From positions 119,649 through 183,648 of the forward strand of contig CAZKGL010000001.1 of the NCBI GenBank assembly GCA_964552565.1: a DNA stretch of 64,000 nt. Direction: 5' to 3'. Positions 1 to 64,000 of this stretch are shown here, one piece after another. The translations under genes were made by a program, and so were the position numbers. The notes under the pieces were generated by a model. It saw only the letters and a list, made by a program, of their open reading frames with translations, did not search any database and was not told where the DNA came from. This stretch comes from an uncultured Gammaproteobacteria bacterium. Its GTDB lineage: Bacteria; Patescibacteriota; Patescibacteriia; UBA9934. Every line of letters begins with the position of its first letter. The first letter of the stretch is position 1.

Positions 1-276
1 TTATTTTACTTATTTCTGCTAGTATCACCTGTTGTTTGCTTTCCTCATGCCCCCTCACATCAGGGGTGGATGCCAACGGCAGTGATTCGTGAAGCCACCT
101 ATCAGCGGCCAAGGTCATAGGCCTTGGACAATGGCGAGAGTAACCTCGTCCCAGTCCGGATTCCCTCATGGGATGAAGCAGGAGCTGAAAGTAATCGCCT
201 CGGCGGTGAATTGGTAACCCCTTCACGAAAAGCCTGCGGGTAGAAAAAGAAACCGAACCCTGTTGCACAACAGGGT

Positions 277-621
277 ATGAGGAAAAACTTCCTTCCGAGC
301 GGCAATGACGCTTTCGTCTGTAATTATTGCGGACGAAACGTAGAACCGCTTACATCGGGGAGCTATCGCAATCATTGTCCGTTCTGCCTTTACGGCAAGC
401 ATGTCGATATCATTCCCGGCGATCGTAGCGAGACCTGCCAAGGGCTCATGCAGCCGGTTGGTGTCGATCATGATAGTAAAAAGGAATGGATCATTGTGTA
501 CAGGTGCGTGAAGTGCGGCATCGTCCGTAGGAACAAGGCCGCACTCGAAGATCGTCAACCAGACGACTTTGAGCTGATCATCGCACTTACCAGCTCCCCA
601 AAACAAAACGGCCTCCGGTAA
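277..621 (+). CDS. RNHCP domain protein (Cys-rich, function unknown)
   Basis: Translation contains the R-N-H-C-P motif (SYRNHCPFC) and CxxC pairs typical of the RNHCP family. The stop codon TAA sits in the loop of a terminator hairpin. Confidence 0.55.
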   Translation: MRKNFLPSGNDAFVCNYCGRNVEPLTSGSYRNHCPFCLYGKHVDIIPGDRSETCQGLMQPVGVDHDSKKEWIIVYRCVKCGIVRRNKAALEDRQPDDFELIIALTSSPKQNGLR

Positions 622-657
622 GGAGGTCGTTTTGTGCGGAAGGCGTTGCAACCCATT

Positions 658-1226
658 TTATGGCTGCTGGATTAGCCGGATGAGCTCTGCTTCCGCCTCC
701 TCGGGGCTACTAAACGACGGATAACCATGCTTCTCAGCTTCTACGGCGTAACGAGGGCGCTCTATGTTAAAGAAGGCATCCGCCTCAAGGCGCTGAAGCT
801 CCTCAGTTGTGCCCCAACGGGGCTCAGCCTTCAGACGATCGAATGTTTCCTCTTCTGAACGGCCAAGAAGAGTAATGCCTTTGATGGGTAGTTGCCGCAT
901 GAGATGCGGCAAGAGATTTACGCCCTCGAAGATGGTCGGTTTTCTGATGCGAGGATTTCTTCAATCTTTTGTTTCTTTGTCGGCCAAAAGGCTTCCGACT
1001 GGTTCACGATATTTTGCCATTGTACTTCGGGAGGGGTTGCTGGGTAGTACTCGGCTTCGTTTGTATTCCAGAAGAAGTTTACCCACGACTCGAGGGTCGG
1101 GTCGTTCTTCATCTCGTCACGGACGGCGTCCATTTTCATCCATGAGATACCAAGAGCATCAGCGACTTTCTTGGCGAGATAACTTTTTCCGGCTGTGGGG
1201 ATACCAGTAATGAATACGGAGTTCAT
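658..1226 (-). pseudogene. P-loop NTPase/kinase split by a frameshift (ORFs 918..1226 and 658..912)
   Basis: The upstream ORF carries a Walker A motif (GIPTAGKS) but is only 102 aa. The contiguous downstream ORF (84 aa) is in another frame and lacks its own N-terminal domain. Together they are about 190 aa, consistent with a small AAA/cytidylate-kinase-like enzyme. This may be a true pseudogene or a sequencing frameshift. Confidence 0.4.
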
Positions 1227-1227
1227 A

Positions 1228-2205
1228 CTAGCTGCTGATTACCCGCTCCAACCAGTCTGTATTACAGTACGTTCCAAACTTTTCATTGAATTTCCCGAAG
1301 GCGCCGTCATCGAGGCTACTCACAAGCACGTCGCCCATGTAAAGCCTTAGGCGCGTGACGAGGTCACTTCCCGCAAAGAGTTCGGGGTAATACTTCTTGA
1401 ATAGTGATATCTCGTTACCTAGTCGGTAGTGCTCCCAAAGCGGTTCCGTCTTTTCTTCGACGTAATACTTGGGCGCGAGAAAGAAGTCGAGCATGTGCCA
1501 CAATTCGTAATCTTTCGGCGCTTGTCGGGCAAAGTCAAAATCAATGATGCCAGTGAGCGTATCGCCGTCGTGCAGAATATTCTCGAAATGGAAGTCATTA
1601 TGCACGAGCACCGGAGCGCTGGAATTCTTGAGGATGCCTTTATGTGCTTTATAGAAATCGCTATAAGCCACAAAGTTTTTTCGAGTTTCCGCGTCGAGCT
1701 TTGACTGGTCAATCCTGTCGATGTTTGTCAGGAAATCGAGCGCATTCTCCCAATTAGCAAATTCTCGCGGTCGCATAGACGAGTATGCGCCGAAAGAAAT
1801 ATTATGAAAGATTTTGAGTTGTTCGACGATTTGCGCTATGAGACTTTCGCGCTCACTTTCCGCAAGCAGATGCCAGTCTTCTGATAAATGTTTGCCCGGA
1901 AGTTTTGTCATGAGGAGATAGCTTGCTCCATCAATATTGCCACAATCGATTGCCCGGGGAACCTTCGCCCCGGCCGCACAAGCTTTATTCATGAGTTCAG
2001 GTTGATGAGCTGTAACGTCTAGGTTTTTTTCAATCTTCAAGACGTGATTTTTGCCAATTTCAAAGACCCGATTGATTTGTCCAGCGGTAAATTCCCTAAC
2101 GGGGGTATCAGCCGATAGCCCGTTTTTGGCAATGATTTTTTTTAATCGCATTTCTTCTGTCATATGATTGCACCCATTTTGGCACGCCCCATTCGAAAAT
2201 ACCAC
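1228..2205 (-). CDS. phosphotransferase enzyme family protein (APH/choline-kinase fold)
   Basis: Brenner and activation motifs are present (VHNDFHFENIL ... IIDFDFA), as in aminoglycoside phosphotransferase-like kinases. The start is uncertain: 2205 or the internal ATG at 2164. Confidence 0.7.
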   Translation of the reverse strand: MVFSNGACQNGCNHMTEEMRLKKIIAKNGLSADTPVREFTAGQINRVFEIGKNHVLKIEKNLDVTAHQPELMNKACAAGAKVPRAIDCGNIDGASYLLMTKLPGKHLSEDWHLLAESERESLIAQIVEQLKIFHNISFGAYSSMRPREFANWENALDFLTNIDRIDQSKLDAETRKNFVAYSDFYKAHKGILKNSSAPVLVHNDFHFENILHDGDTLTGIIDFDFARQAPKDYELWHMLDFFLAPKYYVEEKTEPLWEHYRLGNEISLFKKYYPELFAGSDLVTRLRLYMGDVLVSSLDDGAFGKFNEKFGTYCNTDWLERVISS

Positions 2206-2463
2206 CCTTACGGGTTACCGTATTTTTCTTGACAACAAACGACCTCCGGTAAGAGGGTCGTTTTGCATGGACACGTCCCCATGGGTTGCTCCGCACACCG
2301 TCCTTACCGCCATCGCCCCATGTAAACAAAAAGCTCCCGCAATCGAAATATCGATTGGGGAGTGCTTTTTGTGACAACGGGAGCTTGGTATTACTACCAC
2401 CGCATCCGATACATCTAGTTCATCAAACCGATAACACGGTGTCAAATGTGGATAACCTGCACG

Positions 2464-4746
2464 TTACTCTGCAGCCTCTTCTTTCTTCTTCCTACCCTTC
2501 CACGCCCGTTTCGGCGCAGTGCGCTTCTTTGCGAGCATCGCGATCGCTTGTTCGAGCGTCACGTCCTTCGGGTCGGTGTTTTTCGGAATGGTGACGTTGG
2601 TTTTTCCGTCCGTGACGTATGGGCCGTAGCGCCCGTCCTTCACAAGGATGTTCCCCTTGCTCTCCGGGTCCACACCGAGTTCAGCGATCGGCGTCATCAT
2701 CTTCTTTTTCTTTTCGACGCCCTCGGTGCAGATCTGGATAGCGCGCTCGAGCGTAATCGTTGCCGGGCTTTCGGTCGGCGGGAGCGAAATGTTTACTTCG
2801 CCGCACTTGAGGTACGGACCGAAGCGCCCGAGGTTGGCGATGATCTCGTTGCCGTCCGTGTGCGTGCCGACGATGCGGGGCAGCTCGAGGAGCTTCAACG
2901 CCTGCTCGATCGTGATGGTGTCCATGAGGAGGTCCTTCGTCAGCGACGCGCGCTTCGGCTTCGGTTCCTCGTCCGTCACCTCGCCGAGCTGGACATACGG
3001 TCCGAAGCGTCCGGTGCGCACAATGATCTCCATGCCGGACTTTGGATCCTTGCCGAGTTTGCGTTCCTTCATGACGTCGGCGCGGGTGAGGTCTGCGCCC
3101 TTTTCGACGATCTGTTCGTGGAACGGGCCGTAGAACGACGCCATGACCATCTGCCAGTTGTGCGAACCCTCGGCGATCTCGTCGAGCTTCTGTTCCATCT
3201 CGGCGGTGAAGCCGTAGTCGACGATGTTCGGGAAATGGTTCTTGAGGAGGTCGGTGACGATGATCGCGATGTCCGACGGGTACAGCTTCTTGTTGTCGTC
3301 GCGGAGCACATAGCCGCGGTCGATGATCGTCGTCAAGGTCGGCGCGTACGTCGACGGGCGGCCGATGCCGTACTCCTCGAGCGCCTTGATAAGCGTCGCA
3401 TCCGAGTAGCGCGCCGGCGGCTCGGTGAAATGCTGCTCCGGCTTCACCTCCTTCGCCGTACCGATGTCTTCGTCCTCCTTCAGCTCCGGAAGGATCTTGT
3501 CTTCCGCGGCGTGCCACACCTTCATGTAGCCCGGGAACACGACTGTGCTGCCGTTCGCGCGGAACGTGTGGCCGTTGCCCGCGAGGTCGACGCCGGTGCG
3601 GCGGATTTTTGCGGACGGCATCTGGCTCGCGACCGTGCGGCGCCAGATGAGGTCGTACAATTTCCATTCGCCCGTATCGAGCGATTGCTTGAGCGACGCC
3701 GGCACTACGGTAACGTCGGTCGGGCGGATGGCCTCGTGCGCTTCCTGCGCGCCCTTGCTCTTCGTCGCGTACTTCACTGCGCCCTTTGCGTACTCCGCGC
3801 CGAACTCGCTCTTGATATATTCCTGCGCTGCCGAGGTGAACTGTTCGGCGAGGTTCAAGGAGTCGGTACGCATGTACGTGATGCGGCCGGTTTCGTAGAG
3901 TTTTTGCGCCAGCGTCATCGTCTGTTTCGCGCTCATGCCGAGACGGTTGTACGCCTCCTGCTGCAGGGTCGACGTGGTGAGCGGCACCGGCGGCTTGCGC
4001 GAGGCGTCCTTCAACTCGATCTTTTGCACGACAAAATGTGCGTCCTTCACCACGTCGACGATCGCCTTGGCGTCCGCCTCCGTCTTGATGTCGAGTTTGT
4101 CGAGTTTCTTGTCGCCGATCGCGGTCAGCTTCGCCTCGATGGCGGCGCCGGCCTTCTCGAAGACGGCTTCGATGGTCCAGTATTCTTCGCTTGTGAACGC
4201 ATTGCGCTCCTGTTCGCGCTCGACGACGAGGCGCACGGCGACCGACTGCACGCGGCCTGCGGAGAGCCCGCGCTGGACCTTTTTCCACAGGAGCGGGGAG
4301 AGTTCATAACCGACGAGGCGGTCCAAAATGCGGCGCGTCTGCTGCGCGTCGACGAGGCGCATGTCGATATGGCGCGGCTTTTCGAGCGCGTGGTCGATAG
4401 CGTGCTTTGTGATTTCGTGGAATGTGATGCGCTTCGCCGTGGCCGGGTCGAGCTTTAGCACTTCGGCGATGTGCCAGGCAATCGCCTCTCCTTCGCGGTC
4501 TTCGTCAGTTGCGAGGTAGACCTCGTCGGCGTGTTTGGCGGCGTCCTTCAGCGCGGCGACCTTCTGCTTCTTTTCCGTCGGGACCTCATAGGTCGGCGCA
4601 AAGCCATGCTCCACGTCGACTCCGGTCGACTTCTTCGGGAGGTCGCGGATGTGCCCGAATGACGAGAGGATTTTGTAGCCGTTGCCCAGGAACTTTCCAA
4701 TGGTCTTGGCTTTCGTCGGCGACTCAACAATCAAAAGTTTGCTCAT
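2464..4746 (-). CDS. topA: DNA topoisomerase I
   Basis: N-terminus MSKLLIVESPTKAKTIGKFLG (TOPRIM domain). Full-length 760 aa with repeated C-terminal GRFGPY modules. Confidence 0.95.
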   Translation of the reverse strand: MSKLLIVESPTKAKTIGKFLGNGYKILSSFGHIRDLPKKSTGVDVEHGFAPTYEVPTEKKQKVAALKDAAKHADEVYLATDEDREGEAIAWHIAEVLKLDPATAKRITFHEITKHAIDHALEKPRHIDMRLVDAQQTRRILDRLVGYELSPLLWKKVQRGLSAGRVQSVAVRLVVEREQERNAFTSEEYWTIEAVFEKAGAAIEAKLTAIGDKKLDKLDIKTEADAKAIVDVVKDAHFVVQKIELKDASRKPPVPLTTSTLQQEAYNRLGMSAKQTMTLAQKLYETGRITYMRTDSLNLAEQFTSAAQEYIKSEFGAEYAKGAVKYATKSKGAQEAHEAIRPTDVTVVPASLKQSLDTGEWKLYDLIWRRTVASQMPSAKIRRTGVDLAGNGHTFRANGSTVVFPGYMKVWHAAEDKILPELKEDEDIGTAKEVKPEQHFTEPPARYSDATLIKALEEYGIGRPSTYAPTLTTIIDRGYVLRDDNKKLYPSDIAIIVTDLLKNHFPNIVDYGFTAEMEQKLDEIAEGSHNWQMVMASFYGPFHEQIVEKGADLTRADVMKERKLGKDPKSGMEIIVRTGRFGPYVQLGEVTDEEPKPKRASLTKDLLMDTITIEQALKLLELPRIVGTHTDGNEIIANLGRFGPYLKCGEVNISLPPTESPATITLERAIQICTEGVEKKKKMMTPIAELGVDPESKGNILVKDGRYGPYVTDGKTNVTIPKNTDPKDVTLEQAIAMLAKKRTAPKRAWKGRKKKEEAAE

Positions 4747-6017
4747 ACTCGATGCGAACGATAGCCGTGCGACGAGCGCGCGTCAAGAATTTCTTTCTCG
4801 CTTACCCAATGCGTGCGCACTTCGCCGGCCAAGTAGAGCGATCCCGTCACGAGGATGGTGTCACCGCTTTTGGCAGATTGGAGCGCGTGGCGGAGCGCGT
4901 CGTGCGAGAACAAGAACATCTCGCCGCGCGTTGACTTCGGGACGAGGCGGAGCAGCGCCGCGGGGTCCTTTGGCGCGCCGCGCCCGGTGCTATAGCGCGT
5001 CGTGTGGATGACATCGGCAATCGCGGCAAGTTCGGCGACCATCGCCTTTGCATCCTTACCGTCTTTGCAGCCGAAGACGACGTGGACCTTTCCTTTTGCC
5101 GCGCGTCCGAGCATCCGGCACGTCGTGCGCATCTTTGCGACGTTGTGCGCCCCGTCGACGATGACGAGCGGCTTCTTTTGCATCACTTCACACCGGCAGG
5201 GGAGGCCTGTGCTGCGGGCGATCGCGCGTTCGATCGCCGCCATCGGGACGCCCACTGCGCGCGCGGCGGCCGTGGCAACAAGCGCGTTGTGCAGCCGGTG
5301 GTCGTCGTTCGGCGCATCAATCCACTGCACGTCCGCGCCGTGCGTCTTCGCTTCGCGTGCGATGATCGCGCGGATGCCCGGGCGCGCCTCGCCACTCACC
5401 ACGCTGCACCGTCCGGTGATGATGCCCGCCTTCTCGCGCGTGATCGCTTCGAGGCTGTTGCCGAGGAGCTCGGTGTGGTCGAGGTCGATGGTCGTGATGA
5501 CCGCGACGTCTTTTTTGGGGATGACATTCGTCGAATCCCACCGTCCGCCAAGGCCGACCTCCAGCACGCACCACTCCACGCCTTCGAGCACGAACGCGAC
5601 GAGCGCGACGCAGGTCGTCAATTCGAAATAGGTGAGCGGCTGCTTGCCTTCGCGGACGTGCGCTTCGTATGCGGCGAGCACGATGTTCGTCGCCTGCACG
5701 AAACGTTTCGGGTCGAGGAGCTTTTGGCCGACGCGGAAGCGCTCAAGGAGCGTCGTGGTATGCGGCGACATGTAGCTCCCGACCTTCCGGCCGTCCGCAA
5801 GGAGCATCTCGTGGATGAGATGCGTCACGCTGCCTTTGCCGCTCGTGCCCGTGACATGGATGAAGCGCATGCGGCGCTCCGGGTGCTCGAGGCGGGCCAA
5901 CAGCTCGCGGAGGCGCGCCAAAGAATCGCGCAGGCTCTGCGCCGACGAGTGTTTCCAGGGCAGTTCAAGGTTGCCGAGCGATGAAAGGCGTGCGACCGCG
6001 GCGTGGTAGGCGTCCAT
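4743..6017 (-). CDS. folC: Mur ligase family protein, folylpolyglutamate synthase/dihydrofolate synthase-like
   Basis: Motif HVTGTSGKGS, about 424 aa with Mur-ligase middle and C-terminal domains. Overlaps topA by 4 nt. Confidence 0.75.
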   Translation of the reverse strand: MDAYHAAVARLSSLGNLELPWKHSSAQSLRDSLARLRELLARLEHPERRMRFIHVTGTSGKGSVTHLIHEMLLADGRKVGSYMSPHTTTLLERFRVGQKLLDPKRFVQATNIVLAAYEAHVREGKQPLTYFELTTCVALVAFVLEGVEWCVLEVGLGGRWDSTNVIPKKDVAVITTIDLDHTELLGNSLEAITREKAGIITGRCSVVSGEARPGIRAIIAREAKTHGADVQWIDAPNDDHRLHNALVATAAARAVGVPMAAIERAIARSTGLPCRCEVMQKKPLVIVDGAHNVAKMRTTCRMLGRAAKGKVHVVFGCKDGKDAKAMVAELAAIADVIHTTRYSTGRGAPKDPAALLRLVPKSTRGEMFLFSHDALRHALQSAKSGDTILVTGSLYLAGEVRTHWVSEKEILDARSSHGYRSHRV

Positions 6018-6023
6018 AAACGG

Positions 6024-7115
6024 CTACCTTATATAGCGGGAACCGCCGATATGTCTAGCCCAGCCTTCGATTTCCATGACGGTCAGCGTGCTGCCGACAA
6101 GCGGGGTGGGGAGGCCGACGGCGCGGCAAATATCGTCGATATGCAGGGGTTCCATGGTAAGGACGGCGTAGATCGCGGCCGCCTCGGGCGACGCCGGCGA
6201 ACCGGTACGCATAGGCGGGGTCACCGCACCCCGCCGGTCATCGGTCACGCCAAGTACGGACAGGATGTCGTCGGCGCAGGTGGCGACGTGGGCGCCATCG
6301 CGGCAGAGGCGGTTGGTGCCGACCGACGTTGGGGAGGTGATAGGGCCGGGGACGGCGAAGAGCTCGCGGTTTTCGTTGAGTGCGGCCCGGGCGGTGATAA
6401 GCGACCCGGACTGTTCCGCGGCTTCCACAACGAGGGTGGCTTTGCTGAGGCCTGCGATGACGCGGTTGCGGATGGGGAAGTGGTGGGTGAGTGGCGGCAT
6501 CGTTGGCGGGAACTCGCTCATGACGCAGCCGCCTGCGTCGACGATGGCGCGGGCGAGCGCATCTTTGCGCGGCGCATCTTGCCCGTCGAGCCCGCTGGCG
6601 AGGACCGCGATCGTCACCCCGCCGGCGTCGAGCGTCGCCCGGTGCGCCGCTTCATCGATGCCCCATGCAAGGCCGCTCACGATGACGATGCCGCGCGACG
6701 CGAGGTCTCGGCTCATATCATGGGCGACGCGTAAGCCGTAGTCCGTCGCTTTGCGCGACCCGACGACGCCGAGCGTCATGGCGTCGTGCGGCGGCAGCGT
6801 CCCGCGATAAAACAGGACATACGGCGGATCGTGGATCGCCTTGAGGAGCGTGGGGTACCGATCGTCGTCCACACCGACGACGTCGATGCCGCGCGTGGCG
6901 ACATCGTCGGCCAACGCCTGCGGGTTGTGCGCGTTGCGCCACGCGACAAACTTTGCCGCCATCGTCGGCGATAGGCCGCCACGCATGAGTTCGGATTCGG
7001 ACACGCCCCAAACCGCCTCGTCGTCGCCAAGCGTCGCGAGGAGGTTCCGGTGGTGCACGGGGCCGATGTCGAGGTCGCCAAAATGGGCGAGCGCAACGCG
7101 AAAAGGAGAGGTCAT
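6024..7115 (-). CDS. dprA: DNA processing protein DprA (Smf)
   Basis: Rossmann-like core (GVVGSRKAT...IVSGLAWGID...AVLASGLD). Classic dprA-topA linkage. Confidence 0.9.
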   Translation of the reverse strand: MTSPFRVALAHFGDLDIGPVHHRNLLATLGDDEAVWGVSESELMRGGLSPTMAAKFVAWRNAHNPQALADDVATRGIDVVGVDDDRYPTLLKAIHDPPYVLFYRGTLPPHDAMTLGVVGSRKATDYGLRVAHDMSRDLASRGIVIVSGLAWGIDEAAHRATLDAGGVTIAVLASGLDGQDAPRKDALARAIVDAGGCVMSEFPPTMPPLTHHFPIRNRVIAGLSKATLVVEAAEQSGSLITARAALNENRELFAVPGPITSPTSVGTNRLCRDGAHVATCADDILSVLGVTDDRRGAVTPPMRTGSPASPEAAAIYAVLTMEPLHIDDICRAVGLPTPLVGSTLTVMEIEGWARHIGGSRYIR

Positions 7116-7211
7116 TGCCTTATTCTACCATCTCGGCCATTTGCTCATCCGTAGGCGTCAACTGCCGAGTGTTTGCTGTGCTTGCTATAGGTGTATCCGG
7201 GGGAAAGCCAC

Positions 7212-7964
7212 ATGGAGAAGTGGATTCGTATCGGTCTTTTGCTCGGCACGCTTGCCTGGTCGCTCCTCGCGGGCTCCGGCTGCCAGTATGTATTTTCCGC
7301 GGAGTCGTCGAAGACGAGCTGGACCATGCCGGGGCCCGCGCCCGAGCTGCCGCCGGGCGTGCCGCCCGCGGTGCCCGACCTGTCGCGCTACCCGAGCGCC
7401 CAGTCGCGCATCAAGCTCGCCACGCTCGACCATCCGATCGCCGAGGTGAAGCAGATGTACGTCGCGCTCGCGGCGAAGGCGCAGGGGACGCTCCTCGTCG
7501 TCCTCTCGGAGAACCTGAACGACCACGCCGCGTTCGCGGGCCTTCTCGTGAAGCCGCTCAAGGGCAAGGGCCACGAGGCTGCGCTCGTGTTCGACGCGCA
7601 GCGGATGGAGAACGCGGCGACGATCGACGACATCCTCGACGTCTGGGCGACGACCGAGCGCGAGATCGTGCGCTGGAAGCAGCTCATGTTCGACGGGCGT
7701 CCGGCGGCGACCTTCGTCGAGCGGTACGCCGTCGCGACCGACGAGGAGTGCGCCTGGACGTGGAAGGGCGAGCTCGAGGCGAACGCGGCCTACTGCCGCC
7801 GCGCGAACGGATGGGGGCTGCGCCGCAACCCCGAGCTCTGCCCGTGGGTGGGCGACGACGCCGACTTCCGCCACGCGCTGTACCTCGCCATGACCAAGGA
7901 CATGACGCACGCCGAGTGCGTCGCGACCTGGGCGCGGATGGCGGGACACCCCGCGTACCAGTGA
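7212..7964 (+). CDS. hypothetical lipoprotein
   Basis: Signal peptide with lipobox LLAGSGC. Good SD (GGGGGAAAG) 6 nt upstream of the ATG at 7212. Confidence 0.5.
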   Translation: MEKWIRIGLLLGTLAWSLLAGSGCQYVFSAESSKTSWTMPGPAPELPPGVPPAVPDLSRYPSAQSRIKLATLDHPIAEVKQMYVALAAKAQGTLLVVLSENLNDHAAFAGLLVKPLKGKGHEAALVFDAQRMENAATIDDILDVWATTEREIVRWKQLMFDGRPAATFVERYAVATDEECAWTWKGELEANAAYCRRANGWGLRRNPELCPWVGDDADFRHALYLAMTKDMTHAECVATWARMAGHPAYQ

Positions 7965-7988
7965 ACGTCAGAGGCCGGGTGTGAGAGA

Positions 7989-8022
7989 CTCCGAAGCTCA
8001 GCTTCGAAGCTGAGCTTCGGAG
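7989..8022. terminator. 34-bp perfect palindrome between convergent genes (bidirectional terminator-like)
   Basis: CTCCGAAGCTCAGCTTCGAAGCTGAGCTTCGGAG. The core 26 bp recurs at 56174..56199. Confidence 0.5.
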
Positions 8023-8089
8023 GGAGAAATAGCTCGCGATCTGAACCGAGAGGCCGGCATCCCACGCGGGGACGCCGGCCTCAACTCGT

Positions 8090-8662
8090 TTATTGGATCG
8101 TGATCGTCTCTTCTTTCACCCCGTCCGCGAGTGCGCGGTCGATGATATCCTCGACGATCTCCGCTTTTCGCTCCATGAGCGCATGTTCGTCTTTCGAAAA
8201 CTTCTGGAGGACGTATTCCTCGAGCGGCATCTTTTCCGGCGGGGCGCCGATGCCGATGCCGATGCCGATGCGGATGCGGGCGAAGCCTTCGCCGACGTGC
8301 TCGATGATCGATTTGATGCCGTTATGCCCGCCAGCCGAACCGCCGATGCGCACACGTACTTGGTTCGGCTCGATCGCCGCCTCGTCGTACGCGACCCAGA
8401 CGTCTTTCGCTGCGACCTTGTACATTCCGCACAAGGACGCGACCGATTCGCCCGAGAGGTTCATGAAGGTCTGCGGCTTGGCGAGGATGACTTTCTTGCC
8501 GTTCACATTGGCTTCCGCGACCTCCGCCCGCGCCGCCGCATTCGCTTTCCAGCCGAGCTCCCAGCTGTCGGCAAGGTGGTCGACCGCAACAAAGCCTGCG
8601 TTGTGGCGGGTGCGGTCGTATTTCGTGCCGGGGTTGCCAAGGCCGACGATAAGGATGGCCAT
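8090..8662 (-). CDS. pth: peptidyl-tRNA hydrolase
   Basis: MAILIVGLGNPGTKYDRTRHNAGF N-terminus. Contains an in-frame (GCCGAT)4 repeat encoding GIGIGIG. Confidence 0.9.
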   Translation of the reverse strand: MAILIVGLGNPGTKYDRTRHNAGFVAVDHLADSWELGWKANAAARAEVAEANVNGKKVILAKPQTFMNLSGESVASLCGMYKVAAKDVWVAYDEAAIEPNQVRVRIGGSAGGHNGIKSIIEHVGEGFARIRIGIGIGIGAPPEKMPLEEYVLQKFSKDEHALMERKAEIVEDIIDRALADGVKEETITIQ

Positions 8663-8663
8663 A

Positions 8664-10061
8664 TTACTTCTTCTTTTTCTGCGGCGTGCGGGCTTCGCCG
8701 TGCTTGCGCTGGACGGCGCTCACGTTGATCTTGATCGGCGTGCCTTCGAAGTCGAACTGCATGCGCATCTGGCGCTCGAGGAATTTCACGTAACTTTCGG
8801 CAAGCGCGTCTTCGCGCGGCGCGTTGATGGTGAGGCGGAAGCGCGGCGGGTTCGTCGCGTACTGCTCGAAGCCGATGATGTTCGGGTGCCACGTGCCCTT
8901 GTGCTTGCTCGGCTTGTGGCGGGCGATGGCGCGGCTGATGAACTGCTTCGCCTCCGCGTCGTCGAGTTCGGTGAAGCGGCTCGCAAACACGCGGTCGATG
9001 ACTTCCAGCGTATCTTGCACGCGCTTCCCGGTGAGGGCGGAGATGAACACGATCGGCGCAAACCCGATCTGCGGCAAGTGCGCGCGGATGTATTCGTCGT
9101 ACTTGTTAATGGTGTTCGTGTCCTTGTCCGGGATGAGGTCCCACTTGTTCGCGATGAGGACGACGCTCGCGCCGTGCTCGGCGATGAGCCCCGCGAGGTG
9201 CTTGTCCTGCGCGGTAATCTTCTGGTTGATGTCGATGACGAACAGGACGACGTTCACGCGCTTCAGCATTTCGATGGTCTGCTGGACGCCGTACTTCTCG
9301 AGCATCGTGCCGCTCTCGTTGCGCCGCGCCTGGCGGCGGACGCCGGCGGTGTCGAAAAACAGGTAATCGCGGCCGCCGATGTGCGCGGCGACTTCGTTGG
9401 GTTGGCGCGTCGTGTGCGCAATGCTTGACGCAAGGAAGCGCTTTTCGCCAAGGAGTGCGTTGAGCAGCGTCGACTTCCCGGCGTTCGGCTCGCCGAACAC
9501 CGCGATACGCATCGGCAGTACGGTCGACACGTCCGCAGGCTCTTTGCCAATGCGGCTGAGCTCGGCATAGACCTCGTCGAGAAGGTCGCCGGCGCCGGTG
9601 CCGCGCGCCGCGGAGACGGGGAAGGGCTTCGCAATCGGCCAGCTGCGCCACGTGACGCCCTCGGCGCTCATGCGGAGCGCAGGCGTGTCCGCCTTGTTGC
9701 CGACGACGATGACCGGCTTCTTTGCTTCAAACAGTTTTTTTGCGATGGCGTAGTCGTCCGTGGTGGGGCCGACCGTCACGTCGACAAGGAAGAGGACGAC
9801 GTCGGCGTCCGAAATGGCGAGGTCGGTCTGTTCGATGACGCCGCGTTCGATTTCGAGCGACGGGTCGACGTCGAGGCCGCCGGTGTCGATAAGCCGGATG
9901 ACTTTGCCGCGCCAGATGCAGTCCGCCTCAAACCGGTCGCGCGTGGTCCCCGCGACGTCCGAAACCAAAGACCGCTGCTCTTCGATGAGCTTATTAAAAA
10001 GCGTCGACTTCCCGACATTGGTGCGGCCGACGAGGGCGACTTTGGGGATTTCCTGCTGCAT
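8664..10061 (-). CDS. der: ribosome-associated GTPase Der (EngA)
   Basis: Two tandem G domains (GRTNVGKST and GEPNAGKST) plus a KH-like C-terminus. Confidence 0.95.
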   Translation of the reverse strand: MQQEIPKVALVGRTNVGKSTLFNKLIEEQRSLVSDVAGTTRDRFEADCIWRGKVIRLIDTGGLDVDPSLEIERGVIEQTDLAISDADVVLFLVDVTVGPTTDDYAIAKKLFEAKKPVIVVGNKADTPALRMSAEGVTWRSWPIAKPFPVSAARGTGAGDLLDEVYAELSRIGKEPADVSTVLPMRIAVFGEPNAGKSTLLNALLGEKRFLASSIAHTTRQPNEVAAHIGGRDYLFFDTAGVRRQARRNESGTMLEKYGVQQTIEMLKRVNVVLFVIDINQKITAQDKHLAGLIAEHGASVVLIANKWDLIPDKDTNTINKYDEYIRAHLPQIGFAPIVFISALTGKRVQDTLEVIDRVFASRFTELDDAEAKQFISRAIARHKPSKHKGTWHPNIIGFEQYATNPPRFRLTINAPREDALAESYVKFLERQMRMQFDFEGTPIKINVSAVQRKHGEARTPQKKKK

Positions 10062-10069
10062 AGCGCCCG

Positions 10070-11575
10070 TTAGCGCAAAACAAGTGAGGCAGCATCTTCG
10101 CCCACGATGATTAAAAAGTCAATGTCTTCAGCGGAGGTGACGAGGTCGGCACCCGGCGTATCGTCTTCCGACAACGCGGTCGGCACGACGTCGTCCGCAT
10201 ACACCCAGCCTTCGTGCGACATGATGACGTCTGCACCGAGAAACTCCTTGAGGCTCGCGAGTTCGGCCGACTTACGGCCGTCCGTCAGGTCATAGATGGT
10301 CGTCCGCGCATACGTCCGGTCGGTAGCGTTGCCGATCGTCACGACTTCGAAGCTCGACCCGTCCAGGCGCTGGGCGGTCTGGTAGGCGAGTCCGCTGATT
10401 GCGGTGCCGTTTTGCACCTCCACCTTCACGGCCGGGACATCGGGGAGCGTTGCCGGCACGATCTCCGCGCTCGCGGTGCCGTCCGAGACGAACAGGGTTT
10501 CGGCGATTTCATGGACGTCCGACCAGTCGTCCGCCTTCGGCAGGATGATGTACGCCTCGCACCCGGTGCAGGCGTAGAGCGGACTCTCCGGGCTCGTGTC
10601 GAGCACCTGCATGGTAATGGCGTTCGTGTCGACGTTCGGCGCGTACTTCGCGAGCTTCACCATCTCCCAGAACGTGAGGTTGGTATCGATGTGGTCGTTC
10701 AGCGTATCGAGGAGGCGCGTGAGTTTGGCCGGGTTGAGGAGGACGCCGGCCGAGAGCGCTTTGTCCTTTACCGCAAGCAGGATCTTTTGCTGGCGTGCGC
10801 CGCGGGCGAAGTCCGTGCCCTCGCCGTTGTTGCCGTGGCGCGACCGGGCGAATTGGAGCGCGGTCTCGCCGTCCATGTGCGTCCATCCGCGTTCAAAGGA
10901 AACGGTGATGTACGTCGGCGATCCTTCGTACTCCGGATATTGTGCATCGGTAAAACTGTTCTCGACGTACACGTCGATGCCGCCAAGTTCGTCGATGAGT
11001 TTTTCAAACCCGTTGAAGTCGACGCGGACCGCGTAGTGGATCGGCTGGCCCGTCACGGTTTCGACGACGTCGCTTGCAAGCTTGATGCCTTCGCCATCGC
11101 CTTTCTGCTCGCCGTATGCGTTCGCGTGGTTGATCTTCCCGTTCCCGTAGCCGGGGATGCTGACGTACAAGTCGCGCGGGATTGAGAGCATGCCGAGTTC
11201 GTGCGTGGACGGCTTGAAGCTGCCGAAGATCATGGTGTCCGCAAGCTGCGGCCCGTCGTGGCCCGCGCCGCCGATGCCCATGAGGAGGAAGTTGATGCGG
11301 TCGTCCGCTTCGCCTGCGACCGGTTTGTCGCCGCTGCCGACGAGCCGCGAGAAGCCGCTCGTGAACGTCGAGAAAAACGAGAGGTTGCCCACGTCGGTCT
11401 CATCGCCGTGGGTGATCTGGGCGATGCGGTACGAAAAGAACGTGCCGACGACCGCGGTGACGGCTAAAAACATGGCGATATAGCGCCCTGAACGCGAAAC
11501 CTTGGCGCGCACCTCGCGCTCCGTGGGAATCTCGTACTTTTTTTGGAGAAAATCAACCGTGTGCTGGTCGGACAT
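10070..11575 (-). CDS. LytR-CpsA-Psr (LCP) family protein
   Basis: N-terminal TM followed by an LCP core (INFLLMGIGG...LADTMIF...LSIPRDLYVSIPGYG). Confidence 0.85.
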   Translation of the reverse strand: MSDQHTVDFLQKKYEIPTEREVRAKVSRSGRYIAMFLAVTAVVGTFFSYRIAQITHGDETDVGNLSFFSTFTSGFSRLVGSGDKPVAGEADDRINFLLMGIGGAGHDGPQLADTMIFGSFKPSTHELGMLSIPRDLYVSIPGYGNGKINHANAYGEQKGDGEGIKLASDVVETVTGQPIHYAVRVDFNGFEKLIDELGGIDVYVENSFTDAQYPEYEGSPTYITVSFERGWTHMDGETALQFARSRHGNNGEGTDFARGARQQKILLAVKDKALSAGVLLNPAKLTRLLDTLNDHIDTNLTFWEMVKLAKYAPNVDTNAITMQVLDTSPESPLYACTGCEAYIILPKADDWSDVHEIAETLFVSDGTASAEIVPATLPDVPAVKVEVQNGTAISGLAYQTAQRLDGSSFEVVTIGNATDRTYARTTIYDLTDGRKSAELASLKEFLGADVIMSHEGWVYADDVVPTALSEDDTPGADLVTSAEDIDFLIIVGEDAASLVLR

Positions 11576-11680
11576 AACGACGTACCCGTTCCTTCGGGAG
11601 TATACGCGAAAGGGGACGAGAGCGGAAGGGGAACTCGACGCTTGATTTTTCGCGAGCGATGGTATAGTTTATTGCCGCAT

Positions 11681-11757
11681 GGATGTTTAGCTCAGCTGGT
11701 TAGAGCGCTGTCCTCACACGACAGAGGTCGGTGGTTCGAGCCCACCAACATCCACCA
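11681..11757 (+). tRNA. tRNA-Val (anticodon CAC)
   Basis: Cloverleaf GGATGTT/AACATCC acceptor stem, anticodon loop CTCACAC, T-loop TTCGAGC, encoded CCA. Confidence 0.9.
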
Positions 11758-11796
11758 AAAATCCCTTCGGCTCCGGCCGAGGGGATTTTTGCTTTT
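11758..11796. terminator. intrinsic terminator after tRNA-Val (bidirectional)
   Basis: Hairpin ATCCCTTCGGC/GCCGAGGGGAT followed by TTTTTGCTTTT. Confidence 0.7.
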
Positions 11797-12886
11797 ATGG
11801 CAGTCGCTCGACCACGCCGTTTTCCGCGTCCACACGGACGAGGTCGCCGTTGTGGAGTGCGGCGAGGGCGCCGCGGACGCCGACGATGCAGGGCTTCTTG
11901 AGTTCCCGGCTCACGATGGCGGCGTGCGAGAGGAGACCGCCGCGTTCCGTGACGATCGCCGAGGCGCGCTGCATGAGGGGGAGCGCGTCCGGCGTCGTCA
12001 TGTCCATGACGAGGACGTCGCCGCCCGGGATCGTCGCCTCCGCAAGCGTATCGGCGGTGACGATGCGGACGCGGCCCGTGGCGCTGCCCGCGCAGCTGGT
12101 TTGTCCGTGTAGTGCGGCGTCTGCCGTGGCAACGTGCGGACGCGTGCCGCGCAGCATGCCGCCCAAGATGCGGTTGTAATCGATGAACCAGATGCCAAAC
12201 TCTTGCGAGCAGACCGTCTCGAAGTAGCCACAGAGGTGGTCGTGCGCGAACGTCGCGTTGCACTCCGTGCGCAGCGCGTCGCGCATCGCCGCGTCGGGGA
12301 CGTGGAGCAGCGCGACAAGTTCCTTGAGGTGCTCGCGCGCGCCGTCGTGCTTCTCGCTCATGCGCCACGTCGTGAAGTCGTACTGAAACGTGATGGGGCG
12401 CGCGGACGCCTCGAAGCCTTGCGTCAGCCGGTCGTGCGAGTCGGCGATGATGTCGCCAAACACGCCGTCCTCGTTGACGACGATGATCGTCGACCAACGG
12501 TGCTCGCTTGGCCGCGGCATGAGCTCGACGCGGTACGCGGCGTTGTCGATCGTCTGTGCGGCGAACCATGCAAGCGCGTCGGCCGTTGGCACGTTCCAAA
12601 TACGGAGCTTCGGCATCGCCGGGTCGTGCGGCACGAGACGGAGCGCGCACAGCCTGTCGCCGTACGATGCGACGGTCTCCATGAACCGCGGCGCGCGGTC
12701 CGCGACCTCTTGTGCGGAGAAACGCGACACGAGGTCGGTGGGGAGCCCAATGCGCGCGTTGAGGTGCTGCAGACGGTCGCGCTTCGCATTGTCTTCTTCG
12801 CGGAAGGCGGTTGTTTCCGCGTATCCCATGCGCTCGAGCCACTCGGTGAGCGAGACCTGCGCGTGTTTCTTCTCCGTGTCGGACAT
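11795..12886 (-). CDS. PEP-utilising enzyme mobile (phosphohistidine swivel) domain protein with an uncharacterised N-terminal domain
   Basis: C-terminus carries the swivel-domain signature GGLLSHAAIVSRELKKPCIVGV. The first ~270 aa show no ATP-grasp or PPDK motifs. Confidence 0.6.
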   Translation of the reverse strand: MSDTEKKHAQVSLTEWLERMGYAETTAFREEDNAKRDRLQHLNARIGLPTDLVSRFSAQEVADRAPRFMETVASYGDRLCALRLVPHDPAMPKLRIWNVPTADALAWFAAQTIDNAAYRVELMPRPSEHRWSTIIVVNEDGVFGDIIADSHDRLTQGFEASARPITFQYDFTTWRMSEKHDGAREHLKELVALLHVPDAAMRDALRTECNATFAHDHLCGYFETVCSQEFGIWFIDYNRILGGMLRGTRPHVATADAALHGQTSCAGSATGRVRIVTADTLAEATIPGGDVLVMDMTTPDALPLMQRASAIVTERGGLLSHAAIVSRELKKPCIVGVRGALAALHNGDLVRVDAENGVVERLP

Positions 12887-12912
12887 AGCCTCCTCATGCT
12901 AGCATAGGCGGC

Positions 12913-12950
12913 TTGATTTTTCCGTTTTTTATGGTATACTCGGTACAATT
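12913..12950 (+). promoter_or_regulatory. sigma70-like promoter upstream of lepB
   Basis: TTGATT, a 16-17 nt spacer, then TATACT. A TACAAT is also nearby. Confidence 0.45.
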
Positions 12951-12960
12951 TGCAGCATTT

Positions 12961-13608
12961 ATGAACGAAACTTCCCCGAACGACCCGAAGGGCGGCACGC
13001 GAACGCCGCTCCTTGTTTCCTGGCTTGGCCCGACGGCCGGCGCCGTCGCGATGTTCGTGGTGGAGATCGCGAAGATCGTCATCATCGCGGTCGCGATCAT
13101 CGTCGTCGTGCGTTACTTCCTCATCCAGCCGTTCGTCGTGAAAGGCGCGTCGATGGAGCCGAGTTTCTACGACAAGGAGTACCTCATCGTCGACGAAGTG
13201 ACGTACCGCTTCCGCGACCCGGTGCGCGGCGAAGTCGTCGTGTTCCATCCGCCGGAGCGTTCCGCGGAGGGGTTTTACGAAGAGAGCAGCCAGTACTACA
13301 TCAAGCGCGTCATCGGGCTCCCCGGGGAGACGGTGGAGATCCGCGACGGCCGCATCACCATCTATAACGAGGACGAGCCGAACGGCGTCTTGCTCGACGA
13401 GACCTACACGAGCGAGTACACCGACGGCCACATGCGTGTCGTCGTCCCCGCGGGGCAATACTTCCTCATGGGCGACAACCGCGACGCGAGCCTGGACTCC
13501 CGCACCTTCGGTTCCGTGCCGTTTGAAAACCTCATCGGCAGGGTCTGGGTGCGCGGGTATCCGCTCGACCGCCTCGGCGGGTTCTCGGTCCCTGAATATA
13601 ATTTCTAG
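12961..13608 (+). CDS. lepB: signal peptidase I
   Basis: Catalytic boxes GASMEP (Ser), YIKRVIGLPGE (Lys) and GDNRDAS. The start is taken at the ATG of MNETSP. The track ORF begins at an upstream TTG. Confidence 0.85.
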   Translation: MNETSPNDPKGGTRTPLLVSWLGPTAGAVAMFVVEIAKIVIIAVAIIVVVRYFLIQPFVVKGASMEPSFYDKEYLIVDEVTYRFRDPVRGEVVVFHPPERSAEGFYEESSQYYIKRVIGLPGETVEIRDGRITIYNEDEPNGVLLDETYTSEYTDGHMRVVVPAGQYFLMGDNRDASLDSRTFGSVPFENLIGRVWVRGYPLDRLGGFSVPEYNF

Positions 13609-13628
13609 CTGAATTCCTCATTCCACGT

Positions 13629-15158
13629 ATGGCAAAACCCACGCAGATGCCGGGGCAGGGCGTCGAACCGAAAAAGAAAGGCCCGAAGACACCGGAACTG
13701 GTCCGCGGTTTCCGCGACGTGCTGCCGGAGGAGCAGTGGCACTGGGATCGCATCGAAGAGGTCGCGCGCACCCTCACGAAGTCGTACGGCTTCGGTCGTA
13801 TCCGCTTGCCCATCCTCGAGTTCGCGACGCTGTTTGAGCGCACGGCCGGCAAGGAGAGCGACGTCGTGCAGAAGGAGATGTACACGTTCGAGGACCCGGG
13901 CGGCGACCGCGTCGCCATGCGCCCGGAAGGCACGGCCCAGGTGGCGCGCGCCTACATCGAGCACGGCATGGTGAACCTGCCGCAGCCGATCAAGCTTTGG
14001 TATTTTGAACAATTCTTCCGCCACGACCGTCCGCAGTTCGGCCGCTACCGCCAGCTGCAGCAGTTCGGGCTCGAGGCGATTGGCAGCATCGACCCGATCA
14101 TCGACGCGCAGATCATGCTCATGACGCACCGCTTCTACCGCGAGCTTGGCGTCGAGGTCGTGCTGCACGTCAACAGCCTCGGCACGCCGACGTCGCGCCG
14201 CGAGTACATCGCGCAGCTCGTGTCGTACTTCAAGGCGCACAAGAACAAGTTGTCCGAGACCGACAAGCGCCGCCTGCTCAAGAACCCGCTCCGCCTCCTC
14301 GACAGCAAGGAGCCGGGCATGGAGGAGCTCAAGGCCGGCGCGCCGCAGATCGTTGACTACCTCGACGCGGAGAGCAAGCAGCACTTCATGAAGGCGCTCG
14401 AGTACCTCGACGAAGCGGACGTGCCGTACGTGCTTGACCCGCACCTCGTGCGCGGCCTCGACTACTACACGCACACCATTTTCGAAGTGTTCATGCAGAA
14501 CCCGAAGACGGAGGAGATGAAGGGTCTGGCGCTTGGCGGCGGCGGCCGGTACGACGGCCTCGTCCCGATGCTCGGCGGACGCGAGAACACCGGCGCCATG
14601 GGCGCGGGCCTCGGCGTCGACCGCACCATCCTCGCCATGAAGCAGTCGGGCGTCACCCAGCCGCACGAAGAGAAGCGCGTCGACATCTTCTTCTGCCAGC
14701 TCGGCGACGCCGCGCGCCGCAAGGGACTTGCGGTGTTCGAGAAGATCCGCGAAGGCGGCATGTCGTGTGCCGAGGCCTTCGGGAAGGGCTCGCTCAAGGC
14801 GCAGCTCGAGATCGCGGACAAGCTGAAGGCGAAGCTCGCGCTCATCTTAGGCCAGAAGGAAGTGCTCGACGGCACCATCATCATCCGCGACATGGATTCG
14901 GGCGCACAGGAAATCGTGGACGTCGAGAAGGTCGTCGGCATCCTGGCCCGCCGCGTGGTCGCAAAGAACACGCTCTCGCTCGTCGAGCAGACGGCGATCG
15001 CCGCCGAGGCCGCGGAAGCGGAAGAGAAGACGGCGGACAAGGGGCATCGCGCCGGCCGCGTGACGACCGTGAAGGTGGAGCCGGTGGAGGCGAAGGAAGA
15101 AAAGCCGAAAGACGACGAGAAGCCGAAGAAGCGCAGCATCTTTGGACGCAAGAAATAG
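13629..15158 (+). CDS. hisS: histidyl-tRNA synthetase
   Basis: Class II motifs (RGFRD..., RPEGTA, GGGRYD) and an anticodon-binding domain. Lys/Glu-rich C-terminal tail. Confidence 0.95.
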   Translation: MAKPTQMPGQGVEPKKKGPKTPELVRGFRDVLPEEQWHWDRIEEVARTLTKSYGFGRIRLPILEFATLFERTAGKESDVVQKEMYTFEDPGGDRVAMRPEGTAQVARAYIEHGMVNLPQPIKLWYFEQFFRHDRPQFGRYRQLQQFGLEAIGSIDPIIDAQIMLMTHRFYRELGVEVVLHVNSLGTPTSRREYIAQLVSYFKAHKNKLSETDKRRLLKNPLRLLDSKEPGMEELKAGAPQIVDYLDAESKQHFMKALEYLDEADVPYVLDPHLVRGLDYYTHTIFEVFMQNPKTEEMKGLALGGGGRYDGLVPMLGGRENTGAMGAGLGVDRTILAMKQSGVTQPHEEKRVDIFFCQLGDAARRKGLAVFEKIREGGMSCAEAFGKGSLKAQLEIADKLKAKLALILGQKEVLDGTIIIRDMDSGAQEIVDVEKVVGILARRVVAKNTLSLVEQTAIAAEAAEAEEKTADKGHRAGRVTTVKVEPVEAKEEKPKDDEKPKKRSIFGRKK

Positions 15159-15170
15159 GCGGACGGCATA

Positions 15171-15210
15171 GCCGGGGTCCCTGTGCCCCGGCTATTGCTG
15201 TTTTTGTACG
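15171..15210 (+). terminator. terminator hairpin (AGCCGGGG-loop-CCCCGGCT family)
   Basis: ATAGCCGGGGtccctgtgCCCCGGCTAT followed by TGCTGTTTTT. Confidence 0.65.
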
Positions 15211-15250
15211 GCTGTGTCAGCCTGGAGGCGTCAACCCACTGGAGGATCCG

Positions 15251-15904
15251 ATGACCACGATTGTCCGCACCTTCGACGAGGCCCGGGAGGCGCTCGCGCG
15301 CTTCGACGCCGAACACTGGAAGCACGAGGACGGCATGCCGACCGTGCGGCACGTGCTCCTCCATCTCGTGAAGATGGGGCGGGTGCATTGCCTCGACCAG
15401 CTCGCGGTGAGCCAGGAGCACCGCGCGGAGGTCTACGACCAGGCGGTGCAGCGGCTCCTCGAGAACAGCCTGCGCCTCGAGCGCGCGGCCGGCGGCCGCC
15501 TCAAGGACGAGCACGAGTGGCTCGCCTCGCTCTACGGCGAGCCGCCGGATTGTCGCGGAGGAGGCTACGGGCGCGGCGCCGGTCTCGGCCTGCTGTACCA
15601 GGACTACGAGCAGATGGGGCCGTACCGCGCGGTCTGGCGGCACATGGCCATCCCCTTCGACGCGCTCACGACCGTCGTCCACGCGTGGGAGCACGACCTG
15701 CACCCTGTCGAGTCGTACGCGAAGCGCATCACCGAGTGCGCCGACATGCTGCGCGACGCGGCGTTCCTGTTCCGCATGTACGGCGCCGAACGCGCCGATG
15801 CGCGGTGCCGCCGGATTCTCCGCGAGGCCACGGACGAGGAGGCTGTCGTGGACATCCTCGAGCCGCTCGGCCGCCGCCTCGACTACCTCTGGCAGCGCGA
15901 ATAG
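15251..15904 (+). CDS. hypothetical protein
   Basis: ORF with high-GC third-position bias. GGAGG sits 5 nt upstream of the ATG at 15251. The longer track ORF from 14765 overlaps hisS and is rejected. Confidence 0.45.
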   Translation: MTTIVRTFDEAREALARFDAEHWKHEDGMPTVRHVLLHLVKMGRVHCLDQLAVSQEHRAEVYDQAVQRLLENSLRLERAAGGRLKDEHEWLASLYGEPPDCRGGGYGRGAGLGLLYQDYEQMGPYRAVWRHMAIPFDALTTVVHAWEHDLHPVESYAKRITECADMLRDAAFLFRMYGAERADARCRRILREATDEEAVVDILEPLGRRLDYLWQRE

Positions 15905-15972
15905 TGCGTGCCGACCCGTGCCCGGGCTCCGACTGGAGTCCGGGCGCAGCCGTTTTCCGGGGGCTTCCCCGC

Positions 15973-16001
15973 TTGACGGAAGCACGGGATTCCGCTACAC
16001 T
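15973..16001 (+). promoter_or_regulatory. sigma70-like promoter upstream of rpsU
   Basis: TTGACG, a 17-nt spacer (gaagcacgggattccgc), then TACACT. Shares the TTGACnGAAGCAC extended -35 with the promoter at 48631. Confidence 0.5.
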
Positions 16002-16036
16002 TCGGCCAACTCCAACTAGAAAGGAAGGTGGCAACC

Positions 16037-16288
16037 ATGTCGTCAATCGAAGTCAAACGCAAAAAGGGCGAGAGCTTTGAAGCGGTGTTCCGCCGCTTTA
16101 CGCGTCGCCTCCAGCAGAGCGGGAAGGTCCTGACGGTGCGCGGCAAGCGTTTCCGCAGCAAGGATCCGAACAAGAACCGCAAACACGACAGTGCCATCCG
16201 TCGCCTTGAAATGGGCGCCAAGCGCGAGTACCTCTTGAAGACCGGCAAGGTCAAAGAAGAGGACCTCCAGCAGGCACGCCGCCGCTAA
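16037..16288 (+). CDS. rpsU: 30S ribosomal protein S21
   Basis: MSSIEVKRKKGESFEAVFRRFTRRLQQSGK... matches the S21 family. AAGGAAGG SD lies 8 nt upstream. Confidence 0.9.
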   Translation: MSSIEVKRKKGESFEAVFRRFTRRLQQSGKVLTVRGKRFRSKDPNKNRKHDSAIRRLEMGAKREYLLKTGKVKEEDLQQARRR

Positions 16289-16302
16289 TACGGCACACGA
16301 AG

Positions 16303-16329
16303 CAGGGGATAACCCCTGTTTTGTGTTTT
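16303..16329 (+). terminator. intrinsic terminator after rpsU
   Basis: CAGGGGATAACCCCTG followed by TTTTGTGTTTT. Confidence 0.75.
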
Positions 16330-16383
16330 GGTACAATGGAAGTACGCGCAAACCCTAATTCAACTCCCCGCAAGCATGCTTTT

Positions 16384-16704
16384 ATGTTTGATAACGAGAC
16401 CGTGGCACAGCTGCGAGGGATTATTCGTGAGGAAGTCCAAGGGGGGGTTGACGGCATCGATGGGCGGTTTGCCGCTATCGATGCCCGATTCGACGCTATT
16501 GATGCCCGATTTGAGCGTGTCGATGCCGAGTTTAAGAGTATTGATGACCGGTTTGAACGGCTTGAGCAGAAAATTGAACGCGAGGTCGATGCATTGCGGA
16601 CGGACATGCATGCGGAATTCGCAGCGCAGCACCGCCGCATCATCAGCGATGTCGGCGAGATGATCGAGCAGAACGTCTTGCCTCACGTATTCCGCCACGC
16701 ATAA
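16384..16704 (+). CDS. hypothetical small coiled-coil protein with tandem IDxRF repeats
   Basis: IDGRFAAIDARFDAIDARFERVDAEFKSIDDRFERLEQ repeats. The start is taken at the ATG of MFDNET. An extended -10 (TGgTACAAT) at 16330-16337 precedes it. Confidence 0.5.
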   Translation: MFDNETVAQLRGIIREEVQGGVDGIDGRFAAIDARFDAIDARFERVDAEFKSIDDRFERLEQKIEREVDALRTDMHAEFAAQHRRIISDVGEMIEQNVLPHVFRHA

Positions 16705-16710
16705 GCCAAA

Positions 16711-16744
16711 CCAAAAGCGGGACGCCATCCCGCTTTTGGTTTTC
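16711..16744 (+). terminator. intrinsic terminator
   Basis: CCAAAAGCGGGAcgccaTCCCGCTTTTGG followed by TTTTC. Confidence 0.8.
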
Positions 16745-16772
16745 TGAAGCACATGTTACCGTTGAGCCATCT

Positions 16773-17420
16773 ATGGAGAAGCCCCTCCTCCTCTTCGACT
16801 TCGACGGCGTGTTGGTGGATTCGTTTGATATTAACCAGCAGGTCTTCAACGAGTTTTACCCGCAGATGACGCAGGACGAGATCCTTTCCTTGTATGACGG
16901 GAATGGCATCACGCGGCTGCGCGAATTCCAGGAGCGCAACGGATACACCGACATCCTCGAGCGGCAAACGGCGTTTTCGGTCCGCTACAGCGAACTCGCG
17001 GCGACGAAGTCGCTGTCCGACTGGGCGGCGGCGATGTTGCAGCAGCTCGCGGAACGGTTCACGCTGACGATCGTCACGACGAGCAGGGAGGAGGGGGTTG
17101 AGGCGTGTTTGATGCGTTCCGGTGCACGTGGGCATGTTGCCCGCATTTATGGCCGCAACGCGCATGACAGCAAGGTCGAAAAGATCCGTATGGCATTTGC
17201 AGACCATGGCGGCGTGCCGGAGAGGAGCCTGTTCGTGACGGATACGGTCGGCGACGTCCATGAGGCGAGGGAGGCGGGCGTCCACGCGCTTGCCGTGGCG
17301 TGGGGCTTCCATCCGCGCGAACGGTTGGCAAAGGGGAATCCGTGGGCTATTGTGGACTCACCCGCACATCTCACTACGATGATCGATACCTATTTCTATG
17401 ACGCTGTACGAACAGATTAA
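16773..17420 (+). CDS. HAD-superfamily hydrolase (subfamily IA, phosphatase-like)
   Basis: Motif I LLLFDFDGVLVDS at the N-terminus. Later HAD motifs are present. Confidence 0.8.
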   Translation: MEKPLLLFDFDGVLVDSFDINQQVFNEFYPQMTQDEILSLYDGNGITRLREFQERNGYTDILERQTAFSVRYSELAATKSLSDWAAAMLQQLAERFTLTIVTTSREEGVEACLMRSGARGHVARIYGRNAHDSKVEKIRMAFADHGGVPERSLFVTDTVGDVHEAREAGVHALAVAWGFHPRERLAKGNPWAIVDSPAHLTTMIDTYFYDAVRTD

Positions 17421-17844
17421 GGACGACATGAAATCCGCGATGAAGAGCAAGGACGCGGAAACGCTCGACACCGTGCGCATGCTGCTTGCGTCGCTCAAGA
17501 ACAAGGCGATCGACATGCAGAAGGAGCTCGACGACGCCGATGTCATGGCGGTCGTGAAGAGCGACCTCAAAAAGCTGAAGGACGGGCTGGACTCGTTCGT
17601 CGCCGCGGCGCGCGAGGACCTGGCAGAAAAAGCGCGCAAGGAGATGAAGGTGCTCGAGAAGTACTTGCCGGCGCAGATGAGCGACGAAGAGCTGGAACAG
17701 AAGGTCCGCGCAACGCTCGCGGAGCTCGGCATCACGGACGCATCCGGCATCGGCAAGGCGATGGGGCAGCTCATGGGCAAGCTGAAAGACTTTGCCGACG
17801 GCTCCCGCATCAAGGCGATGGTTGATAAAGTATTGAAAGGGTAG
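17398..17844 (+). CDS. yqeY: GatB/YqeY domain protein
   Basis: MTLYEQIKDDMKSAMKSKDAETLDTVRMLLASLKN... is the typical YqeY N-terminus. Overlaps the HAD gene by 23 nt. Confidence 0.8.
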   Translation: MTLYEQIKDDMKSAMKSKDAETLDTVRMLLASLKNKAIDMQKELDDADVMAVVKSDLKKLKDGLDSFVAAAREDLAEKARKEMKVLEKYLPAQMSDEELEQKVRATLAELGITDASGIGKAMGQLMGKLKDFADGSRIKAMVDKVLKG

Positions 17845-17953
17845 GGACTCGGGTGCGTCGTTGTGCTCCGCAACTGCGCTACGCCGCGGCGGCGACAAGT
17901 CGCCGGCGGCTGGGCGCAGACGTCTCCGCCCAACGACGCACCACTCGTCCCTC
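17844..17953. repeat. palindromic REP/MITE-like element, family A (copy 1, 110 bp)
   Basis: Inverted match to 39471..39559. Copy 1 carries an extra ~25-bp palindromic insert. The element is itself an imperfect ~100-nt hairpin. Confidence 0.7.
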
Positions 17954-17963
17954 GGAAGAAGAC

Positions 17964-19076
17964 ATGGGCACACTACGAAAAGCAATTCTCGCGGACCTCG
18001 TCCATTACGCGCTGCCGAAAAAGGAGGCGGAGGACCGCATGCGCGAGCTTGAGGAACTGACGCGCACCTACGGCGGCGTGGCGGTCGTGAAGACGATCCA
18101 GCGTCGCGCAAAGCCGGATTACCGCACCTTCATCGGGAAAGGGAAGGTCGACGAGGTGGCGGCGCAGGGCAAAGCGCTCGGCGCGGATCTTTTGCTTGTC
18201 AACGAAATCCTCAAGCCGCAGCAGCTGTACAACCTTGAAGAGCTCTTGCGCCCGGCGAAAATCCAGGTGTGGGACCGCATCGATCTCATTTTGCACATCT
18301 TCGACAAGCACGCGAAGACCGCGGAAGCGAAGCTCGAGATCGAGCTCGCGAGCATCCGCCACATGGGCCCGCGCATTTTCAACATGAGCGCCGAGCTCGG
18401 CCGCCAGCGCGGCGGTACCGGCACCCGCGGCGGTACCGGTGAAACGAACACCGAGGCGATGAAACGCCACTTGCGTGAACGCGAGCAGCACATCCTGCAG
18501 AAGCTCGAGAGATACCAGGGCACGCGCAACCTCCACCAGGAGCACCGCCGCCGACACCACAAGAAAACGGTCGCGCTCGTGGGCTACACAAACGCGGGGA
18601 AGACCTCGCTCCTCAACACCCTCGGCAAGCGTCGCGAGTTTGCGGCCAACAAGCTGTTTGCCACGCTCGATACTCGCGTGGCTGACGTGTATATCCCCGA
18701 GCTCGGCGAGACCGTGCTGCTTTCGGACACCATCGGGTTCATCCAGGGCCTGCCGCCGTCCCTCATCCGCGCATTCCGCTCCACGTTGTCCGAGGCCGCC
18801 ACCGCAGACCTGTTGCTGCATGTCATCGACGTGTCCGACCCGAAGTTTGGCGAGAAGATCGCGGTCGTCGAGGGCGTGCTCGACGCGATGGGCATCGCCG
18901 ACCATCCGCGCATGTACGTCTTCAATAAGATTGACGCCGTCCGAGACCCCGAACGCCTGCGCCGCGAACTCGGTGACTGCGGGGTCATCGTCTCCGCGGA
19001 GCGCGCCGTCGGCGTCGCGGAACTCAAGTCGGCGATTGCTCGCACGTTCTCCACAACCGCCCGCGTGTCGCCGTAG
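17964..19076 (+). CDS. hflX: GTPase HflX
   Basis: HflX N-terminal domain plus a G domain (GYTNAGKTSLLN...DTIGF). The start is taken at the ATG of MGTLRK. The upstream part of the track ORF lies in the repeat element. Confidence 0.9.
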   Translation: MGTLRKAILADLVHYALPKKEAEDRMRELEELTRTYGGVAVVKTIQRRAKPDYRTFIGKGKVDEVAAQGKALGADLLLVNEILKPQQLYNLEELLRPAKIQVWDRIDLILHIFDKHAKTAEAKLEIELASIRHMGPRIFNMSAELGRQRGGTGTRGGTGETNTEAMKRHLREREQHILQKLERYQGTRNLHQEHRRRHHKKTVALVGYTNAGKTSLLNTLGKRREFAANKLFATLDTRVADVYIPELGETVLLSDTIGFIQGLPPSLIRAFRSTLSEAATADLLLHVIDVSDPKFGEKIAVVEGVLDAMGIADHPRMYVFNKIDAVRDPERLRRELGDCGVIVSAERAVGVAELKSAIARTFSTTARVSP

Positions 19077-19135
19077 ACGAAGTGCGGTACAATAGGTGCA
19101 CTGAATTCCCCGTGCTTGTCCTTGTGGAGAATGTT

Positions 19136-20944
19136 GTGCGTCTCAGAAAATGTTCGTATCCCTTCATCCTCGCCGCGCTCGCGGCCGGCGTGGTGCTGTT
19201 TGCGCCCGACGCGTTCGCGCAGACGGATTCCGTCGAAGAGGTCGGCACCGCCGCGGGGTTCGGCACCGCCGGGCTCATGGAGATCGTCGGTACCATCATC
19301 TCCGTGGTGCTCGGCATCCTTGGCGTGGTCTTCCTGCTCCTCATCATCGCGTCCGGCTTCCTCTGGATGACGGCGGGCGGGAGCGAGGACAAGGTGAAGC
19401 GCGCGAAACGCATCCTCATCAACGCGACGATTGGCCTCGTCATCGTCCTCATGTCGTACGGCATCGCGTCGTTCATCTTGAACGCCATCGGGGACGCGAC
19501 CGGATTCGATGCGGACGGCGACGGAAGCTCGGTCTCGACCGAGCCGCGTTCGGGTTCGCTCGGCAGCGGCAGCATCCGCGACCACTATCCGGAGCGCAAC
19601 GCGACCGACATCGCCCGCAACACCCGCATCATCGTTACGTTCTCGGACGCGATGGACATCGAGTCGTTTATTACCGGCTACGACACGAACGACACGCCGG
19701 ACGACACGAGCGACGACACGACCGCGACCGCCATCAACAGCGACATGGTGCAGATTTACCAGTCCGGCGACGAGTCGACGACGCTCACCGACGTCAGCGT
19801 TGCGTTTACCGACGATTTGAAAACCTTCGTGTTCGACCCTGCGGAGTACCTCGGCAGCGCGACCGAGGACGTGTCGTACACGGTTTCCCTCAGCACGAGT
19901 ATCGAGACCGCGGACGGCGAGGACGCATTCACCGGCGTGTACAGTGGCGGGTATGAATGGTCGTTCGAAGTCGGCACGACCATCGACCTCGACCCGCCGA
20001 GCATCCAGAGCGTCATCCCGGTCGAGGGCCAGAGTTACGACCGCAACATCACGGTCGAGATTACGTTCGACGAAGCGATCGACCCGACGTCGGCGTCGGG
20101 GACCCGCGAGGCGGACAGCGGCTTCCAAAATATTCAGACGGTGGGCACGTCGGGCGCGCCGGAGGCGGGAACCTACGAGATCAGCAACGGCTACCGCACC
20201 GTAACCTTTACGTCTACCGACGCCTGCGGGACGAATTCGTGCGGCGAGACCATCTACTGCTTGCCCGCGAACGACAGCATCACGGTGACCGCGTACGCCG
20301 CCACCGCGGAGAGCGACCCGCCGCAAGCGGACAGCTTCCCCTACGACGGTATCGTCGACACTGCCGCGAACAGCATGGACGGCGACGGCGACGGGACCGC
20401 GGGCGACGACTACGAATGGAGTTTTACGACGACCGGCGACATCAACCTCGAGGGCGCGACTATCGAGTCGATCGCCCCGGACATCCTCGCCGAAGGACAG
20501 GCGCTCGACCAGGACGTGGTGATCACCTTCGACGACATCATGCGCACCTCGACCCTGACGAGCGACAATATTACGCTCGAAAACTACGAATCCTCGACCG
20601 GTTCGACGCACGAGATGTACTACCTGCCGCGTGCGACGAGCCTGGACAGTTCCGGCGCGGAAGTGACGTCGGATACGCAGACGCCGGTGCAGACGCAGGT
20701 GACGGTCGGCCACGGCATCTTCCTCGAGTCGGTCGACGGGCTGACGTACCTCTACGGCGTCATGGTCGGCGAAGGCGTGGAGAACCAGTACCAAAACTGT
20801 TATAGCCCGGCCGAAGGTCCGGACGCGACCGGCGGCGCGTGCGGCGTCGACGACAACTCGCCGTCATGCTGTAACGGTTCCGCCTCGTCCGAGACGTGCG
20901 ATTTCTTCCCGGACGCGACCACCACGACCTCGACCTCCTCATAA
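19136..20944 (+). CDS. secreted/surface protein with CPR-type T4SS-pilin-like N-terminal domain (paralog A)
   Basis: Signal peptide, then a two-TM hairpin with the motif FLWMTAGGSEDKVKRAKRIL. C-terminal ~470 aa is an Asp/Thr-rich extracellular region. The start is ambiguous, from the track GTG at 19082 to the GTG at 19136. Confidence 0.6.
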   Translation: MRLRKCSYPFILAALAAGVVLFAPDAFAQTDSVEEVGTAAGFGTAGLMEIVGTIISVVLGILGVVFLLLIIASGFLWMTAGGSEDKVKRAKRILINATIGLVIVLMSYGIASFILNAIGDATGFDADGDGSSVSTEPRSGSLGSGSIRDHYPERNATDIARNTRIIVTFSDAMDIESFITGYDTNDTPDDTSDDTTATAINSDMVQIYQSGDESTTLTDVSVAFTDDLKTFVFDPAEYLGSATEDVSYTVSLSTSIETADGEDAFTGVYSGGYEWSFEVGTTIDLDPPSIQSVIPVEGQSYDRNITVEITFDEAIDPTSASGTREADSGFQNIQTVGTSGAPEAGTYEISNGYRTVTFTSTDACGTNSCGETIYCLPANDSITVTAYAATAESDPPQADSFPYDGIVDTAANSMDGDGDGTAGDDYEWSFTTTGDINLEGATIESIAPDILAEGQALDQDVVITFDDIMRTSTLTSDNITLENYESSTGSTHEMYYLPRATSLDSSGAEVTSDTQTPVQTQVTVGHGIFLESVDGLTYLYGVMVGEGVENQYQNCYSPAEGPDATGGACGVDDNSPSCCNGSASSETCDFFPDATTTTSTSS

Positions 20945-20953
20945 CGTACGGCC

Positions 20954-23900
20954 ATGTCACGCTTCCGACTTCGCCATGTCCTGCCATTCCTCGCCGGTCT
21001 TTCCTTGATCGGCGTGTTGGCGTTTACGCCGGACCTTCTTGCGCAGAGCGAAAGCCTGACGGAGGTCGGCGATGCATCGGGTCTCGGCAGCGAGGACCCG
21101 CGTATCATCATCGCCAACATTATCCGGACGTTCCTGACGGTCCTCGGCGTTCTTGCGGTGCTCATCGTCCTCTACGGCGGCTGGGTGTGGATGACGGCGG
21201 GCGGGAATGCGGAGAAGGTCGAGAAGGCGAAGAAGATCCTCATCCGCGGCGGTATCGGCATCGCGATTATCCTCATGTCGTGGGCCATTACGACGTTTGT
21301 CATTACGGCGCTTCTTGATTCGACCGGCGGGAGCGGCGGGAGCGGCGACGACAGCGATGGTTCGGGCGGCGGCGTCCTCGGCGGCGGCAGTACGACGAGT
21401 TTCAGCGTGACCGACTACTCGCCGGAAGGCGCGGTGTCCATCCGCAACGTCCAGCTGCGCGTGACGTTCTCAAAGACGCTCGACGACGAGACGGTCGAGG
21501 GCAACATTGTCGTGACGAACGCGTCGAGCGGGGAGGCAGTGGACGGCGCCATTACCGTCAGTGGGAACAAGGCGACGTTCGTCCCGAGCGCGGCCTGCCC
21601 GTCGCCCAACGAAGACCGTTCCTGTTTTGACGCGGACACGGAATTTACCGTGACGGTTTCGGAAGCCATCGAGAGCTCCTCCGGCACTGCGCTCACCTGC
21701 GGCGCGGACGACTGTACGTCGAGCTTCACGACCGGCAGCCTCGTCGATACCGAAGACCCGGTCGCGGAAATCACGGATCCGGAGCGCGGCGACGGGGTCG
21801 AGGCGGGCAGCGTGGAGACCATCCAGGTCCATGCGACCGATGACACGGAAGTCTCCGGAGCAGATTTTTCGCTCGATGAGGAGGAATTCGATTCGGTCGG
21901 CGCGGAAGGTGACGACTTGAGCGACGTGACGATTGAATCGACGTGGGACACGACCGAACTCACGGTGGGGCAGGACTACGAAATCTCCGTGACGGTCACG
22001 GACATCGCGGGGAACACGGATGGCGTTTCCGTCGACGTCACTGCGCGGGGCGCGTGGTGCTTTAACGACGAGATCGACGAGGAATACGGAGAAACGGGAT
22101 TGAACTGCGGCGGCGACTCGTCGAGCGCGGAGTATTGCGGCGCATGCGACGGTTCGAGCTGTACCGAGGATTCAGAATGTTCCAGCGGCAGCTGTGTCGA
22201 CGGCGTCTGTACCACCTTGCCGGAGATCGAGAGCGTCTCGCCGGGCAGCGGCGCGGTCGGGACGTACGTCACGGTCAGCGGCTCCGGCTTCGGCACGAGC
22301 ACGGGGACGGTGGCGTTCACATCGGAGGACGGGACCACCACGGTCGAAGCCGACATCCCGTCGTGCAGCGACGGCTGGTCGGACACCGAGATCGTCGTCG
22401 AGGTGCCGGAGGGCGCGGGCGACGGCCCGATTACCGTGACGACGGACGATGACCTTTCCGACGCGACGGACGATGACGCGGGCGCGCTCATCGACGATTT
22501 TGACGTGAACGATACCGAGCGGCCGAAGCTATGCTCGCTCTTCCCGGACGAAGGCGAGTCGACCGACGGGACGACGCTCTCCGGTTTGGACTTTGGCGAC
22601 GAGCAGGGGAGCTCGACCGTGTCGTTCGGGACGTCCGCCGCCGGCTCGTATACGAGCTGGGAAGACACGTCGGCCAGCGTCACCGTCCCGGCCTTGGAGG
22701 ACGGTGAGTATGACGTGGTCGTGACCGTCGATGGCGTCGAGTCGAACGCGGTGACGTACACCGTGGAAGAGGACACGACCGGCGACCCGGTGATTACCGG
22801 CATCGACCCGTCCGAGGGCGCGGTCGGCGACTACATCACAATCAGCGGTGAAAACTTCGGCATCCTCGTCGGTACCGTCCGTCTTGTCGACGATGCGGGC
22901 AACGAGGCGGTCGCTGAAGTCGATTTCCCTGAGGAATGCGCGGAGGACTATTGGGAGCCGACCGAGATCACCGTCATCGTCCCGGAGGAGTATCAGAGCG
23001 GCGACGGGCTCAGTGCCGGCGCGTTTGACGTGTACGTGGTGACGCAGGAGGGCGCCGAATCGGACACGACGAGTTTTACCGTCGAGGACGGCGACCCGTC
23101 GCCGGGTATTTGTGCGATTGATCCTGACGTCGGCCTCGCGGGGACGTCGGTAACGATCTATGGCGAGCGCCTCGGGTCTGACGAGGGTTCGGTCGCGTTT
23201 TACGACGAGGACGGCGACGTGGCCGCGACGGTCGACGAAGACGGTTGGTCGAGCGATGCAATCTCGCTGACGGTCCCAAGCGGGGCCGAGACCGGCCCGG
23301 TGACGGTGACGTCGTCTGCGGGCGATGAGAGCAACAGCATTGATTTTGAAGTCTCCGATGCCGGCGCTGCGGAAACCGAGACGGAGCCGGCATCGTACGG
23401 ATGGTACTTCTCGACCGGCGAAATCCCGGAGACCCCGGAGCTGCTTGTGGAGTGTTCGGACGACCGCATCAGCGGCGTGCCGAACAACCGGTTCACGTCT
23501 GACGGCGTCTGCGTGGAGGCAATGGTGTACGGCGAATTCTCCACGGTCATGAACGAAGGGTCGATCACGGACGCGCTGACGGTGGAAATGTGTACTGCCG
23601 CCGGCGAACAGCCGTGCGACACGACGACCGACGTCACCGGCGACGGCACGCTTGAGGTATCCTCGTCGACGACGAGCACGACGTTCAGCTGGTCACCGTC
23701 GTCGACCTTTACCGCAGACACGACGTATCGAGTAACCGTCTCGACCGCCGCGATGTCGGACGAGGCGCAGGCGCTCGACGACGACGTATCGTGGGAGTTC
23801 ACGACCGCATCGTCCTCGGAGACGTGCGAGGTCGACACCGTCCATGTCGTTCCGAGCGCGGCGACGATTACCGAACAATACGCGACCGAGCAGTTTACCG

Positions 23901-26900
23901 CGGTGCCCGCCGACGGCTGTGTCGTCGTCGACGGCGACGACTATACGTGGGACTGGTACGTCTACAGCGGCGTCGCAAACCTGACCAGCGACGACGAGTG
24001 CGCGGGCGGCACGACCGACTGCACGCTTGTTGAGGCGCTTGCGGAGGGCGAAGCGGATGTCATCGCGGAAGAAACCGCAAGCACGACGAGCGGCCAGGCA
24101 GACCTGACCGTGGCGTTTACCGATCCGTACGTCTCGGATTACTGGCCGGATTGCGACCAGGCGTGCAGCAACGGCGAGATCGGGGCGAGTTTCAATACTG
24201 CGGTCACGAGCACTTCGCTCGAAACCGACGGCCGCGTCGAACTGTACGAATGCGACAACGAGCTCTGCGCGGTCGGTCCGGCGGACGAGTACGGGTCGTA
24301 TGACGTGGTCGCGACCGATTGCGACGACGATGACCCGTCGTTGTGCGCGGGGGTGGCGATTTCACCCGATGCGGAGCTGACCCCGGGGACGTATTACCGC
24401 GCCGTCATCAGCCGTCGCGTGGAAACCCCGAGCGGCGTTTCGTTGACGCGCACAAACTACGATACCGGCTTCTCGTGGGTGTTCCGGGTGATGGAGGGCG
24501 ACGCGACGTGCGCCGTCGAACGCATTGAAGTGACGCCGGTCGACGCGGTTGCGGACGCCATCGGCGACCGCCAGACCTTCACGGTCGACGCGTACGGCAC
24601 GCCGGACGCGTGTTCCGTCGCGGGCCAGCTCTTGTCCGCATCGGACTACGACTGGTCGTACGGCGCATGGTCCGACGACGGGAGCGACGCGGCAGTCGAT
24701 GTCGCGGATTGGTGGGATGTCGGGTCTTCGAGCGGTTTTGTCGACACAAGCATCGAAGACGTCCCGGAGGGCTGCACGGCCTCGTGTATCCCGTCCGGCA
24801 GCACGGCGCTCGACGCCGTGTGCGGCGATGGAACCGTGGACAGCGACGCGGGAGAAGAGTGCGAAGACGGGAACACCGCGGACGACGACGGGTGTTCGTC
24901 GAGCTGTCTGTATGAAGGGTCGGAGACGACCTGCGGCGACGATGTCGTCGATACGTACGAGGAGTGCGACGACGGCGGAATCGCGGACGGCGACGGATGC
25001 TCCTCCGTCTGTCTGAACGAGGGGTCCCGCGCGATCGGCACGACGTGCGGCAATGATGACGTCGCATACGAAGCGGACCAGGGCGGCGAGGATTGCGACG
25101 ATGGCAACGTCGTGAACGGCGACGGATGCTCCTCCGTCTGTCTGAACGAGGGGTCGCTGACCCTCACCGATGTTGGCGGCGCCGTGTGCGGCGACCTCGA
25201 TATTACCGAGCCGTACGAAACCTGCGATGACGGCGGCACGACGGACGGCGACGGCTGCTCGTCCAACTGCACCCGCGAAGGCGCGGACGGCAGCTACGGG
25301 ACCTGCGGCAACGACAGCACGGAGCAGGGGACGTACGGCGAAGGCGAGGATTGCGACGGCGAAGAATGGTGCACGGATTCCTGCACGTACGGCGGATCGT
25401 CCGTCACGTACTCCGAGCCCTCGTTCTGCGGCGACGGCACGGCCGGCCTCGGCGAAGTGACCGCCTGCGAATCGTCGGGCGGCGACGACAACACCGACTC
25501 GCTCCAGCTTGCGTACATTACCGACGACGCTGCACAGGAGGTCGATACGGACACGAACGTCGCGATTGCAACCGTCACGGTGACTGAGCCCGAGTCCGGC
25601 CTTTCGACGGACGTGACGTACACGCTGGCGTGTTCCGCCGCGACCGACACGGACTGCTCGGATCCGGAAACGTATGGCGTCGGCCTCGGGAACTGCTGCA
25701 TTGCGCGCCCGACCGCGACCCTGTACCCGAACGGCACGGATGCCTGCCGCAACGCGGCGATCTACGGCATCTTCACCCAGGAGATGGACCTCGGCTCGTT
25801 CAGCGTCACCGACACGGACGGCGACACGACGCCGCGGATGTACCTCGTGCTCGACACCTCGACGACCGACGACGGCGCGTGTCCGTACGACGACGAGCTC
25901 GCATGGCTCGGCGAGGACTCTTGGATTGCGGAGACATGGCTGCGCATCCGCCGCATCGTGACCGGCCACGCCGCGGAAGCGGCGCCGGGCGAGGACGAGT
26001 GCGTCCTGCCGGTGTCGAGTTACGCCCAGGAAGCGCAGGACGACGGGACGTTCAAGGTGCGGATGCGCTACGGCGAGGCGCTCGAGGCGGACGTGACCTA
26101 CACGCTGCGCATTGAGGTCGACAGCGACAACACGGACACGAGCAAGGACGGCGTGCTGTCCGCGGACAATGTCGCCATGTACGACGCCGACGGCGTGATT
26201 GAAGAAACATTCTCGACCGGCAGCGAAATCTGCACGCTCGACAGCGTTGTTGTGGAAGATACGGACGACGAGAGCCCGTATTACTTCTCGCAGTACGGCG
26301 AGGAGCATACCTTTACGGCAACCGCGTACTCGTACAACGGCTCGACCCGCCAAGAGCTCGAATCCATCGACGATGTCTACTCGTGGACGTGGTCGAGCTG
26401 GGAGGAGGAGGCGAGCGAGTCGGTCGTGGATGTCGCGCAGAGCACGACCACGGGCACTGAGGACGAAGCGGCGGTCGAGGCGACCGGCGAAAACGGCGAG
26501 GCGGTCATCGTCGCGACCGCTACCATTGAGGACGACGTGGTCGGCGACAGCGAGGGCGAGGAGGTGACCGGCTCGGAGGATGTCGTGGTCTACCTTTGCC
26601 AGAATACGTGGCCGGACATTACGGCGACCGAATTCCCTTGGAGCGACGACGAGGACGGTATTGATAACGGCGCGGAAGAGGGGAACGGCTGGATGAACTT
26701 CTCGACGTACTTCTGCCGCGACAGCGGGGAAGCGGACGACACAAGCGACGACCTGCCAGGCGTCAACGTCGTGTATGCAACGGATTACTCGAGCGCCGAC
26801 GACATCCTGAAGGAGTATCTCTTCGAGGTCGACGACGGCAGCGGGGACGCGATCGGCTTCCGTATCGTGTCGAATTCCGAGTACTTGGGCCCGGAACAGT

Positions 26901-29900
26901 GGTTTGAGGCCCAGGGCTTCTCGGGTTCGCCGCAGACGACCACCATCGACGGCTTCCAGGCGGTCACCGATGGCCGCACGACGTACGTCGCGGCGCCGAA
27001 CCAGTCGGACACCTCGCTGTACTCGAATATCTACGTCATTTCGTACAACGAAGGGGCGAGCGAGGAAACGACCGACCTGTACGACCAGATCCTCGAAAAC
27101 ATCTCGTTCGCCATCAACGTCGACAACGACTGCGACGCGGAGGACGGCGAAACCTGTACGGACGCATGGAGCACGCTCCAGCGCGACACGAAGCGCCTTG
27201 CGGACCTCACGACGGTCGCCGCGCTCGTTGAGACCTATGTCGACGAGAACGGCGTCGTGCCGCCGCTGTCGTCCGGTACGTACGTCCGGAGCATGGGGTC
27301 AAGCGTCTGGGATTCGTGGGGCGACCTGCTCGGCGCGGCGCTCGGCGACTCCGATCTGCCGACCGACCCGCGCAACACCTATGACGGCTGCGGCGCGGAT
27401 CCGTTCGCGTCCTACGACGAGGATACGTGCGTGAACGAAACCGCCGGCCAGTACCTCTGTCCGGAAGGGTCGTACGCCTACCATTACCGCGCGGTCGGCA
27501 CCGACGGGGTCACGCTGTATGCGGACCTCGAGTATGACGATGCGGCATGGGTGAACCCGATCGACGCCGATACGTCGGACGACATCGACTACGAGGTGTA
27601 CAGCGCCATGAGTTCCGGCGACGGCTTTACGTCGACCGCGTTCTGCGACGGCTCCTCGAGCGGCGGCACCGTGTACGGCTCGACCGGTTCGTGCGGCGAC
27701 GGCGTCGTGAACACGAGCATCGACAGCGACGGCGACGGCACGGCGGACACGGTGGAGACGTGCGAGATCGGCGAGTCGGGCGGTACTGCCGAATGGTGCG
27801 ACAGCGACCTTGCGAGCGACGGCGACGGGGACGGCGATCCGCTCAACGATTGGGACGGCTCGGTGAGCCAGACCTGCAACAGCGCCTGTACCGGCTGGAC
27901 CGACGACAGCGACGCCGAGTGCGTCCTGTGGTCATGCGGCGACGGCGTCGTGGACACCACCGACGGCGAGGAATGCGACGACGGCGCGCTGAACGGGCAG
28001 TACGGCTATTGCAGCAACACCTGCTCGTACGACGACGCGTTCTATTGCGGCGACGGGTCGCTTGCGGGCAGCGAAACCTGCGACTGCGGAGCGCCGGGCG
28101 AGAGCACGATCGTCGACCCGACGCAGTCGCGCCCCTACGGCGGCACGAGCTATAGCTGCGTGACGACCGAAGGTAACGGCACCTACGACGAAAATCCGTA
28201 CAACACCTGCGCATGGGATTGCCAGGGCCCGGCGTCGTACTGCGGCGACGGCGTCGTCGACAGCGGCGAAGAGTGCGACGGCGACACCGAGCACTGGGAA
28301 GGCAAGCTCTGCAATCTGTACTCCACTGCGGATACGTTCGGCCAGGCGTGCGAGACGGACGCGGATTGCGAGCGGTACTCGGATGCATCGCTGCCGAACG
28401 CCTTGTGCGGCGACGCGAGCAACGACGACTTCGAGGCGTGTCCGGAAACGACGGTCTGCGTCGCGGGCACCACAAGCCTCATCGGCACGGAGTGTACGGC
28501 CGACAGCGACTGCGGGACCGACGGCGCCTGCTCGGACATCGCCTACCAGACCTACCGCACCCGGACGTGCGAGGACGACGGTGCGAGTGGGGAAACGTGC
28601 GACTGGGACGTCCCGTCCCTCGGCCTCTACGGCATCTCGTGCACGGCACTCGGGAGCTGCGGCGACGGCACGGTGGACGACAATGAGGAGTGCGACGACG
28701 GCAATGACGATTCGACCGACTCGTGCACGAACGAGTGCACGGACAATGTCTGTGGCGACGGGTACCTCTACGTCGGCGAAGAGCAGTGCGACGAAGGGAC
28801 GGAAAATGGACAGGGCTGCAGTTCGAGCTACGAATCGACCTGCACATCCTGTTCGGAGACGTGCCGGTACGAAACGTCGTCCGGCGACTTCTGCGGCGAT
28901 GGCGAGATCAACGGCGACGAGTACTGCGACGCCTACGCCATGCCGTACCAGTATGCGATCAGCGTGACGTACGATGAGGCCGAATCTGAAGACGACTTCA
29001 ATCCGTTCGCCGGCGAGACGGTCGTGTGGACGTATGGCGACTCCTGTGACACGCTCGGTGAGACCGTTATCGATTATGCGGACGAGTCGGACGAGTCGGA
29101 TGTCACCTACACCTGTTCCATGATTGGGTACTGTAACGGCGGCGACAGCAGCTACGGCGGCAACGGCGACGAGTGCTTGACCGACTCGGACTGCGATGAA
29201 GGCGACTGCGTCATGACCGTCTGCGCGGATGATTGCGACAACACGTGCCCGGAGACATACGAGTCCACCGCGCTCCTCCTCACCGCGGAGCAGCCGGGCG
29301 CGACCGCAGAGACTGCGGTCGACCTGTACACGTACTCCGACAGCGGGGAAGCGGAGGTGCCGAACTCGGCGACGATCACGTTCCCTGCCTGTACCATCGC
29401 GTCTTCGCTCGTTGCGGACATCTCGATGGACAACGTGGAACTGACCGAGTACTACATCGTCTTCGTGACCGACACGTCGGGATCTATGGATGACAGCTTC
29501 GATGGTTCCCAGACGTCCGGCGTCCCCGTCGACGAGCAGCGTATTACCGCCGCGGTCGACGTGCTCCGTGAGGCGATCCAGAGCCTGTACGATGCAAGCG
29601 AAAACATGCATATCGCGCTCGTGCAGTATGACGACACTGCGTACGAGGAAACGTCCGGCGACGGCGGGCCGACGGCATTCACGGACGCCGACCAGGAATC
29701 CAACCTTCTGTCCACCATCAACAGTTACTACGTTGCGGGCGGCACGACAGAGACCGACGACGGCCTTGCCATGGCGAAGGCGCTCCTCGACAGCGAGGCG
29801 TCGGACCGCACCTCGAACGTCCGGAAAATCATCGTCCTCCTCTCGGATGGGGAAGAAAATAGCACGTCCGATGCGGGAAGCGTGGCGGACGAGATCAAGG

Positions 29901-30316
29901 CCGTCGACCTCGACGAGGACGGCGTGGACGATTACGAGCTCTACACCGTCGCGCTGACGAGCGTCGACACGCTCATTACGACCATGAACGGCTGGTCGAG
30001 CAATAGCGGGAGCGCGCTCGCATCGAACAACATCGACTACGCCTACGACGGCGACACGGAAGATGAGCTTGAAGACTCCTACGAGGACATCGTCGCGTCC
30101 ATCGCGCAGCCGACCATCGCCATCATCTCGTCCGACGGCTCGACGACCTATACGACGACCGACGAGTTTGAAGAGGGTTCCGGGGTCGACTTCCCGTGGC
30201 CGGAAGGGTTCTCGTGCGACCAGGACGACGAACAGGAGCTGCCGATCCGTATTACGTTCCCGGGCGAAGGCACGATCGAAATCAGCAATGTCCGGTTCGA
30301 GTATTGCGCCCCCTAG
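20954..30316 (+). CDS. giant surface adhesin-like protein (3120 aa): T4SS-pilin-like N-terminus, 4 IPT/TIG domains, Cys-rich DUF4215-like repeats, C-terminal vWA domain
   Basis: N-terminus is paralogous to the previous gene (WVWMTAGGNAEKVEKAKKIL). IPT/TIG modules at about 22.2-23.4 kb (VSPGSGAVGTYVTVSGSGFG). CGDGxVDxxEECDDGNxxxGDGCSSxC repeats at about 24.8-25.5 kb and 27.7-28.9 kb. MIDAS DTSGSMDD vWA domain at about 29.45-30.0 kb. Confidence 0.75.
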   Translation: MSRFRLRHVLPFLAGLSLIGVLAFTPDLLAQSESLTEVGDASGLGSEDPRIIIANIIRTFLTVLGVLAVLIVLYGGWVWMTAGGNAEKVEKAKKILIRGGIGIAIILMSWAITTFVITALLDSTGGSGGSGDDSDGSGGGVLGGGSTTSFSVTDYSPEGAVSIRNVQLRVTFSKTLDDETVEGNIVVTNASSGEAVDGAITVSGNKATFVPSAACPSPNEDRSCFDADTEFTVTVSEAIESSSGTALTCGADDCTSSFTTGSLVDTEDPVAEITDPERGDGVEAGSVETIQVHATDDTEVSGADFSLDEEEFDSVGAEGDDLSDVTIESTWDTTELTVGQDYEISVTVTDIAGNTDGVSVDVTARGAWCFNDEIDEEYGETGLNCGGDSSSAEYCGACDGSSCTEDSECSSGSCVDGVCTTLPEIESVSPGSGAVGTYVTVSGSGFGTSTGTVAFTSEDGTTTVEADIPSCSDGWSDTEIVVEVPEGAGDGPITVTTDDDLSDATDDDAGALIDDFDVNDTERPKLCSLFPDEGESTDGTTLSGLDFGDEQGSSTVSFGTSAAGSYTSWEDTSASVTVPALEDGEYDVVVTVDGVESNAVTYTVEEDTTGDPVITGIDPSEGAVGDYITISGENFGILVGTVRLVDDAGNEAVAEVDFPEECAEDYWEPTEITVIVPEEYQSGDGLSAGAFDVYVVTQEGAESDTTSFTVEDGDPSPGICAIDPDVGLAGTSVTIYGERLGSDEGSVAFYDEDGDVAATVDEDGWSSDAISLTVPSGAETGPVTVTSSAGDESNSIDFEVSDAGAAETETEPASYGWYFSTGEIPETPELLVECSDDRISGVPNNRFTSDGVCVEAMVYGEFSTVMNEGSITDALTVEMCTAAGEQPCDTTTDVTGDGTLEVSSSTTSTTFSWSPSSTFTADTTYRVTVSTAAMSDEAQALDDDVSWEFTTASSSETCEVDTVHVVPSAATITEQYATEQFTAVPADGCVVVDGDDYTWDWYVYSGVANLTSDDECAGGTTDCTLVEALAEGEADVIAEETASTTSGQADLTVAFTDPYVSDYWPDCDQACSNGEIGASFNTAVTSTSLETDGRVELYECDNELCAVGPADEYGSYDVVATDCDDDDPSLCAGVAISPDAELTPGTYYRAVISRRVETPSGVSLTRTNYDTGFSWVFRVMEGDATCAVERIEVTPVDAVADAIGDRQTFTVDAYGTPDACSVAGQLLSASDYDWSYGAWSDDGSDAAVDVADWWDVGSSSGFVDTSIEDVPEGCTASCIPSGSTALDAVCGDGTVDSDAGEECEDGNTADDDGCSSSCLYEGSETTCGDDVVDTYEECDDGGIADGDGCSSVCLNEGSRAIGTTCGNDDVAYEADQGGEDCDDGNVVNGDGCSSVCLNEGSLTLTDVGGAVCGDLDITEPYETCDDGGTTDGDGCSSNCTREGADGSYGTCGNDSTEQGTYGEGEDCDGEEWCTDSCTYGGSSVTYSEPSFCGDGTAGLGEVTACESSGGDDNTDSLQLAYITDDAAQEVDTDTNVAIATVTVTEPESGLSTDVTYTLACSAATDTDCSDPETYGVGLGNCCIARPTATLYPNGTDACRNAAIYGIFTQEMDLGSFSVTDTDGDTTPRMYLVLDTSTTDDGACPYDDELAWLGEDSWIAETWLRIRRIVTGHAAEAAPGEDECVLPVSSYAQEAQDDGTFKVRMRYGEALEADVTYTLRIEVDSDNTDTSKDGVLSADNVAMYDADGVIEETFSTGSEICTLDSVVVEDTDDESPYYFSQYGEEHTFTATAYSYNGSTRQELESIDDVYSWTWSSWEEEASESVVDVAQSTTTGTEDEAAVEATGENGEAVIVATATIEDDVVGDSEGEEVTGSEDVVVYLCQNTWPDITATEFPWSDDEDGIDNGAEEGNGWMNFSTYFCRDSGEADDTSDDLPGVNVVYATDYSSADDILKEYLFEVDDGSGDAIGFRIVSNSEYLGPEQWFEAQGFSGSPQTTTIDGFQAVTDGRTTYVAAPNQSDTSLYSNIYVISYNEGASEETTDLYDQILENISFAINVDNDCDAEDGETCTDAWSTLQRDTKRLADLTTVAALVETYVDENGVVPPLSSGTYVRSMGSSVWDSWGDLLGAALGDSDLPTDPRNTYDGCGADPFASYDEDTCVNETAGQYLCPEGSYAYHYRAVGTDGVTLYADLEYDDAAWVNPIDADTSDDIDYEVYSAMSSGDGFTSTAFCDGSSSGGTVYGSTGSCGDGVVNTSIDSDGDGTADTVETCEIGESGGTAEWCDSDLASDGDGDGDPLNDWDGSVSQTCNSACTGWTDDSDAECVLWSCGDGVVDTTDGEECDDGALNGQYGYCSNTCSYDDAFYCGDGSLAGSETCDCGAPGESTIVDPTQSRPYGGTSYSCVTTEGNGTYDENPYNTCAWDCQGPASYCGDGVVDSGEECDGDTEHWEGKLCNLYSTADTFGQACETDADCERYSDASLPNALCGDASNDDFEACPETTVCVAGTTSLIGTECTADSDCGTDGACSDIAYQTYRTRTCEDDGASGETCDWDVPSLGLYGISCTALGSCGDGTVDDNEECDDGNDDSTDSCTNECTDNVCGDGYLYVGEEQCDEGTENGQGCSSSYESTCTSCSETCRYETSSGDFCGDGEINGDEYCDAYAMPYQYAISVTYDEAESEDDFNPFAGETVVWTYGDSCDTLGETVIDYADESDESDVTYTCSMIGYCNGGDSSYGGNGDECLTDSDCDEGDCVMTVCADDCDNTCPETYESTALLLTAEQPGATAETAVDLYTYSDSGEAEVPNSATITFPACTIASSLVADISMDNVELTEYYIVFVTDTSGSMDDSFDGSQTSGVPVDEQRITAAVDVLREAIQSLYDASENMHIALVQYDDTAYEETSGDGGPTAFTDADQESNLLSTINSYYVAGGTTETDDGLAMAKALLDSEASDRTSNVRKIIVLLSDGEENSTSDAGSVADEIKAVDLDEDGVDDYELYTVALTSVDTLITTMNGWSSNSGSALASNNIDYAYDGDTEDELEDSYEDIVASIAQPTIAIISSDGSTTYTTTDEFEEGSGVDFPWPEGFSCDQDDEQELPIRITFPGEGTIEISNVRFEYCAP

Positions 30317-30324
30317 CGTGAACT

Positions 30325-31152
30325 ATGCAAGGCCTTGAAGACCAACAATTCTTTACCCCGGGTGAGCCGCAACCGCCGCATGGCGGGGGCGGCCACTCGC
30401 GGCGTGCGCTCGTCATCGCGGTTGTCGCGGTGGCGGCGCTTGCGGTCGCGGTCCTTCTCGGCCTGTACATCAAGAACCGGTTCACCGGACCCTTCAGTGA
30501 CGGGTATGGCGACGGAACCGATATTGAGGCCGACATTGCGTCCGAAGTCAGCCGGGAATGCGCGGACGCCGACGATGTCGCCGCGTGCGAGGATCGCGTC
30601 CGGTCAGAAATGGCGCAAGACGCGGCGATGCCCGAGGCGTGCGAGGGCCTCGAGGAGCCGGCATTCACGAACTGTGTCATGCTCATTGCCCAGGACGAGA
30701 TGGACGCTGCGGTGTGCAGCGCACTTGATGCCGAGGCAAAGACGTCCTGCCAGGACGATGTCGCATTCCGCCTTGCGGTCGCGAATGAAGACTACGCCGC
30801 CTGCGCCGACCTTACCGACGAGACGCTCCGCGCGAATTGCGAAGCGCGCCTGCTTTCGGTTGTCATCGCTTCCGGCGACTGTGCCGCGTACGGCGTCGAC
30901 GCGTCGGTGTGCAATGGGCAGGCGCAGCTCGACGCGGTCATTGCAGCGGGCGATCCGGAGGGATGTAACACGCTCCCGGACGAGCTCGAGGGCGACTGCC
31001 GCGATGCATTTGCATCATTGGATGCCGACCACGACGGGCTCTCGCTTGGCGAAGAGTATGGTTACGGCACGGACCCGAAGAATGCGGATACGGACGGAGA
31101 CGGGTACAATGACGGTAGGGAAGTCCAAAACGGGTACGACCCGACGAAATAA
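30325..31152 (+). CDS. bitopic membrane protein with Cys-pair region and bacterial TSP3-like Ca-binding repeats
   Basis: Pro-rich N-terminus, single TM (LVIAVVAVAALAVAVLLGLY), C-terminal DADHDGLSLGEEYGYGTDPKNADTDGDGYNDGREV. Confidence 0.55.
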   Translation: MQGLEDQQFFTPGEPQPPHGGGGHSRRALVIAVVAVAALAVAVLLGLYIKNRFTGPFSDGYGDGTDIEADIASEVSRECADADDVAACEDRVRSEMAQDAAMPEACEGLEEPAFTNCVMLIAQDEMDAAVCSALDAEAKTSCQDDVAFRLAVANEDYAACADLTDETLRANCEARLLSVVIASGDCAAYGVDASVCNGQAQLDAVIAAGDPEGCNTLPDELEGDCRDAFASLDADHDGLSLGEEYGYGTDPKNADTDGDGYNDGREVQNGYDPTK

Positions 31153-31154
31153 GC

Positions 31155-31850
31155 TTGCATATGTTCGACAATCAACCGCAACCAAATCCGAACCCGAACC
31201 CGACGCCGTCGCCGGCGCCAAATGCCGAGGACATGTTTTCCGGCTTGGACGCCGGCAAACCCCCGGTCGCGCCGCCCGGCCCTGAGCCGCGTCCGTCCCT
31301 GACGCCGCAGACGCCGCAGATGCCCCCGCCCGAGGCCCCGAATGTCGGTCCCGGCGACCTTGGCCCGCGCACCGCGCGGTTCGGCGTCGTAAAGGTTGCG
31401 CTCATTGTCGCGCTGGTCCTCGCGCTCATCGCCGCGGCAGGGTATGCGGCGTGGAAGATCATGAGTCAGGCGCCGTCCGACGACGGTGTCGTGCAGAGTA
31501 TCGACGACACGACCGACGGCGAAGAAGAGGACTCGGAAGAGACGGAGGAGGCTCCGGACGAGACCGACGGAGCACTCACCGCGCCTGAGGAGGAAGAAGA
31601 GGAGGAGAGCTCGTTGTTTGACACCGATGGCGACGGACTCACGAATGCCGAGGAGCTTGAGGCCGGTACCTTGCCGAACCGCGCCGACACCGACAAGGAC
31701 GGCCTTGGCGACCGCGAAGAGGTCGAGGTCTACGATACCGATCCGTTGGAAGAAGACACCGACGGCGACACGTATCTTGACGGCCAGGAAGTGAAGGGCG
31801 GGTATAATCCCAACGGGCCGGGCAAACTTTTTGAAGTGCCCACCGAGTAG
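31155..31850 (+). CDS. bitopic membrane protein with TSP3-like repeats (paralog)
   Basis: MHMFDNQPQPNPNP Pro-rich N-terminus, TM, then DTDGDGLTNAEELEAGTLPNRADTDKDGLGDREEV...DTDGDTYLDGQEV. Confidence 0.55.
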   Translation: MHMFDNQPQPNPNPNPTPSPAPNAEDMFSGLDAGKPPVAPPGPEPRPSLTPQTPQMPPPEAPNVGPGDLGPRTARFGVVKVALIVALVLALIAAAGYAAWKIMSQAPSDDGVVQSIDDTTDGEEEDSEETEEAPDETDGALTAPEEEEEEESSLFDTDGDGLTNAEELEAGTLPNRADTDKDGLGDREEVEVYDTDPLEEDTDGDTYLDGQEVKGGYNPNGPGKLFEVPTE

Positions 31851-31855
31851 CGTCT

Positions 31856-32914
31856 ATGTTCGACAAGGCGGCGAAACAACCTACGGCTCCCGCCACCCCT
31901 GCGGCTCCTTCGGCCTCTGGGGCGAATGATTATGTCATCCACACGATGCCGCGGGAGTTTTACGGCAAGGAGGCGTCGCTCGTCACCCCCCCTAGCCCCC
32001 CCATGCATGGAGGGGAAACTCCTCCGACACCGCCCCCACCGCCGCCCCCGAAGCCCGTGCCGGCTCCAAAGCCCATTCCACCGTCCACTGTCCCACCGAA
32101 ACCTAAGCGCTCCGTGAAGGGCATGGTGGTCATCGCGGTCATCGCCATGATGATCATCGCTGCGGGCGCGTACGCCGCGTCCGTCATCATTGCGTCGGTC
32201 AAGGAGCAACAGCGCCTGACCGAATTGGAGTTGCAGCGCGCCGAGCAGGAGGCCGAGGCCGAGCGCGAGCGTGCGGAGGCGCTTGCGGAAGCCGCTGCGC
32301 AGGCCGAAGAAGAGGCGGAAGAGGTCGCGAAGGACACGGACAGCGACGGGCTTACGGATATCGAGGAGTTGCTCTACGGTACGAATTTCCGCGAGCCGGA
32401 CAGCGACAAGGACAGCTACCTGGACGGCAACGAGGTGTTCCATCGGTATCACCCGCTCGGCGACGCGCCGGCGACGCTGCTCGACACGGGCGCGGTGAAG
32501 GTCTTCGAGGACGCGTTGTACCCGTTTACGATGTACTACCCGTCGAGCTGGAGCACTTCGCTTGACGAGACGAATATGACGGTGGCGTTCCGTTCGTCAC
32601 GGCAGGCGTCTATCACCGTCGAGTGGGAAGAGAAGCCCGCCGATGAAACGCTTGCGGACTGGTACGACGCGTCGCACACCGACCGCGCGTCCGGCGACCT
32701 CAAGGAGATCCTGACGAAGGAGGGGTATTACGGCCTGACGACTGCGGACGACCGGACGGCGTACCTCGACTTCGGCGGCGACGCGGTCATCACGCTGACC
32801 TACGATCTTGGCAGCCGGACGCAAGTCGAATACCTCCAGACGTTCCAAATGATGGTGAACAGCCTCACGATGGTCGAGGATGTCGTGACGCCGGAGGAAA
32901 CGACGACGCCATGA
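31856..32914 (+). CDS. bitopic membrane protein with coiled coil and TSP3-like repeats (paralog)
   Basis: MFDKAAKQP... Pro-rich N-terminus, TM, Glu/Ala coiled coil, DTDSDGLTDIEE...DSDKDSYLDGNEV, then a ~150-aa C-terminal domain. Confidence 0.55.
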   Translation: MFDKAAKQPTAPATPAAPSASGANDYVIHTMPREFYGKEASLVTPPSPPMHGGETPPTPPPPPPPKPVPAPKPIPPSTVPPKPKRSVKGMVVIAVIAMMIIAAGAYAASVIIASVKEQQRLTELELQRAEQEAEAERERAEALAEAAAQAEEEAEEVAKDTDSDGLTDIEELLYGTNFREPDSDKDSYLDGNEVFHRYHPLGDAPATLLDTGAVKVFEDALYPFTMYYPSSWSTSLDETNMTVAFRSSRQASITVEWEEKPADETLADWYDASHTDRASGDLKEILTKEGYYGLTTADDRTAYLDFGGDAVITLTYDLGSRTQVEYLQTFQMMVNSLTMVEDVVTPEETTTP

Positions 32915-33354
32915 TTACGCTTGAGGTCTATGACGAGCGCGTTCCCGAACCTGCCCGCCTCGGCGCGGAGCGGTATCTTGCGATCGCGCGCGCCGTGAAC
33001 GAGGCCGTCCCGGACGGTCCGGACGGCGCTATTACCGTGACCTACGTCGAGGACGACGAGATCCGCCGCCTGAACCGGATGTATCGGGGCAAGGACGCGG
33101 TGACCGACGTCCTTTCGTTCGGCTCTGGCATGCCGGAGACCGGCGAGGTGGGGGACGTCATCATTTCGTTCGCGCAGGCGGAGCGCCAGGCACTGTCGTT
33201 CGCCGAGGACGGCAGCGCGCCCGACATCGAGCTTGAGTGCACCGACCTCGTCGTCCACGGCATCCTGCACGTCCTCGGGTTCGACCACGAGCGTCCTGAG
33301 GACGCCGACCGCATGTTTCCGCTCCAAGACCGCATCGTTGAGCGCGCCCTATGA
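32911..33354 (+). CDS. ybeY: rRNA maturation RNase YbeY
   Basis: Metal-binding motif HGILHVLGFDH. ATGA start/stop overlap with the preceding gene. Confidence 0.85.
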   Translation: MITLEVYDERVPEPARLGAERYLAIARAVNEAVPDGPDGAITVTYVEDDEIRRLNRMYRGKDAVTDVLSFGSGMPETGEVGDVIISFAQAERQALSFAEDGSAPDIELECTDLVVHGILHVLGFDHERPEDADRMFPLQDRIVERAL

Positions 33355-33737
33355 TTTCTCCCTTCCGTTTTCTTCGCAGCCTTCGGTACGCGCTCCGCGG
33401 CCTTGTTACCGTCGCGCGCGCCGAACACAGCTTCCGCGTCCAGCTGCTCATCGGTACCGCCGCGATCGCATGCGCCATCGTGTTGCCGCTCGCGACGTGG
33501 GAACGCATCCTCGTGTTCCTCATGACCGCCGCGGTCCTCGTGCTTGAGGTCATCAACAGCATCGTCGAGCGCATCGTCGACGCGGTGCACCCGCGGCTCA
33601 GCCCCATGGTCCGCGAGGTCAAGGACATGATGGCCGGGACGGTGTTCCTGAGCTCGCTCGCGGCGGTCGTCGTCGGCGTCATGGTCTTCGGCCGGTATCT
33701 CGGCCCGGCCGTGGAGTGGATCGCGGGCGTGTTATAA
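33351..33737 (+). CDS. dgkA: diacylglycerol kinase family protein (prokaryotic DgkA)
   Basis: Three-TM ~125-aa protein with the conserved E..N..VE core. Overlaps ybeY (ATGA). Confidence 0.75.
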   Translation: MISPFRFLRSLRYALRGLVTVARAEHSFRVQLLIGTAAIACAIVLPLATWERILVFLMTAAVLVLEVINSIVERIVDAVHPRLSPMVREVKDMMAGTVFLSSLAAVVVGVMVFGRYLGPAVEWIAGVL

Positions 33738-33759
33738 TGGCATGGCCTAGATTGGCGTT

Positions 33760-35016
33760 ATGGCAGATGGTTCCATCGTAGGTCTGGATATCGGTTCCGC
33801 AACGGTGCGTGTCGCCGTTGCCCAGCCGTTGCCGGGGGAAGACGGAAAGCCGCGTTTGCATATTATTGGCGCGGTTGCTTTGCCGTCTGCGGGTGTCCAT
33901 CGCGGCACCGTGTCCAGCATGGAAGATGCGGTTTCGGCCATTTCGAAGGTATTGGAGCGCGCCGAGCGCATGACCGGCGTCCCGCTGAACGGGGCGTGGG
34001 TGTCCATTGCGGGGCAGAACATCTTGGTACAGGAGAGCCGAGGCGTGGTCGGGGTGACCCGGCCGGACGGGGAGATCCGCGAAGACGACGTCGAGCGCGC
34101 CATGGAGGCGGCCCGTACGGTGGCGACCCCGTCGAACTACGAGATTTTGCACGTTATCCCAAAGAGTTTTACGGTCGACGGCCAGCGTGGGGTCAAGGAT
34201 CCGGTCGGCATGAACGGCATCCGTTTGGAGGTGGACGCGGTTATCATCCAGGCGCTTGCGTCGCATATTAAAAACCTCACGAAGAGCATCTACCGCACCG
34301 GCCTCGACATTGAGGACCTTGTATACGCCCCGCTGGCGACCGCGGAGGCCGTCTTGACCCAGCGCCAGAAGGAGCTCGGCGTCTGCGTGGTGAATGTCGG
34401 CGCCAGCTCGACCACGCTTGCGGTGTTTGAGGAAGGCGACCTTATCCACACCGCGGTCCTGCCGATCGGCGGCGATCGCATTACGTCGGACGTGGGGACG
34501 CTCCTGCGGGTCCCGCCGGAGATCGCCGAGAAGGTAAAGCTGACCTATGGCCACGCGGTGCCGGACGCGGTCGACCGAAAACACACCTTCAGCCTGAAGG
34601 AGTTGGGTGCGGACGTCGACGAGGTGGTGAAGCGACGCTTCATCGCCGAGATTATCGAATCGCGCGTGGAGGAGTTGTTCGAGGCGGTCGACGCCGAGCT
34701 CCGCAAGGTGGACCGGTCGGGCATGCTTCCGGTCGGCGTCATGCTGACCGGCGGCGGGGCAAAACTCGACGGTATCGTCGACGTCGCCCGGCGGGTGCTG
34801 CGGCTGCCGTGCGCCCTTGGGGCGCCCGTCGGCGTGTCGAGCGTCATCGACGAGGTACACGACCCGGCGTTCGCAACCGCTATCGGTCTGGGGGTCTGGG
34901 GGTACACCATCAAGGGGATGCATACGAGCAAGTTCGGGAATTTGTTTAGCAAGTTCAAGTCGGTCGACAAGGTGGCTGAGCAGATCGGGAAGTGGTTCAA
35001 GTCGCTTGTTCCATAG
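33760..35016 (+). CDS. ftsA: cell division protein FtsA
   Basis: Actin-fold N-terminus VGLDIGSATVRVAV, 418 aa, immediately upstream of ftsZ. Confidence 0.9.
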   Translation: MADGSIVGLDIGSATVRVAVAQPLPGEDGKPRLHIIGAVALPSAGVHRGTVSSMEDAVSAISKVLERAERMTGVPLNGAWVSIAGQNILVQESRGVVGVTRPDGEIREDDVERAMEAARTVATPSNYEILHVIPKSFTVDGQRGVKDPVGMNGIRLEVDAVIIQALASHIKNLTKSIYRTGLDIEDLVYAPLATAEAVLTQRQKELGVCVVNVGASSTTLAVFEEGDLIHTAVLPIGGDRITSDVGTLLRVPPEIAEKVKLTYGHAVPDAVDRKHTFSLKELGADVDEVVKRRFIAEIIESRVEELFEAVDAELRKVDRSGMLPVGVMLTGGGAKLDGIVDVARRVLRLPCALGAPVGVSSVIDEVHDPAFATAIGLGVWGYTIKGMHTSKFGNLFSKFKSVDKVAEQIGKWFKSLVP

Positions 35017-35046
35017 CCGGGGTCCCCGCACCCCGGCTTGCCGTTG
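35014..35046 (+). terminator. terminator hairpin (AGCCGGGG-loop-CCCCGGCT family) overlapping the ftsA stop codon
   Basis: TAGCCGGGGtccccgcaCCCCGGCTT. The stop codon TAG is the first 3 nt of the stem. Confidence 0.55.
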
Positions 35047-35067
35047 CGCAATCGTGCTCCGCGGGCC

Positions 35068-35155
35068 GGGTCCTGCCGCCTTCGCACCCTGTTGGGTGCT
35101 CGACTCGTCGGACTCGTCTGCGCGCCCAAGCAGGGGACCTGCTCGGCGTCACCCG
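35068..35155. repeat. 88-bp REP-like element, family B (copy 1)
   Basis: Identical to 37155..37242 (direct). Contains the imperfect hairpin CCTGTTGGGTGC...GCGCCCAAGCAGG. Confidence 0.75.
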
Positions 35156-35377
35156 GCCACCCTTCTCTTCGACGGGCCCGATATCTCAGCGTCATGCCCA
35201 CCCGCTTTTCCCGAATTGGGGAGGAGGGGGAGTTTTTTATACGCACAGTTCATCCACAGGCATTCGTGGAGGGTTGGGAGGGGGTGTGTTAGGCTGTGAG
35301 TACAAAATTTATCTGAGGTCAGCGAAATTGAATACATAAAGTGTTCAGTGAGAGAGGCGCGTGAACACCAAGTTGGT

Positions 35378-36649
35378 ATGGCGGAGTTCAAACCGGAAAT
35401 CGAAACAGCAGCCAAGATTAAAGTCGTCGGGATCGGCGGTGGCGGGGGATCGGCGCTCATGCGCATGATCGCCGAGAAGCTCCGCGGGGTGGAATTCATC
35501 GCCGTGAACACCGACGCCCAGGCCCTCCACCAGAATACGGCTCAGGTAAAAATCCCGATCGGGAAGACCGCGACCCGCGGCCTTGGTGCGGGCATGAACC
35601 CGGAGGTCGGCCGGCGCGCCGCCGAAGAGAACGCGAACGACATCCGCACGGCGATCGCCGGTGCGGACATGGTGTTTTTGACCTGCGGCCTTGGCGGCGG
35701 CACCGGGAGCGGCGGCGCGCCGGAGGTCGCCAAGATCGCCCGCGAGGTGGGTGCGCTGACGGTCGCCGTGGTCACCAAGCCGTTCGGTTTCGAAGGCGCC
35801 CAGCGCAAGCGCATTGCCGATGACGCATACCTCGAACTCGCCGAGCACGTCGACACGCTCATCACCATCCCGAACGACCGCGTGCTCCAGATCATCGACA
35901 AGAAGACGTCGCTCCTTGAAGCCTTCAAGATCGTTGACGACGTGCTCCGCCAGGGCGTGCAGGGGATCTCGGAAATCATCACCATCCCCGGCCTCATCAA
36001 CGTCGACTTCGCGGACGTAAAAGCCATCATGCAGAACGCCGGTTCGGCGCTCATGGGCATCGGCCGCGCCTCCGGAGAAAACCGCGCGGTGGAGGCGGCA
36101 AAGCAGGCAATTGCGAGCCCGCTCCTTGAGATCTCCATCGACGGCGCCAAGGGCATCCTCTTTACCGTCACTGGAAGCTCGGACCTCGCCATGTACGAGG
36201 TTGCCGAGGCCGCGAAGATCATTACCGGTTCCGCGGACGACGACGCCCGCGTCATTTTCGGCGCCAACGTCGACGAGAGCCTTGAGGACGAAGTGCGCAT
36301 TACGGTCGTCGCAACCGGCTTTGACAGCCGCGACCACCGCCGCGCCCCGTCGCTCGCCGGCGACGTCGAGGTCGCGCCGCAGGGGAGCTGGAGCGCCCCC
36401 CGCCGCGACGACTATCGTTCCGCCCCCAGCCGGAGCAGCAGCTATATGGCGCCGAAGGAGTCGCCGTTTGGCGAGCGCCGCGTTCCGTCTGCCGCCTCGG
36501 CCATAACGCCCGTCGCACCGCCTCCGGTCCGCGAGCCCCTGACGGCCGCCGAAGAGAGGAAGCCGGTCGCTCCCGCGCCGCAGCCCGCCCAAAAGGAGGA
36601 AGACGATGAGCTCGGCATCCCGGCGTTTATCCGTCGCAAGATGATGTAA
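35378..36649 (+). CDS. ftsZ: cell division protein FtsZ
   Basis: KIKVVGIGGGGGSALMRM tubulin signature and the T7 loop. Pro/Ala-rich C-terminal linker ending in the conserved IPAFIRRK peptide. The start is taken at the ATG of MAEFKPE. The track GTG at 35348 is an alternative. Confidence 0.95.
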   Translation: MAEFKPEIETAAKIKVVGIGGGGGSALMRMIAEKLRGVEFIAVNTDAQALHQNTAQVKIPIGKTATRGLGAGMNPEVGRRAAEENANDIRTAIAGADMVFLTCGLGGGTGSGGAPEVAKIAREVGALTVAVVTKPFGFEGAQRKRIADDAYLELAEHVDTLITIPNDRVLQIIDKKTSLLEAFKIVDDVLRQGVQGISEIITIPGLINVDFADVKAIMQNAGSALMGIGRASGENRAVEAAKQAIASPLLEISIDGAKGILFTVTGSSDLAMYEVAEAAKIITGSADDDARVIFGANVDESLEDEVRITVVATGFDSRDHRRAPSLAGDVEVAPQGSWSAPRRDDYRSAPSRSSSYMAPKESPFGERRVPSAASAITPVAPPPVREPLTAAEERKPVAPAPQPAQKEEDDELGIPAFIRRKMM

Positions 36650-36651
36650 CT

Positions 36652-37128
36652 GTGTACTGCCCGGTTTGCAACGCGAAATCCACGAGGGTCATCGATTCGC
36701 GCCTGACCGCGGATTCGCTTGCCATCCGCCGCCGCCGCGAGTGTGAGCGCGCAAAATGCGGATTCCGGTTCAGCACGGTGGAAGAGATCGAATTACTCGA
36801 TGTGACGGTCGTGAAACGGAACGGCCGCCGCGAGTCGTATTCGCGGGAAAAGATCGAATCCGGGCTGAAGAAGTCGCTCGAAAAGCGTCCGCACACCGAC
36901 GCGCAGTTCCGCACCCTCGTTCACACCATCGAGCGCGACATCCAGAAGCGCCGCGGCGCGGAGATTACGAGCAGGGATATCGGAGAGATCGTCATGGACC
37001 GTCTGCGCGCCTTCGACAAGGTTGCGTATATCCGCTTTGCGTCGGTCTACTCGTCGTTCGAAGATGTCGGAATGTTCGTCCAGGAGTTGAAAAAGCTTGG
37101 CGCGGGAAATAAAAAGCGGAAAAAGTGA
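36652..37128 (+). CDS. nrdR: transcriptional repressor NrdR
   Basis: MYCPVCNAKSTRVIDSR zinc ribbon plus an ATP-cone domain. Confidence 0.9.
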   Translation: MYCPVCNAKSTRVIDSRLTADSLAIRRRRECERAKCGFRFSTVEEIELLDVTVVKRNGRRESYSREKIESGLKKSLEKRPHTDAQFRTLVHTIERDIQKRRGAEITSRDIGEIVMDRLRAFDKVAYIRFASVYSSFEDVGMFVQELKKLGAGNKKRKK

Positions 37129-37154
37129 TATACTGCAGATAAGGAATATGCGTC

Positions 37155-37242
37155 GGGTCCTGCCGCCTTCGCACCCTGTTGGGTGCTCGACTCGTCGGAC
37201 TCGTCTGCGCGCCCAAGCAGGGGACCTGCTCGGCGTCACCCG
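37155..37242. repeat. 88-bp REP-like element, family B (copy 2)
   Basis: Identical to 35068..35155. Confidence 0.75.
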
Positions 37243-37261
37243 ACGCTTGCACCGTTCCAGT

Positions 37262-38665
37262 ATGGAATTCAGGAGGACAAAAATCGTGTGCACCATCGGA
37301 CCGGCGTCATCGAGCCCCGGGATGTTGGTGCGGATGTTGCGCGCCGGTATGGACATGGCGCGTTTGAATTTTTCTCATGGCACCCACGAGGACCACGCGC
37401 GGCTCATCCGCGCCGTCCGCGCCGCGTCCCGCAAGGCGGGGAAGGCGGTGGCGATCCTCCAGGACCTCCAGGGCCCCAAGATCCGCGTCGGTGATCTCCC
37501 GAAGGACGGCGTCGTCTTGCACAAGGGCGAACACATCACGCTGACGACCGAAGACCGCGCCTACGAAACGGACGGCCCTATCCCCGTGACGTACCACCGG
37601 CTCCACCGCGACGTCGCGAAGGGCCACCGCATCCTGTTTGACGATGGGACGATTGAGGTCGAGGTCGCCAAGGTGCGCGGCAAGCGCATCACGGCGCTCG
37701 TGAAGGTGCCGGGGACGCTGAAGTCCCACAAAGGCATGAACCTGCCGGACTCCGAGGTGAGCGCCGACCCTTTTACGACCAAGGACCGCGAGGACCTGCT
37801 CTTTGGCGTGGCGCAGGGCGTCGACTGGGTGGCGATGTCGTTCGTGTCATGTGCCGACGACATCATGACCGCCCGCGCCGTTGCGCGGAGCGCCGCCCGG
37901 GCCCATGGCGTGCGCACCCCACTCATCTTCGCAAAGATCGAACTGCGCAGCGCGCTTGACCGGTTCCCCGAGATCCTCGAGGCTGCGGACGGCATCCTGC
38001 TCGGGCGTGGCGACCTGGGCGTCGAAATTCCGCCCGAAGAGGTGCCTATCGTGCAAAAGGACGTTGTCGAGGCCTGCCGCCGGGCGGGGAAGCCGGTCAT
38101 CGTGGCCACGCAGATGCTCAACTCGATGGTGGACAACCCTCGTTCGACCCGCGCGGAGACCTCCGACGTCGCCAACGCCGTGTTCGACCACACCGACGCG
38201 GTGATGCTCTCTGCCGAATCCGCGACCGGGCGTTATCCCGTCGTCACCGTGCAGGCGATGGCGGCGGTCATCCGCGAGGCCGAGCAATCACGATACGACG
38301 ACATCGCCCACATCTGCGTGACCGTCCCTGGGCTCGAAGAGGCGATGGCGCAGACCGTGCACGTCCTTGCCGCGAGCGGGATTATTGGCGCCGTGGTTGC
38401 GGTGGCGTCGCACGGCGATCTCGCGCGCAAGCTGAACATGTACCGTCCGTCCGTCCCCATCTACCTCGTGACGCCCGACCCCGCGGTCGCCCGCCAGTCG
38501 GTCGCGTTTGCCGGGGTGACGCCGCTCGTCATGGACGACGCGGCCGGGAGCTTAGCGGCGCGTGTCCACACAAAAGTCCGCCGCGAGCGGCTGGTGCCGC
38601 GCGGCGCGGCGATTGCCCTCCTCACGGGTTCGGTCCCGCACACGCAGCTGAGTATTCTCCGCTAG
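37262..38665 (+). CDS. pyk: pyruvate kinase
   Basis: KIVCTIGPAS...MARLNFSHG...MVARGDLGVEIP motifs. Alternative start at the GTG at 37286, which has a perfect AGGAGG 8 nt upstream. Confidence 0.9.
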   Translation: MEFRRTKIVCTIGPASSSPGMLVRMLRAGMDMARLNFSHGTHEDHARLIRAVRAASRKAGKAVAILQDLQGPKIRVGDLPKDGVVLHKGEHITLTTEDRAYETDGPIPVTYHRLHRDVAKGHRILFDDGTIEVEVAKVRGKRITALVKVPGTLKSHKGMNLPDSEVSADPFTTKDREDLLFGVAQGVDWVAMSFVSCADDIMTARAVARSAARAHGVRTPLIFAKIELRSALDRFPEILEAADGILLGRGDLGVEIPPEEVPIVQKDVVEACRRAGKPVIVATQMLNSMVDNPRSTRAETSDVANAVFDHTDAVMLSAESATGRYPVVTVQAMAAVIREAEQSRYDDIAHICVTVPGLEEAMAQTVHVLAASGIIGAVVAVASHGDLARKLNMYRPSVPIYLVTPDPAVARQSVAFAGVTPLVMDDAAGSLAARVHTKVRRERLVPRGAAIALLTGSVPHTQLSILR

Positions 38666-38934
38666 CCGGAAAAACCTGCAGCCTGCGTGGGGAGCTGGTC
38701 GATGCGCTCCTCAATCCACCGCTCCGCGCTTGGCACGATGAGCTGGCCGAGGAGGTAAATGACGATGCCGAAGACGATGGTGCCGCCGATCGCCATGCCA
38801 AAGCCGCGGACGATGCCGTCGAGGAACGCGCGGGGGAGGCGTTTGCCAGCCCGGAGCGATTCAAGGTAGTCTCGGTGGGCACGGGCGATCGTTTCTGCAA
38901 GCGCCTGTTCCGATACGCGTTTTTCGTCTGTCAT
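38662..38934 (-). CDS. hypothetical small membrane protein
   Basis: One or two TMs (GMAIGGTIVFGIVIYLLGQLIV). The start is trimmed to the internal ATG to avoid a divergent overlap with the next gene. Overlaps the pyk stop by 4 nt. Confidence 0.35.
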   Translation of the reverse strand: MTDEKRVSEQALAETIARAHRDYLESLRAGKRLPRAFLDGIVRGFGMAIGGTIVFGIVIYLLGQLIVPSAERWIEERIDQLPTQAAGFSG

Positions 38935-38951
38935 ATCCGGCACAGTACCAT

Positions 38952-39464
38952 ATGCGGCTGATGCTTTTGAATGGGCCATGGGGCGTGGGCAAGAGTACCG
39001 CGGCGCGGCTGTTGCACGCCGCGATCCCCGGCTCGTACCATCTCGAGCTCGACGCGCTCCGTCGCAGTATCAGCGGCTACGAACGCGACCGCCAAAAGAG
39101 CTTCTTTTTTTCGTTGACGCTCGCAAAGGCGATTATGGCGGAATGCTTTGCGGACGGGCGTGATGTCATCGTCGACAAGATGTTTTTTGCGCCCGAGGTG
39201 ATTGACGGCATCCGGGCGTTCGCAGGGGAGCGCGGTGCCGGGGTATTCGAGATCATCCTTTGGACCGACAACCGGACGCTCCTCTCGCGCGGCGCGACGC
39301 GCGGCTATTCGAGCGGCGTGTTCTCCATCGAAAAGGCACAGCGCTCGTGGGACCTCATTGAGCGCCTCATCCCTCAGCGCCCGCAAGCAACTGTCATTGA
39401 TACCACCTCTCTTTCTCCTCATGACACCCTGCGTAAGATTCATGCGGTTATTGCTGCCGGGTGA
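38952..39464 (+). CDS. P-loop NTPase (AAA_33/zeta-toxin-like small kinase)
   Basis: Walker A LLNGPWGVGKST at the N-terminus. 170 aa. Confidence 0.6.
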   Translation: MRLMLLNGPWGVGKSTAARLLHAAIPGSYHLELDALRRSISGYERDRQKSFFFSLTLAKAIMAECFADGRDVIVDKMFFAPEVIDGIRAFAGERGAGVFEIILWTDNRTLLSRGATRGYSSGVFSIEKAQRSWDLIERLIPQRPQATVIDTTSLSPHDTLRKIHAVIAAG

Positions 39465-39470
39465 CGGCAT

Positions 39471-39559
39471 AGAGGGACGAGTGGTGCGTCGTTGGGCGGA
39501 GACGTCTGCGCCCAGCCGCAGTCGCGCAGTTGCGGAGCACAACGACGTACCCGAGTCCC
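39471..39559. repeat. palindromic REP/MITE-like element, family A (copy 2, 89 bp, inverted)
   Basis: Reverse-complement match to 17844..17953. Confidence 0.7.
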
Positions 39560-39586
39560 GATCGGACCGAAAGCGCCGTCTGCAAA

Positions 39587-39617
39587 CAAAAGACACCCGG
39601 ACGAAGGGTGTCTTTTG
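39587..39617. terminator. bidirectional intrinsic terminator
   Basis: AAAAGACACCCggacgaaGGGTGTCTTTTG. Confidence 0.75.
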
Positions 39618-39621
39618 TTTC

Positions 39622-39837
39622 CTACTTTTTACACGCCTTGCAGGAGCCGCAGAAGAGCATTGCAACCGCGGAGAGGCCGACGAGCACGTAGACGATCCGC
39701 TCGACGATATCCCACTGTCCCAGGATGGTTTCGACAAGGTTGAAGTCGAACAGGCCGACGAGGCCCCAGTTCAACGCACCGATGATGACGAGGACCCACG
39801 CGAACTTGTGCACACCACACATGCCATGTGACATCAT
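39622..39837 (-). CDS. DUF378 family membrane protein
   Basis: MMSHGMCGVHKFAWVLVIIGALNWGLVGLFDFNLVE... matches the DUF378 core. The long N-terminal extension in the track ORF is rejected. Confidence 0.7.
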   Translation of the reverse strand: MMSHGMCGVHKFAWVLVIIGALNWGLVGLFDFNLVETILGQWDIVERIVYVLVGLSAVAMLFCGSCKACKK

Positions 39838-40013
39838 AGTGAAAGAAAAATGGTAAAGAGTGTCGAATTCGGGTTGACGCTCGTCCTGCGCCACGCCCGC
39901 GGTGCGTTTATCATAGCACGAGAAATGGCTAATCTCAGATATTGCGGACGATCGTGTGGATAATCGATCCGTGGCCGAAAATAATTGACAGCCTCGACAA
40001 CGCCGGATAGGTG

Positions 40014-40055
40014 GATGTCCTGAAAAACTCACGATCGTGAGTTTTTCAGGACATC
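40014..40055. terminator. 42-bp perfect palindrome (terminator of the gene at 40054..40245)
   Basis: GATGTCCTGAAAAACTCACGA|TCGTGAGTTTTTCAGGACATC. Confidence 0.7.
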
Positions 40056-40245
40056 AACGGTATTTGTTTTCCGGCGGGGGAGGGACGTTGCCGCCTTCGC
40101 GCCGGGCTTCCGAGAGCCCGATGGCGATCGCCTGGCGAGGGTTCGTGACCTTCTTGCCGCTTTTGCCGCTGTGCAGCTCGCCACGTTTCATCTCATGCAT
40201 TTTCTCTTCAACCTTTTCTTGGGCCTTCTTTCCGTATTTTGCCAT
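40054..40245 (-). CDS. hypothetical small basic protein (63 aa)
   Basis: Lys-rich (MAKYGKKAQEKVEEKMHEMKRGELHSGKSGKK...). Followed by a perfect palindromic terminator. Confidence 0.4.
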   Translation of the reverse strand: MAKYGKKAQEKVEEKMHEMKRGELHSGKSGKKVTNPRQAIAIGLSEARREGGNVPPPPENKYR

Positions 40246-40331
40246 AGGCCTTCATCATCGCTATCTGGCCGGTATCGTCAACCTCAACGTCACAGTAATG
40301 ATACGGTCGACACATTAGTGTGACGGATATG

Positions 40332-40361
40332 AAAAACCCGCAGCCGAAGCTGCGAGTTTTT
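40332..40361. terminator. intrinsic terminator downstream of tRNA-Asp
   Basis: AAAAACCCGCAGCcgaaGCTGCGAGTTTTT. Confidence 0.6.
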
Positions 40362-40363
40362 CA

Positions 40364-40440
40364 TGGCGGGCCGGACGGGACTCGAACCCGCAACTTCTGC
40401 CGTGACAGGGCAGTGCTCTAACCAATTGAACTACCGGCCC
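40364..40440 (-). tRNA. tRNA-Asp (anticodon GTC)
   Basis: Acceptor stem GGGCCGG/CCGGCCC, anticodon loop CTGTCAC, T-loop TTCGAGT, discriminator G, encoded CCA. Confidence 0.9.
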
Positions 40441-40491
40441 AGGTAGATTCAACGCGGCCACAGTGTAACAACAGGCTGGAAAATATGCAAG

Positions 40492-41514
40492 ATGCCCGCA
40501 TGGGTTGCACTCGGCCTTTTGGGGTGGGAAAATGGGGGCGCTATGGGAATGCCGAAATGGGGAGGCTACGTAGGGGCGTTTGTGCTTGGTGCGGCCGCCG
40601 GGGTCGTGGCCATGGCCGGGCCGGGGCAGGCGGACGACCGTCTGTTCGGGACGCCGCTGCGCGACCAGGACACGGGCTACGCCTATGTCGCCCCGCTCCT
40701 CGCGTGCAACGTCGGGGCAGAGGAGGAGTCGGTTTCGTTGTCGGGGCTGAAGTCGTCGTTTTCCTCCCTCATCGACGCCGCGGTCGCCTCTGGCGCCATC
40801 GAGCACACATCGGTGTACTTCCGCGTGCTCGATACCGGCGAATGGACCGCGGTGGACGGTGACGCGCCGCATTCCCCCGCAAGCCTCATGAAGGTGCCGA
40901 TCCTCATGGCGTACCTCGAAGCGGCGCAGCGTACGCCGGCTATTCTGCGGGAACGGGTTGCGTATGTTCCTGCAACGGACGAGGCGCAAGTTATTTTTCC
41001 TACGCAGACGCTGGCGGCGGGGGAGATGTATACCGTTGAGGATCTCCTGAAAGCGATGGTGATGTATTCGGATAACGGAGCCCGTGATGTACTTATGGAA
41101 TACATCGATTACGGGATCCTCTCTGAAACGTTGGAGGACCTGGGCATCCCGTTGCCCAAGCAGGGGACGGAATACACCGTGTCGCCCCGCCTGTATTCGC
41201 GTCTGTTCCGTATTTTGTACAATGGCACGTATTTGACCCCCGAAATGTCCGAGCTCGGCCTGTCGTGGCTCGCCCAGTCGGAATATGCGGACGGGATTCG
41301 GGCGGGCGTACCGGATGACGTCGAGGTTGCAAATAAATTTGGGAACGCGACCGTGACCGGCGCGGACGGCACGGATACGTACGAGCTGCACGATTGCGGC
41401 ATCGTGTACGCGGAGTTGCCGTATACGCTGTGCGTCATGACGCGTGGCGACGATCTTGCTGCGCTTGCGGATGTCATCGCGGAACTGAGTCGCGTGGCGT
41501 TTGCTTCGCCATAA
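40492..41514 (+). CDS. class A beta-lactamase-related serine hydrolase
   Basis: SxxK (SLMKVP), SDN (YSDNGA) and KxG (KFGN) boxes. Signal/TM segment near the N-terminus. The start may be at 40543 or 40549. Confidence 0.7.
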   Translation: MPAWVALGLLGWENGGAMGMPKWGGYVGAFVLGAAAGVVAMAGPGQADDRLFGTPLRDQDTGYAYVAPLLACNVGAEEESVSLSGLKSSFSSLIDAAVASGAIEHTSVYFRVLDTGEWTAVDGDAPHSPASLMKVPILMAYLEAAQRTPAILRERVAYVPATDEAQVIFPTQTLAAGEMYTVEDLLKAMVMYSDNGARDVLMEYIDYGILSETLEDLGIPLPKQGTEYTVSPRLYSRLFRILYNGTYLTPEMSELGLSWLAQSEYADGIRAGVPDDVEVANKFGNATVTGADGTDTYELHDCGIVYAELPYTLCVMTRGDDLAALADVIAELSRVAFASP

Positions 41515-41522
41515 AACGAGGA

Positions 41523-41563
41523 AGACCCACCGCGGTGCCGAGTTGAACGGCGGTGCGGTGGGT
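41523..41563. terminator. GC-rich hairpin terminator between convergent genes
   Basis: GACCCACCGC...GCGGTGGGTC 10-bp stem. Confidence 0.55.
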
Positions 41564-41601
41564 CCCCGGTGGGGCGTAAACCCCGAGGTGTCGGCAGGAG
41601 G

Positions 41602-42219
41602 CTAGGCCTCCGTGCCGGCGGGCTTGTTGGTGATGGTCGGCGGGTCGGTCGAGTCGTCGCGGCGGACCGGCGGGTCGGCCGGCGGCGCGGGGGCGGCGGG
41701 CGCGGGCTCCTCGGCCTTGGGCTCGACGACCTTCACGGTCGTCTCGGCCTTGGCCTTCGGGGGCGCCTTGCGGCAGTCGCTGTCGCGGACGTTGTTGCAC
41801 ATGGCGTACACGTCCTTGCCGCAGTCGATGTCCTTGCCGTCGCGCTCGACGTCCTCGAGCTCGGTCCAGGCCGTCTTCAGCCCGATCTGCGGGAGGCAGG
41901 CGAGCAGGTCGACGACCGTGCCGTGCGCGTCGAGCACCTTGTAGGGCTCGGCCGTGTCCTGGACGCCCGAGATGTAGAACTCCTCGGTGCCCTGGACGCT
42001 GCGGACGCCGCCGATGGTGCGGGCGACGACCTTGCGGTGGCCGGGGGCCGAGAAGGTGGTGTCGACCACCGTCTCCTCCGCGCCGGTCGCCCAGTTGTAG
42101 AGCGCGGTGCCGCCGCCGCCGCACACCAGCAGCCCGACGACCGCGGCGCCGATGAGGCCGGCGCAGCCGATCTGCTTCCACGACCAGCCCTTGCTGGCCC
42201 GGTTTTCCGTTTCGTCCAT
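41602..42219 (-). CDS. hypothetical membrane-anchored protein
   Basis: N-terminal TM (IGCAGLIGAAVVGLLVCGG), Pro/Ala-rich C-terminal tail. GGAGGG SD upstream of the ATG at 42219. Confidence 0.5.
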   Translation of the reverse strand: MDETENRASKGWSWKQIGCAGLIGAAVVGLLVCGGGGTALYNWATGAEETVVDTTFSAPGHRKVVARTIGGVRSVQGTEEFYISGVQDTAEPYKVLDAHGTVVDLLACLPQIGLKTAWTELEDVERDGKDIDCGKDVYAMCNNVRDSDCRKAPPKAKAETTVKVVEPKAEEPAPAAPAPPADPPVRRDDSTDPPTITNKPAGTEA

Positions 42220-42335
42220 TGTCGGAACCCTCCAAGTCGAGCGAGTCGGGGTAGCACCCCCAATCTGCTGACCCGCGATAGTAACAGAAAACGCAACAAA
42301 AGTCAATAAAATGTGGCTAATACAAAGAAAAAACA

Positions 42336-42364
42336 GGCCGGAAGGCCTGCTTTTTCGTGAAAAT
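42336..42364. terminator. intrinsic terminator after rplT
   Basis: AAAAAACAGGCCggaaGGCCTGCTTTTTCG. Confidence 0.8.
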
Positions 42365-42367
42365 TGG

Positions 42368-42712
42368 TTACTTGGTGGCCGAAACGACCTTGGCGAAGAT
42401 GCCGGGGTGCTTTTCCGCAAGCTGCGAGAGCACTTTGCGGTCAAGCGCGATATTGGCCTTCTTGAGGAGGTCGATGAAGCGCGAATAGGACAGCCCGTGC
42501 TCGCGGACCGCGGCGTTCAGCTTGATGGTCCAGAGGTTGCGGAAACTGCGCTTCTTGGCGCGGCGGTCGCGGAAGGCGTACGCGCCGGCCTTCAGCATTG
42601 CCGGGCGGGCCAGGCGGATCTTGTTCTTGCGGCCCCAGCGGTAGCCCTTCACCCGCTTCATCAGGTTCGCGCGGCGCTTGCTGTGTTGTACTCCACGTTT
42701 TACTCGAGGCAT
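42368..42712 (-). CDS. rplT: 50S ribosomal protein L20
   Basis: MPRVKRGVQHSKRRANLMKRVKGYRWGRKN... Confidence 0.95.
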   Translation of the reverse strand: MPRVKRGVQHSKRRANLMKRVKGYRWGRKNKIRLARPAMLKAGAYAFRDRRAKKRSFRNLWTIKLNAAVREHGLSYSRFIDLLKKANIALDRKVLSQLAEKHPGIFAKVVSATK

Positions 42713-42718
42713 ATGCGG

Positions 42719-42937
42719 TTACTTGACCTTGTTGTGGTAGGGGAGGAGCCCCGACACGCCCTTGCGGACGGTGCGCGACAGCGTGACGTCGGTGCGCTTG
42801 TTGCGCGTCACCTTGCCCGGTTCGCGGGAGTTAAAGTGGTCCTGACCGGCCTTGCGCTTGATCATTTTGCCGGTTTTCGTGATGCGGATGCGCTTGGCAA
42901 GCGCCTTATGGGTCTTCAGGGACATAGGCTCGGTCAA
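42719..42937 (-). CDS. rpmI: 50S ribosomal protein L35
   Basis: KTHKALAKRIRITKTGKMIKRKAGQDHFN... The start may be the internal ATG (MSLKTHK). Confidence 0.85.
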   Translation of the reverse strand: MTEPMSLKTHKALAKRIRITKTGKMIKRKAGQDHFNSREPGKVTRNKRTDVTLSRTVRKGVSGLLPYHNKVK

Positions 42938-42976
42938 TTGACAATGGCAGGAGTCTACGGGAAATCCGGAAAAAGG

Positions 42977-43531
42977 TCAAGAATTGCGGGCAAGGATCAT
43001 GTGGATCTTGCCGTCCTGGTTCTTGAGGGGGGATTCGACCTTCACGTCGTAGGACTGGCGCAGCTGCTCCACGAAGGCGTCAAACACCTCTTTTGCCTTG
43101 TCGAAATGAGCGCGTTCGCGGCCGCGGAGGATCATCTCCGCCTTGATCTTGTCGCCCTTTTCGAAGAACTTTTTGCCCTGTTCGACGCGGATGGCGAGGT
43201 CGCCCTGGCCGATGCGCATAGTGAGGCGGATGCCCTTCGTCTCCACTTCCTTGGACTGGGCGCGCTGTTTGCGGACCTCCTTTTCCTTCTGGTACTTGAA
43301 GTGGCCGGCGTCGGCGAACTTGCACACCGGCGGCTCGGCCTTCGGGGACACCTCAATAAGGTCGAGGCCGCGTTCTGCGGCGAGCGCGACGGCCTTCGCA
43401 ACCGGAAGGACCCCGAGCGCGACGCCGTTCTCGTCGATGACGCGCACCTCCGGCACGTCGATCTTCTCGTTGACGCGGTATTCCGGGATGGTGAACTTCG
43501 GTTTTCGTTGACGGTGGCGATGGATGCGCAT
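42977..43531 (-). CDS. infC: translation initiation factor IF-3
   Basis: IF3 N- and C-domains (VRVIDENGVALGV...LIEVSPKAEPPVCKF...). A non-ATG start upstream cannot be excluded. Confidence 0.9.
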   Translation of the reverse strand: MRIHRHRQRKPKFTIPEYRVNEKIDVPEVRVIDENGVALGVLPVAKAVALAAERGLDLIEVSPKAEPPVCKFADAGHFKYQKEKEVRKQRAQSKEVETKGIRLTMRIGQGDLAIRVEQGKKFFEKGDKIKAEMILRGRERAHFDKAKEVFDAFVEQLRQSYDVKVESPLKNQDGKIHMILARNS

Positions 43532-43575
43532 GGCCGTGAATTACGGATGATGAATATTTCCTCGTTGGTGGACCT

Positions 43576-43959
43576 GAAGGGAGTTGAACCCTTGTCTGGT
43601 CGGAGATGCCCTGTCGATGGTTTCCAAGCTCAGTAGCGCTTGGTGTGCGCGCTATCCCTTAAAGCGTTACGAAAAAGGATAGACCGCGTTCCCGTCCAAC
43701 AGGTCGCATCATGAGACGGGAATCATGATGCCGAGCATGCGGTTATAACACCCGTTGTCCACCTGCATACTCGATGGGACGGATGGGCGCACGGCGCTTA
43801 GGCGGTGGCCAGAGCGAGCGACGGCATGCGGAACGCAGCCTTCACGCGCTGAGAGAAGCTGTTGGCATTTCTCGGTTGCATCGTGTGATGACGAAGGACG
43901 ATGCACCTCCGGCTTGATCGGGCAGGGAACCGATTCCGCCATCGAAGCCTGGCAGGCCC
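43576..43959 (-). ncRNA. ssrA: tmRNA (ssrA)
   Basis: 5' GGGCCUG pairs with 3' CAGGUCC-A-CCA, including the G3·U wobble. T-arm GGGUUCAACUCCC and PK1 GGUGCAUCG are present. It sits 12 nt downstream of smpB. Candidate tag ORF GCC AAC ... TAA encodes ANSFSQRVKAAFRMPSLALATA. Confidence 0.8.
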
Positions 43960-43971
43960 CTCGACGGAGAA

Positions 43972-44415
43972 CTATTCCTTAAGCCGTTGTCGGATCTCGC
44001 GCTCGATGTCGCGCTTCTTGATGACCTCACGTTTTTCGTGCTGCCGTTTTCCTCGCGCAAGCGCAAACCCAAGCTTGACAAGATCGCCTGTAGTGTAGAC
44101 AGAAACCGGCACAATCGTCAACCGTTCGGCCTCATGTTTTCCGCGAATGGCATTGATTTCTTTCTTATGGACGAGGACGGTGCGGTCGCGGGTCGGGTGG
44201 TACTTCTCCGGAGATCCTGACGGCGCATAATGACCGATGTGCATGCCGCGGATGACGAGCTCGCCGCCGACGATGTCGAGGTACGACCCCTTGAGGTTGA
44301 CGTGACCCGCTTTTGCCGCCTTCACTTCGGCCCCCGTCAACGCCAAACCGCCCTCGAACCGATCGAGGAGTTCATAGTCATGGAGCGCACGCGCGTTTTT
44401 TGCGAGCTCGGGCAT
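43972..44415 (-). CDS. smpB: SsrA-binding protein SmpB
   Basis: MPELAKNARALHDYELLDRFEGGLALTGAEVKA... Only the 3' 444 nt of the long track ORF is real. Confidence 0.9.
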   Translation of the reverse strand: MPELAKNARALHDYELLDRFEGGLALTGAEVKAAKAGHVNLKGSYLDIVGGELVIRGMHIGHYAPSGSPEKYHPTRDRTVLVHKKEINAIRGKHEAERLTIVPVSVYTTGDLVKLGFALARGKRQHEKREVIKKRDIEREIRQRLKE

Positions 44416-44436
44416 GCATGGTACACTAGCAGCAAT

Positions 44437-45504
44437 ATGGCAGCGCGAAAAGAGGAGGAGCGGCACGGTTCGGTCATCACGATTTCGACCGGGACGATCT
44501 TCCGTTCCTTGCTCATCCTGCTTGCGGCGTATCTCCTGTATGTCATCCGCGACGTCGTCGCGCTGTTTCTTGTTGCGGTGTTCATCGCGGTCATCATCGA
44601 CCCGTTTGCCGGACGCCTCCAGCGCATGGGCCTGCCGCGCGGGCTTTCTGTGGCCATCATCTACCTCATGTTGCTCGCCGTCCTCGCCGGCCTCCTGACG
44701 CTTGTCGTGCCGCCGATGGTGTCGGAGTTCAGCCAGCTTGCAACGACGTTTGCGCCGCTCCTCGAAGACACGCGGTTCGCCGGCATCAAGTCGCTCATCG
44801 AAACCGGCGCGTCCCCCGAGGGGCTCGGCGCGATTGCCGCGAGCATCCAGGAATCCGGCCTGCTCGGCGCGCTGCCGCAGCTCGGCGGCGTCGCGCTCGG
44901 CGCGCTCGGCGGCGTCCTCGGGTTTTTCCTCATCCTCATCCTCGCGTTTTACCTTGTCACGGAAGAGAACGTCATCCGCCGCGGCATCGCGCTCCTCGCG
45001 CCAGACGAATACCAGCCGTTCGTCTCGCAGCTCTCCGTGAAGATGCGCGAGAAGGTCGGGCATTGGCTCCGCGGCCAGCTCCTTATTATGCTCATCGTCG
45101 GCCTGCTCGACTACGGGGCACTCGTCATGCTCGGCATCCCGTACGCCATCGTGCTCGCGATTGTTGCCGCGCTGTGCGAGGTCGTCCCGTTCATCGGCCC
45201 GAACGTCGCGGTCATCCCGGCCGCGGTCATCGCGTTTTCCGTCTCGCCCGTGCACGCCGTGCTCGTCCTTGCGGCCTACTTTGTCGTCCAGCAGATTGAG
45301 AGTAACATCCTGACGCCGAAGATCATGCAGCGGACGACCGGTCTCAACCCCATCATTACGATCCTCGCCATCCTTATCGGGTTCGAGATCGGCAATACGC
45401 AGGGCGTCCAGGGCGGCGTCATCGGCGCGTTACTCGCCATCCCGCTTGCCATGACCGCATCGGTCTTCTTTAACGAAGTATTCCGCGAACGCGCGGAACG
45501 GTAG
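44437..45504 (+). CDS. AI-2E family transporter (PerM/UPF0118)
   Basis: About 8 TMs, 355 aa. The start is taken at the ATG at 44437 because the upstream part of the track ORF overlaps smpB on the opposite strand. Confidence 0.8.
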   Translation: MAARKEEERHGSVITISTGTIFRSLLILLAAYLLYVIRDVVALFLVAVFIAVIIDPFAGRLQRMGLPRGLSVAIIYLMLLAVLAGLLTLVVPPMVSEFSQLATTFAPLLEDTRFAGIKSLIETGASPEGLGAIAASIQESGLLGALPQLGGVALGALGGVLGFFLILILAFYLVTEENVIRRGIALLAPDEYQPFVSQLSVKMREKVGHWLRGQLLIMLIVGLLDYGALVMLGIPYAIVLAIVAALCEVVPFIGPNVAVIPAAVIAFSVSPVHAVLVLAAYFVVQQIESNILTPKIMQRTTGLNPIITILAILIGFEIGNTQGVQGGVIGALLAIPLAMTASVFFNEVFRERAER

Positions 45505-45507
45505 TGT

Positions 45508-45903
45508 ATGCTCCACCATCGCAGCTGGTTCCCGTTCATCCTCATCGGCCTCTCGCTCGCGCTTGGGGTGATCATTGCTGCCGTCTATGCCCCCCTAGCC
45601 CCCATAAATGGGGGTACCATCGGGGAAAATGAGACCCCCTCCATTGATGGAGGGGGCACGGGGGTGGTTACGGCAGAAGAATATGAGGCCGGCGTGCGCG
45701 CGGTCCTCTCGACGTACGCGGCGGGTGCGGATGCCGGCGCGGCCTACGACGCGCTTGTGGCCATGCGCGTCCCCACGGTCGAGTACCAAGCGGCGCACCT
45801 CGAGCTCGTCATCGCGTTTGCACAACTGAAATCCGGCAACACGGACGAAGGCCAGGCGCGGCTCGACCTCGCCATGACCGCGTACCCGTGGCTCATTCCG
45901 TAA
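45508..45903 (+). CDS. hypothetical membrane-anchored protein
   Basis: N-terminal TM. Coding-like GC3 bias. Confidence 0.4.
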   Translation: MLHHRSWFPFILIGLSLALGVIIAAVYAPLAPINGGTIGENETPSIDGGGTGVVTAEEYEAGVRAVLSTYAAGADAGAAYDALVAMRVPTVEYQAAHLELVIAFAQLKSGNTDEGQARLDLAMTAYPWLIP

Positions 45904-45906
45904 CGT

Positions 45907-46677
45907 GTGATCCTCCTCCACCGCCTCACGCCGTTCGCCCTCGCGGGCACGCTGTTCGCGGGCTTCGCGATGCTCATCGCGAGGCCGGCGTCCTTGTGGT
46001 GGCCGATCGTCCTCCTGTTTGTTGCGTCGACGCTCCTCCTCTCGCGGCTCCTCTTGTTCGAGTTCCGCCGTCCGGCGTTCTGGGTGTTCCTCGGCATCCC
46101 GTTGTTCATGGTCACCTCTGCGTTCCTGTTCTTCCTCTTTTTGGAATCCGACCTCGCCAAGTGGATCCTCGCGGTGAGCGTCGTCCTCGCGGCCGGACTG
46201 TACGCGGAGAACCTCTTTACGTTTTACCACCTGCCGAGCGCGTACCAAGCGTACTCGCTCGAGTATCTCTCGCTCGTCATCTCGATCGCGAGCGCGTTCT
46301 TCTTCACGAGCGCGGCAAACGGCGCGCACCTCTTCTTGCGCGACCTTGTCCCGTTGTGGATCCCCGCCATCATCGTGTTCGTCGCCGTGCTGTTTTCCAC
46401 GCTGGCGATGTTCTGGGTGAGCAAGGTCGGGTTTGAGACGTCGCGCCGGTACGCGCTGTTCGGCGCGCTCCTCATGACGGAACTCTTCGTCGTGCTGACG
46501 TTTTTGCCGACGAGCTTCGTGGCGAACGCCGCCGCCTTCGCGACGTGCTTGTATGTGTACCTCGGCCTCATGCGCGCGCACGTGCTCGAAAAACTGAGCC
46601 GGACGGTCGTGCGGCGGTACGCACTCACTGGTATGCTTCTTTTGGCGGTCATTTTTGGAACCGCACAATGGCTATGA
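45907..46677 (+). CDS. hypothetical polytopic membrane protein
   Basis: 6-8 hydrophobic helices. GTG start. Confidence 0.45.
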   Translation: MILLHRLTPFALAGTLFAGFAMLIARPASLWWPIVLLFVASTLLLSRLLLFEFRRPAFWVFLGIPLFMVTSAFLFFLFLESDLAKWILAVSVVLAAGLYAENLFTFYHLPSAYQAYSLEYLSLVISIASAFFFTSAANGAHLFLRDLVPLWIPAIIVFVAVLFSTLAMFWVSKVGFETSRRYALFGALLMTELFVVLTFLPTSFVANAAAFATCLYVYLGLMRAHVLEKLSRTVVRRYALTGMLLLAVIFGTAQWL

Positions 46678-47786
46678 TCCACCTCTCCCCACGTCGGCTT
46701 GTCCTCATTGTCCTCGCGCTTGCGCTTGTTGGCGGCGCGACGGCGGGTATTGTCGCGACCGTTGCGCTCGATTCGGCGCTCGAAGAATACGCCGCCGCGT
46801 TGTTTGCCGGCCGCGTGCCGGGAACGCCGGGCGGCGGGACGCGCCGCGCCGCCGATGCCGATGACGCGCTGACCACGGTCGGCGCCGTGGGCGAGGCGAG
46901 CGTCGCCACCGTCACGCAGGCCACGCTTGATTCGCGGTTGTCCGGTTCTTGGGTCACCGCGCATGACGCGCTCGGGTACGGCGTGGTGGTGAGCGCCGAC
47001 GGTTGGGTGCTGCTCCACGCCGACACGGTTTCGGGTATCGCGAACCCGATGCGCAACACGGAAGTGTGGATCGGCGGGACGCGCTACGTCCCGACCCAAG
47101 TGGTGACGGACACGCTTTCGGACACTGCGCTCATGAAGGTGGACGCAAGCGGGCTTGCACCGGTCGCGTTTGCCGCGTCGGAAGGCGAGGCGCCGGGCGC
47201 GCGCGTGTATGCCCCGAGTACGCAGGGCGGCCTGCTCGTGACGACGGTTGCGGACACGCGTGTCCCCGTGGACACGGTGGTGCGCGCCGAGGCCTATGCG
47301 TATGGATGGGAACTCGCGGTCCATCCCCAAACGGGGACGCCGGTTTTCGATGGCTCGGGGACGCTGCTCGGGCTTGCGGGGGAGGGCGGCATGACGCCGG
47401 TGCACCAGGTCTCGTCGTTTGTGAAAGACGTCATCCGCGACGGCGCGCCGTCGCACGCCGGGCTTGGCGCGTACGTCGCCGACCTCGGGGCGGTGCTCAA
47501 CATGGACGAGGGGCTGCGCGGCGGGGAGACGTACGGCGCGCTCGTGATTGCGCCGCCTTCCGGCGCCGCGGCCGTGCTCCGTTCGTCGCCGGCTGCAACC
47601 GCGGGATTGCTTGCGGGCGACATCATCGGCGCGGTCGACGGCGTGCGCGTGGATACGGCGACGACGCTCGCGGAATTGCTTCGTCTCTACGACCCGGGGG
47701 AGACCGCGGCGTTTGCCGTGACGCGCGGCGGGGAGGAGTTCACGCTCACCGTGACGTTCGTCGAGTACGGCGATTTGCTATACTAG
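46668..47786 (+). CDS. HtrA/trypsin-like fold protein with C-terminal PDZ domain (catalytic Ser not evident)
   Basis: N-terminal TM, His and Asp regions (HADTV, DTALMKVD), and a PDZ domain (GAYVADLG...GDIIGAVDGVRV). QGG stands where GNSGGP is expected. Confidence 0.55.
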   Translation: MAMIHLSPRRLVLIVLALALVGGATAGIVATVALDSALEEYAAALFAGRVPGTPGGGTRRAADADDALTTVGAVGEASVATVTQATLDSRLSGSWVTAHDALGYGVVVSADGWVLLHADTVSGIANPMRNTEVWIGGTRYVPTQVVTDTLSDTALMKVDASGLAPVAFAASEGEAPGARVYAPSTQGGLLVTTVADTRVPVDTVVRAEAYAYGWELAVHPQTGTPVFDGSGTLLGLAGEGGMTPVHQVSSFVKDVIRDGAPSHAGLGAYVADLGAVLNMDEGLRGGETYGALVIAPPSGAAAVLRSSPAATAGLLAGDIIGAVDGVRVDTATTLAELLRLYDPGETAAFAVTRGGEEFTLTVTFVEYGDLLY

Positions 47787-47790
47787 CGCT

Positions 47791-48444
47791 ATGACCTCTT
47801 CTGCAACGCAACTCATGCCGCTCTTGCGCAACTGGCGCACCGTCGCGTTCGCCGGCGCGCTCGGCTTGGTGTTGGCCGTGTTGGTATCGTTCGTTCGCCC
47901 GCTCGAGTACAGCTCGACGACGCGGCTGCTCATTACGCAGGAGCTTGGCGCGGTCGACGCGTACACGGCGAGCCGCTCGGCGGAACGCATCGCCGACGAC
48001 CTCGCGAGCATCGTCTATACGTCGACGTTCTACGACAAAGTGATGTCGTCGGGCTACCCGGTTGACGAGGCGTACTTCCCGAGCGACGCCATCAAGCGCC
48101 GCAAGAAGTGGGAAGACGCGGTCTCCGTTGCGGTCTCGCGTTCAAGCGGCCTGTTGACCGTCCGCGCGTACCACACCGACGTGACGCAGGCGGAAGAGCT
48201 GGCGCGCGCCGTCGCCTACGTCCTCAGCACGCAGGGGTGGACCTACACCTCGGGCGGTAACATCGCGGTGCAGATCGTCGACGAACCGCTCAACTCGCGC
48301 TATCCCGTGCGGCCCAACCTCATCGTCAACGGGATGTCCGGCCTCGTGCTCGGTATCCTCGCCGGTTCCGGCTATGTGCTTATCATGACGGAACGCCTCC
48401 GCCGGCGGCACCAGATTTTCCACGAAACTGCCGCTTCGGCGTAG
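47791..48444 (+). CDS. Wzz/chain-length-determinant-like protein
   Basis: Two TMs flanking a periplasmic domain. C-terminal Gly-rich TM (GMSGLVLGILAGSGYVLI). Confidence 0.5.
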   Translation: MTSSATQLMPLLRNWRTVAFAGALGLVLAVLVSFVRPLEYSSTTRLLITQELGAVDAYTASRSAERIADDLASIVYTSTFYDKVMSSGYPVDEAYFPSDAIKRRKKWEDAVSVAVSRSSGLLTVRAYHTDVTQAEELARAVAYVLSTQGWTYTSGGNIAVQIVDEPLNSRYPVRPNLIVNGMSGLVLGILAGSGYVLIMTERLRRRHQIFHETAASA

Positions 48445-48630
48445 CTTGACGGCCATTTGGCCTTGTTGGTAAGCTTCGGCCTGCAAATCTCCTTCGGGGA
48501 CCCGGTGGAGCGGTCGTGATGCCTCCTCCTCATCGCGATTCGTGACCGTCGGGTCTCCCAAGGAGATTTTTTGTTTTCCAAAACTTGGCTAATATTTCAC
48601 GCATTTTTCCCAATAAACCCAGGCTCATCC

Positions 48631-48659
48631 TTGACAGAAGCACAACTTTTTGCTACATT
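48631..48659 (+). promoter_or_regulatory. strong sigma70-like promoter in an AT-richer 450-bp intergenic region
   Basis: TTGACA, a 17-nt spacer, then TACATT. The predicted leader is about 230 nt long before the ATG at 48898. Confidence 0.55.
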
Positions 48660-48897
48660 TCGCTGTTCTTTTAAAGCCCTCGTTAGGCCAATTTTCGGCA
48701 GACTGGGGTGTGCGAAGGGCACTCTTATGGCCTGGATGTCGCGGAGGTTCTCCTCCAACCGCCGCTGACGTCCGGCCCTATGGAGTGCCCTTTACCGGAG
48801 CCAATCCGGGCGAGGGCACACCTCGCGACACTCCAGCCCGGCCGCAAGGCCACAACTGTCCGAACCACGGCCACCGAGCCGTTCGAGAGGTGAACCG

Positions 48898-49980
48898 ATG
48901 TTGCTCCCCCTGTTCCTCCTCACCTTCGCCCATGCGGCGGAGGAAGAGGAGCCCGCGGAGGAGGTGACCTACACCCCCGCCGCGGTCGACCAGGCGCGCC
49001 AGGACGCGAAGCTCGACGAGGCGTACACCCGCCGCACCGGCGGGACCGTCGACATGAGCAAGATCCTCGCGGCCCAGAAGGCCGCGCAGGACGCCGCCAC
49101 CGCCGCGGAGGACGCCCGCCAGGGCGCCGTCACCGCGTCGACCAACGCGACCACCGCCGCCGAGTCGGCCAACTCCGCCGCGCAGCGCGCGGAGGACGCC
49201 GCCATCCGCGCCGAAGCCGCCGCCAACGCCCCCCGCAACGTCATCGTCAGCGACGACGAGGAGGAGGACGAGCGCGACGAGCCCGAGCCCGAGGACGACG
49301 ACGGCGAGGTCGAAGACCTCGACGCCGAGGAGCCCAAGGACGGCGACAAGGACGGCGTCCCCGACGCGAAGGACGAGTGCCTCCGCGCCAAGGAGGACGT
49401 CGACGGCGTGTCCGACAAGGACGGCTGCCCCGACGACGGACCCCGCTTCGGCGGCTTCGTCAGCGCGGGTCTCGGCCTCGACTTCCGCGGCGGCAACGTC
49501 GAGGACGCCGACGGCAACACCGTCGCCGGTCCGATGGACGTCCCCCTGCTGCTCTCGGGCGGCATCCTCTACGGGGAGCGCGGCACCGACGCGGCGCGCG
49601 GCAAGGGCTTCGGCCTGTCGCTGCGCGGCGGTGTCGTGCCCGGCGCCGCCGGCCACCTGGCCTACGCGGACGTCCTCTTCCTCTCGACCTCGGCGCGCGG
49701 CGGTGCGATGGGGATCGGGATCGGTGGCGGCATGACCGCCATCGGCTCCCTCGAGGGGACGGGCATGGAGGCCTACCAGGCCGGCGGCGAGCTCATGCTC
49801 CTGTCGCGCACCCCGGTCAGCCGCACCGACCAGCCGAACGTCACCGACCTCAACGTCGCGATGACGATCGGCCTGGCGCGGGCGGGGAACGAGGTGTCCG
49901 GCGTGTGGGTGGTGCCCTTCGGGGTGCAGCTCACGCTCGGCCGGCGCTGGCAGGGCATCGCGCTCGACCCCGAGGACTAG
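48898..49980 (+). CDS. secreted acidic protein with OmpA-linker-type TSP3 repeats and Gly-rich C-terminal domain
   Basis: Signal peptide. Ala/Glu-rich region, poly-acidic stretch, DKDGVPDAKDEC...DKDGCPDDG, then a ~170-aa Gly-rich domain. GAGGTG SD. Confidence 0.55.
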   Translation: MLLPLFLLTFAHAAEEEEPAEEVTYTPAAVDQARQDAKLDEAYTRRTGGTVDMSKILAAQKAAQDAATAAEDARQGAVTASTNATTAAESANSAAQRAEDAAIRAEAAANAPRNVIVSDDEEEDERDEPEPEDDDGEVEDLDAEEPKDGDKDGVPDAKDECLRAKEDVDGVSDKDGCPDDGPRFGGFVSAGLGLDFRGGNVEDADGNTVAGPMDVPLLLSGGILYGERGTDAARGKGFGLSLRGGVVPGAAGHLAYADVLFLSTSARGGAMGIGIGGGMTAIGSLEGTGMEAYQAGGELMLLSRTPVSRTDQPNVTDLNVAMTIGLARAGNEVSGVWVVPFGVQLTLGRRWQGIALDPED

Positions 49981-49982
49981 GG

Positions 49983-50166
49983 CCTCGACTCGGAGGGGAC
50001 CGACGGTACGCAGTACGCTGCGTCCGTCGGTCCCCCACCCGACAATCTGAAATCATGTTACGCAAGTGCCGAATGCTTCGACACTGCCGTAGCCTGGTTT
50101 CGCGAGTAAACAGGTGAACGTCCTTCGGGGCGTTGTGACTGCAACTCGCATCGGTCCCACAACAAC
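49983..50166 (+). repeat. duplicated ~180-nt terminator + leader element (copy 1)
   Basis: Near-identical to 50755..50936 over the first ~120 nt and about 75% identical over the last 60 nt. Begins with a long GC hairpin, GGGGACCGACGGTACGCAG..CTGCGTCCGTCGGTCCCC. Confidence 0.7.
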
Positions 50167-50221
50167 CTGTCACGTGACCGCTAACGTGACATCACCGGCC
50201 TTTGGCCAAAGGAGCATTCCC

Positions 50222-50746
50222 ATGCTCTTGCTGACCTCCGTCGCCTGCATGATGGGCGACTTCGACGACAACCGCGTGTCCGGCGCCGACAACGGCGTCG
50301 ACGTGTCCGAGTACCTCGCGGAGAACGGCCCCCAGGACATGACCGACCTCGGCTACCCCGGCATGGTGGGCTTCCCGACCCTCGGGGCCCGCTTCGACCT
50401 CGCGGGCGGCTGCTACGCCGGCGTGAACGCCGCGGGCACCGACGAGGACTGGGAGGCCAACAACGTGTGCATCGAGGACAGCTCGGTCACGATCGAGGAG
50501 ACGGGCACGCGCTACGGCCTGCAGGAGTTCGACCCCGGCAACGGGAGCTCGGGCTACTACCACGGCAACATGTACAACGCCGCGGACCCGACCTGCGGGC
50601 CGAGCGTGAAGACGTGGGACTGCTGGTACAACCTCGAGGACTTCGAGGGCCGCAACAAGCTCATCGACTGCGGCATCGACGACCAGGGCGACCTGGTGTG
50701 CGCGCTCGACTTCTACTCGACGTGGGACGGCATCTCGGTCGACTAG
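50222..50746 (+). CDS. hypothetical lipoprotein (Cys-rich, acidic)
   Basis: Lipobox LTSVAC. AAAGGAG SD. Confidence 0.5.
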   Translation: MLLLTSVACMMGDFDDNRVSGADNGVDVSEYLAENGPQDMTDLGYPGMVGFPTLGARFDLAGGCYAGVNAAGTDEDWEANNVCIEDSSVTIEETGTRYGLQEFDPGNGSSGYYHGNMYNAADPTCGPSVKTWDCWYNLEDFEGRNKLIDCGIDDQGDLVCALDFYSTWDGISVD

Positions 50747-50754
50747 AGGCGCAG

Positions 50755-50936
50755 CCTCGACTCGGAGGGGACCGACGGTACGCAGTACGCTGCGTCCGTC
50801 GGTCCCCCACCCGACAATCTGAAATCATGTTACGCAAGTGCCGAATGCTTCGACACTGCCGTAGCCTGGTTTCGTGAGTTACAGGTGAAGCATCCTTCGG
50901 GATGTTGGCTGAAACTCACATCGTTCCCACAACAAC
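50755..50936 (+). repeat. duplicated ~180-nt terminator + leader element (copy 2)
   Basis: See 49983..50166. Confidence 0.7.
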
Positions 50937-50990
50937 CGCCCCGCATCCTACGCGCGGCACAACCGGCCTCAGGCCAAGGAGGAGAAGGCC

Positions 50991-51941
50991 ATGCGCCTGA
51001 TCCCGATCACCACCATCCTCGCCGCCTGCATCTTCGAGCAGGCCGACGTCCAGCTCGACGACGAGAGCCCGGTCACGGAGACCCCGTGGTCGGCCTCGGA
51101 GGGCGAGGACGACGACGGCGCCGACGACGGCGACGGCGGCGAGGGCACGTCCAGCACCTGGTACTTCGACGGCGACGGCGACGGCTTCGGCCTCACCTCG
51201 TCGGCGGTCACCGGGTCCAAGCCCTCGGACAGCACGTCCTGGGTGACGATGGGCGGCGACTGCAACGACGCGAGCGCCTCCATCAACCCCGACGCCACCG
51301 AGATCGCCGGCAACACGGTCGACGAGGACTGCGACGGCATCCTCGACAACGAGGACGGCTCCACGAGCTACTCGTACTACGTCGACAGCGACGGCGACGG
51401 CTACGGCAGCACGACCACGGTCACGTCCGACTCGTCCACCCCGGCGTCCGGCCAGTCCACCCTCAACACGGACTGCGACGACACCGACTCCAGCGTCTAC
51501 CCGGGCGCCACGGAGACCACGGACGGCGAGGACGACGACTGCGACGGCAGCGTCGACGAGTCGAGCTCCGGCTCGAGCACGTCGACCTCGGTCGAGGTCT
51601 GCTACCAGCCGCTCTCCGGCTCGAGCACGTGGACGGGCTACGCCTGGACCAACAACCCGTGGAACCAGACCTACTGGTTCGCGTCGGCCTACGCCTCGGC
51701 GTCGGGGACCACGAAGTCGTGCGGCTCGGCCCTCGGCTACGTGTCCGGCGCCACCGTCGAGATCAACGGGCTCAACCCGGACGGCGACTACATGGTCGGC
51801 GCCTGCGACGGCAGCACCTACGCGGCGATGTCCTCGGACGGCACGAAGTGCATGTTCGCGTACATCTGGGTGAACGGGACGCTGCTCGGCAGCTCCCACT
51901 TCTCGTCGGACAGCTACGACGCGAAGTACACCCTCCCGTAG
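50991..51941 (+). CDS. lipoprotein with MopE-like putative metal-binding repeats
   Basis: Lipobox LAAC. Repeats of DGDGxG...CNDxDxxxxPxAxExxxxxxDEDCDG. Confidence 0.55.
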   Translation: MRLIPITTILAACIFEQADVQLDDESPVTETPWSASEGEDDDGADDGDGGEGTSSTWYFDGDGDGFGLTSSAVTGSKPSDSTSWVTMGGDCNDASASINPDATEIAGNTVDEDCDGILDNEDGSTSYSYYVDSDGDGYGSTTTVTSDSSTPASGQSTLNTDCDDTDSSVYPGATETTDGEDDDCDGSVDESSSGSSTSTSVEVCYQPLSGSSTWTGYAWTNNPWNQTYWFASAYASASGTTKSCGSALGYVSGATVEINGLNPDGDYMVGACDGSTYAAMSSDGTKCMFAYIWVNGTLLGSSHFSSDSYDAKYTLP

Positions 51942-51948
51942 GGTCCAC

Positions 51949-52075
51949 GGCGAGGGGGCGACGTGCAGCAATGCGCGCCGCCCCCGACCAACCCAACGTA
52001 ATAAGAAGAGAGATCCTATCAATGAGTGAACTGCTCCGAGCGTTCATTCATCCGTGGGATCTCTCTTTGTTTTCG
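51949..52075 (+). repeat. conserved ~125-nt 3' element (copy 1)
   Basis: Matches 56050..56170. Terminator GGGGGCGGCG..CGCCGCCCCC plus a long-range hairpin AGAGAGATCC...GGATCTCTCT. Confidence 0.65.
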
Positions 52076-52284
52076 TGGACAACTGTCCGCAAATGACAAC
52101 GTCGACGTGATTTTTCCTTTACATCCTCATCATTTTTTGTTATAGTGATGCGTCCGTTTTTGCTGCGCCCTGCGCGCAAATTCGTGGACTAGGCGAGGGA
52201 AATGCCCTACGCTGAACAAGCCACACCGACCTTTCCCATCCACCACCCCCCCCCAACCACCGGACACCGGATCCTGGAGGACCC

Positions 52285-54483
<2,199 letters not shown>

Positions 54484-54486
<3 letters not shown>

Positions 54487-54568
54487 CCGGGGAACTCCCC
54501 GGCTCGCGTGAAGGCCGCCTTCCTGACTCCCGTAAGGGGGAAGGGGAGGCGGCCTGACCTGTTTTATT
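54484..54568 (+). terminator. stop-codon-overlapping AGCCGGGG..CCCCGGCT hairpin plus a second GC hairpin and T-tract
   Basis: TAGCCGGGGaactCCCCGGCT, then GGCCGCCTTCC...GGAGGCGGCC, then TGTTTTATT. Confidence 0.6.
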
Positions 54569-54626
54569 AGGCTAATTTTAGCCTCTTTTTTGTATATTTG
54601 GGGTTTGCGACCTCTACGGCAAGGGC

Positions 54627-54655
54627 TTGCAAAAAACCCAAGAATATGCTATAGT
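54627..54655 (+). promoter_or_regulatory. sigma70-like promoter in an AT-rich intergenic region
   Basis: TTGCAA, a 17-nt spacer, then TATAGT. About 120-nt leader to the ATG at 54782. Confidence 0.55.
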
Positions 54656-54781
54656 TATCCGTCAGTATTTTGGCTGACCAGAGCCCTGAAAAAGGGTATT
54701 CTGACGCGACCAATCGAACCTTCAACCCCGCTTTGGCTCAACCCCAAGGCTCACCGCGGAAATCCCGCAAAGGAGGCGCCC

Positions 54782-56038
54782 ATGCGCTTCTTGCTCTTGA
54801 CCCTCAGCCTCGCCGCCTGCAACGGCGACGAGCTCGTCTCCGACAGCGGGGACACCGGCGAGCCGGCCGACACCGGTCTCACCGGCGACACCGGCACGAC
54901 GACCGAGGCCACCCCCCAGTGGTGCCTCGACGCCGACGGCGACGCGTACCCCAACCGCGCCGCCTGCGTCACGCCCAACCCGTCCAACTCCTCGTACGTC
55001 GAGGTCGCCGACGTCTCCACGTACACCACGTGGGACTGCGACGACAACAACGCCTCGGTCTCCCCGGGGCAGTCCGAGTCGGTCGGCAACGGCATCGACG
55101 ACGACTGCGACTACGTCATCGACGAGGACCCGGAGGTCACGCGCTACTACGACTACGACCTCGACGGGTACGGCGGGGAGATCGTCATGACGGCGCCGGA
55201 GAGCAGCTTCGACTCCTCGTGGGTCGAGAACTCCAGCGACTGTGATGACTTCGACGCCCAGGTCACGCTCGGCGAGACCTACGTCGTCGACAGCGACGGC
55301 GACGGGTACGGCGACGAGGACCTCTCGGACTACCAGGTCGCGTGCGAGCAGCCCGCGGGCTACGTCGACAACGCGGAGGACTGCAACGACAGCTCCGACG
55401 AGTGGTACCCCGGCGCGGCCGAGGACTGCTCGGTCGACGAGGACCGCGACTGCGACGGCATCTCGCCGTTCGTCGACGCGGACGGCGACTCGTTCGCCGC
55501 CTGCGAGGACTGCGACGACTTCGCCGCGTCCGTCAACCCGGACGCCGACGAGGTCTGCAACTCCATCGACGACGACTGCGACGAACGGGTCGACGACAAC
55601 GACTCCGACGTCGTGGACGCCACGACCTGGTACGACGACGACGACGCGGACGGCTTCGGCGACCCGGACGACACCGTCGAGCGCTGCGAGGCGCCGGAGT
55701 CCACCGTCGGCAACGACGAGGACTGCGACGACTCCGACGCCGAGGTGAGCCCCGACGCCCGCGAGGTCTGCGACCGCGTCGACAACGACTGCGACTCGCG
55801 CACCGACGACGCGGACTCCGACGTGGAGGACCAGGTGACCTGGTACCTCGACCTCGACGGCGACTCGTACGGCTCCGACTCGTACACGCAGGACGCGTGC
55901 TACGAGCCGACGGCCACCTACGGGGAGTACGTCGAGGACGGCGGGGACTGCGACGAGGGCGACGACGACGTGAACCCGGATGCGTCCGAGGTCTCGGGCA
56001 ACACCGAGGACGAGGACTGCGACGGCACGGCGGAGTAG
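54782..56038 (+). CDS. lipoprotein with MopE-like putative metal-binding repeats
   Basis: Lipobox LSLAAC. AAAGGAGG SD. Repeated CDDxDAxVxPG..E..DGxDDDCD modules. Confidence 0.6.
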   Translation: MRFLLLTLSLAACNGDELVSDSGDTGEPADTGLTGDTGTTTEATPQWCLDADGDAYPNRAACVTPNPSNSSYVEVADVSTYTTWDCDDNNASVSPGQSESVGNGIDDDCDYVIDEDPEVTRYYDYDLDGYGGEIVMTAPESSFDSSWVENSSDCDDFDAQVTLGETYVVDSDGDGYGDEDLSDYQVACEQPAGYVDNAEDCNDSSDEWYPGAAEDCSVDEDRDCDGISPFVDADGDSFAACEDCDDFAASVNPDADEVCNSIDDDCDERVDDNDSDVVDATTWYDDDDADGFGDPDDTVERCEAPESTVGNDEDCDDSDAEVSPDAREVCDRVDNDCDSRTDDADSDVEDQVTWYLDLDGDSYGSDSYTQDACYEPTATYGEYVEDGGDCDEGDDDVNPDASEVSGNTEDEDCDGTAE

Positions 56039-56049
56039 CAGCCATTCGC

Positions 56050-56170
56050 GGCGAGGGGGCGGCGTGCAGCAATGCGCGCCGCCCCCGACCAACCCAACGT
56101 AACAAGAGAGATCCTATCAATGAGTGAAGCGCTCCGAGCCTTCCCTCATCCGTGGGATCTCTCTTTCTTT
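56050..56170 (+). repeat. conserved ~125-nt 3' element (copy 2)
   Basis: Matches 51949..52075. Confidence 0.65.
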
Positions 56171-56171
56171 T

Positions 56172-56201
56172 CGGAAGCTCAGCTTCGAAGCTGAGCTTCC
56201 G
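56172..56201. repeat. 30-bp perfect palindrome (second copy of the GAAGCTCAGCTTCGAAGCTGAGCTTC core)
   Basis: CGGAAGCTCAGCTTCGAAGCTGAGCTTCCG. Core identical to 7993..8018. Confidence 0.6.
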
Positions 56202-56264
56202 TGCCTCGGGATGGTTTGCGTTCCTCGCACGCCGCGGCGTCGGCCCGTGTGATAAAATATCCTC

Positions 56265-57800
56265 GTGCCCAACTTGCGCAGCATCTACCATCTCGCGGAG
56301 GAGCGAACGCGTTTCGCTATTTTTGGACTTGCCGTCTTGCTCCTCGTCGGCATCGCCGGCGTCGTGTTCTTGTCGCCGTCGCTCACGCTCGCGCTCGTCG
56401 CGGCGCTCGGCGTCGTCTTTGTCAGTTTTGTCCGGCCGACATGGACCTTGTTCTTCCTGATGGTCTACCTGCCGTTCGAACCGTTCCTCCTCAAGTGGGT
56501 GCCGGACGACGTGTACGTCTACGCCCGCTATTCCTCCGAGTTGCTGGTCTACCTTCTTGTCGCCGTCGTCGCTTGGAAAATATTTTCCGGTGTCCTGCCG
56601 TTCAAGCGGACGCCGATCGACCTCCCGTTCGCCGCGTTCTGCATTATCCTGCTCGCGTCGACGCTCATGAATTTTTCCGAACCGCTCGCCGCGATCCTCG
56701 GCGGTAGGCAAATTCTCCGTTTCGTCCTCCTCTACTTTGTGACGGTGCAGCTCTCGCCGACTATGACGTTCATGCGCACCGCGGTAAAGGCGCTGGTCGC
56801 CGTCGTCGCGGTACAAATCGTCCTTGGGGCCATGCAGGCGGTCCTCGGCGGGCCGATGGACGCATTCTTGCTGCCGACGGAGCGCCGTACGGTGGGGGAG
56901 ATCCAGCTCACCGCGGGCACGGTGCAATTTTGGGACCCGGGGCAGCGCGTGTTCGGCACGCTCGGCCGCTACGACCAGCTCGGGACGTTCATGGCGTTCG
57001 TCCTCCTCCTTATGGCGGCATGGCTGTACGAGCACCGCGACACCCCCAAGCTCACCAGCTGGTGGGCGGTCTTCATCCCCGCGCTTCCGATCCTCGCGTT
57101 AACGTATTCTCGCTCCGCGTGGTTCGGATTCCTCCTCGGCTTCCTGTTTATCGCGGTTTGGGCGAAGCGCGACCGGCGCATCGTCGTCGGTACCGCGGTC
57201 GTCACGGGGCTGCTCGCGCTGTACCTCATCGTGTCCGGCCTCGCCGTCAACCGCCTTGTCGACGTTGCAGATCAGTCGTTTGCGGAACGGTTCTTCGAGG
57301 CGTTTTCTGCGGAGCGATGGAGCGGCGAATACTATGGCCTCGGCCGCGTGTATTGGATCGTGCACACGGTCATCAGCGTCGTCCCTGCGGCGCCGCTGTT
57401 CGGCCACGGCCCCGCGAGCTACGGGGCGGGGGCGGTCGCAGCGCTCAAACACACGCGCGTCTACGACGAGCTCGGCCTCCCGTTCGGCGTCTACGGCACG
57501 GAAGGCTACATCGACAACAACTGGTTCAGCCTGTGGGGCGAGACCGGCACGCTCGGCCTGGCCGCGTATGTGTGGATGTACGCGACGTTGTTCTTGCTTG
57601 CGGTCCACGTGTGGCGCAAGGGGAAAACGGAGGACGTCCGCGCGCTCGGCCTCGGCGTGGCCGCGGCCATGCTCGCGGTCGCCGTCAATGCGTTGTTGGC
57701 GACGTATCTCGAGGCGCGCACGCTGGCGCCGTACCTTTGGATTTTCGCCGGACTCGTGACCGTGCTCGCCGACCGCATCGAGTCCGAACACGCGACGTGA
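56265..57800 (+). CDS. O-antigen ligase/polymerase-like (Wzy_C family) membrane protein
   Basis: About 12 TMs with a large periplasmic loop containing YSRSAWFGFLLG. Confidence 0.7.
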   Translation: MPNLRSIYHLAEERTRFAIFGLAVLLLVGIAGVVFLSPSLTLALVAALGVVFVSFVRPTWTLFFLMVYLPFEPFLLKWVPDDVYVYARYSSELLVYLLVAVVAWKIFSGVLPFKRTPIDLPFAAFCIILLASTLMNFSEPLAAILGGRQILRFVLLYFVTVQLSPTMTFMRTAVKALVAVVAVQIVLGAMQAVLGGPMDAFLLPTERRTVGEIQLTAGTVQFWDPGQRVFGTLGRYDQLGTFMAFVLLLMAAWLYEHRDTPKLTSWWAVFIPALPILALTYSRSAWFGFLLGFLFIAVWAKRDRRIVVGTAVVTGLLALYLIVSGLAVNRLVDVADQSFAERFFEAFSAERWSGEYYGLGRVYWIVHTVISVVPAAPLFGHGPASYGAGAVAALKHTRVYDELGLPFGVYGTEGYIDNNWFSLWGETGTLGLAAYVWMYATLFLLAVHVWRKGKTEDVRALGLGVAAAMLAVAVNALLATYLEARTLAPYLWIFAGLVTVLADRIESEHAT

Positions 57801-57801
57801 T

Positions 57802-59016
57802 ATGCGCGTCATCCAGGTGCACAAATATTTCCATGAACGCGACGGGGCGGGGCGGTCGATGCTCGCGCTCATGCGGCTGCTCGACGGGGCGGGGCATGTC
57901 ACCGCGCCGTTTGCCATGCGCACGCCCGAGAACCTTCCGACGCCGTGGGAAAAGTTTTTCGTCTCGCCGCTCGACACGCGCAGCCCGGGCAAGGGGGGCG
58001 CTGCGGTGCGCCAGTTCATGCGGTCGCTGTGGTCGCGGGAAGCCGCTCGCAAGCTCGACGGCATGATGTACGCGTTCCATCCCGACATCATCCATGTCCA
58101 TAACATCATGACGCACCTCTCGCCGTCGGTGCTCGCCGCGGCGCGTCGGCGCGACATCCCGGTGGTGATGACGGTGCACGACTACGCGCTCCTCAGCGCG
58201 AACTATGCGCTGTGGGACCGCGACCGTGCCTTGCCATTTGCCGTGCCCGGGCTTTTCCGCACCGCGGCGACGCGGTTTATGAAAGGGTCGTGGCTCGCCA
58301 CGTGCGCGGTTGAAGCGATCCGGCAGCTCCACATGCGCCTCGGGCTCGTCGACCACGCCGTCGACCACTATATCGCGCCGTCCCTATTCGTGCGGCGCGC
58401 GCTCATGCTGCTTGGCATCGCCGAGTCGCGCATCACCGTCATCCATCCGCCGGTTTCCATGCCGGAAGACGCGCCGCGGCATGACGAAGGGTACGTCCTC
58501 TACGTCGGACGCCTGGAAGCGTACAAAGGCGTCGCAACGCTCATCGAGGCGATGCGCGCGCTGCCGAACGTCCCGTTGCGTATCGTCGGCGACGGCCCGG
58601 ACCGCGCGCGGCTCATGGGGCTTGCGCGCGGGATGCGCAACATCACGTTTGTCGGTTTTGCGCAGGGCGCCGCGCTGTGGGACGAATACGCCGGCGCGCG
58701 GGCGGCCGTCGTGCCATCCGTATGGTACGAGCCGTTCGGCATGGTGACGCTTGAGGCCATGGTGCGCGGCGTGCCGGTTATCGTGAGCGACCGCGGCGGG
58801 CTTCCGGAGATCGTGGAGGACGGCGTTTCGGGTTTGGTCTTCCCGGCGGGTGAAGCGGGGGAGTTGGCAAAGCGGATTCGGGCGCTTACGGAGGATCCCG
58901 GAAAGGCCTCGGCCATTGGCGCCGCAGGGCGGGAGCGGGCGGGAATGATGGGGGATCCGGACGCCCATATGGCGGCCGTTTTGGACGTGTATACCCGAGT
59001 TTTGGAAAGGCGGTAG
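57802..59016 (+). CDS. glycosyltransferase family 4 (GT-B fold)
   Basis: C-terminal EX7E-type motif (YEPFGMVTLEAMVRGVPVIVSDRGGLPEIVEDG). Confidence 0.85.
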   Translation: MRVIQVHKYFHERDGAGRSMLALMRLLDGAGHVTAPFAMRTPENLPTPWEKFFVSPLDTRSPGKGGAAVRQFMRSLWSREAARKLDGMMYAFHPDIIHVHNIMTHLSPSVLAAARRRDIPVVMTVHDYALLSANYALWDRDRALPFAVPGLFRTAATRFMKGSWLATCAVEAIRQLHMRLGLVDHAVDHYIAPSLFVRRALMLLGIAESRITVIHPPVSMPEDAPRHDEGYVLYVGRLEAYKGVATLIEAMRALPNVPLRIVGDGPDRARLMGLARGMRNITFVGFAQGAALWDEYAGARAAVVPSVWYEPFGMVTLEAMVRGVPVIVSDRGGLPEIVEDGVSGLVFPAGEAGELAKRIRALTEDPGKASAIGAAGRERAGMMGDPDAHMAAVLDVYTRVLERR

Positions 59017-59112
59017 GGGCTGTGGATAACTTTTGACAAGGGAAGGGGAATAGAGCCAAAAAGGCCTATTTTTTGTTGACAGTAGCTGAGTTTCCTGCTA
59101 GGATACCCGGTT

Positions 59113-60273
59113 ATGCTTATCGCGATGATCGGACAAAAAGGCGTTCCGGGCCGCTTCGGCGGTATCGAAACCCATGTCACCGAGCTCGCCACTCGCCTCA
59201 CCCGCGAGGGTTTTGCCGTCGTCGCGTACGCGCGCCCGTGGTACTCGGGCAAGGGGCTCGACCGTTACAACGGCATTCGGGTCATCACCCTCCCTTCCCT
59301 GCGCACGAAACATCTGGACGCGATCACGCACACCCTCTTCGCCGTGCTGCATGCCTGTTTCGTCGTGCGTCCCGACGTTTACCATTTCCATGGCGTCGGC
59401 CCTTCCCTGCTCGCCTGGATTCCGCGCCTCCTCGCGCCGAAGGCGAAAGTGGTGACGACGTTCCACTGCATCGACCGCCATCATGCGAAGTGGGGACGCT
59501 TCGCCCAGTTCATGCTCCGTCTCGGTGAACGCGCCTGCCTGAAGTTCGCGGACGAGTGCATCGTCGTCAGCCGCACGTTGCGCAACTATGTCGAGGTCGA
59601 GTACGGCGCCAAGGCGACGTACATCCCGAACGGCATCACGCCGCGCCGCGCCGCGGCCGACGACCGCCTGCTCGCCCCGTTTACGCTCCAGCCGTTCCAA
59701 TACGTGGCGTTCGTCGCCCGCCTCGTGCCGCACAAGGGCGCGCACACCCTCATCGACGCCTGGAAGAAGGCGCGCAAGGACCATCCGGATATCATGCGCG
59801 ACATGAAGCTCGCCATCGTCGGCGATTCGGCGTTTACGGACGACTACGTGCGCACGCTGAAAATCACGGCGATCGACGACCCGTCCATCGTGTTCACCGG
59901 CTACCAGAGCGGTGAGACGCTGGAGGCGATCTTCGCCGGCGCGCGCTTCACGGTGAACCCGTCGACGAGCGAGGGCCTCCCCATCGCCGTCCTCGAAGCG
60001 ATGAGCTACGGCAAGGCGGTGATCGCGAGCGACATCCCGGCGCACCTTGAGGTCATCAACGAGTACGGCGTCCCGTTCATGACCGGCAGCGTCGAGGACC
60101 TTGCCGAGAAGATCGCCGAGCTCACGAGCGACCCGATGCGTTCCGCCTCGCTCGGCCACGTCGCCCGCACCTTCGTCGAGCAGCACTACCACTGGGACGA
60201 CATCGCGGAGCGCACCATGCTCCTCTATGGCGACACCCGCCCGGCTCCCGAGGGCATCCTCGTGACCGGGTAA
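59113..60273 (+). CDS. glycosyltransferase family 4 (GT-B fold)
   Basis: GVPGRFGGIETHV N-terminus. C-terminal EGLPIAVLEAMSYGKAVIASDIPAHLEVIN. Confidence 0.85.
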   Translation: MLIAMIGQKGVPGRFGGIETHVTELATRLTREGFAVVAYARPWYSGKGLDRYNGIRVITLPSLRTKHLDAITHTLFAVLHACFVVRPDVYHFHGVGPSLLAWIPRLLAPKAKVVTTFHCIDRHHAKWGRFAQFMLRLGERACLKFADECIVVSRTLRNYVEVEYGAKATYIPNGITPRRAAADDRLLAPFTLQPFQYVAFVARLVPHKGAHTLIDAWKKARKDHPDIMRDMKLAIVGDSAFTDDYVRTLKITAIDDPSIVFTGYQSGETLEAIFAGARFTVNPSTSEGLPIAVLEAMSYGKAVIASDIPAHLEVINEYGVPFMTGSVEDLAEKIAELTSDPMRSASLGHVARTFVEQHYHWDDIAERTMLLYGDTRPAPEGILVTG

Positions 60274-60311
60274 CAAAACACGCCGCACGTCCGTGCCGCG
60301 TGTTTTGTGTT

Positions 60312-60626
60312 TTATGCGTCGTTGGTTTTCGGCTGCTCCTTCTCCTTGAGCACGTCGGGGTTTGGCGAGTACAAGGTGTTCTTGATGCGCCACTGTTCGA
60401 CGAACTGCCCGATCCCTTTTTTGTCCCGCTTGTTTCGGACCGTGGTCGAGGACTGGGACCACTTGAGGAGGGACTCGAAGTTAATTTTGTACCGGCCCTG
60501 GACCACGATGTAGCTCACTTCCTTCTCTGCGATCGCGCGGCGGACGGTGCGCGGGCTTACGCCGAACATCCGTGCGGCTTCCGAAACCGTGAGCCGGATG
60601 ACGTGGTCGAGCGGGGAATTCTCCAT
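60312..60626 (-). CDS. helix-turn-helix DNA-binding protein (excisionase/HTH_17-like)
   Basis: LTVSEAARMFGVSPRTVRRAIAEKEV HTH. Region is noticeably lower in GC. The start is taken at the ATG of MENSPL. Confidence 0.6.
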   Translation of the reverse strand: MENSPLDHVIRLTVSEAARMFGVSPRTVRRAIAEKEVSYIVVQGRYKINFESLLKWSQSSTTVRNKRDKKGIGQFVEQWRIKNTLYSPNPDVLKEKEQPKTNDA

Positions 60627-60640
60627 ATGGCGCAAGCTTA

Positions 60641-60668
60641 CGTTTGGCTACTCTAGCGTAGCCAAACG
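60641..60668. promoter_or_regulatory. 28-bp near-perfect palindrome (candidate operator) between divergent HTH and ECF-sigma genes
   Basis: CGTTTGGCTACTCTAGCGTAGCCAAACG, with 1 mismatch. Confidence 0.45.
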
Positions 60669-60771
60669 CGCGAATTGCGTCAAGAAATGTATTGCATTTG
60701 CTGGGCTTTCATGCCACTATGCCCGTCAATCTCCAGGTGTAACATTTCGGCTGCCTTTTGCATCTATATTC

Positions 60772-61293
60772 ATGCAACGCGCCAAACAACAATTCCTCGC
60801 CTTCCGGGTATTTCGCTTTCGGGACGCCGACGCGTACCAAACGCTCTACCGGGAATATGTCGAGCCCATCGAGCGGCAGCTTTCGCTGAAACTTCCCCGC
60901 CGGGAAGACGTCGATGAGCTGACGAGCGAAGTGTTCCTTCGCGGGTGGGAATACATGACGGCAAACCGCGTCGAGCACCCCCAAGCATTCTTTTTCCGGA
61001 TCGCGGGCAACCTCGTGGCGGAGTTCTACCGGAAGGCCAAGCCGACCGAGGAACTCGACGAAGCCTCCGCGGTGCCGGCGGCGGGGTCGCTGGCAGAAGA
61101 TGTCGCGAGTAGCGATGCCCTCCAGCAGTTGCTTGAGAAGGTCAGCCGGCTCAAAGACGAGTACCAGGCGGTCATCCGCCTCAAGTACATCGAAGAGCGT
61201 TCGATCGAAGAGATCGCGCGCGAGCTCGGCAAGAGTGCGACAAACGTCCGCGTGCTCCTCTATCGCGCAAAACGCGCATTCCAAAAATTGTGA
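60772..61293 (+). CDS. RNA polymerase sigma-70 factor, ECF subfamily
   Basis: Region 2 (FFFRIAGNLVAEFYRK) and region 4 HTH (SIEEIARELGKSATNVRVLLYRAKRAF). Confidence 0.85.
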   Translation: MQRAKQQFLAFRVFRFRDADAYQTLYREYVEPIERQLSLKLPRREDVDELTSEVFLRGWEYMTANRVEHPQAFFFRIAGNLVAEFYRKAKPTEELDEASAVPAAGSLAEDVASSDALQQLLEKVSRLKDEYQAVIRLKYIEERSIEEIARELGKSATNVRVLLYRAKRAFQKL

Positions 61294-62456
61294 ACCGTTC
61301 CGCCGAAGAACAATTGCAGTCGCTCGCCGCGCTCAAGAACGACCCTCGCTTTGCCGCGAGGACGGTTGCGTTTCGCGAGGCGCAGGAGGCGGAACTCATG
61401 GTTGCGATCGGCGGGCGCCAGACCGCGGCGACGTACGGGTGGCGCGACTACGTTTCCTATATTCGTGAGGTGAAGTTCCCGGCGGTCGGGCGATCATTCA
61501 GCGCCGCCGCGGCCGCAGTGGTCGTCATGCTCGGCGGGTGGATCACGACGGTCGACGCCGCCGCCGACAGCCTCCCGGGCGATCCGCTCTACGGCTTCAA
61601 GCTTGTGACCGAACAGGTCCAGCTCCGGCTCGCCTCGCTCGAGCGCCGCGCCGTCCTCCATACCGAGTTTGCGGAACGCCGCCTCGAAGAGGTCGTCGCC
61701 CTCCAGCAATCGGGCGCCGCAAAGGACGAAAACGTGAAGGTCGCGGTGAATGCCTTTACCCGGGAGATCGCGTCGGCCAACCAAGACCTGCAAGCGCTCA
61801 TCCAGAGCGGAAGCCAGGAAGCGCTGGCCGCGGCGACCGAGGTTCAAGGGAAACTGAGCGGGTTCGATGCGGCGCTTGACGAAACGGTCGCGGCCGCGGC
61901 GAGTATAGAGGTTTCGACCGAGGTCCAGGGCGCAAAGGACGCCGCGCGCGAAACCCAATCGACGGCAGTTTCCGTCGTGGTCGATACGCACGAGGAACAG
62001 GGCGACGAATATTCCCAGCGCGAACTCCAGGACATGTTCCAAGGCGAGCTCGGCGACCTGCGCGGACGGCAGACGTTCGACCTCCACCGCATCGAGGTCG
62101 TGGAAGCATCGCTCGTCATGCATGCCGGACGGCTCGAGGGCGTCGCGGTCCCGACCGCGGACGACTTCACCTCCCTCCGTTACGCGGTCACGTCGGCGGA
62201 CGACGGCATCTCTGAGGCGATGAACCTCTTCGCAATCGGCGGCTACCGCGCCGCGTTCGAAAAGCTGCGCAGCGTCGACGGCGAGCTCCTCGCAGTCGAA
62301 GCGCGCCTCGCGCAAACCGAGATCGCCATCGTCACTGCGCTGAACGCGCCGACGCCGGAACCGGTTGATGCATCGGAAGAAACGGATGACGAAGCCGATA
62401 CCCCGACAGAGGAACCCCCACTTTCACCAGAAACGGCGACAAACGAGACCGAGTAG
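61290..62456 (+). CDS. putative anti-sigma factor (single-TM, DUF5667-like extracytoplasmic domain)
   Basis: ATGA overlap with the sigma gene. About 85-aa cytoplasmic region, TM (AAAAAVVVMLGGWITTV), and a PGDPLYGFKL motif. Confidence 0.5.
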   Translation: MNRSAEEQLQSLAALKNDPRFAARTVAFREAQEAELMVAIGGRQTAATYGWRDYVSYIREVKFPAVGRSFSAAAAAVVVMLGGWITTVDAAADSLPGDPLYGFKLVTEQVQLRLASLERRAVLHTEFAERRLEEVVALQQSGAAKDENVKVAVNAFTREIASANQDLQALIQSGSQEALAAATEVQGKLSGFDAALDETVAAAASIEVSTEVQGAKDAARETQSTAVSVVVDTHEEQGDEYSQRELQDMFQGELGDLRGRQTFDLHRIEVVEASLVMHAGRLEGVAVPTADDFTSLRYAVTSADDGISEAMNLFAIGGYRAAFEKLRSVDGELLAVEARLAQTEIAIVTALNAPTPEPVDASEETDDEADTPTEEPPLSPETATNETE

Positions 62457-62629
62457 GCGCACGCATTTCCTTCAGGCCTGATCTTCTGCGCAAGGTCATG
62501 CCCGAAGGGAATGCGCTTGCATCCCTACTATCCATCCATAAAGGGCAACGTAGCAAAGGTCGAGACCGCATGGTCGCGCTGCCCTCGGTTCTTAACCCCG
62601 TAAGGGGATACTAGAGAATACGAGTACTT

Positions 62630-64000
62630 ATGCAACAGATGTTGCACACAGGGAAACGTGTCGTCTCCGCCGTTGTTGCGGCCGCGACGATCGCGGTGAC
62701 CGTCGGGCTCGCAGGTCTCATTGCGCCTTCGCAGGCCAATGCGGCTTCGGCCGGCGACCTCATCAAGGGGTCGCTTTCGACCGTGTACTACTACGGTTAC
62801 GATGGCATGCGCTACACGTTCCCCGATGAAAAGACCTACATGACGTGGTTCAGTGACTTCGATGATGTCACGACCATTTCTGACAGCGCACTCGCGGACC
62901 TCGAGCTCGCTGGCAACGTCGTGTACCGCCCGGGTTCGTACTTCGTGAAAATCACGAGCGACCCGAAGGTATACGCGGTCTCGACCAATGGTTCCATTCA
63001 CTGGGTTGAATCTGAGGAAGTCATGGTAGATTACGCCGGCTCGAACTGGGCCTCGGCGATCCGTGACGTCCCGGATGCCTTCTTCGTTGACTACACGGTT
63101 GGCGCTTCGCTCATGTCGGCCACTGCCTTCGATGGCATGCTCTACATGGACGGCGGCAGCTACTACATTGCTTGGGATGGTGAAAAGCGCATGCTGAGCA
63201 GCGCTGGCCGCTCGGCCAACAACCTCCAGGCCGGCTTCTTCTTGGACGGCTCGGGTATCGATGACAGCTCGCTCACGGCCGGTGATGACATCACCAGCAG
63301 CGTGACCGCGCTCATGGACCCGGCGCAGACCGAGACGGAGATCGATGGTGAAGCCTCTGGCGACCTTGAGCTCTCGCTCTCGTCGTCGACGGCGGCCGGC
63401 GCGTCGCTCCCGCAGGGTGCGAACTCGGTCCCGGTCTTCAGCTTCGATGTTGAAGCGGGTGCGGAAGACGCCTCGCTCGACAGCCTCGTCCTCAGTGTTG
63501 GCGGCGCAGGTGCGACGACCGACATCTCGAACGTCTACCTCTACGACGGTTCCACCCGTCTCACGGAGGCGCGCTCGGTGAACGCGTCGACCCGCCAGGT
63601 GACCTTCTCGAACCTCGGCTACGAAGTGGCCGCTGGCGAAGAAGCGACCCTCACGGTCCGCATCGAGGCTTCGTCGACTGCAGTCGCGGCTGACACGTTC
63701 AGCTTCGAAATCGAGAGTGTCGACGATGTCGGCGCCTCGGGTGACGTTGATGGTGACTTCCCGATCGAGGGCAACACCTTCACCTTCACGGGCAGCGACG
63801 CCGGTTCGGTCCTCATCACCAAGTCCGGTTCGATCACGAACCCGACCCTCGGCGAGCAGGATGCGGTGATCGGTATGTTCAAGATGGCTCCGTCGAGCGA
63901 GAACGCCTCGATCGAGGAAATCCTCGTCAAGGTGGACAACGCTTCGGACCACAGCGACTTCTGGCTCTGGGACGGTGAGGAATCGCTCGTCGAAGGTGAA
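62630..64000 (+). CDS. secreted repeat protein (3'-partial, runs off the window)
   Basis: Signal peptide (AATIAVTVGLAGLIAPSQANA), then Ig-like ~90-aa repeats. No stop codon through 64000. Not in the ORF track because it is open-ended. Confidence 0.55.
   Translation, partial: MQQMLHTGKRVVSAVVAAATIAVTVGLAGLIAPSQANAASAGDLIKGSLSTVYYYGYDGMRYTFPDEKTYMTWFSDFDDVTTISDSALADLELAGNVVYRPGSYFVKITSDPKVYAVSTNGSIHWVESEEVMVDYAGSNWASAIRDVPDAFFVDYTVGASLMSATAFDGMLYMDGGSYYIAWDGEKRMLSSAGRSANNLQAGFFLDGSGIDDSSLTAGDDITSSVTALMDPAQTETEIDGEASGDLELSLSSSTAAGASLPQGANSVPVFSFDVEAGAEDASLDSLVLSVGGAGATTDISNVYLYDGSTRLTEARSVNASTRQVTFSNLGYEVAAGEEATLTVRIEASSTAVAADTFSFEIESVDDVGASGDVDGDFPIEGNTFTFTGSDAGSVLITKSGSITNPTLGEQDAVIGMFKMAPSSENASIEEILVKVDNASDHSDFWLWDGEESLVEGE

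What the first reader, a model, noticed from the sequence alone, without database searches (positions are those of the whole stretch)
11795..12886. Stand-alone PEP-utilising swivel domain fused to an uncharacterised 270-aa N-terminal domain
The C-terminal ~90 aa have the canonical phospho-histidine motif GGLLSHAAIVSRELKKPCIVGV of PEP-utilising enzymes (PPDK, PEP synthase, enzyme I and rifampicin phosphotransferase). The N-terminal 270 aa show none of the ATP-grasp or PEP-binding TIM-barrel signatures. This architecture suggests a phosphotransferase that shuttles phosphate to an unknown substrate bound by the novel domain, or a partner-dependent split enzyme.
Basis: partly seen in the sequence, partly recalled or inferred. 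Interest (0 to 1): 0.5.

Follow-up and report, generated by a model that had tools for sequence, protein, structure and literature searches.

The report
Orphaned dikinase subunit with cryptic ATP-grasp
This intact gene from an ultra-small Uhrbacteria (CPR) bacterium joins a phosphate-carrying 'swivel' histidine domain to a hidden ATP-grasp domain; it belongs to an unstudied enzyme family of ultra-small bacteria and archaea that normally works with a separate ATP-binding partner, which this 64-kb stretch lacks.

Summary
A 363-aa ORF lies at 11795-12886 on the minus strand and ends in a PEP-utilizers swivel domain (PF00391, E 2.5e-25; His321).

The protein belongs to a conserved, uncharacterised family of about 365 aa found in Patescibacteria and DPANN archaea. 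In 17 of 25 informative loci a canonical stand-alone PPDK_N ATP-grasp gene is adjacent, upstream in the same array or in the upstream protein. At least 13 full-length clusters carry PPDK_N fused upstream of this module, 8 of them as PPDK_N-Ndom-swivel.

The most likely role is the carrier/second-site subunit of a split, RPH/HpeHI-like dikinase. The two closest relatives have lepB | PPDK_N -> this gene -> HAD ... LCP. The window has lepB | this gene | tRNA-Val | LCP, so the partner and the HAD gene are missing there. The substrate is unknown; weak evidence suggests it is nucleotide-like. This is a new variant of a known kind.

The parts
11795..12886 (-). Complete CDS, 363 aa: divergent ATP-grasp domain, linker and phospho-histidine swivel domain
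   Evidence: ORF listing. It is identical to NCBI HYS28_03045, and over 1,200 homologues were found; the 120 best listed are mostly 355-375 aa. AlphaFold model has pLDDT 91.7 and pTM 0.88.
12152..12859 (-). N-domain (aa ~10-245): cryptic ATP-grasp fold with no Pfam or NCBIfam match
12596..12649 (-). Strand-loop-strand 'CALRLVP...PKLRIW' (aa 80-97) with invariant C80, A81, R83, P86, K93 and R95; candidate phosphate-binding element
   Evidence: Invariant columns are listed. The only local hhalign match to canonical PPDK_N pairs this segment with 'VAVRSSA...WAG', and it is not significant. The functional role is inferred.
12170..12226 (-). Last beta-hairpin 'YFET...WFIDYNR' (aa 221-239): E223, D236, N238 and R239, a candidate Mg/phosphate site of E...[D/E]-x-N type
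   Evidence: E223 and D236 are invariant; N238 and R239 are at least 90% conserved. The family profile aligns 'wfiDynr' to 'lyivqsrp' at the end of the ATP-grasp of PEP synthase 8a8e. The role in metal binding is inferred from general knowledge of ATP-grasp enzymes.
12107..12151 (-). Variable inter-domain linker (aa 246-260)
   Evidence: pLDDT dips to 73-87 here, and these alignment columns are gapped and variable.
11801..12106 (-). PEP-utilizers mobile (swivel) domain, aa 261-362
11924..11926 (-). Codon of His321, the predicted phospho-carrier histidine within T313-x-x-G-G-x-x-x-H321
   Evidence: Sequence and alignment. The motif T/S-x-x-G-G-x-x-x-H is described for HpeH and RPH swivel domains in PMC12167813.
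12889..12895 (-). Shine-Dalgarno-like GAGGAGG just upstream of the ATG
   Evidence: Sequence read.
11756..11791 (.). 16-bp G+C-rich hairpin followed by T-runs on both strands: bidirectional terminator shared with the convergent tRNA-Val (11681-11757 +)
   Evidence: Terminator scan and tRNA calls.

Best explanation
The gene encodes the phosphohistidine-carrier/second-site subunit of a split 'swivel' dikinase family restricted to Patescibacteria (CPR) and DPANN archaea. The C-terminal swivel domain carries His321. The N-terminal 245 aa are a highly diverged ATP-grasp fold that provides one of the two reaction sites the histidine visits. In most relatives the other site is a canonical PPDK_N ATP-grasp. 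That domain is encoded by the gene immediately upstream, often with a 4-nt overlap, or is fused in front as PPDK_N-Ndom-swivel, which is the domain order of rifampicin phosphotransferase.

The inferred mechanism has two steps. The PPDK_N partner uses ATP to (pyro)phosphorylate His321. The swivel domain then docks on the protein's own ATP-grasp-like cleft, lined by E223, D236, N238, R83, K93, R95, K35, R36, R38 and H151. There the phosphoryl group is passed to, or taken from, a bound ligand that is probably nucleotide-like or polyphosphate-bearing.

In this genome the gene sits in the ancestral syntenic position between lepB and the LCP gene. The partner and the downstream HAD phosphatase gene are absent. 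The protein therefore either uses a distant or divergent ATP-grasp donor or performs only its own half-reaction.

Shown: the domain composition, the fold, the conservation, the gene linkage and fusions, and the loss of the partner from this locus. Inferred: the direction of transfer, the identity of the ligand and the activity of the orphan copy.
For: Swivel domain and His motif.

Docking: TM-scores are about 0.5 to the PPDK conformers 1dik and 1kbl, but 0.25-0.29 to 2r82 and maize PPDK. From my recollection of these structures, 1dik/1kbl have the His domain on the nucleotide domain and 2r82/maize have it swung away. If so, the model docks the swivel on its own ATP-grasp. This is an inference.

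Linkage: PPDK_N lies in cis in 17 of 25 informative loci, as an adjacent gene, as the upstream PPDK_N-X-swivel gene or at the head of the same array. A stand-alone PPDK_N has no histidine carrier of its own. In the simple two-gene loci this protein supplies the only swivel found within the fetched flanks (up to 6-10 kb each side).

Fusions: PPDK_N-Ndom-swivel occurs in P0134, P0135, P0142, P0151, P0141, P0183, P0191 and P0152. PPDK_N-(X-swivel)n-Ndom-swivel occurs in P0126, P0127, P0131, P0132 and P0136; P0156 (1 PPDK_N, 6 swivels) also holds the N-domain.

Precedent: the two-component dikinases HpeHI, CreHI and PpsAB have a separate ATP-grasp subunit (PMC12167813).

Synteny and loss: L089 and L090 read lepB | PPDK_N | this gene | HAD ... 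LCP. The lepB (84% identity) and LCP (71%) genes map to the window flanks, and PPDK_N and HAD give no hit in 64 kb.

Purifying selection: only 3 of 88 highly conserved columns differ in the window protein, and His321 is kept.
Against: No PPDK_N lies in the 64-kb window. None of the 120 best homologues of the nearest relative's partner comes from this organism. The partner-dependent mechanism therefore cannot be shown for this copy.

Eight of 25 loci lack a cis partner yet keep the His, which fits an autonomous enzyme equally well.

The N-domain retains the acidic and basic residues expected of a catalytically competent ATP-grasp, so it could be the ATP site itself.

Foldseek TM-scores for the N-domain are modest (0.40-0.45), and no residue-level structural alignment was available to confirm the active-site equivalences.

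The acceptor ligand is unknown. HAD and NUDIX neighbours (7 and 6 of 26 loci) are common genes in these genomes, and the ITPase, CYTH and pyruvate-kinase fusions are single clusters.
Confidence: 0.55

Rival explanations
1. Autonomous two-domain histidine autokinase of the VadK type. The N-domain is itself the ATP-binding ATP-grasp and phosphorylates His321. The phospho-enzyme then regulates or phosphorylates a target in trans, which could be a protein or a barrel domain such as pyruvate kinase. The neighbouring PPDK_N in other genomes serves other swivel proteins.
For: The architecture of an ATP-grasp plus a swivel with no third domain matches Mtb VadK, which autophosphorylates His422 with ATP and Mg (PMC13400623). 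The fold is an ATP-grasp with a conserved E223/D236/N238 motif. The family profile aligns colinearly with PEP synthase from the last ATP-grasp strand through the swivel. Eight of 25 loci, including this 64-kb window, have no cis PPDK_N yet keep the His and the invariant residues. The model appears to dock the swivel on the protein's own N-domain (TM-score pattern; this is an inference).
Against: A fusion of a canonical PPDK_N directly in front of Ndom-swivel, seen in at least 8 clusters, would be redundant if the N-domain were the ATP site. In the simple two-gene loci the stand-alone PPDK_N has no other swivel-bearing protein to act on within the fetched flanks. In the polyproteins Ndom-swivel occupies the same slot as the non-ATP-grasp X-swivel modules behind a single PPDK_N. 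The N-domain has no detectable sequence similarity to PF01326, unlike VadK, which the paper describes as a truncated PPDK.
Confidence: 0.27
2. Non-functional or decaying remnant in this genome. After loss of the PPDK_N partner and the HAD gene, the remaining subunit has no activity and persists only by chance.
For: The partner and HAD genes are missing from the syntenic locus. The sister orthologue P0003 has lost the catalytic His (GGSLSPAAI). This subclade alters three otherwise near-invariant positions: R97, G98 and H125. The protein is 60% identical to its L089 orthologue, whereas the flanking LCP and lepB are 71% and 84% identical.
Against: The reading frame is intact, with an SD and a terminator. 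All 46 invariant residues and His321 are retained, and only 3 of 88 highly conserved columns differ. The same three changes occur in P0004, which still has its partner and its His. Partner-less copies that keep the His are scattered across the family tree, so the gene survives repeatedly without a cis partner. The identical protein was recovered on three separately assembled contigs (one NCBI MAG contig, two Logan run assemblies).
Confidence: 0.08
3. One reading: the N-terminal region is a genuinely novel substrate-binding domain that is not an ATP-grasp, and it holds an unknown small molecule that is phosphorylated by the swivel histidine.
For: No Pfam, NCBIfam or PDB sequence match covers aa 1-250. 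hhalign against canonical PPDK_N is not significant. In the fused proteins the domain sits in the position of the RPH rifampicin-binding domain.
Against: The fold is an ATP-grasp by three independent structure searches. The domain is unrelated to the helical acceptor domains of the other array members (hhalign probability at most 1%). The part of this reading that treats the domain as an acceptor site survives and is absorbed into the best explanation.
Confidence: 0.05

Closest known systems
Two-component small-molecule dikinases HpeHI, CreHI and PpsAB (phenylphosphate synthase), and their single-chain homologue rifampicin phosphotransferase RPH
   Different: In RPH and HpeH the second-site domain is the rifampicin-binding-type domain. 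Here it is itself an ATP-grasp fold, unrelated at profile level to the other acceptor domains in the same arrays. The substrates of the known enzymes are phenolics or rifamycins, and here the substrate is unknown. In this window the ATP-grasp subunit is absent.
VadK (Rv1127c) of Mycobacterium tuberculosis, a truncated PPDK
   Same: Both have a two-domain architecture of an ATP-grasp plus a phospho-histidine swivel domain, with no PEP/pyruvate TIM barrel.
   Different: [quoted passage not shown] The window protein's ATP-grasp is not recognisable by PF01326, and its family is genetically coupled to an additional canonical ATP-grasp. The two also differ in taxonomic range: mycobacteria against CPR/DPANN.
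PEP synthase and pyruvate phosphate dikinase (PPDK)
   Same: The swivel domain is closest in sequence to that of PEP synthase (8a8e, E 1.1e-18 for the single sequence and 4.5e-34 for the profile). The junction from the last ATP-grasp strand through the linker to the swivel is colinear. Foldseek aligns PPDK across both domains.
   Different: There is no PEP/pyruvate-binding TIM barrel and no PF01326 match. The regulatory Thr two residues before the His (GGxTSH) is replaced by Leu (GGLLSH). The protein is less than half the length of these enzymes.
ATP-grasp carboxylate-amine ligases (D-Ala-D-Ala ligase, LysX/RimK, PurT/PurD, RiPP macrocyclases)
   Same: They are the best Foldseek matches for the N-domain alone (E 4e-6 to 2e-4, TM 0.40-0.45). 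The domain also has an E...D-x-N arrangement like the ligase Mg site.
   Different: Sequence identity is 8-18%. The N-domain has no pre-ATP-grasp N-terminal domain. It is fused to a phospho-histidine carrier, which ligases do not use.

Membership tests
PEP-utilising enzyme mobile (swivel) domain, PF00391 | Profile score above Pfam's gathering threshold | tested here: met
   88.3 bits against a cutoff of 23.1, E 2.5e-25, aa 287-357 covering profile positions 2-72 of 72.
PEP-utilising enzyme mobile (swivel) domain, PF00391 | Phospho-carrier histidine in the T/S-x-x-G-G-x-x-x-H loop | tested here: met
   The sequence reads T313-E-R-G316-G317-L-L-S-H321. The motif definition comes from PMC12167813.
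PEP-utilising enzyme mobile (swivel) domain, PF00391 | His is actually phosphorylated | not testable with these tools
   This needs biochemistry: 32P-ATP labelling or intact-mass MS, with and without the H321A change.
PEP synthase / PPDK (three-domain dikinases) | N-terminal PPDK_N (PF01326) nucleotide-binding domain | tested here: not met
   There is no PF01326 hit even at E up to 1. hhalign of the N-domain profile against 36 PPDK_N sequences gives a probability of 0.2-1%.
PEP synthase / PPDK (three-domain dikinases) | C-terminal PEP/pyruvate-binding TIM barrel (PF02896) | tested here: not met
   The protein ends one residue after the swivel domain (aa 363), and no such hit was found.
PEP synthase / PPDK (three-domain dikinases) | Regulatory Thr two residues before the catalytic His (GGxTSH) | tested here: not met
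   The window has GGLLSH, and the family consensus is GGILSH.
RPH / HpeHI-type small-molecule dikinases (single-chain or two-component) | A PPDK_N ATP-grasp encoded on the same chain or by an adjacent gene | tested here: not met
   This is not met in the window: there is no PPDK_N in 64 kb and no close orthologue among the top 120 hits. It is met in the family: 17 of 25 loci, and fusions in at least 13 full-length clusters.
RPH / HpeHI-type small-molecule dikinases (single-chain or two-component) | Acceptor domain homologous to the rifampicin-binding / HpeH substrate domain | tested here: not met
   The N-domain folds as an ATP-grasp. It is unrelated to the other acceptor-domain classes of the arrays (hhalign probability at most 1%).
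RPH / HpeHI-type small-molecule dikinases (single-chain or two-component) | C-terminal swivel domain after the second-site domain | tested here: met
ATP-grasp superfamily | ATP-grasp fold (central and C-terminal alpha+beta subdomains) | tested here: met
ATP-grasp superfamily | Acidic Mg-binding residues on the last two strands (E/D ... E/D-x-N) | tested here: inconclusive
   E223 and D236 are invariant and N238 is at least 90% conserved, on strands 220-227 and 231-238. Equivalence to the Mg ligands rests on the profile alignment to 8a8e and on general knowledge; no residue-level structural superposition was available.
ATP-grasp superfamily | Binds ATP or another nucleotide | not testable with these tools
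   This needs binding assays or a co-fold with ligand.
VadK-like two-domain histidine autokinases | Architecture of an ATP-grasp plus a swivel only | tested here: met
   VadK is described in PMC13400623.
VadK-like two-domain histidine autokinases | PPDK-derived, sequence-recognisable nucleotide-binding domain | tested here: not met
   The window protein has no PF01326 match. The NCBIfam PRK05878 model matches it only over the swivel region.
VadK-like two-domain histidine autokinases | ATP/Mg-dependent autophosphorylation without a partner | not testable with these tools
   This needs biochemistry.

The most novel reading that the evidence does not exclude
The family is a 'double ATP-grasp' phosphotransfer machine. 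One swivel histidine shuttles a phosphoryl or pyrophosphoryl group between a canonical PPDK_N site, which uses ATP, and a second, highly diverged ATP-grasp site that binds a different nucleotide or polyphosphate ligand. In effect this would be an ATP:nucleotide (pyro)phosphotransferase used for nucleotide salvage or pool sanitation by genome-reduced CPR and DPANN symbionts. It would be one plug-in module of a previously undescribed modular system, in which a single ATP-grasp charges up to eight or more different [acceptor domain + swivel] modules encoded as tandem arrays or giant polyproteins.
Probability: 0.2. Interest if true: 0.8.

Novelty: new variant of a known kind. Interest (0 to 1): 0.6.

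Why it matters
Swivel-histidine dikinases are known as central-metabolic enzymes (PPDK, PEP synthase), as antibiotic-inactivating enzymes (RPH) and as aromatic-catabolic enzymes (HpeHI, PpsAB). This gene shows a further variant in which the second reaction site is itself a cryptic ATP-grasp. The variant is confined to the ultra-small, host-dependent Patescibacteria and DPANN archaea, and it is conserved at 45-60% identity across the two domains of life.

Following the gene also exposed large tandem arrays and polyproteins in these tiny genomes. Their pattern is one ATP-grasp followed by many [variable domain + swivel] modules, and I found no description of them in the searchable literature. 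If the family phosphorylates nucleotides or detoxifies small molecules, it bears directly on how organisms without de novo nucleotide synthesis survive on their hosts.

For annotation, 'hypothetical protein' or 'PEP-utilizing enzyme' can be replaced by 'ATP-grasp/phosphohistidine-swivel dikinase subunit, PPDK_N-associated family'.

Tried and rejected
- Sequence-family searches of aa 1-250 against Pfam, NCBIfam and PDB sequences gave nothing credible. The weak RRM_MARF1 and coagulation factor XII hits are chance matches.
- Profile-profile comparison of the N-domain with canonical PPDK_N was not significant (probability 0.2-1%). Homology to PF01326 therefore cannot be claimed from sequence.
- Profile-profile comparison with the N-domains of the other array members (clusters c0 and c2-c9) showed no relation. 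I rejected the idea that all array modules share one acceptor fold.
- I searched for a partner in the window with tblastn, using two and then four PPDK_N proteins, and with an HMM. Nothing was found.
- I searched for a partner elsewhere in the organism through the protein database. No HYS28-tagged protein and no protein from the 838,942-bp contig appeared among the 120 best hits. This is suggestive only, because just the top 120 of 4,317 hits are visible.
- I looked for conserved neighbours other than dikinase components. Only local synteny among Saccharibacteria turned up. HAD and NUDIX recur but are weak evidence.
- An anti-phage defence role was tested against PADLOC, which gave no hits for this protein, its partner or two other array members.
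- Literature searches (five queries) found HpeHI, VadK, RPH and a CPR resistome screen that mentions rph-like genes. None described this family or the arrays.
- The AFDB fold search could not be run because the library was unavailable.
- The pseudogene or fragment reading was rejected on the basis of the intact frame, the expression signals and the residue conservation.
Full report
**1. The observation**

The window holds a single ORF at 11795-12886 on the minus strand, with an ATG start and 363 aa. It has a GAGGAGG Shine-Dalgarno at 12889-12895. Directly after the stop is a 16-bp hairpin terminator (11756-11791) that it shares with a convergent tRNA-Val at 11681-11757. The gene is divergent from lepB and is monocistronic.

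The quoted motif GGLLSHAAIVSRELKKPCIVGV lies at aa 316-337. Pfam PF00391 (PEP-utilizers mobile domain) matches aa 287-357 with E 2.5e-25. NCBIfam and PDB sequence searches match only aa ~250-362, to the swivel regions of PEP synthase, RPH, PPDK, pyruvate kinase and enzyme I. Nothing matches aa 1-250. The protein is identical to NCBI 'hypothetical protein HYS28_03045 [Candidatus Uhrbacteria bacterium]' and lies on contig JACOUU010000036.1 of GCA_016177675.1.

**2. A real, conserved family**

The word-index search returned over 1,200 homologues. The best 120 are mostly 355-375 aa (a few are longer fusions or fragments) and 44-60% identical over the whole length. They come from Patescibacteria (Uhrbacteria, Saccharimonadales, Magasanikbacteria) and DPANN archaea (Woesearchaeota, Nanoarchaeia, Diapherotrites).

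In a 48-sequence alignment the N-terminal region is as conserved as the swivel. It has 28 invariant residues, including E15, W16, E31, D32, K35, R36, R38, C80, R83, K93, R95, Q111, H151, Q156, E223 and D236. An exhaustive HMMER search with aa 1-252 against 1.84 billion representatives finds 187 clusters at E <= 1e-3. The N-domain is therefore a distinct family of modest size.

**3. What the N-domain is**

AlphaFold2 gives confident models: pLDDT 91.7 and pTM 0.88 for the full protein, and pLDDT 91.6 for aa 1-250 alone.

- Foldseek of the full model aligns PPDK (1kbl, 1dik) over both domains at E 1e-11. The next hits are D-Ala-D-Ala ligase, PurD, succinyl-CoA synthetase beta, ATP-citrate lyase and RiPP ATP-grasp ligases.
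- With the N-domain-only model, all 50 listed Foldseek hits are ATP-grasp enzymes, out of 102 hits with E <= 1e-3.

The N-domain is therefore an ATP-grasp fold. It is very diverged. TM-scores are only 0.40-0.45. A profile-profile comparison with 36 canonical PPDK_N sequences is not significant, and the only local pairing is 'CALRLIP..PKLRMRG' with 'VAVRSSA..WAG'.

The family profile aligns colinearly with PEP synthase 8a8e from the last ATP-grasp strand through the linker and swivel, with 'wfiDynr' against 'lyivqsrp'. From general knowledge of ATP-grasp enzymes, E223 together with D236-x-N238 on the last two strands looks like the Mg-binding E...E-x-N arrangement. The invariant basic residues look like a polyphosphate-binding set. 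These residue assignments are inference.

The full model has TM ~0.5 to 1dik and 1kbl, but only 0.25-0.29 to 2r82 and maize PPDK. As I recall these structures, 1dik/1kbl hold the His domain on the nucleotide domain, and 2r82/maize hold it swung away. That pattern suggests the model docks the swivel on its own ATP-grasp. This too is inference, because no coordinates were available.

**4. Genomic context in relatives**

In homologue loci the gene immediately upstream on the same strand is often a compact stand-alone PPDK_N (PF01326) protein of about 245-330 aa. It carries all the canonical motifs and ends at '...LYILQSRPITTL'. I built HMMs for the N-domain, the swivel and this partner, and scanned 85 fetched loci.

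A PPDK_N lies in cis in 17 of 25 informative loci that carry the family:
- as the adjacent gene in L001, L003, L008, L011, L012, L014, L017, L020, L089 and L090;
- as an upstream PPDK_N-X-swivel gene or protein in L006, L009, L013 and L042;
- at the head of a tandem array in L021, L022 and L023.

No other neighbour is conserved beyond local synteny. HAD-IA and MutT-like NUDIX genes recur within about 4 kb, in 7 and 6 of 26 loci respectively. They are operonic in L089, L090 and L016. Both families are common in these genomes, so this is weak evidence.

**5. Fusions**

Among the N-domain clusters, at least eight are PPDK_N-Ndom-swivel proteins of 590-700 aa: P0134, P0135, P0142, P0151, P0141, P0183, P0191 and P0152. 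Others are PPDK_N-(X-swivel)n-Ndom-swivel: P0126, P0127, P0131, P0132 and P0136. P0156 has one PPDK_N, six swivels and an internal N-domain.

PPDK_N-Ndom-swivel is the domain order of rifampicin phosphotransferase, with this N-domain in the place of the rifampicin-binding domain. Single clusters join Ndom-swivel to other domains:
- a pyruvate kinase barrel (P0212);
- an ITP/XTPase plus a methyltransferase (P0125);
- a CYTH triphosphate-tunnel domain (P0110).

There is also an Ndom-Ndom-swivel protein, P0029.

A stand-alone PPDK_N has no histidine carrier. In the two-gene loci the only swivel found within the fetched flanks is on this protein. The simplest reading is that the histidine shuttles between the PPDK_N site and the protein's own ATP-grasp-like site. 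The published two-component dikinases HpeHI, CreHI and PpsAB provide the precedent for a separate ATP-grasp subunit (PMC12167813).

**6. The situation in this window**

The two closest relatives are P0003 (60% identity, L089) and P0004 (54%, L090). Their locus reads lepB (divergent) | PPDK_N (252 aa) -> Ndom-swivel (4-nt overlap) -> HAD-IA -> (NUDIX) ... LCP.

L089's lepB and LCP map to the window's flanking genes at 84% and 71% identity. Its PPDK_N and HAD genes, and the NUDIX gene of L090, have no counterpart anywhere in the 64 kb. In the window, lepB and this gene are 26-74 bp apart, and a tRNA-Val occupies the downstream gap. The partner and the HAD gene have therefore been lost from this locus or moved away from it.

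A database search with L089's PPDK_N returned 4,317 homologues. None of the 120 best (identity down to about 43%) comes from this organism or from its 838,942-bp contig. This is suggestive but not conclusive.

The window protein shows no decay. Only 3 of 88 highly conserved columns differ (R97W, G98N, H125R). This is a subclade signature shared with P0004, which keeps its partner. His321 and every invariant residue are present. Partner-less copies are scattered over the family tree and all keep the His. By contrast, the sister orthologue P0003 has Pro in place of the catalytic His.

**7. Mechanism and alternatives**

The best-supported reading (about 0.55) is that this is the carrier/second-site subunit of a split RPH/HpeHI-like dikinase. 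A PPDK_N partner charges His321 from ATP. The swivel then delivers the phosphoryl group to a ligand held in the protein's own ATP-grasp-like cleft, or takes it from that ligand. The fold, the basic pocket and the ITPase, CYTH, NUDIX and HAD associations weakly suggest that the ligand is nucleotide-like or polyphosphate-bearing. Here the partner is missing from the locus.

The main rival (about 0.27) is a self-sufficient VadK-like autokinase (PMC13400623). It is favoured by the partner-less copies and disfavoured by the PPDK_N fusions. Decay in this genome (about 0.08) is disfavoured by the conservation.

**8. Novelty**

Pfam, NCBIfam and PADLOC do not recognise the N-domain. Source annotations read 'hypothetical protein', 'PEP-utilizing enzyme' or 'phosphohistidine swiveling domain-containing protein'. 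Five literature queries found no description of the family or of the arrays. The only mention is of rph-like hits in a CPR resistome screen (PMC8651080). I classify it as a new variant of a known kind, the swivel-histidine dikinases, with a previously unrecognised ATP-grasp-derived second-site domain.

**9. Beyond the finding**

The fetched CPR and DPANN loci contain tandem arrays of 5-10 genes of the form [variable 240- or 380-aa domain + swivel], with one PPDK_N. Some are giant polyproteins: the L029 ORF at 1916-13219 has one PPDK_N and eight swivels. The variable domains fall into at least six classes. These classes are mutually related (hhalign probability 95-99%) but unrelated to the N-domain studied here, and Pfam sees only PF00391 in them. 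This modular organisation of one donor and many acceptors deserves a study of its own.

Noticed in passing
L029:1916-13219 (+); also L031:5459-11449, L066:5535-11621, L068:3636-10709, arrays in L021, L022, L033-L037, L050-L056, L070; protein P0156: CPR and DPANN genomes carry tandem arrays of 5-10 genes of the form [variable 240- or 380-aa domain + swivel], usually with a single PPDK_N ATP-grasp. Some are giant polyproteins: L029 has 1 PPDK_N and 8 swivels in a ~3,770-aa ORF, and P0156 has 1 PPDK_N and 6 swivels in 2,648 aa. The variable domains form at least 6 classes that are related to each other but not to the window's N-domain, and Pfam recognises only the swivel. No description was found in the searchable literature.
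   Followed up: partly
L089:1680-2759 (protein P0003): The window protein's closest NCBI-derived orthologue (60% identity) has Pro in place of the catalytic histidine (GGSLSPAAI), although it still sits in a PPDK_N -> Ndom-swivel -> HAD operon. It may be an inactivated copy or a sequencing error.
   Followed up: partly
Proteins P0212, P0125, P0110, P0029; locus L024:8805-11044: There are unusual fusions of the Ndom-swivel module: to a pyruvate kinase barrel (P0212), to an ITP/XTPase (PF01931) plus a methyltransferase (P0125), and to a C-terminal CYTH domain (P0110). There is also a tandem N-domain duplication (P0029), and two tandem gene copies in L024. Each is a single cluster or locus. Together they hint at a nucleotide or triphosphate theme.
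   Followed up: partly
window 1-2300, ORF 1228-2205 (-): The first 2 kb of the window have 50% G+C against about 63% elsewhere. They encode an APH-family phosphotransferase (PF01636, E 3.9e-24), so this may be a horizontally acquired kinase or resistance-type gene.
   Followed up: partly
window 43566-43959 (-): Rfam finds a tmRNA here (77 bits, full-length model), but ARAGORN did not report it on the same window.
   Followed up: no
window 16321-16704 (+): This 127-aa ORF has a short repeated D-x-R-F motif (IDGRFAAIDARFDAIDARFERVDAEFKSIDDRFERLEQKIE) and is probably a coiled-coil protein of unknown function. It overlaps several alternative ORFs on both strands.
   Followed up: no
L003:7089-7697 (-): A gene with a Cap15_CD_rec domain (PF18153) lies directly downstream of, and convergent to, the PPDK_N + Ndom-swivel pair. 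L001 has an unannotated 205-aa gene in the same position.
   Followed up: no
window 37283-38281 (+): This is an ordinary pyruvate kinase barrel homologue (25% identity to the PK part of fusion protein P0212, E 1e-25), about 25 kb from the finding. The window has no swivel domain other than the one in the finding.
   Followed up: partly
window 16773-17420 (+): This is a HAD-IA hydrolase, with sub-threshold similarity to phosphoglycolate phosphatase and PpaX models (all far below their curated cutoffs), about 4 kb from the finding. It gave no tblastn hit (E <= 1e-3) to the HAD genes that follow the family in L089 and L090.
   Followed up: partly

Follow-up and report, generated by a model that had tools for sequence, protein, structure and literature searches.

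The window analysed here is the whole 64-kb stretch of DNA from a member of Candidatus Uhrbacteria (CPR) with a genome of about 839 kb. Only about 5.6% of the window is intergenic. Two of its spacers contain copies of one short palindromic element, a count that refers to the 64 kb read out of the ~839-kb genome. The features of the two sites are as follows.

17398..17844, + strand: yqeY (Pfam YqeY, 8.8e-41), stop codon TAG at 17842-17844
17844..17953, + strand: copy 1 of the element (110 nt), in the yqeY-hflX spacer; 135.6 bits with the covariance model
17844..17863, + strand: left terminal arm of copy 1, GGGAC-TCG-GGTGCGTCGTTG, paired with 17931-17951 in every fold
17880..17905, + strand: centre specific to copy 1, 26 nt where copy 2 has 4, folded as an additional GC-rich stem at the tip of the hairpin (from alignment and fold)
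17912..17931, + strand: internal 20-nt near-palindrome GGGCGCAGACGTCTCCGCCC, found only inside the two copies
17931..17951, + strand: right terminal arm of copy 1, CAACGACGCACC-ACTC-GTCCC
17964..19076, + strand: hflX (Pfam), true ATG start at 17964
38952..39464, + strand: AAA_33 P-loop kinase gene (Pfam, 4.4e-15) upstream of copy 2, stop codon at 39462-39464
39472..39559, - strand: copy 2 of the element, 88 nt, between the kinase stop codon and the terminator; 112 bits with the covariance model
39584..39620, no strand assigned: bidirectional intrinsic terminator serving the kinase gene and the DUF378 gene convergent with it

The preliminary description had named YqeY, HflX and a P-loop kinase as products of the flanking genes, and Pfam agrees (the kinase is AAA_33). 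A 370-aa HflX recorded for Candidatus Uhrbacteria is identical to the product of hflX in the window. The element had also been described as an inverted pair of about 95% identity. The two copies are indeed reverse complements, with 85 of 88 aligned columns identical (96.6%) and no difference over the 48 nt of one end. Copy 1 opens on the last base of the yqeY stop codon and has the limits originally given, but copy 2, on the minus strand, starts at 39472 and not at 39471. The extra palindromic insert of copy 1 does form its own stem; its size is not 25 bp but a net 22 nt, 26 nt replacing 4. Each copy lies no more than 8 nt downstream of a stop codon, and both should be within transcribed spacers. 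Their orientations relative to transcription are opposite.

Each copy is a long imperfect hairpin, as had been proposed and as RNA and DNA folding against shuffled sequences bore out. The hairpin is built on terminal inverted repeats of 5 bp and 12 bp. The arms are about 20 nt long and consist of GGGAC, a bulge of 3-4 nt and then GGTGCGTCGTTG, and the variable centre lengthens the hairpin. The 12-nt arm core occurs in the window only in the four arms. A TC at 17952-17953, just past the right arm, is likewise common to copy 2. The minimum free energy of copy 1 RNA is -70.7 kcal/mol (z = -6.7), and those of copy 2 are -48.4 kcal/mol (z = -4.3) for the plus, mRNA-sense strand and -38.6 kcal/mol (z = -2.2) for the minus strand. 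DNA folding parameters gave the same picture as RNA, with a hairpin well beyond that of the shuffles on both strands. The 22-nt length difference is confined to the hairpin tip, and both versions are paired there. The consensus structure of the two copies has 2 branch points. GGGCGCAGACGTCTCCGCCC is able to fold back into a side hairpin, as in the plus-strand fold of copy 2, so that a three-way junction arises as an alternative structure; its counterpart on the other side of the element is only a weak palindrome of 4-9 bp.

The element contains a single stop codon across its six frames, and false extensions of open reading frames therefore run through it. The GTG at 17853, for example, appears as a start of hflX through such an extension. 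The peptides GADVSAQRRTTRPS and AVAEHND, previously reported as common to both copies, were found in the translations of each. A protein database search for read-through copies with the six concatenated translations of the element returned nothing.

When up to 3 mismatches were allowed, the 20-nt arm was found only at these two places in the window, against 0 expected in shuffles. The 64-kb window contained neither a further copy nor a solo arm, the same was true of about 82 kb of related loci, and a scan of 146 kb with a covariance model of the pair turned up no diverged copies. An exact 31-mer had 0 matches in 185,579 GTDB species genomes, and a two-arm gapped pattern had 0 matches in JGI metagenomes. 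The one-arm pattern gave 10 matches in GTDB species genomes and 9 in JGI metagenomes, all in unrelated taxa; as these were also confined to the length of the pattern, they are chance matches. The arm patterns found nothing in viral, plasmid and phage collections. In Rfam, the whole window matched only tmRNA and two tRNAs, and the element was assigned to no family.

Comparison with relatives showed that both sites can be empty. The spacer between yqeY and hflX is 119 nt in the window but 2 nt in L026 (HflX 87% identical) and 49 nt in L024 (84%), and YqeY is 148 aa long in all three. The spacer between the kinase and DUF378 genes is 157 nt in the window but 41 nt in L027 (82%) and 59 nt in L028 (80%). 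At this second site the relatives without the element keep the terminator at 39584..39620, and the extra DNA of the window is the 88-nt element alone. Gene order across both junctions is unchanged in the relatives (yqeY-hflX-pilin-like gene and PK-DUF5665-kinase-DUF378; 80-87% protein identity), which indicates that the element itself was added and not a larger segment. Because the element is absent from the orthologous sites while gene order is kept, both copies are lineage-specific insertions. These comparisons show that the element entered two unrelated intergenic spacers after the split from the relatives of 80-87% identity. The preliminary description had taken a lack of structural conservation in relatives, together with a genome-wide count of two, as speaking against its proposal; the first of these applies, as the element was absent at both sites, with two relatives per site.

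The probable identity of this small palindrome in Candidatus Uhrbacteria is an insertion element of REPIN or MITE type, non-coding and non-autonomous. Insertions at sites that are empty in orthologous loci are what a miniature mobile element predicts. The proposal of a REP-like repeat or miniature mobile element had already been made from the window. It holds as far as a structured palindromic intergenic repeat and filled versus empty sites are concerned; a transposase in the window and a consistent target-site duplication, which had been suggested as things to look for, were not found. Among the about 55 genes of the window there is no transposase, recombinase or Y1/HUH gene, and no duplication is consistent between the two sites. 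The two copies are still about 97% identical, and copying of the element would depend on an arm-recognising enzyme whose gene lies elsewhere in the genome. Because there is no consistent target-site duplication, the whole element folds, and the tips differ, a DDE cut-and-paste MITE seems to us slightly less likely than a route through a single-stranded hairpin, of REPIN/RAYT or IS200/IS605 type.

REPINs are REP doublets that form hairpins and are mobilised by RAYT Y1 transposases, for example in Pseudomonas fluorescens SBW25 (Bertels & Rainey; PMC3337134, PMC3116915). Their spacers vary in length and sequence between copies and are still hairpin-forming (PMC3337134). Similarly, our element has two conserved inverted arms, paired in all folds, around a less conserved spacer that differs in length and sequence between the copies with the hairpin retained. 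It is also about 100 nt long, extragenic and without obvious target duplication. It differs from REPINs in copy number (two known, in a 64-kb window, versus tens to hundreds per genome) and in sequence, to which it has no similarity. Nor do its arms clearly have the REP form of an imperfect palindrome carrying a conserved 5' tetranucleotide. Whereas a REPIN system has a single-copy RAYT flanked by repeats, no RAYT is among the window genes, and we know of none in CPR bacteria. PATEs are palindrome-associated elements derived from IS200/IS605 ends. The element would resemble them as a short non-autonomous unit with subterminal hairpins recognised on single-stranded DNA and no target duplication. 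PATEs, however, have distinct left-end and right-end hairpins and are inserted 3' of a fixed target of 4-5 nt, whereas no target motif common to the two sites was found here.

A classical DDE-type MITE, that is, an internally deleted insertion sequence whose terminal inverted repeats are bound in double-stranded form by the transposase of a full-length IS elsewhere, appears unlikely to be the right description. The terminal inverted repeats of about 20 nt starting from perfect GGGAC/GTCCC, the length of 88-110 nt, the lack of coding capacity and the filled sites here against empty ones in relatives all fit it. A possible 2-bp duplication, TC/TC, is also seen at site 2. In the orientation of copy 1, however, site 1 is flanked by TA...TC and site 2 by TC...TC. 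Since both copies have the right-hand TC, it likely belongs to the element instead of being a duplication, two copies being a weak test. Further against this view, no IS or DDE gene lies in the window, and the complementarity runs deep into the interior, which a DDE MITE would not need. Correia/NEMIS of Neisseria, RUP of Streptococcus pneumoniae and ERIC/IRU of enterobacteria are bacterial MITEs with terminal inverted repeats. The element shares with them a non-coding body (theirs 100-150 nt) with terminal inverted repeats, long hairpins, a position beside genes with co-transcription (predicted here), length variants through internal indels, and filled and empty sites among strains. They differ from it in that their target duplications are defined (TA for Correia), their copies number from dozens to hundreds, and a parent IS is sometimes known.

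A small insertion element placed in this way may also act at the RNA level. Copy 1, between yqeY and hflX, would be co-transcribed with the upstream yqeY, and copy 2 would be co-transcribed with the kinase gene in a 3' UTR ahead of the real terminator. The transcribed element would form a very stable stem-loop. By analogy with REP sequences, its role would most plausibly be that of a barrier to 3' exonucleases or of a processing site. As with the REP/BIME sequences of E. coli, which stabilise mRNA at the 3' end, a stable GC-rich stem-loop lies just past a stop codon, within an operon or before a terminator. The REPs of E. coli are about 35 nt long and bind IHF, gyrase and Pol I; for the element, the proposed role is by analogy. 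The element is not an intrinsic (Rho-independent) terminator because it has no U-tract; neither copy was called by a terminator scan, and the real terminator is the hairpin at 39584-39620.

Could the element instead be a signal selected by the host? A structured signal in RNA or DNA, for instance a hairpin for mRNA stabilisation or processing or a site bound by protein, might have been copied a single time, through recombination or gene conversion, without being mobile. The positions right after stop codons in transcribed spacers, the great stability of the folds and the absence of a nearby transposase would suit such a signal. The G to A change at element position 12 in an arm of copy 2 would suit it as well, in that it leaves a G-U wobble in the mRNA-sense strand and an A-C mismatch in the other strand, although this one event had prior odds of 50%. 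Nevertheless, the RNAs of the two copies are complements and not the same RNA because their orientations are opposite, and the element is not a conserved regulatory feature because all four relatives (two per site) lack it. Even at E<=1, Rfam gave just noise of 16-22 bits in the two element regions, and copy 2 already has a real terminator on its 3' side. We therefore regard a host signal as improbable.

Inverted copies could also be recombination sites bounding an invertible or mobile segment of 21.5 kb (17954-39471) with strain-variable giant surface-protein genes. In its favour, the copies are inverted and flank genes for a 620-aa pilin-like protein and a 3120-aa protein, both of which vary in length between strains. 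This reading is highly improbable: relatives without the element keep order and orientation across both junctions, the segment contains core genes (ftsA, ftsZ, nrdR, pyruvate kinase and ybeY), the window has no recombinase, and the geometry is not of the attC type. A composite transposon was rejected on the synteny of the relatives without the element. An integron attC site has R'' (RYYYAAC) at the 5' side and R' (GTTRRRY) at the 3' side and stands in a cassette array beside an integron integrase. It was rejected as well, for GTTG precedes CAAC in either orientation of the element, the reverse of R''...R', and the window has neither integrase nor cassette array.

Almost no weight can be given to the idea that the window is misassembled or chimeric. 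In its favour, independent assemblies confirm site 1 alone. Against it, three independent assemblies of the same population (two from Logan, 100% identical to the window, and an NCBI MAG, 99.8-99.9% identical to it) show the two ends of copy 1 at the same junctions. Moreover, three substitutions and an indel separate the copies, differences that would not result from a simple mis-join. The contigs of these site 1 assemblies all end inside the element. Exactly 30 nt of the element are present in each of L002 and L004, which equals k-1 for a Logan k of 31. This suggests that the 30-nt overhangs are branches of the de Bruijn graph induced by a repeat. Poor read coverage of a GC-rich hairpin could be an alternative cause of the contig ends. 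The left-end 31-mer of copy 1 differs from that of copy 2 (A at position 12), so the break in L002 would hint at a further copy or variant; we do not rely on this hint, since loss of coverage at the GC-rich hairpin may also explain the break.

A tentative possibility, rather than an expectation, is that these two copies are what can be seen of a hairpin-element population that is active at present in an ultra-small episymbiotic CPR genome and is driven by a REPIN/RAYT-like enzyme or by one not yet recognised. If true, it would be the first documented case of within-genome miniature mobile DNA in Patescibacteria, and operon junctions would be reshaped by it, with yqeY, for example, uncoupled from hflX. 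In itself the element is an ordinary kind of bacterial repeat and not a new type of system.

In the literature searched we found no description of REP- or MITE-like repeats in CPR/Patescibacteria. Their genomes are very compact, as the intergenic share of about 5.6% in this window shows. There are practical effects in that every short-read assembly of this population is broken at the ends of the element, and that open reading frames are extended misleadingly, as for hflX. That a hairpin element was recently copied within an 839-kb genome indicates that such genomes still tolerate, and may use, selfish or semi-domesticated repeats.

The preliminary description of a palindromic element in two inverted copies was borne out by pairwise alignment of the copies, which lie in the window as follows.

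17844-17953, + strand: element copy 1, in the yqeY-hflX spacer (aligned with copy 2)
39472-39559, - strand: element copy 2, after the AAA_33 kinase gene (aligned with copy 1)
39584-39620: typical bidirectional terminator, common to the AAA_33 kinase gene and the convergent DUF378 gene

The two copies can be aligned end to end with 85 of 88 aligned columns identical, and at one end of the element 48 bases are 100% identical. They differ substantially at the centre alone, where 4 nt of copy 2 correspond to 26 nt of copy 1 (17880-17905). Copy 1 thus contains the extra insert proposed earlier, with a net size of 22 nt instead of 25. At up to 3 mismatches the 20-nt arm had no further match in the 64 kb (chance expectation, none), and both the 12-nt arm core GGTGCGTCGTTG and an internal 20-nt near-palindrome were confined to the two copies in the window. 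Neither sensitive BLASTN nor a covariance model built on the two copies detected a third copy in the window.

Folded as RNA, copy 1 reached -70.7 kcal/mol (z = -6.7 vs. shuffled sequence) and the + strand of copy 2 -48.4 kcal/mol (z = -4.3), and folding with DNA parameters gave the same picture for both. Each copy is therefore a long imperfect hairpin, as had been suggested from the sequence. The outer stem is the robust feature, with GGGAC/GTCCC, a small asymmetric bulge and 12 perfect pairs. In copy 1 the hairpin is continued inward, aided by its extra stem, whereas the interior of copy 2 forms two side hairpins. On the sense strand, the single arm substitution in copy 2 still allows a G-U pair, which is one observation with even prior odds.

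Identity to the window is 100% for Logan contigs of SRR12113420 and SRR12113422 and 99.8-99.9% for the NCBI MAG GCA_016177675.1. These independent assemblies carry parts of copy 1, which confirms that it is real. Every short-read assembly of the population is broken inside copy 1 (window 17873-17942): the Logan contigs L001 and L002 end 42 and 30 nt inside it, respectively, the Logan contig L004 starts 30 nt ahead of its end, and the MAG contig (L003) starts 12 nt ahead of its end. The breaks behave as those of a repeat in a de Bruijn graph; alternatively, loss of coverage across a GC-rich hairpin could account for them. The overhang of L002 and L004 equals k-1 for the Logan k, which we take to be 31. 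Since the overhang is exactly 30 nt in two contigs, the element is regarded as a practical reason for the fragmentation of MAGs. Copy 2 of the window has A at position 12 and so lacks the initial 31-mer of copy 1; because this 31-mer is not common to both copies, the break of L002 may point to an additional copy or variant of the element.

Contigs of related Uhrbacteria were identified from their HflX and kinase homologues.

Table. Spacer lengths at the two sites in the window and in relatives
yqeY-hflX spacer (site 1): window, 119 nt; L026, 2 nt (HflX 87% identical); L024, 49 nt (84%), small terminator-like hairpin
kinase-DUF378 spacer (site 2): window, 157 nt; L027, 41 nt (kinase 82% identical); L028, 59 nt (80%)

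YqeY has 148 aa in all three genomes compared at site 1. At site 2 the relatives keep the terminator almost base for base, and the missing part is the 88-nt element alone. Gene order over both junctions is the same in the relatives and the window, and the element was absent from ~82 kb of fetched loci, mostly from these relatives, within which no internal repeats of their own were found. Because both sites are empty and gene order is the same, the element was added at two unrelated sites in the window lineage, with copies still ~97% alike; this lineage-specific addition provides the chief support for an insertional, mobile-type origin. In another relative (L025, HflX 80% identical) yqeY and hflX are separated by a gene on the opposite strand (5882-6838) that encodes a 318-aa protein of unknown function, so this junction is a recurrent insertion site in the group.

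Neither the exact 31-mer nor a two-arm pattern matched GTDB species genomes or JGI metagenomes. Viral contigs, plasmids and phages gave no match, nor did the protein database when queried with the element translated in six frames. A one-arm pattern gave 10 matches in the genomes and 9 in the metagenomes, which are ascribed to chance since match length equals pattern length and the organisms are unrelated. Because none of these searches exceeded chance, Family A is not widespread; it is either limited to this species-level lineage or truncated at contig ends of fragmented MAGs, as in L003.

The host is a Candidatus Uhrbacteria (CPR/Patescibacteria), the name borne by the NCBI record of an identical HflX, which is encoded on a contig of 838,942 bp. 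The window is highly compact: intergenic DNA accounts for ~3.6 kb of its 64 kb. Of the 119-nt yqeY-hflX spacer, copy 1 takes up 110 nt, and it does begin on the last base of the yqeY stop codon (TAG, 17842-17844); the two genes are on the same strand and probably form one operon. Copy 2 starts 7 nt past the stop of the kinase gene, upstream of the terminator. From these positions both copies should be transcribed, and because the upstream genes are both on the + strand and the copies are mutually inverted, the transcripts would carry complementary versions of the element. The six frames of the element contain one stop codon in total; for this reason the 407-aa hflX ORF from GTG 17853 is a false extension, as had been suspected, and the real start is ATG 17964. 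Translation of the element also yields the shared peptides noted previously.

Other features of the window were recorded. Another small repeat, a perfect palindrome of 30-32 nt (TCCGAAGCTCAGCTTC|GAAGCTGAGCTTCGGA), forms a second family with copies in two intergenic spacers 48 kb apart (7990-8021 and 56171-56202, 97-100% identity), neither copy with a clear U-tract. A direct repeat of ~180 nt (49982-50160 and 50754-50932; first 126 nt 99% identical, ~92% overall) spans the upstream region and first codons of adjacent genes 50114-50746 and 50885-52096, neither with a Pfam match; it contains a 19-bp hairpin (GGGGACCGACGGTACGCAG...CTGCGTCCGTCGGTCCCC), has no Rfam match at gathering thresholds and may be a duplicated leader or promoter. 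Most direct repeat families from the repeat finder (D1-D19; 50885-56038) are not non-coding elements but lie within the coding sequence of three adjacent genes for secreted proteins, where they encode Cys/Asp-rich metal-binding motifs of the MopE type. A perfect 38-nt palindrome (40016-40053) directly downstream of the DUF6496 gene (40054-40245, - strand) is probably its terminator. The Logan contig L030, 100% identical to the window, ends at 40395 inside a tRNA gene (40367-40440), which suggests another repeated or variable sequence there. Positions 1-2205, with an RNHCP-domain gene and an APH-family phosphotransferase gene, have a GC content of ~0.50 vs. ~0.63 elsewhere and may have been acquired horizontally. 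At 19082-30316 a T4SS-pilin/Big_5 protein of 620 aa (called as 602-620 aa across assemblies) precedes an ORF of 3120 aa that has Cys/Asp-rich repeats, and the alignment of the same-species MAG (99.8-99.9% identical) breaks near 25198-25246 with an offset shift of several tens of nt.

Pfam scans of ~55 window genes revealed housekeeping, cell-surface and glycosyltransferase genes and no transposase, recombinase or Y1/HUH protein. The structured inverted-repeat element, with conserved arms and a variable tip, occupies two insertion sites in one lineage; its mobilisation would have depended on a trans-acting enzyme whose gene lies outside the window. The target-site duplication expected of a DDE-type MITE was not observed consistently at the two sites (TA...TC at site 1, TC...TC at site 2; two copies), nor was a common target motif. 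Complementarity spans the entire element, and the spacer at its tip is of different length in the two copies, a property also reported for REPINs (PMC3337134). For these reasons we slightly prefer a route via a single-strand hairpin, of REPIN/RAYT-like or IS200/IS605-like type, to a DDE MITE, a choice that two copies cannot decide. Absence of the element at both sites in relatives argues against a conserved regulatory RNA, and the same gene order in relatives lacking it argues against the 21.5-kb interval between the copies as a mobile or inverted unit. Readings as an attC site, a terminator or an Rfam family failed their defining tests; no U-tract follows either copy, and Rfam gave no match whether gathering thresholds or E<=1 were applied.

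Among the papers of the library searched, none was found to report such repeats in CPR bacteria. Family A is real, and the kind of element is already well known: it works like a REPIN, or like bacterial MITEs such as Correia, RUP or ERIC, and is a candidate member of either family. By analogy with REP sequences, the RNA would likely form a stable stem-loop after the upstream cistron and act as an exonuclease barrier or a processing site.

Follow-up and report, generated by a model that had tools for sequence, protein, structure and literature searches.

A conserved five-gene set for pilin-hairpin surface proteins and TSP3-repeat membrane proteins beside the cell-division genes of Candidatus Uhrbacteria and its relatives

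In Candidatus Uhrbacteria, a groundwater ultra-small bacterium, five tightly packed, co-directional genes (19136-32914, + strand) encode two pilin-hairpin surface proteins of 602 and 3120 aa followed by three bitopic membrane proteins with TSP3 repeats. Positions are counted in the window, namely the whole 64-kb stretch of DNA that was analysed. The set is kept beside the cell-division genes in relatives from the Uhrbacteria, Magasanikbacteria and Kerfeldbacteria, which together with similar lineages we take to be class ABY1 (GTDB), and we found no description of it in the literature. We propose, with a probability of about 0.5, that the five products form a constitutively co-expressed, Ca-dependent surface adhesion complex, with an exapted T4SS-pilin hairpin as its membrane anchor.

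The five ORFs have a codon-position GC typical for the genes of this genome (GC3 0.74-0.87), and all of their products are acidic, with pI values of 4.05-4.39 and 15-23% D+E. The Pfam searches suggested by the first-pass annotation (T4SS_pilin PF18895, TSP3_bac PF18884, TIG, DUF4215 and VWA) all returned the expected families, and Big_5 and Big_7 also scored over cut-off. The features are collected in Table 1.

Table 1. Genes and protein features of the locus, in window coordinates
Feature	Position	Strand	Remarks
yqeY	17398-17844	+	upstream neighbour, widely conserved
hflX	17853-19076	+	upstream neighbour, closest relatives only
Short pilin-hairpin surface protein	19136-20944	+	602 aa; maximal ORF from 19082
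Short protein, signal peptide	19136-19219	+	read from translation
Short protein, PF18895 hairpin	19277-19477	+	
Short protein, Big_5 Ig-like domains	from 19577	+	
Giant pilin-hairpin surface protein	20954-30316	+	3120 aa; 126 Cys, 21% D+E
Giant, VirB2/TrbC-like two-helix hairpin	21107-21301	+	aa 52-116; loop motif WMTAGGNAEKVEKAKK
Giant, Ig-like stalk	21392-24760	+	Big_5, Big_7, short Cys-rich knot, four TIG, further Big_5-like
Giant, Cys-rich acidic repeats	24761-25363	+	DUF4215 / TIGR02232 myxo_disulf_rpt
Giant, conserved core	26591-27598	+	aa 1880-2215; no Pfam family
Giant, second Cys-rich region	27611-29053	+	DUF4215-like repeats
Giant, C-terminal VWA domain	29456-29968	+	MIDAS motif, DTSGS at aa 2840
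tsp1, bitopic membrane protein	30325-31152	+	275 aa; TSP3 unit 31021-31149
tsp2, bitopic membrane protein	31155-31850	+	231 aa; TTG start; TSP3 repeats 31620-31817
tsp3, bitopic membrane protein	31856-32914	+	352 aa; TSP3 unit 32333-32461; PsbP/Mog1-like domain 32468-32875
ybeY	32911-33354	+	4-nt overlap with tsp3
dgkA	33351-33737	+	4-nt overlap with ybeY
ftsA	33760-35016	+	conserved downstream neighbour
ftsZ	35348-36649	+	conserved downstream neighbour

The short protein had been given a start at 19082 (620 aa). The GTG at 19136 is most likely the true start because it is preceded by a GGAG at 19126-19129 and aligns with Met1 of the giant; hence the protein has 602 residues and lies 59 nt from hflX. 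It has a pI of 4.05 and a C-terminus that contains Cys. Against a gathering threshold of 26.6 bits for PF18895, it scored 28.5 bits (with the 620-aa maximal ORF scanned), and the giant scored 28.3 bits as a whole protein and 37 bits (E 3.7e-9) for the hairpin alone. These scores, together with the pairwise alignment, bear out the earlier description of the two as adjacent paralogs with a common signal peptide and two-helix hairpin. Their ectodomains had also been said to have 'diverged completely', yet over 333 aa the two proteins have 31% of their residues in common (E 9e-24), in an alignment that takes in both the hairpin and the first of the Big_5 domains.

Translations and pairwise alignment give the N-terminal layout directly: a signal peptide precedes two hydrophobic helices, which a short Lys/Arg-rich loop connects. 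The loop, WMTAGG(N/S)xxKVxxAK, is conserved across 90 orthologues, in which the hairpin is the best-conserved stretch of the N-terminal 420 aa of the giant (50-59% identity, versus 30-44% for the adjoining Ig domains) and the loop is the highest point within it. PF18895 is matched by 26/26 aligned members of the hairpin family and PF04956 (TrbC/VirB2) by six of them (best E 1.7e-8), although not by the hairpins of the window themselves; searches of PDB chains, by profile and by single sequence, found no real match to the structurally solved VirB2, TraA and TrbC pilins. The N-termini carry ordinary signal peptides, ending AFA-Q and LLA-Q, rather than class III ones (IPR012902), and Pfam and NCBIfam scans found no N_methyl or type IV pilin family in either protein. 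Free small pilins of 104-143 aa share 53-61% of residues with the hairpin of the giant, and all of the nearest 24 matches to the hairpin alone are proteins of 91-206 aa; at 602 and 3120 aa the window proteins lie far outside the size of stand-alone small pilins (about 90-200 aa). Six-frame translation of the window yields just two copies of the hairpin, and their genes adjoin neither virB4 or other T4SS genes nor a multi-pilin array there. Hence the likeness to the T4SS pilins of CPR bacteria noted at first pass stands as a match to the PF18895 family, while the link to a T4SS falls back on the family name, with no T4SS gene, VirB4 and VirB6 included, detected by Pfam within the 64 kb among those called genes whose products reach about 100 aa.

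A hairpin conserved in this way could belong to true, modular T4SS pilins, which we consider a doubtful but serious alternative. The hairpin would then be a genuine polymerisation module, and a T4SS elsewhere in the genome would draw the fused proteins out of the membrane pool and insert them, in small numbers or at its tip, into a VirB2-like pilus; this pilus of small free pilins would display the Ig and VWA domains at a distance, as a T4SS counterpart of PilB. The high conservation of the hairpin and above all of its loop, the identity to free pilins and the family matches all point this way, as does the finding that the nearest free relatives sit in arrays of 6-7 tandem pilins. Fusion at the C-terminus would place the cargo outside the cell, and Patescibacteria, class ABY1 among them, are reported to have T4SSs with VirB2-like pilins widely (PMC12102498, PMC12857230). 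Moreover, conservation of the hairpin, together with an identity to free pilins that reaches 61%, exceeds what a plain anchor needs, which favours contact with a pilin-handling machinery. Set against this, the operon is bound to housekeeping genes and not to a T4SS locus, a 70-aa pilin could bear an appendage of 3000 aa only if it sat at the tip or was very rare in the pilus, the solved pilins offer no sequence link, and we found no experimental proof in the literature of a pilus made from a PF18895 protein. Of the two roles, pilus polymerisation and a permanent anchor in the membrane that was exapted from the pilin family, we favour the anchor, because the window holds no T4SS gene and two hairpins only, in a housekeeping neighbourhood.

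Beyond its Ig-like stalk the giant carries Cys-rich repeats that match TIGR02232 (70 bits, five stretches), a conserved core and a VWA domain (PF00092, 55-61 bits). The N-terminal half of the core forms a PsbP/Mog1/LpqN-like sandwich, and its C-terminal half, a helix plus sheet, is weakly like a type IV pilin head. The MIDAS DxSxS is present in the giant and in 9/10 VWA-bearing homologues, with the downstream T and D of the giant assigned by eye. At least 293 cluster representatives are related to aa 1-340 at E<=1e-30, most of them 2000-4600 aa long, and orthologues with an identical Pfam architecture span 3067-3137 aa. The relatives are colinear over aa 1-2640 and vary at the VWA/MIDAS tip: beyond aa 2700 the region is common to only about 40% of 90 homologues. 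The tip is thus missing in about 60%, which we count against a role in adhesion.

The three TSP3 proteins had been called paralogous. They do share the TSP3 unit (a double of ~44 aa) and the bitopic topology, but not paralogy over their whole length. TSP3_bac (PF18884, cut-off 25 bits) is matched by tsp1 at 27.0 and by tsp2 at 31.6 bits, with Ca2+ binding predicted; tsp3 stays below the cut-off at 16.3 bits, but its unit shares 55% of residues with the tsp2 unit (E 1e-9), and its D-x-D-x-D-G (D160, D162, D164, G165) is invariant across 31 orthologues. The Pro-rich cytoplasmic N-terminus attributed to each protein fits tsp2 and tsp3, the tail of tsp1 being simply short. In tsp1 this tail is followed by a TM helix, a helical ectodomain with 12 Cys, whose pattern is kept across 24 orthologues, and the TSP3 unit. 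In tsp2 a Pro-rich tail with conserved MFD and peDmF motifs leads through a TM helix and an acidic linker to the TSP3 repeats. The Pro-rich tail of tsp3 bears a conserved MF..D.VIH.MPKEFYGKEA, and its TM helix runs on as a helix of 70 residues. The C-terminal domain of tsp3, in a predicted model with pLDDT >90, gives a Foldseek match to PsbP/CyanoP (E 5.6e-5); it is homologous to the PsbP/Mog1-like domain in the core of the giant. Among at least 247 homologues of tsp3, one has a precomputed PF01789.

From the short protein through dgkA the genes are separated by 9, 8, 2, 5, -4 and -4 nt. The tsp3-ybeY overlap is an ATGA, read directly and as described at first pass, and the median spacing at this junction is also -4 nt in 62 relatives; the median gaps in relatives are 3, 5, 10, -4 and -4 nt. 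Separate promoters or terminators between the genes, which would have spoken against a common unit, do not emerge: promoter- and terminator-like sites are not above chance, and the terminator-like ones all lie within genes. By strand, gaps, lack of internal terminators and conserved order, the five genes plus ybeY-dgkA therefore qualify as a putative single operon. The housekeeping genes named earlier (ybeY, dgkA, ftsA, ftsZ and hflX) are all present, but adjacency to hflX is confined to the three closest relatives; comparison of loci shows that yqeY is the ancient upstream neighbour and that the position of hflX is lineage-specific.

The proposed synteny check likewise came out in favour of linkage, in that relatives keep these genes together in one order (pilin-protein, giant, TSP3 proteins, ybeY-dgkA-ftsA-ftsZ) instead of carrying them elsewhere or unlinked. 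The order giant, tsp3, ybeY, ftsA, ftsZ is found in 38/43 informative loci (those with at least 8 kb of upstream sequence), over a range of FtsZ identity from 82 to 55%, and it persists at the lower end, where the array proteins themselves have about 27% identity. An orthologue of the short protein lies directly 5' of the N-terminus of the giant in 56/58 informative metagenome loci. The gene order is absent from outgroups labelled Saccharibacteria and Doudnabacteria.

This pattern points to vertical, class-wide and colinear inheritance, which one would not typically see in adhesins for host specificity and which suits a core component of the envelope no less than a host-specific adhesin. Hence the array might instead be a structural apparatus of the envelope, S-layer-like or division-linked, in which an acidic Ca-binding giant and stalked TSP3 proteins make up a surface layer or wall-spanning scaffold, and the ftsA-ftsZ link reflects co-ordination with growth and septation and not host attachment. 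The logic would be comparable to that of archaeal stalk-plus-canopy S-layers (SlaA/SlaB), and cryo-EM of groundwater ultra-small bacteria has reportedly revealed S-layers that are not known to have been assigned to particular proteins. The occurrence of the array at a single locus in nearly all sampled lineages, colinearity of the giant over 2640 aa, translational coupling to ybeY-dgkA just 5' of ftsAZ, and a pI of about 4 with predicted Ca-binding repeats are all consistent with such a role. So are the predicted architecture of tsp3, in which the long helix would carry a globular head, and the conserved motifs of tsp2 and tsp3, which could contact cytoplasmic partners. Nevertheless, we consider this rather unlikely: Pfam and NCBIfam scans of the five proteins found neither SLH nor any further domain that binds the wall or forms a lattice, a VWA/MIDAS tip on Ig/TIG stalks is typical of adhesins, and ybeY and dgkA, which separate the array from ftsA, are not division genes. 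Furthermore, Firmicutes-like genomes have yqeY...ybeY-dgkA as an old block of genes, and therefore the position of the array alone may be historical.

That the genes are independent surface proteins packed into a streamlined genome, with an order frozen by chance, is very improbable, for although Patescibacterial genomes are compact, short gaps are common throughout the window and the TSP3 proteins have only the 44-aa unit in common, the order survives to 55% FtsZ identity, relatives keep the 4-nt overlap, a homologous domain is common to the giant and tsp3, and the same rare hairpin occurs in two adjacent genes.

In the adhesion complex that we prefer, two Sec-exported proteins would be held in the cytoplasmic membrane by the VirB2/TrbC-type hairpin. 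A cleaved signal peptide would be followed by TM1, a short basic cytoplasmic loop and TM2, so that everything C-terminal of the hairpin would lie outside the cell. The short protein would expose a few Ig-like domains, and the giant a long, very acidic, disulfide-rich stalk leading to the PsbP/Mog1-like core and, in the source organism, to a distal VWA domain with an intact MIDAS. The three TSP3 proteins, N-in/C-out, would be membrane-proximal partners of these fibres. Here tsp3 would contribute a long helical stalk and the domain homologous to the core of the giant, and the cytoplasmic peptide motifs would tie the assembly to the cell interior. Translation of the five genes as one tightly coupled unit running into ybeY-dgkA, just 5' of ftsA-ftsZ, would imply constitutive production in growing cells. 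It is the domain types that suggest adhesion, presumably by Ca2+/Mg2+-dependent attachment to a surface or to a partner cell. The partner might be a host, but Uhrbacteria are not known to be episymbionts, which counts against this reading.

More tentatively, the exapted VirB2-type hairpin could be the foot, in the membrane or in a filament, of a new, lineage-defining organelle on the cell surface of Uhrbacteria, Magasanikbacteria, Kerfeldbacteria and related lineages: a disulfide- and Ca-stabilised fibre of ~100 nm with an integrin-like VWA tip, expressed within the core growth/division operon and coupled to the cell interior via the three TSP3 proteins, through the shared PsbP-like domain outside and the conserved peptide motifs inside. 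If this speculative model is true, the organelle would serve these ultra-small bacteria as their essential means of contact with a host or a surface.

Among the closest known systems are the Patescibacterial PF18895 pilins (PMC12102498, PMC12857230, PMC10633639), which resemble the N-terminal module of the window proteins in signal peptide, two hydrophobic helices and short basic loop, reach 61% identity to it in their free form, and likewise occur as tandem paralogues. In the literature these pilins are small, and their genes either stand free, 2-11 to an array, or lie close to virB4, whereas in the window the hairpin bears ectodomain extensions of 0.5 kb and 9 kb and exists in two copies only, within a housekeeping block and with no T4SS gene inside 64 kb. 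In cultivated Saccharibacteria, adhesins and T4SS pilin arrays are essential (PMC10633639); adhesins such as PrgB were not detected in the dataset of PMC12102498.

In overall design the proteins resemble PilB of Streptococcus sanguinis (PMC8179133), a modular type IV pilin in which an N-terminal filament or anchor module carries grafted C-terminal adhesive modules, with a distal VWA/MIDAS as the adhesive one; such modular pilins occur in CPR lineages too (PMC8179133). The carriers are unrelated, since PilB starts with a class III signal peptide and has the type IV pilin fold, assembled by T4P machinery, whereas the window proteins use a VirB2-type hairpin with neither a prepilin motif nor N_methyl. 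The cargo is also several-fold larger, at 3120 aa compared with 860 aa for the largest modular pilin example cited there.

In fold, the C-terminal domain of tsp3 and the N-terminal half of the core of the giant agree with the extracytoplasmic PsbP/Mog1/LpqN/DcrB sandwich domains, which are generally protein- or lipid-binding modules of the cell envelope; at the sequence level the window proteins themselves show no such membership. Finally, a VWA/MIDAS adhesin and Ca2+-binding TSP3 proteins are combined in the gliding focal-adhesion machine of Myxococcus xanthus, which includes CglB (VWA) and the integrin-like CglD (TSP3 + VWA) (PMC9946355, bioRxiv 10.1101/2023.10.19.562135). CglB and CglD belong to a diderm, in which they are lipoproteins of the outer membrane and are coupled to the Agl-Glt motor, whereas the window has no motor genes. 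The TSP3 regions of tsp1-3 match the CglD and MtsD models weakly (17-20 bits against an equivalog cut-off of 400), and the Cys-rich repeats of the giant match the myxobacterial TIGR02232 repeat.

The five genes of the surface array, encoding a short pilin-hairpin protein, a giant protein of 3120 aa and three TSP3-repeat proteins of predicted bitopic topology (tsp1-3), are separated by 9, 8, 2 and 5 nt, and an ATGA overlap joins tsp3 to ybeY, as does an overlap of the same type ybeY to dgkA. The close, co-directional packing and the coupling to ybeY described in the first-pass annotation are thus borne out. For the short protein the probable start is the GTG at 19136: a GGAG precedes it by 6 nt, and it lines up with Met1 of the giant. 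Third-position GC of the five ORFs (0.74-0.87) is similar to that of surrounding genes. Among relatives the median intergenic distances are 3, 5, 10, -4 and -4 nt, as computed from maximal ORF starts. Scans for sigma-70 promoters (one promoter-like site against 2.8 expected) and intrinsic terminators (11 sites against 12.1 expected) were uninformative. A mobile or horizontally acquired island was ruled out, since GC and GC3 are as in the surroundings, integrase and tRNA borders are absent and the gene order is vertically conserved.

Features of the window and of two relatives' loci (window positions unless a locus is named)
Feature	Position	Strand	Remarks
Short pilin-hairpin protein	19082/19136-20944	+	ORF reading
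Giant	20954-30316	+	ORF reading
tsp1	30325-31152	+	ORF reading
tsp2	31155-31850	+	ORF reading
tsp3	31856-32914	+	ORF reading
tsp2 tail (predicted cytoplasmic)	31155-31400		alignment A2
tsp3 tail (predicted cytoplasmic)	31856-32120		alignment A2
Low-GC stretch	1-2000		GC falls to 0.50 (0.58-0.68 elsewhere)
APH-family phosphotransferase	1228-2205	-	low GC3 (0.52)
ORF overlapping tmRNA	42311-43636	+	atypical codon-position GC
tmRNA	43566-43959	-	77 bits
Stretches grouped with the Cu-binding_MopE genes	47791-48444, 56265-60273
Three tandem Cu-binding_MopE (PF11617) Cys-rich repeat proteins	50991-56038		GC3 0.92-1.0
Free pilin array	L163 5295-9332		tandem PF18895 genes
Free pilin array	L164 8541-11281		tandem PF18895 genes

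A Pfam scan of the array proteins recovered the families that the first-pass annotation had anticipated. PF18895 (T4SS_pilin) matches the short protein and the giant at 28.5 and 28.3 bits (cut-off 26.6), Big_5 is found on both, and the giant also carries four TIG domains, Big_7, DUF4215 and VWA. At the N-terminus of each, an ordinary signal peptide and a stretch of about 20 residues precede two hydrophobic helices, which are joined by a loop reading WMTAGG(N/S)xxKVxxAK(K/R). With this basic loop facing the cytoplasm, the whole chain beyond the hairpin would be extracellular. In the giant there follow Big_5, Big_7, a small Cys knot, the TIG and further Ig-like domains, acidic Cys-rich repeats (DUF4215/TIGR02232), a 336-aa core to which the scan assigned no Pfam family, another Cys-rich region and, at the C-terminus, a VWA domain with DTSGS. 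The protein contains 126 cysteines and 21% Asp plus Glu, with a pI of 4.05. The ectodomains of the two proteins had been described as completely diverged; they still have the first Big_5 domain in common (31% identity over 333 aa).

In each TSP3 protein a single TM helix separates the N-terminal tail, which is short or Pro-rich, from an acidic ectodomain with TSP3 repeats at its end. The three proteins had been called paralogues, which overstates their relationship, as only a 44-aa unit and the predicted topology are common to them. TSP3_bac matches tsp1 (27.0 bits) and tsp2 (31.6 bits), and only tsp3 falls below threshold (16.3 bits); its TSP3 unit shares 55% identity with the tsp2 unit (E 1e-9), with Asp/Gly positions invariant across 31 orthologues. 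In the structure model of tsp3 the TM helix runs on as a 70-residue helix and leads into a confidently modelled alpha/beta domain, which on this model is a PsbP/Mog1 fold; the core of the giant contains the same domain. The tails of tsp2 and tsp3 both open with MFD/MF and hold motifs conserved across orthologues (MFD... and peDmF in tsp2; MF..D.VIH.MPKEFYGKEA in tsp3), which may be docking peptides for a cytoplasmic partner.

Within the N-terminal 420 aa of the giant the hairpin is the best-conserved stretch, with identities across 90 orthologues of 52% (TM1), 59% (loop) and 50% (TM2), compared with 30-44% for the Ig domains. Compared with free pilins of 104-143 aa, its identity is 53-61%. PF18895 matched all 26 aligned hairpins, six of which also match TrbC/VirB2, and a six-frame profile search of the window returned the two hairpins only. 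No link in sequence to solved VirB2/TraA/TrbC structures was found: the sole hits of the 26-hairpin profile were designed 'Pizza' repeat proteins and are spurious, and two small pilins carrying both Pfam families gave no hit. The conservation of the hairpin supports the main rival reading, in which it still acts as a pilin and loads both proteins onto a T4SS pilus; against it speaks the lack of any T4SS component among the genes of the 64-kb window scanned against Pfam, and we consider this reading rather doubtful. Of the free pilins with inspected contigs, the two closest (P0007 and P0010) each belong to a tandem array of six or seven PF18895 genes, and both arrays sit immediately 3' of genes for an NTP_transferase and an SBP_bac_1 solute-binding protein. 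VirB4 was not called in the flanks of these arrays, which covered as much as 10 kb on the upstream side and 10 kb and about 4 kb on the downstream side.

An exhaustive HMMER search with residues 1-340 of the giant retrieved 293 cluster representatives at E<=1e-30, mostly of 2000-4600 aa and aligned from their own first residues. Over aa 1-2640 the giant is colinear with 90 homologues that measure 2500 aa or more, its last 420 aa, including VWA, being common to only about 40% of them; orthologues of 3067-3137 aa have an unchanged Pfam architecture in precomputed annotations. A word-indexed homology search with the core returned just two proteins, its candidate list being saturated by low-complexity words.

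The order giant, TSP3 proteins, ybeY, dgkA, ftsA, ftsZ, nrdR, pyk is kept in 38 of the 43 FtsZ-anchored loci whose upstream DNA is long enough, at FtsZ identities between 82 and 55% and under the labels Uhrbacteria, Magasanikbacteria, Kerfeldbacteria and 'Parcubacteria'. When metagenome loci are anchored on the short protein instead, the N-terminus of the giant begins no more than 1.5 kb downstream in 56 of 58, and yqeY lies upstream in 34 of 46. The array therefore stays linked and in the same order among relatives. This does not extend to hflX, previously taken as part of the setting: it is upstream only in the three closest relatives (L085-L087) and is thereby ruled out as a member of the unit. 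Four outgroup loci (L061, L064, L066 and L075; labelled Saccharibacteria, Doudnabacteria and Acidobacteriaceae, the last a mislabel) run from hisS...yqeY directly to ftsA-ftsZ, and the surface array, ybeY and dgkA are absent from that junction, so that the whole yqeY-ftsA block is specific to the Uhrbacteria/Magasanikbacteria side. B. subtilis has a yqeY...ybeY-dgkA block. More distant relatives can have a compact array, as in L052 with one 1459-aa hairpin protein and two TSP3 proteins. Sequence divergence of the surface proteins far outpaces that of their neighbours (giant 49% but FtsA 88% identical in L002). In several relatives (L004, L084 and L165) the interval from ftsA to ftsZ contains one to three additional genes that lack Pfam hits, part of them in reverse orientation; this interval is almost 6 kb in L004 versus 331 nt in the window.

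Near-universal vertical conservation, together with the acidity of the proteins and the predicted stalked shape of tsp3, would support a structural envelope or S-layer-like apparatus coordinated with division, a second rival that we judge unlikely. Groundwater ultra-small bacteria reportedly show S-layers in cryo-EM. That the five genes are functionally unrelated neighbours is highly improbable.

The window is assigned to Candidatus Uhrbacteria, of the lineage ABY1, on the strength of FtsZ and of an identical partial copy of tsp3, and it matches the fragmented public MAG GCA_016177675.1. The remaining genes are housekeeping (among them topA, Mur ligase, dprA, pth, der, LCP protein, lepB, hisS, HAD hydrolase, yqeY, hflX, ybeY, dgkA, ftsA, ftsZ, nrdR, pyk), followed by a polysaccharide cluster (Wzz, a Wzy_C-type ligase, two GT4 glycosyltransferases); there are two tRNAs and a tmRNA. 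The MopE-repeat genes inside that cluster are a second, separate surface-protein cluster. The ORF overlapping the tmRNA is probably not a gene, and the first 2 kb, at the edge of the window, may be of foreign origin.

We propose, with a probability of about one half, that the array products form a surface adhesion complex that is anchored in the membrane and depends on Ca2+/Mg2+. What the sequences show is the domain content, the gene order, its conservation and the common domain; topology, complex formation, co-transcription and adhesion are inferred. A short fibre and a second fibre of about 3000 aa would be rooted in the membrane by an exapted pilin hairpin, with the three TSP3 proteins as membrane-proximal partners of both, and all five would be translated from one transcript running on into ybeY-dgkA. 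The conserved tail motifs of tsp2 and tsp3 suggest an inside-outside connection, and the domain common to the giant and tsp3 provides a specific interaction hypothesis.

Much of bacterial diversity is patescibacterial, and for host or surface contact in non-Saccharibacteria lineages the array offers a concrete candidate, conserved, experimentally addressable and easily located between yqeY and ybeY-dgkA-ftsAZ. A second consequence is a broader role for the PF18895 'T4SS pilin' domain, treated in recent surveys only as small pilins. Hundreds of giant proteins begin with this domain, so either counts of 'VirB2 homologues' include probable non-pilus subunits, or T4SS pili carry modular adhesins as type IV pili do.

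Small VirB2-like pilins in arrays of 2-11 have been described in Patescibacteria (PMC12102498; also PMC12857230, PMC10633639), and adhesins such as PrgB were reported as not found (PMC12102498). These three papers do not mention hairpin-fused giants, and a full-text literature search that covered subscription journals only partly found no description of them. In design the nearest counterpart is PilB (PMC8179133), a modular type IV pilus pilin that joins a pilin module to a VWA/MIDAS adhesin, although its carrier module is unrelated to the PF18895 hairpin. The Myxococcus adhesins CglB and CglD bring VWA and TSP3 repeats together in a single adhesion machine; weak sub-threshold matches are all that link them to this locus. 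The short protein and the giant agree with described PF18895 pilins in sequence definition but differ in size and in T4SS/array context, and we therefore file them as a new architectural variant rather than as pilins proper.
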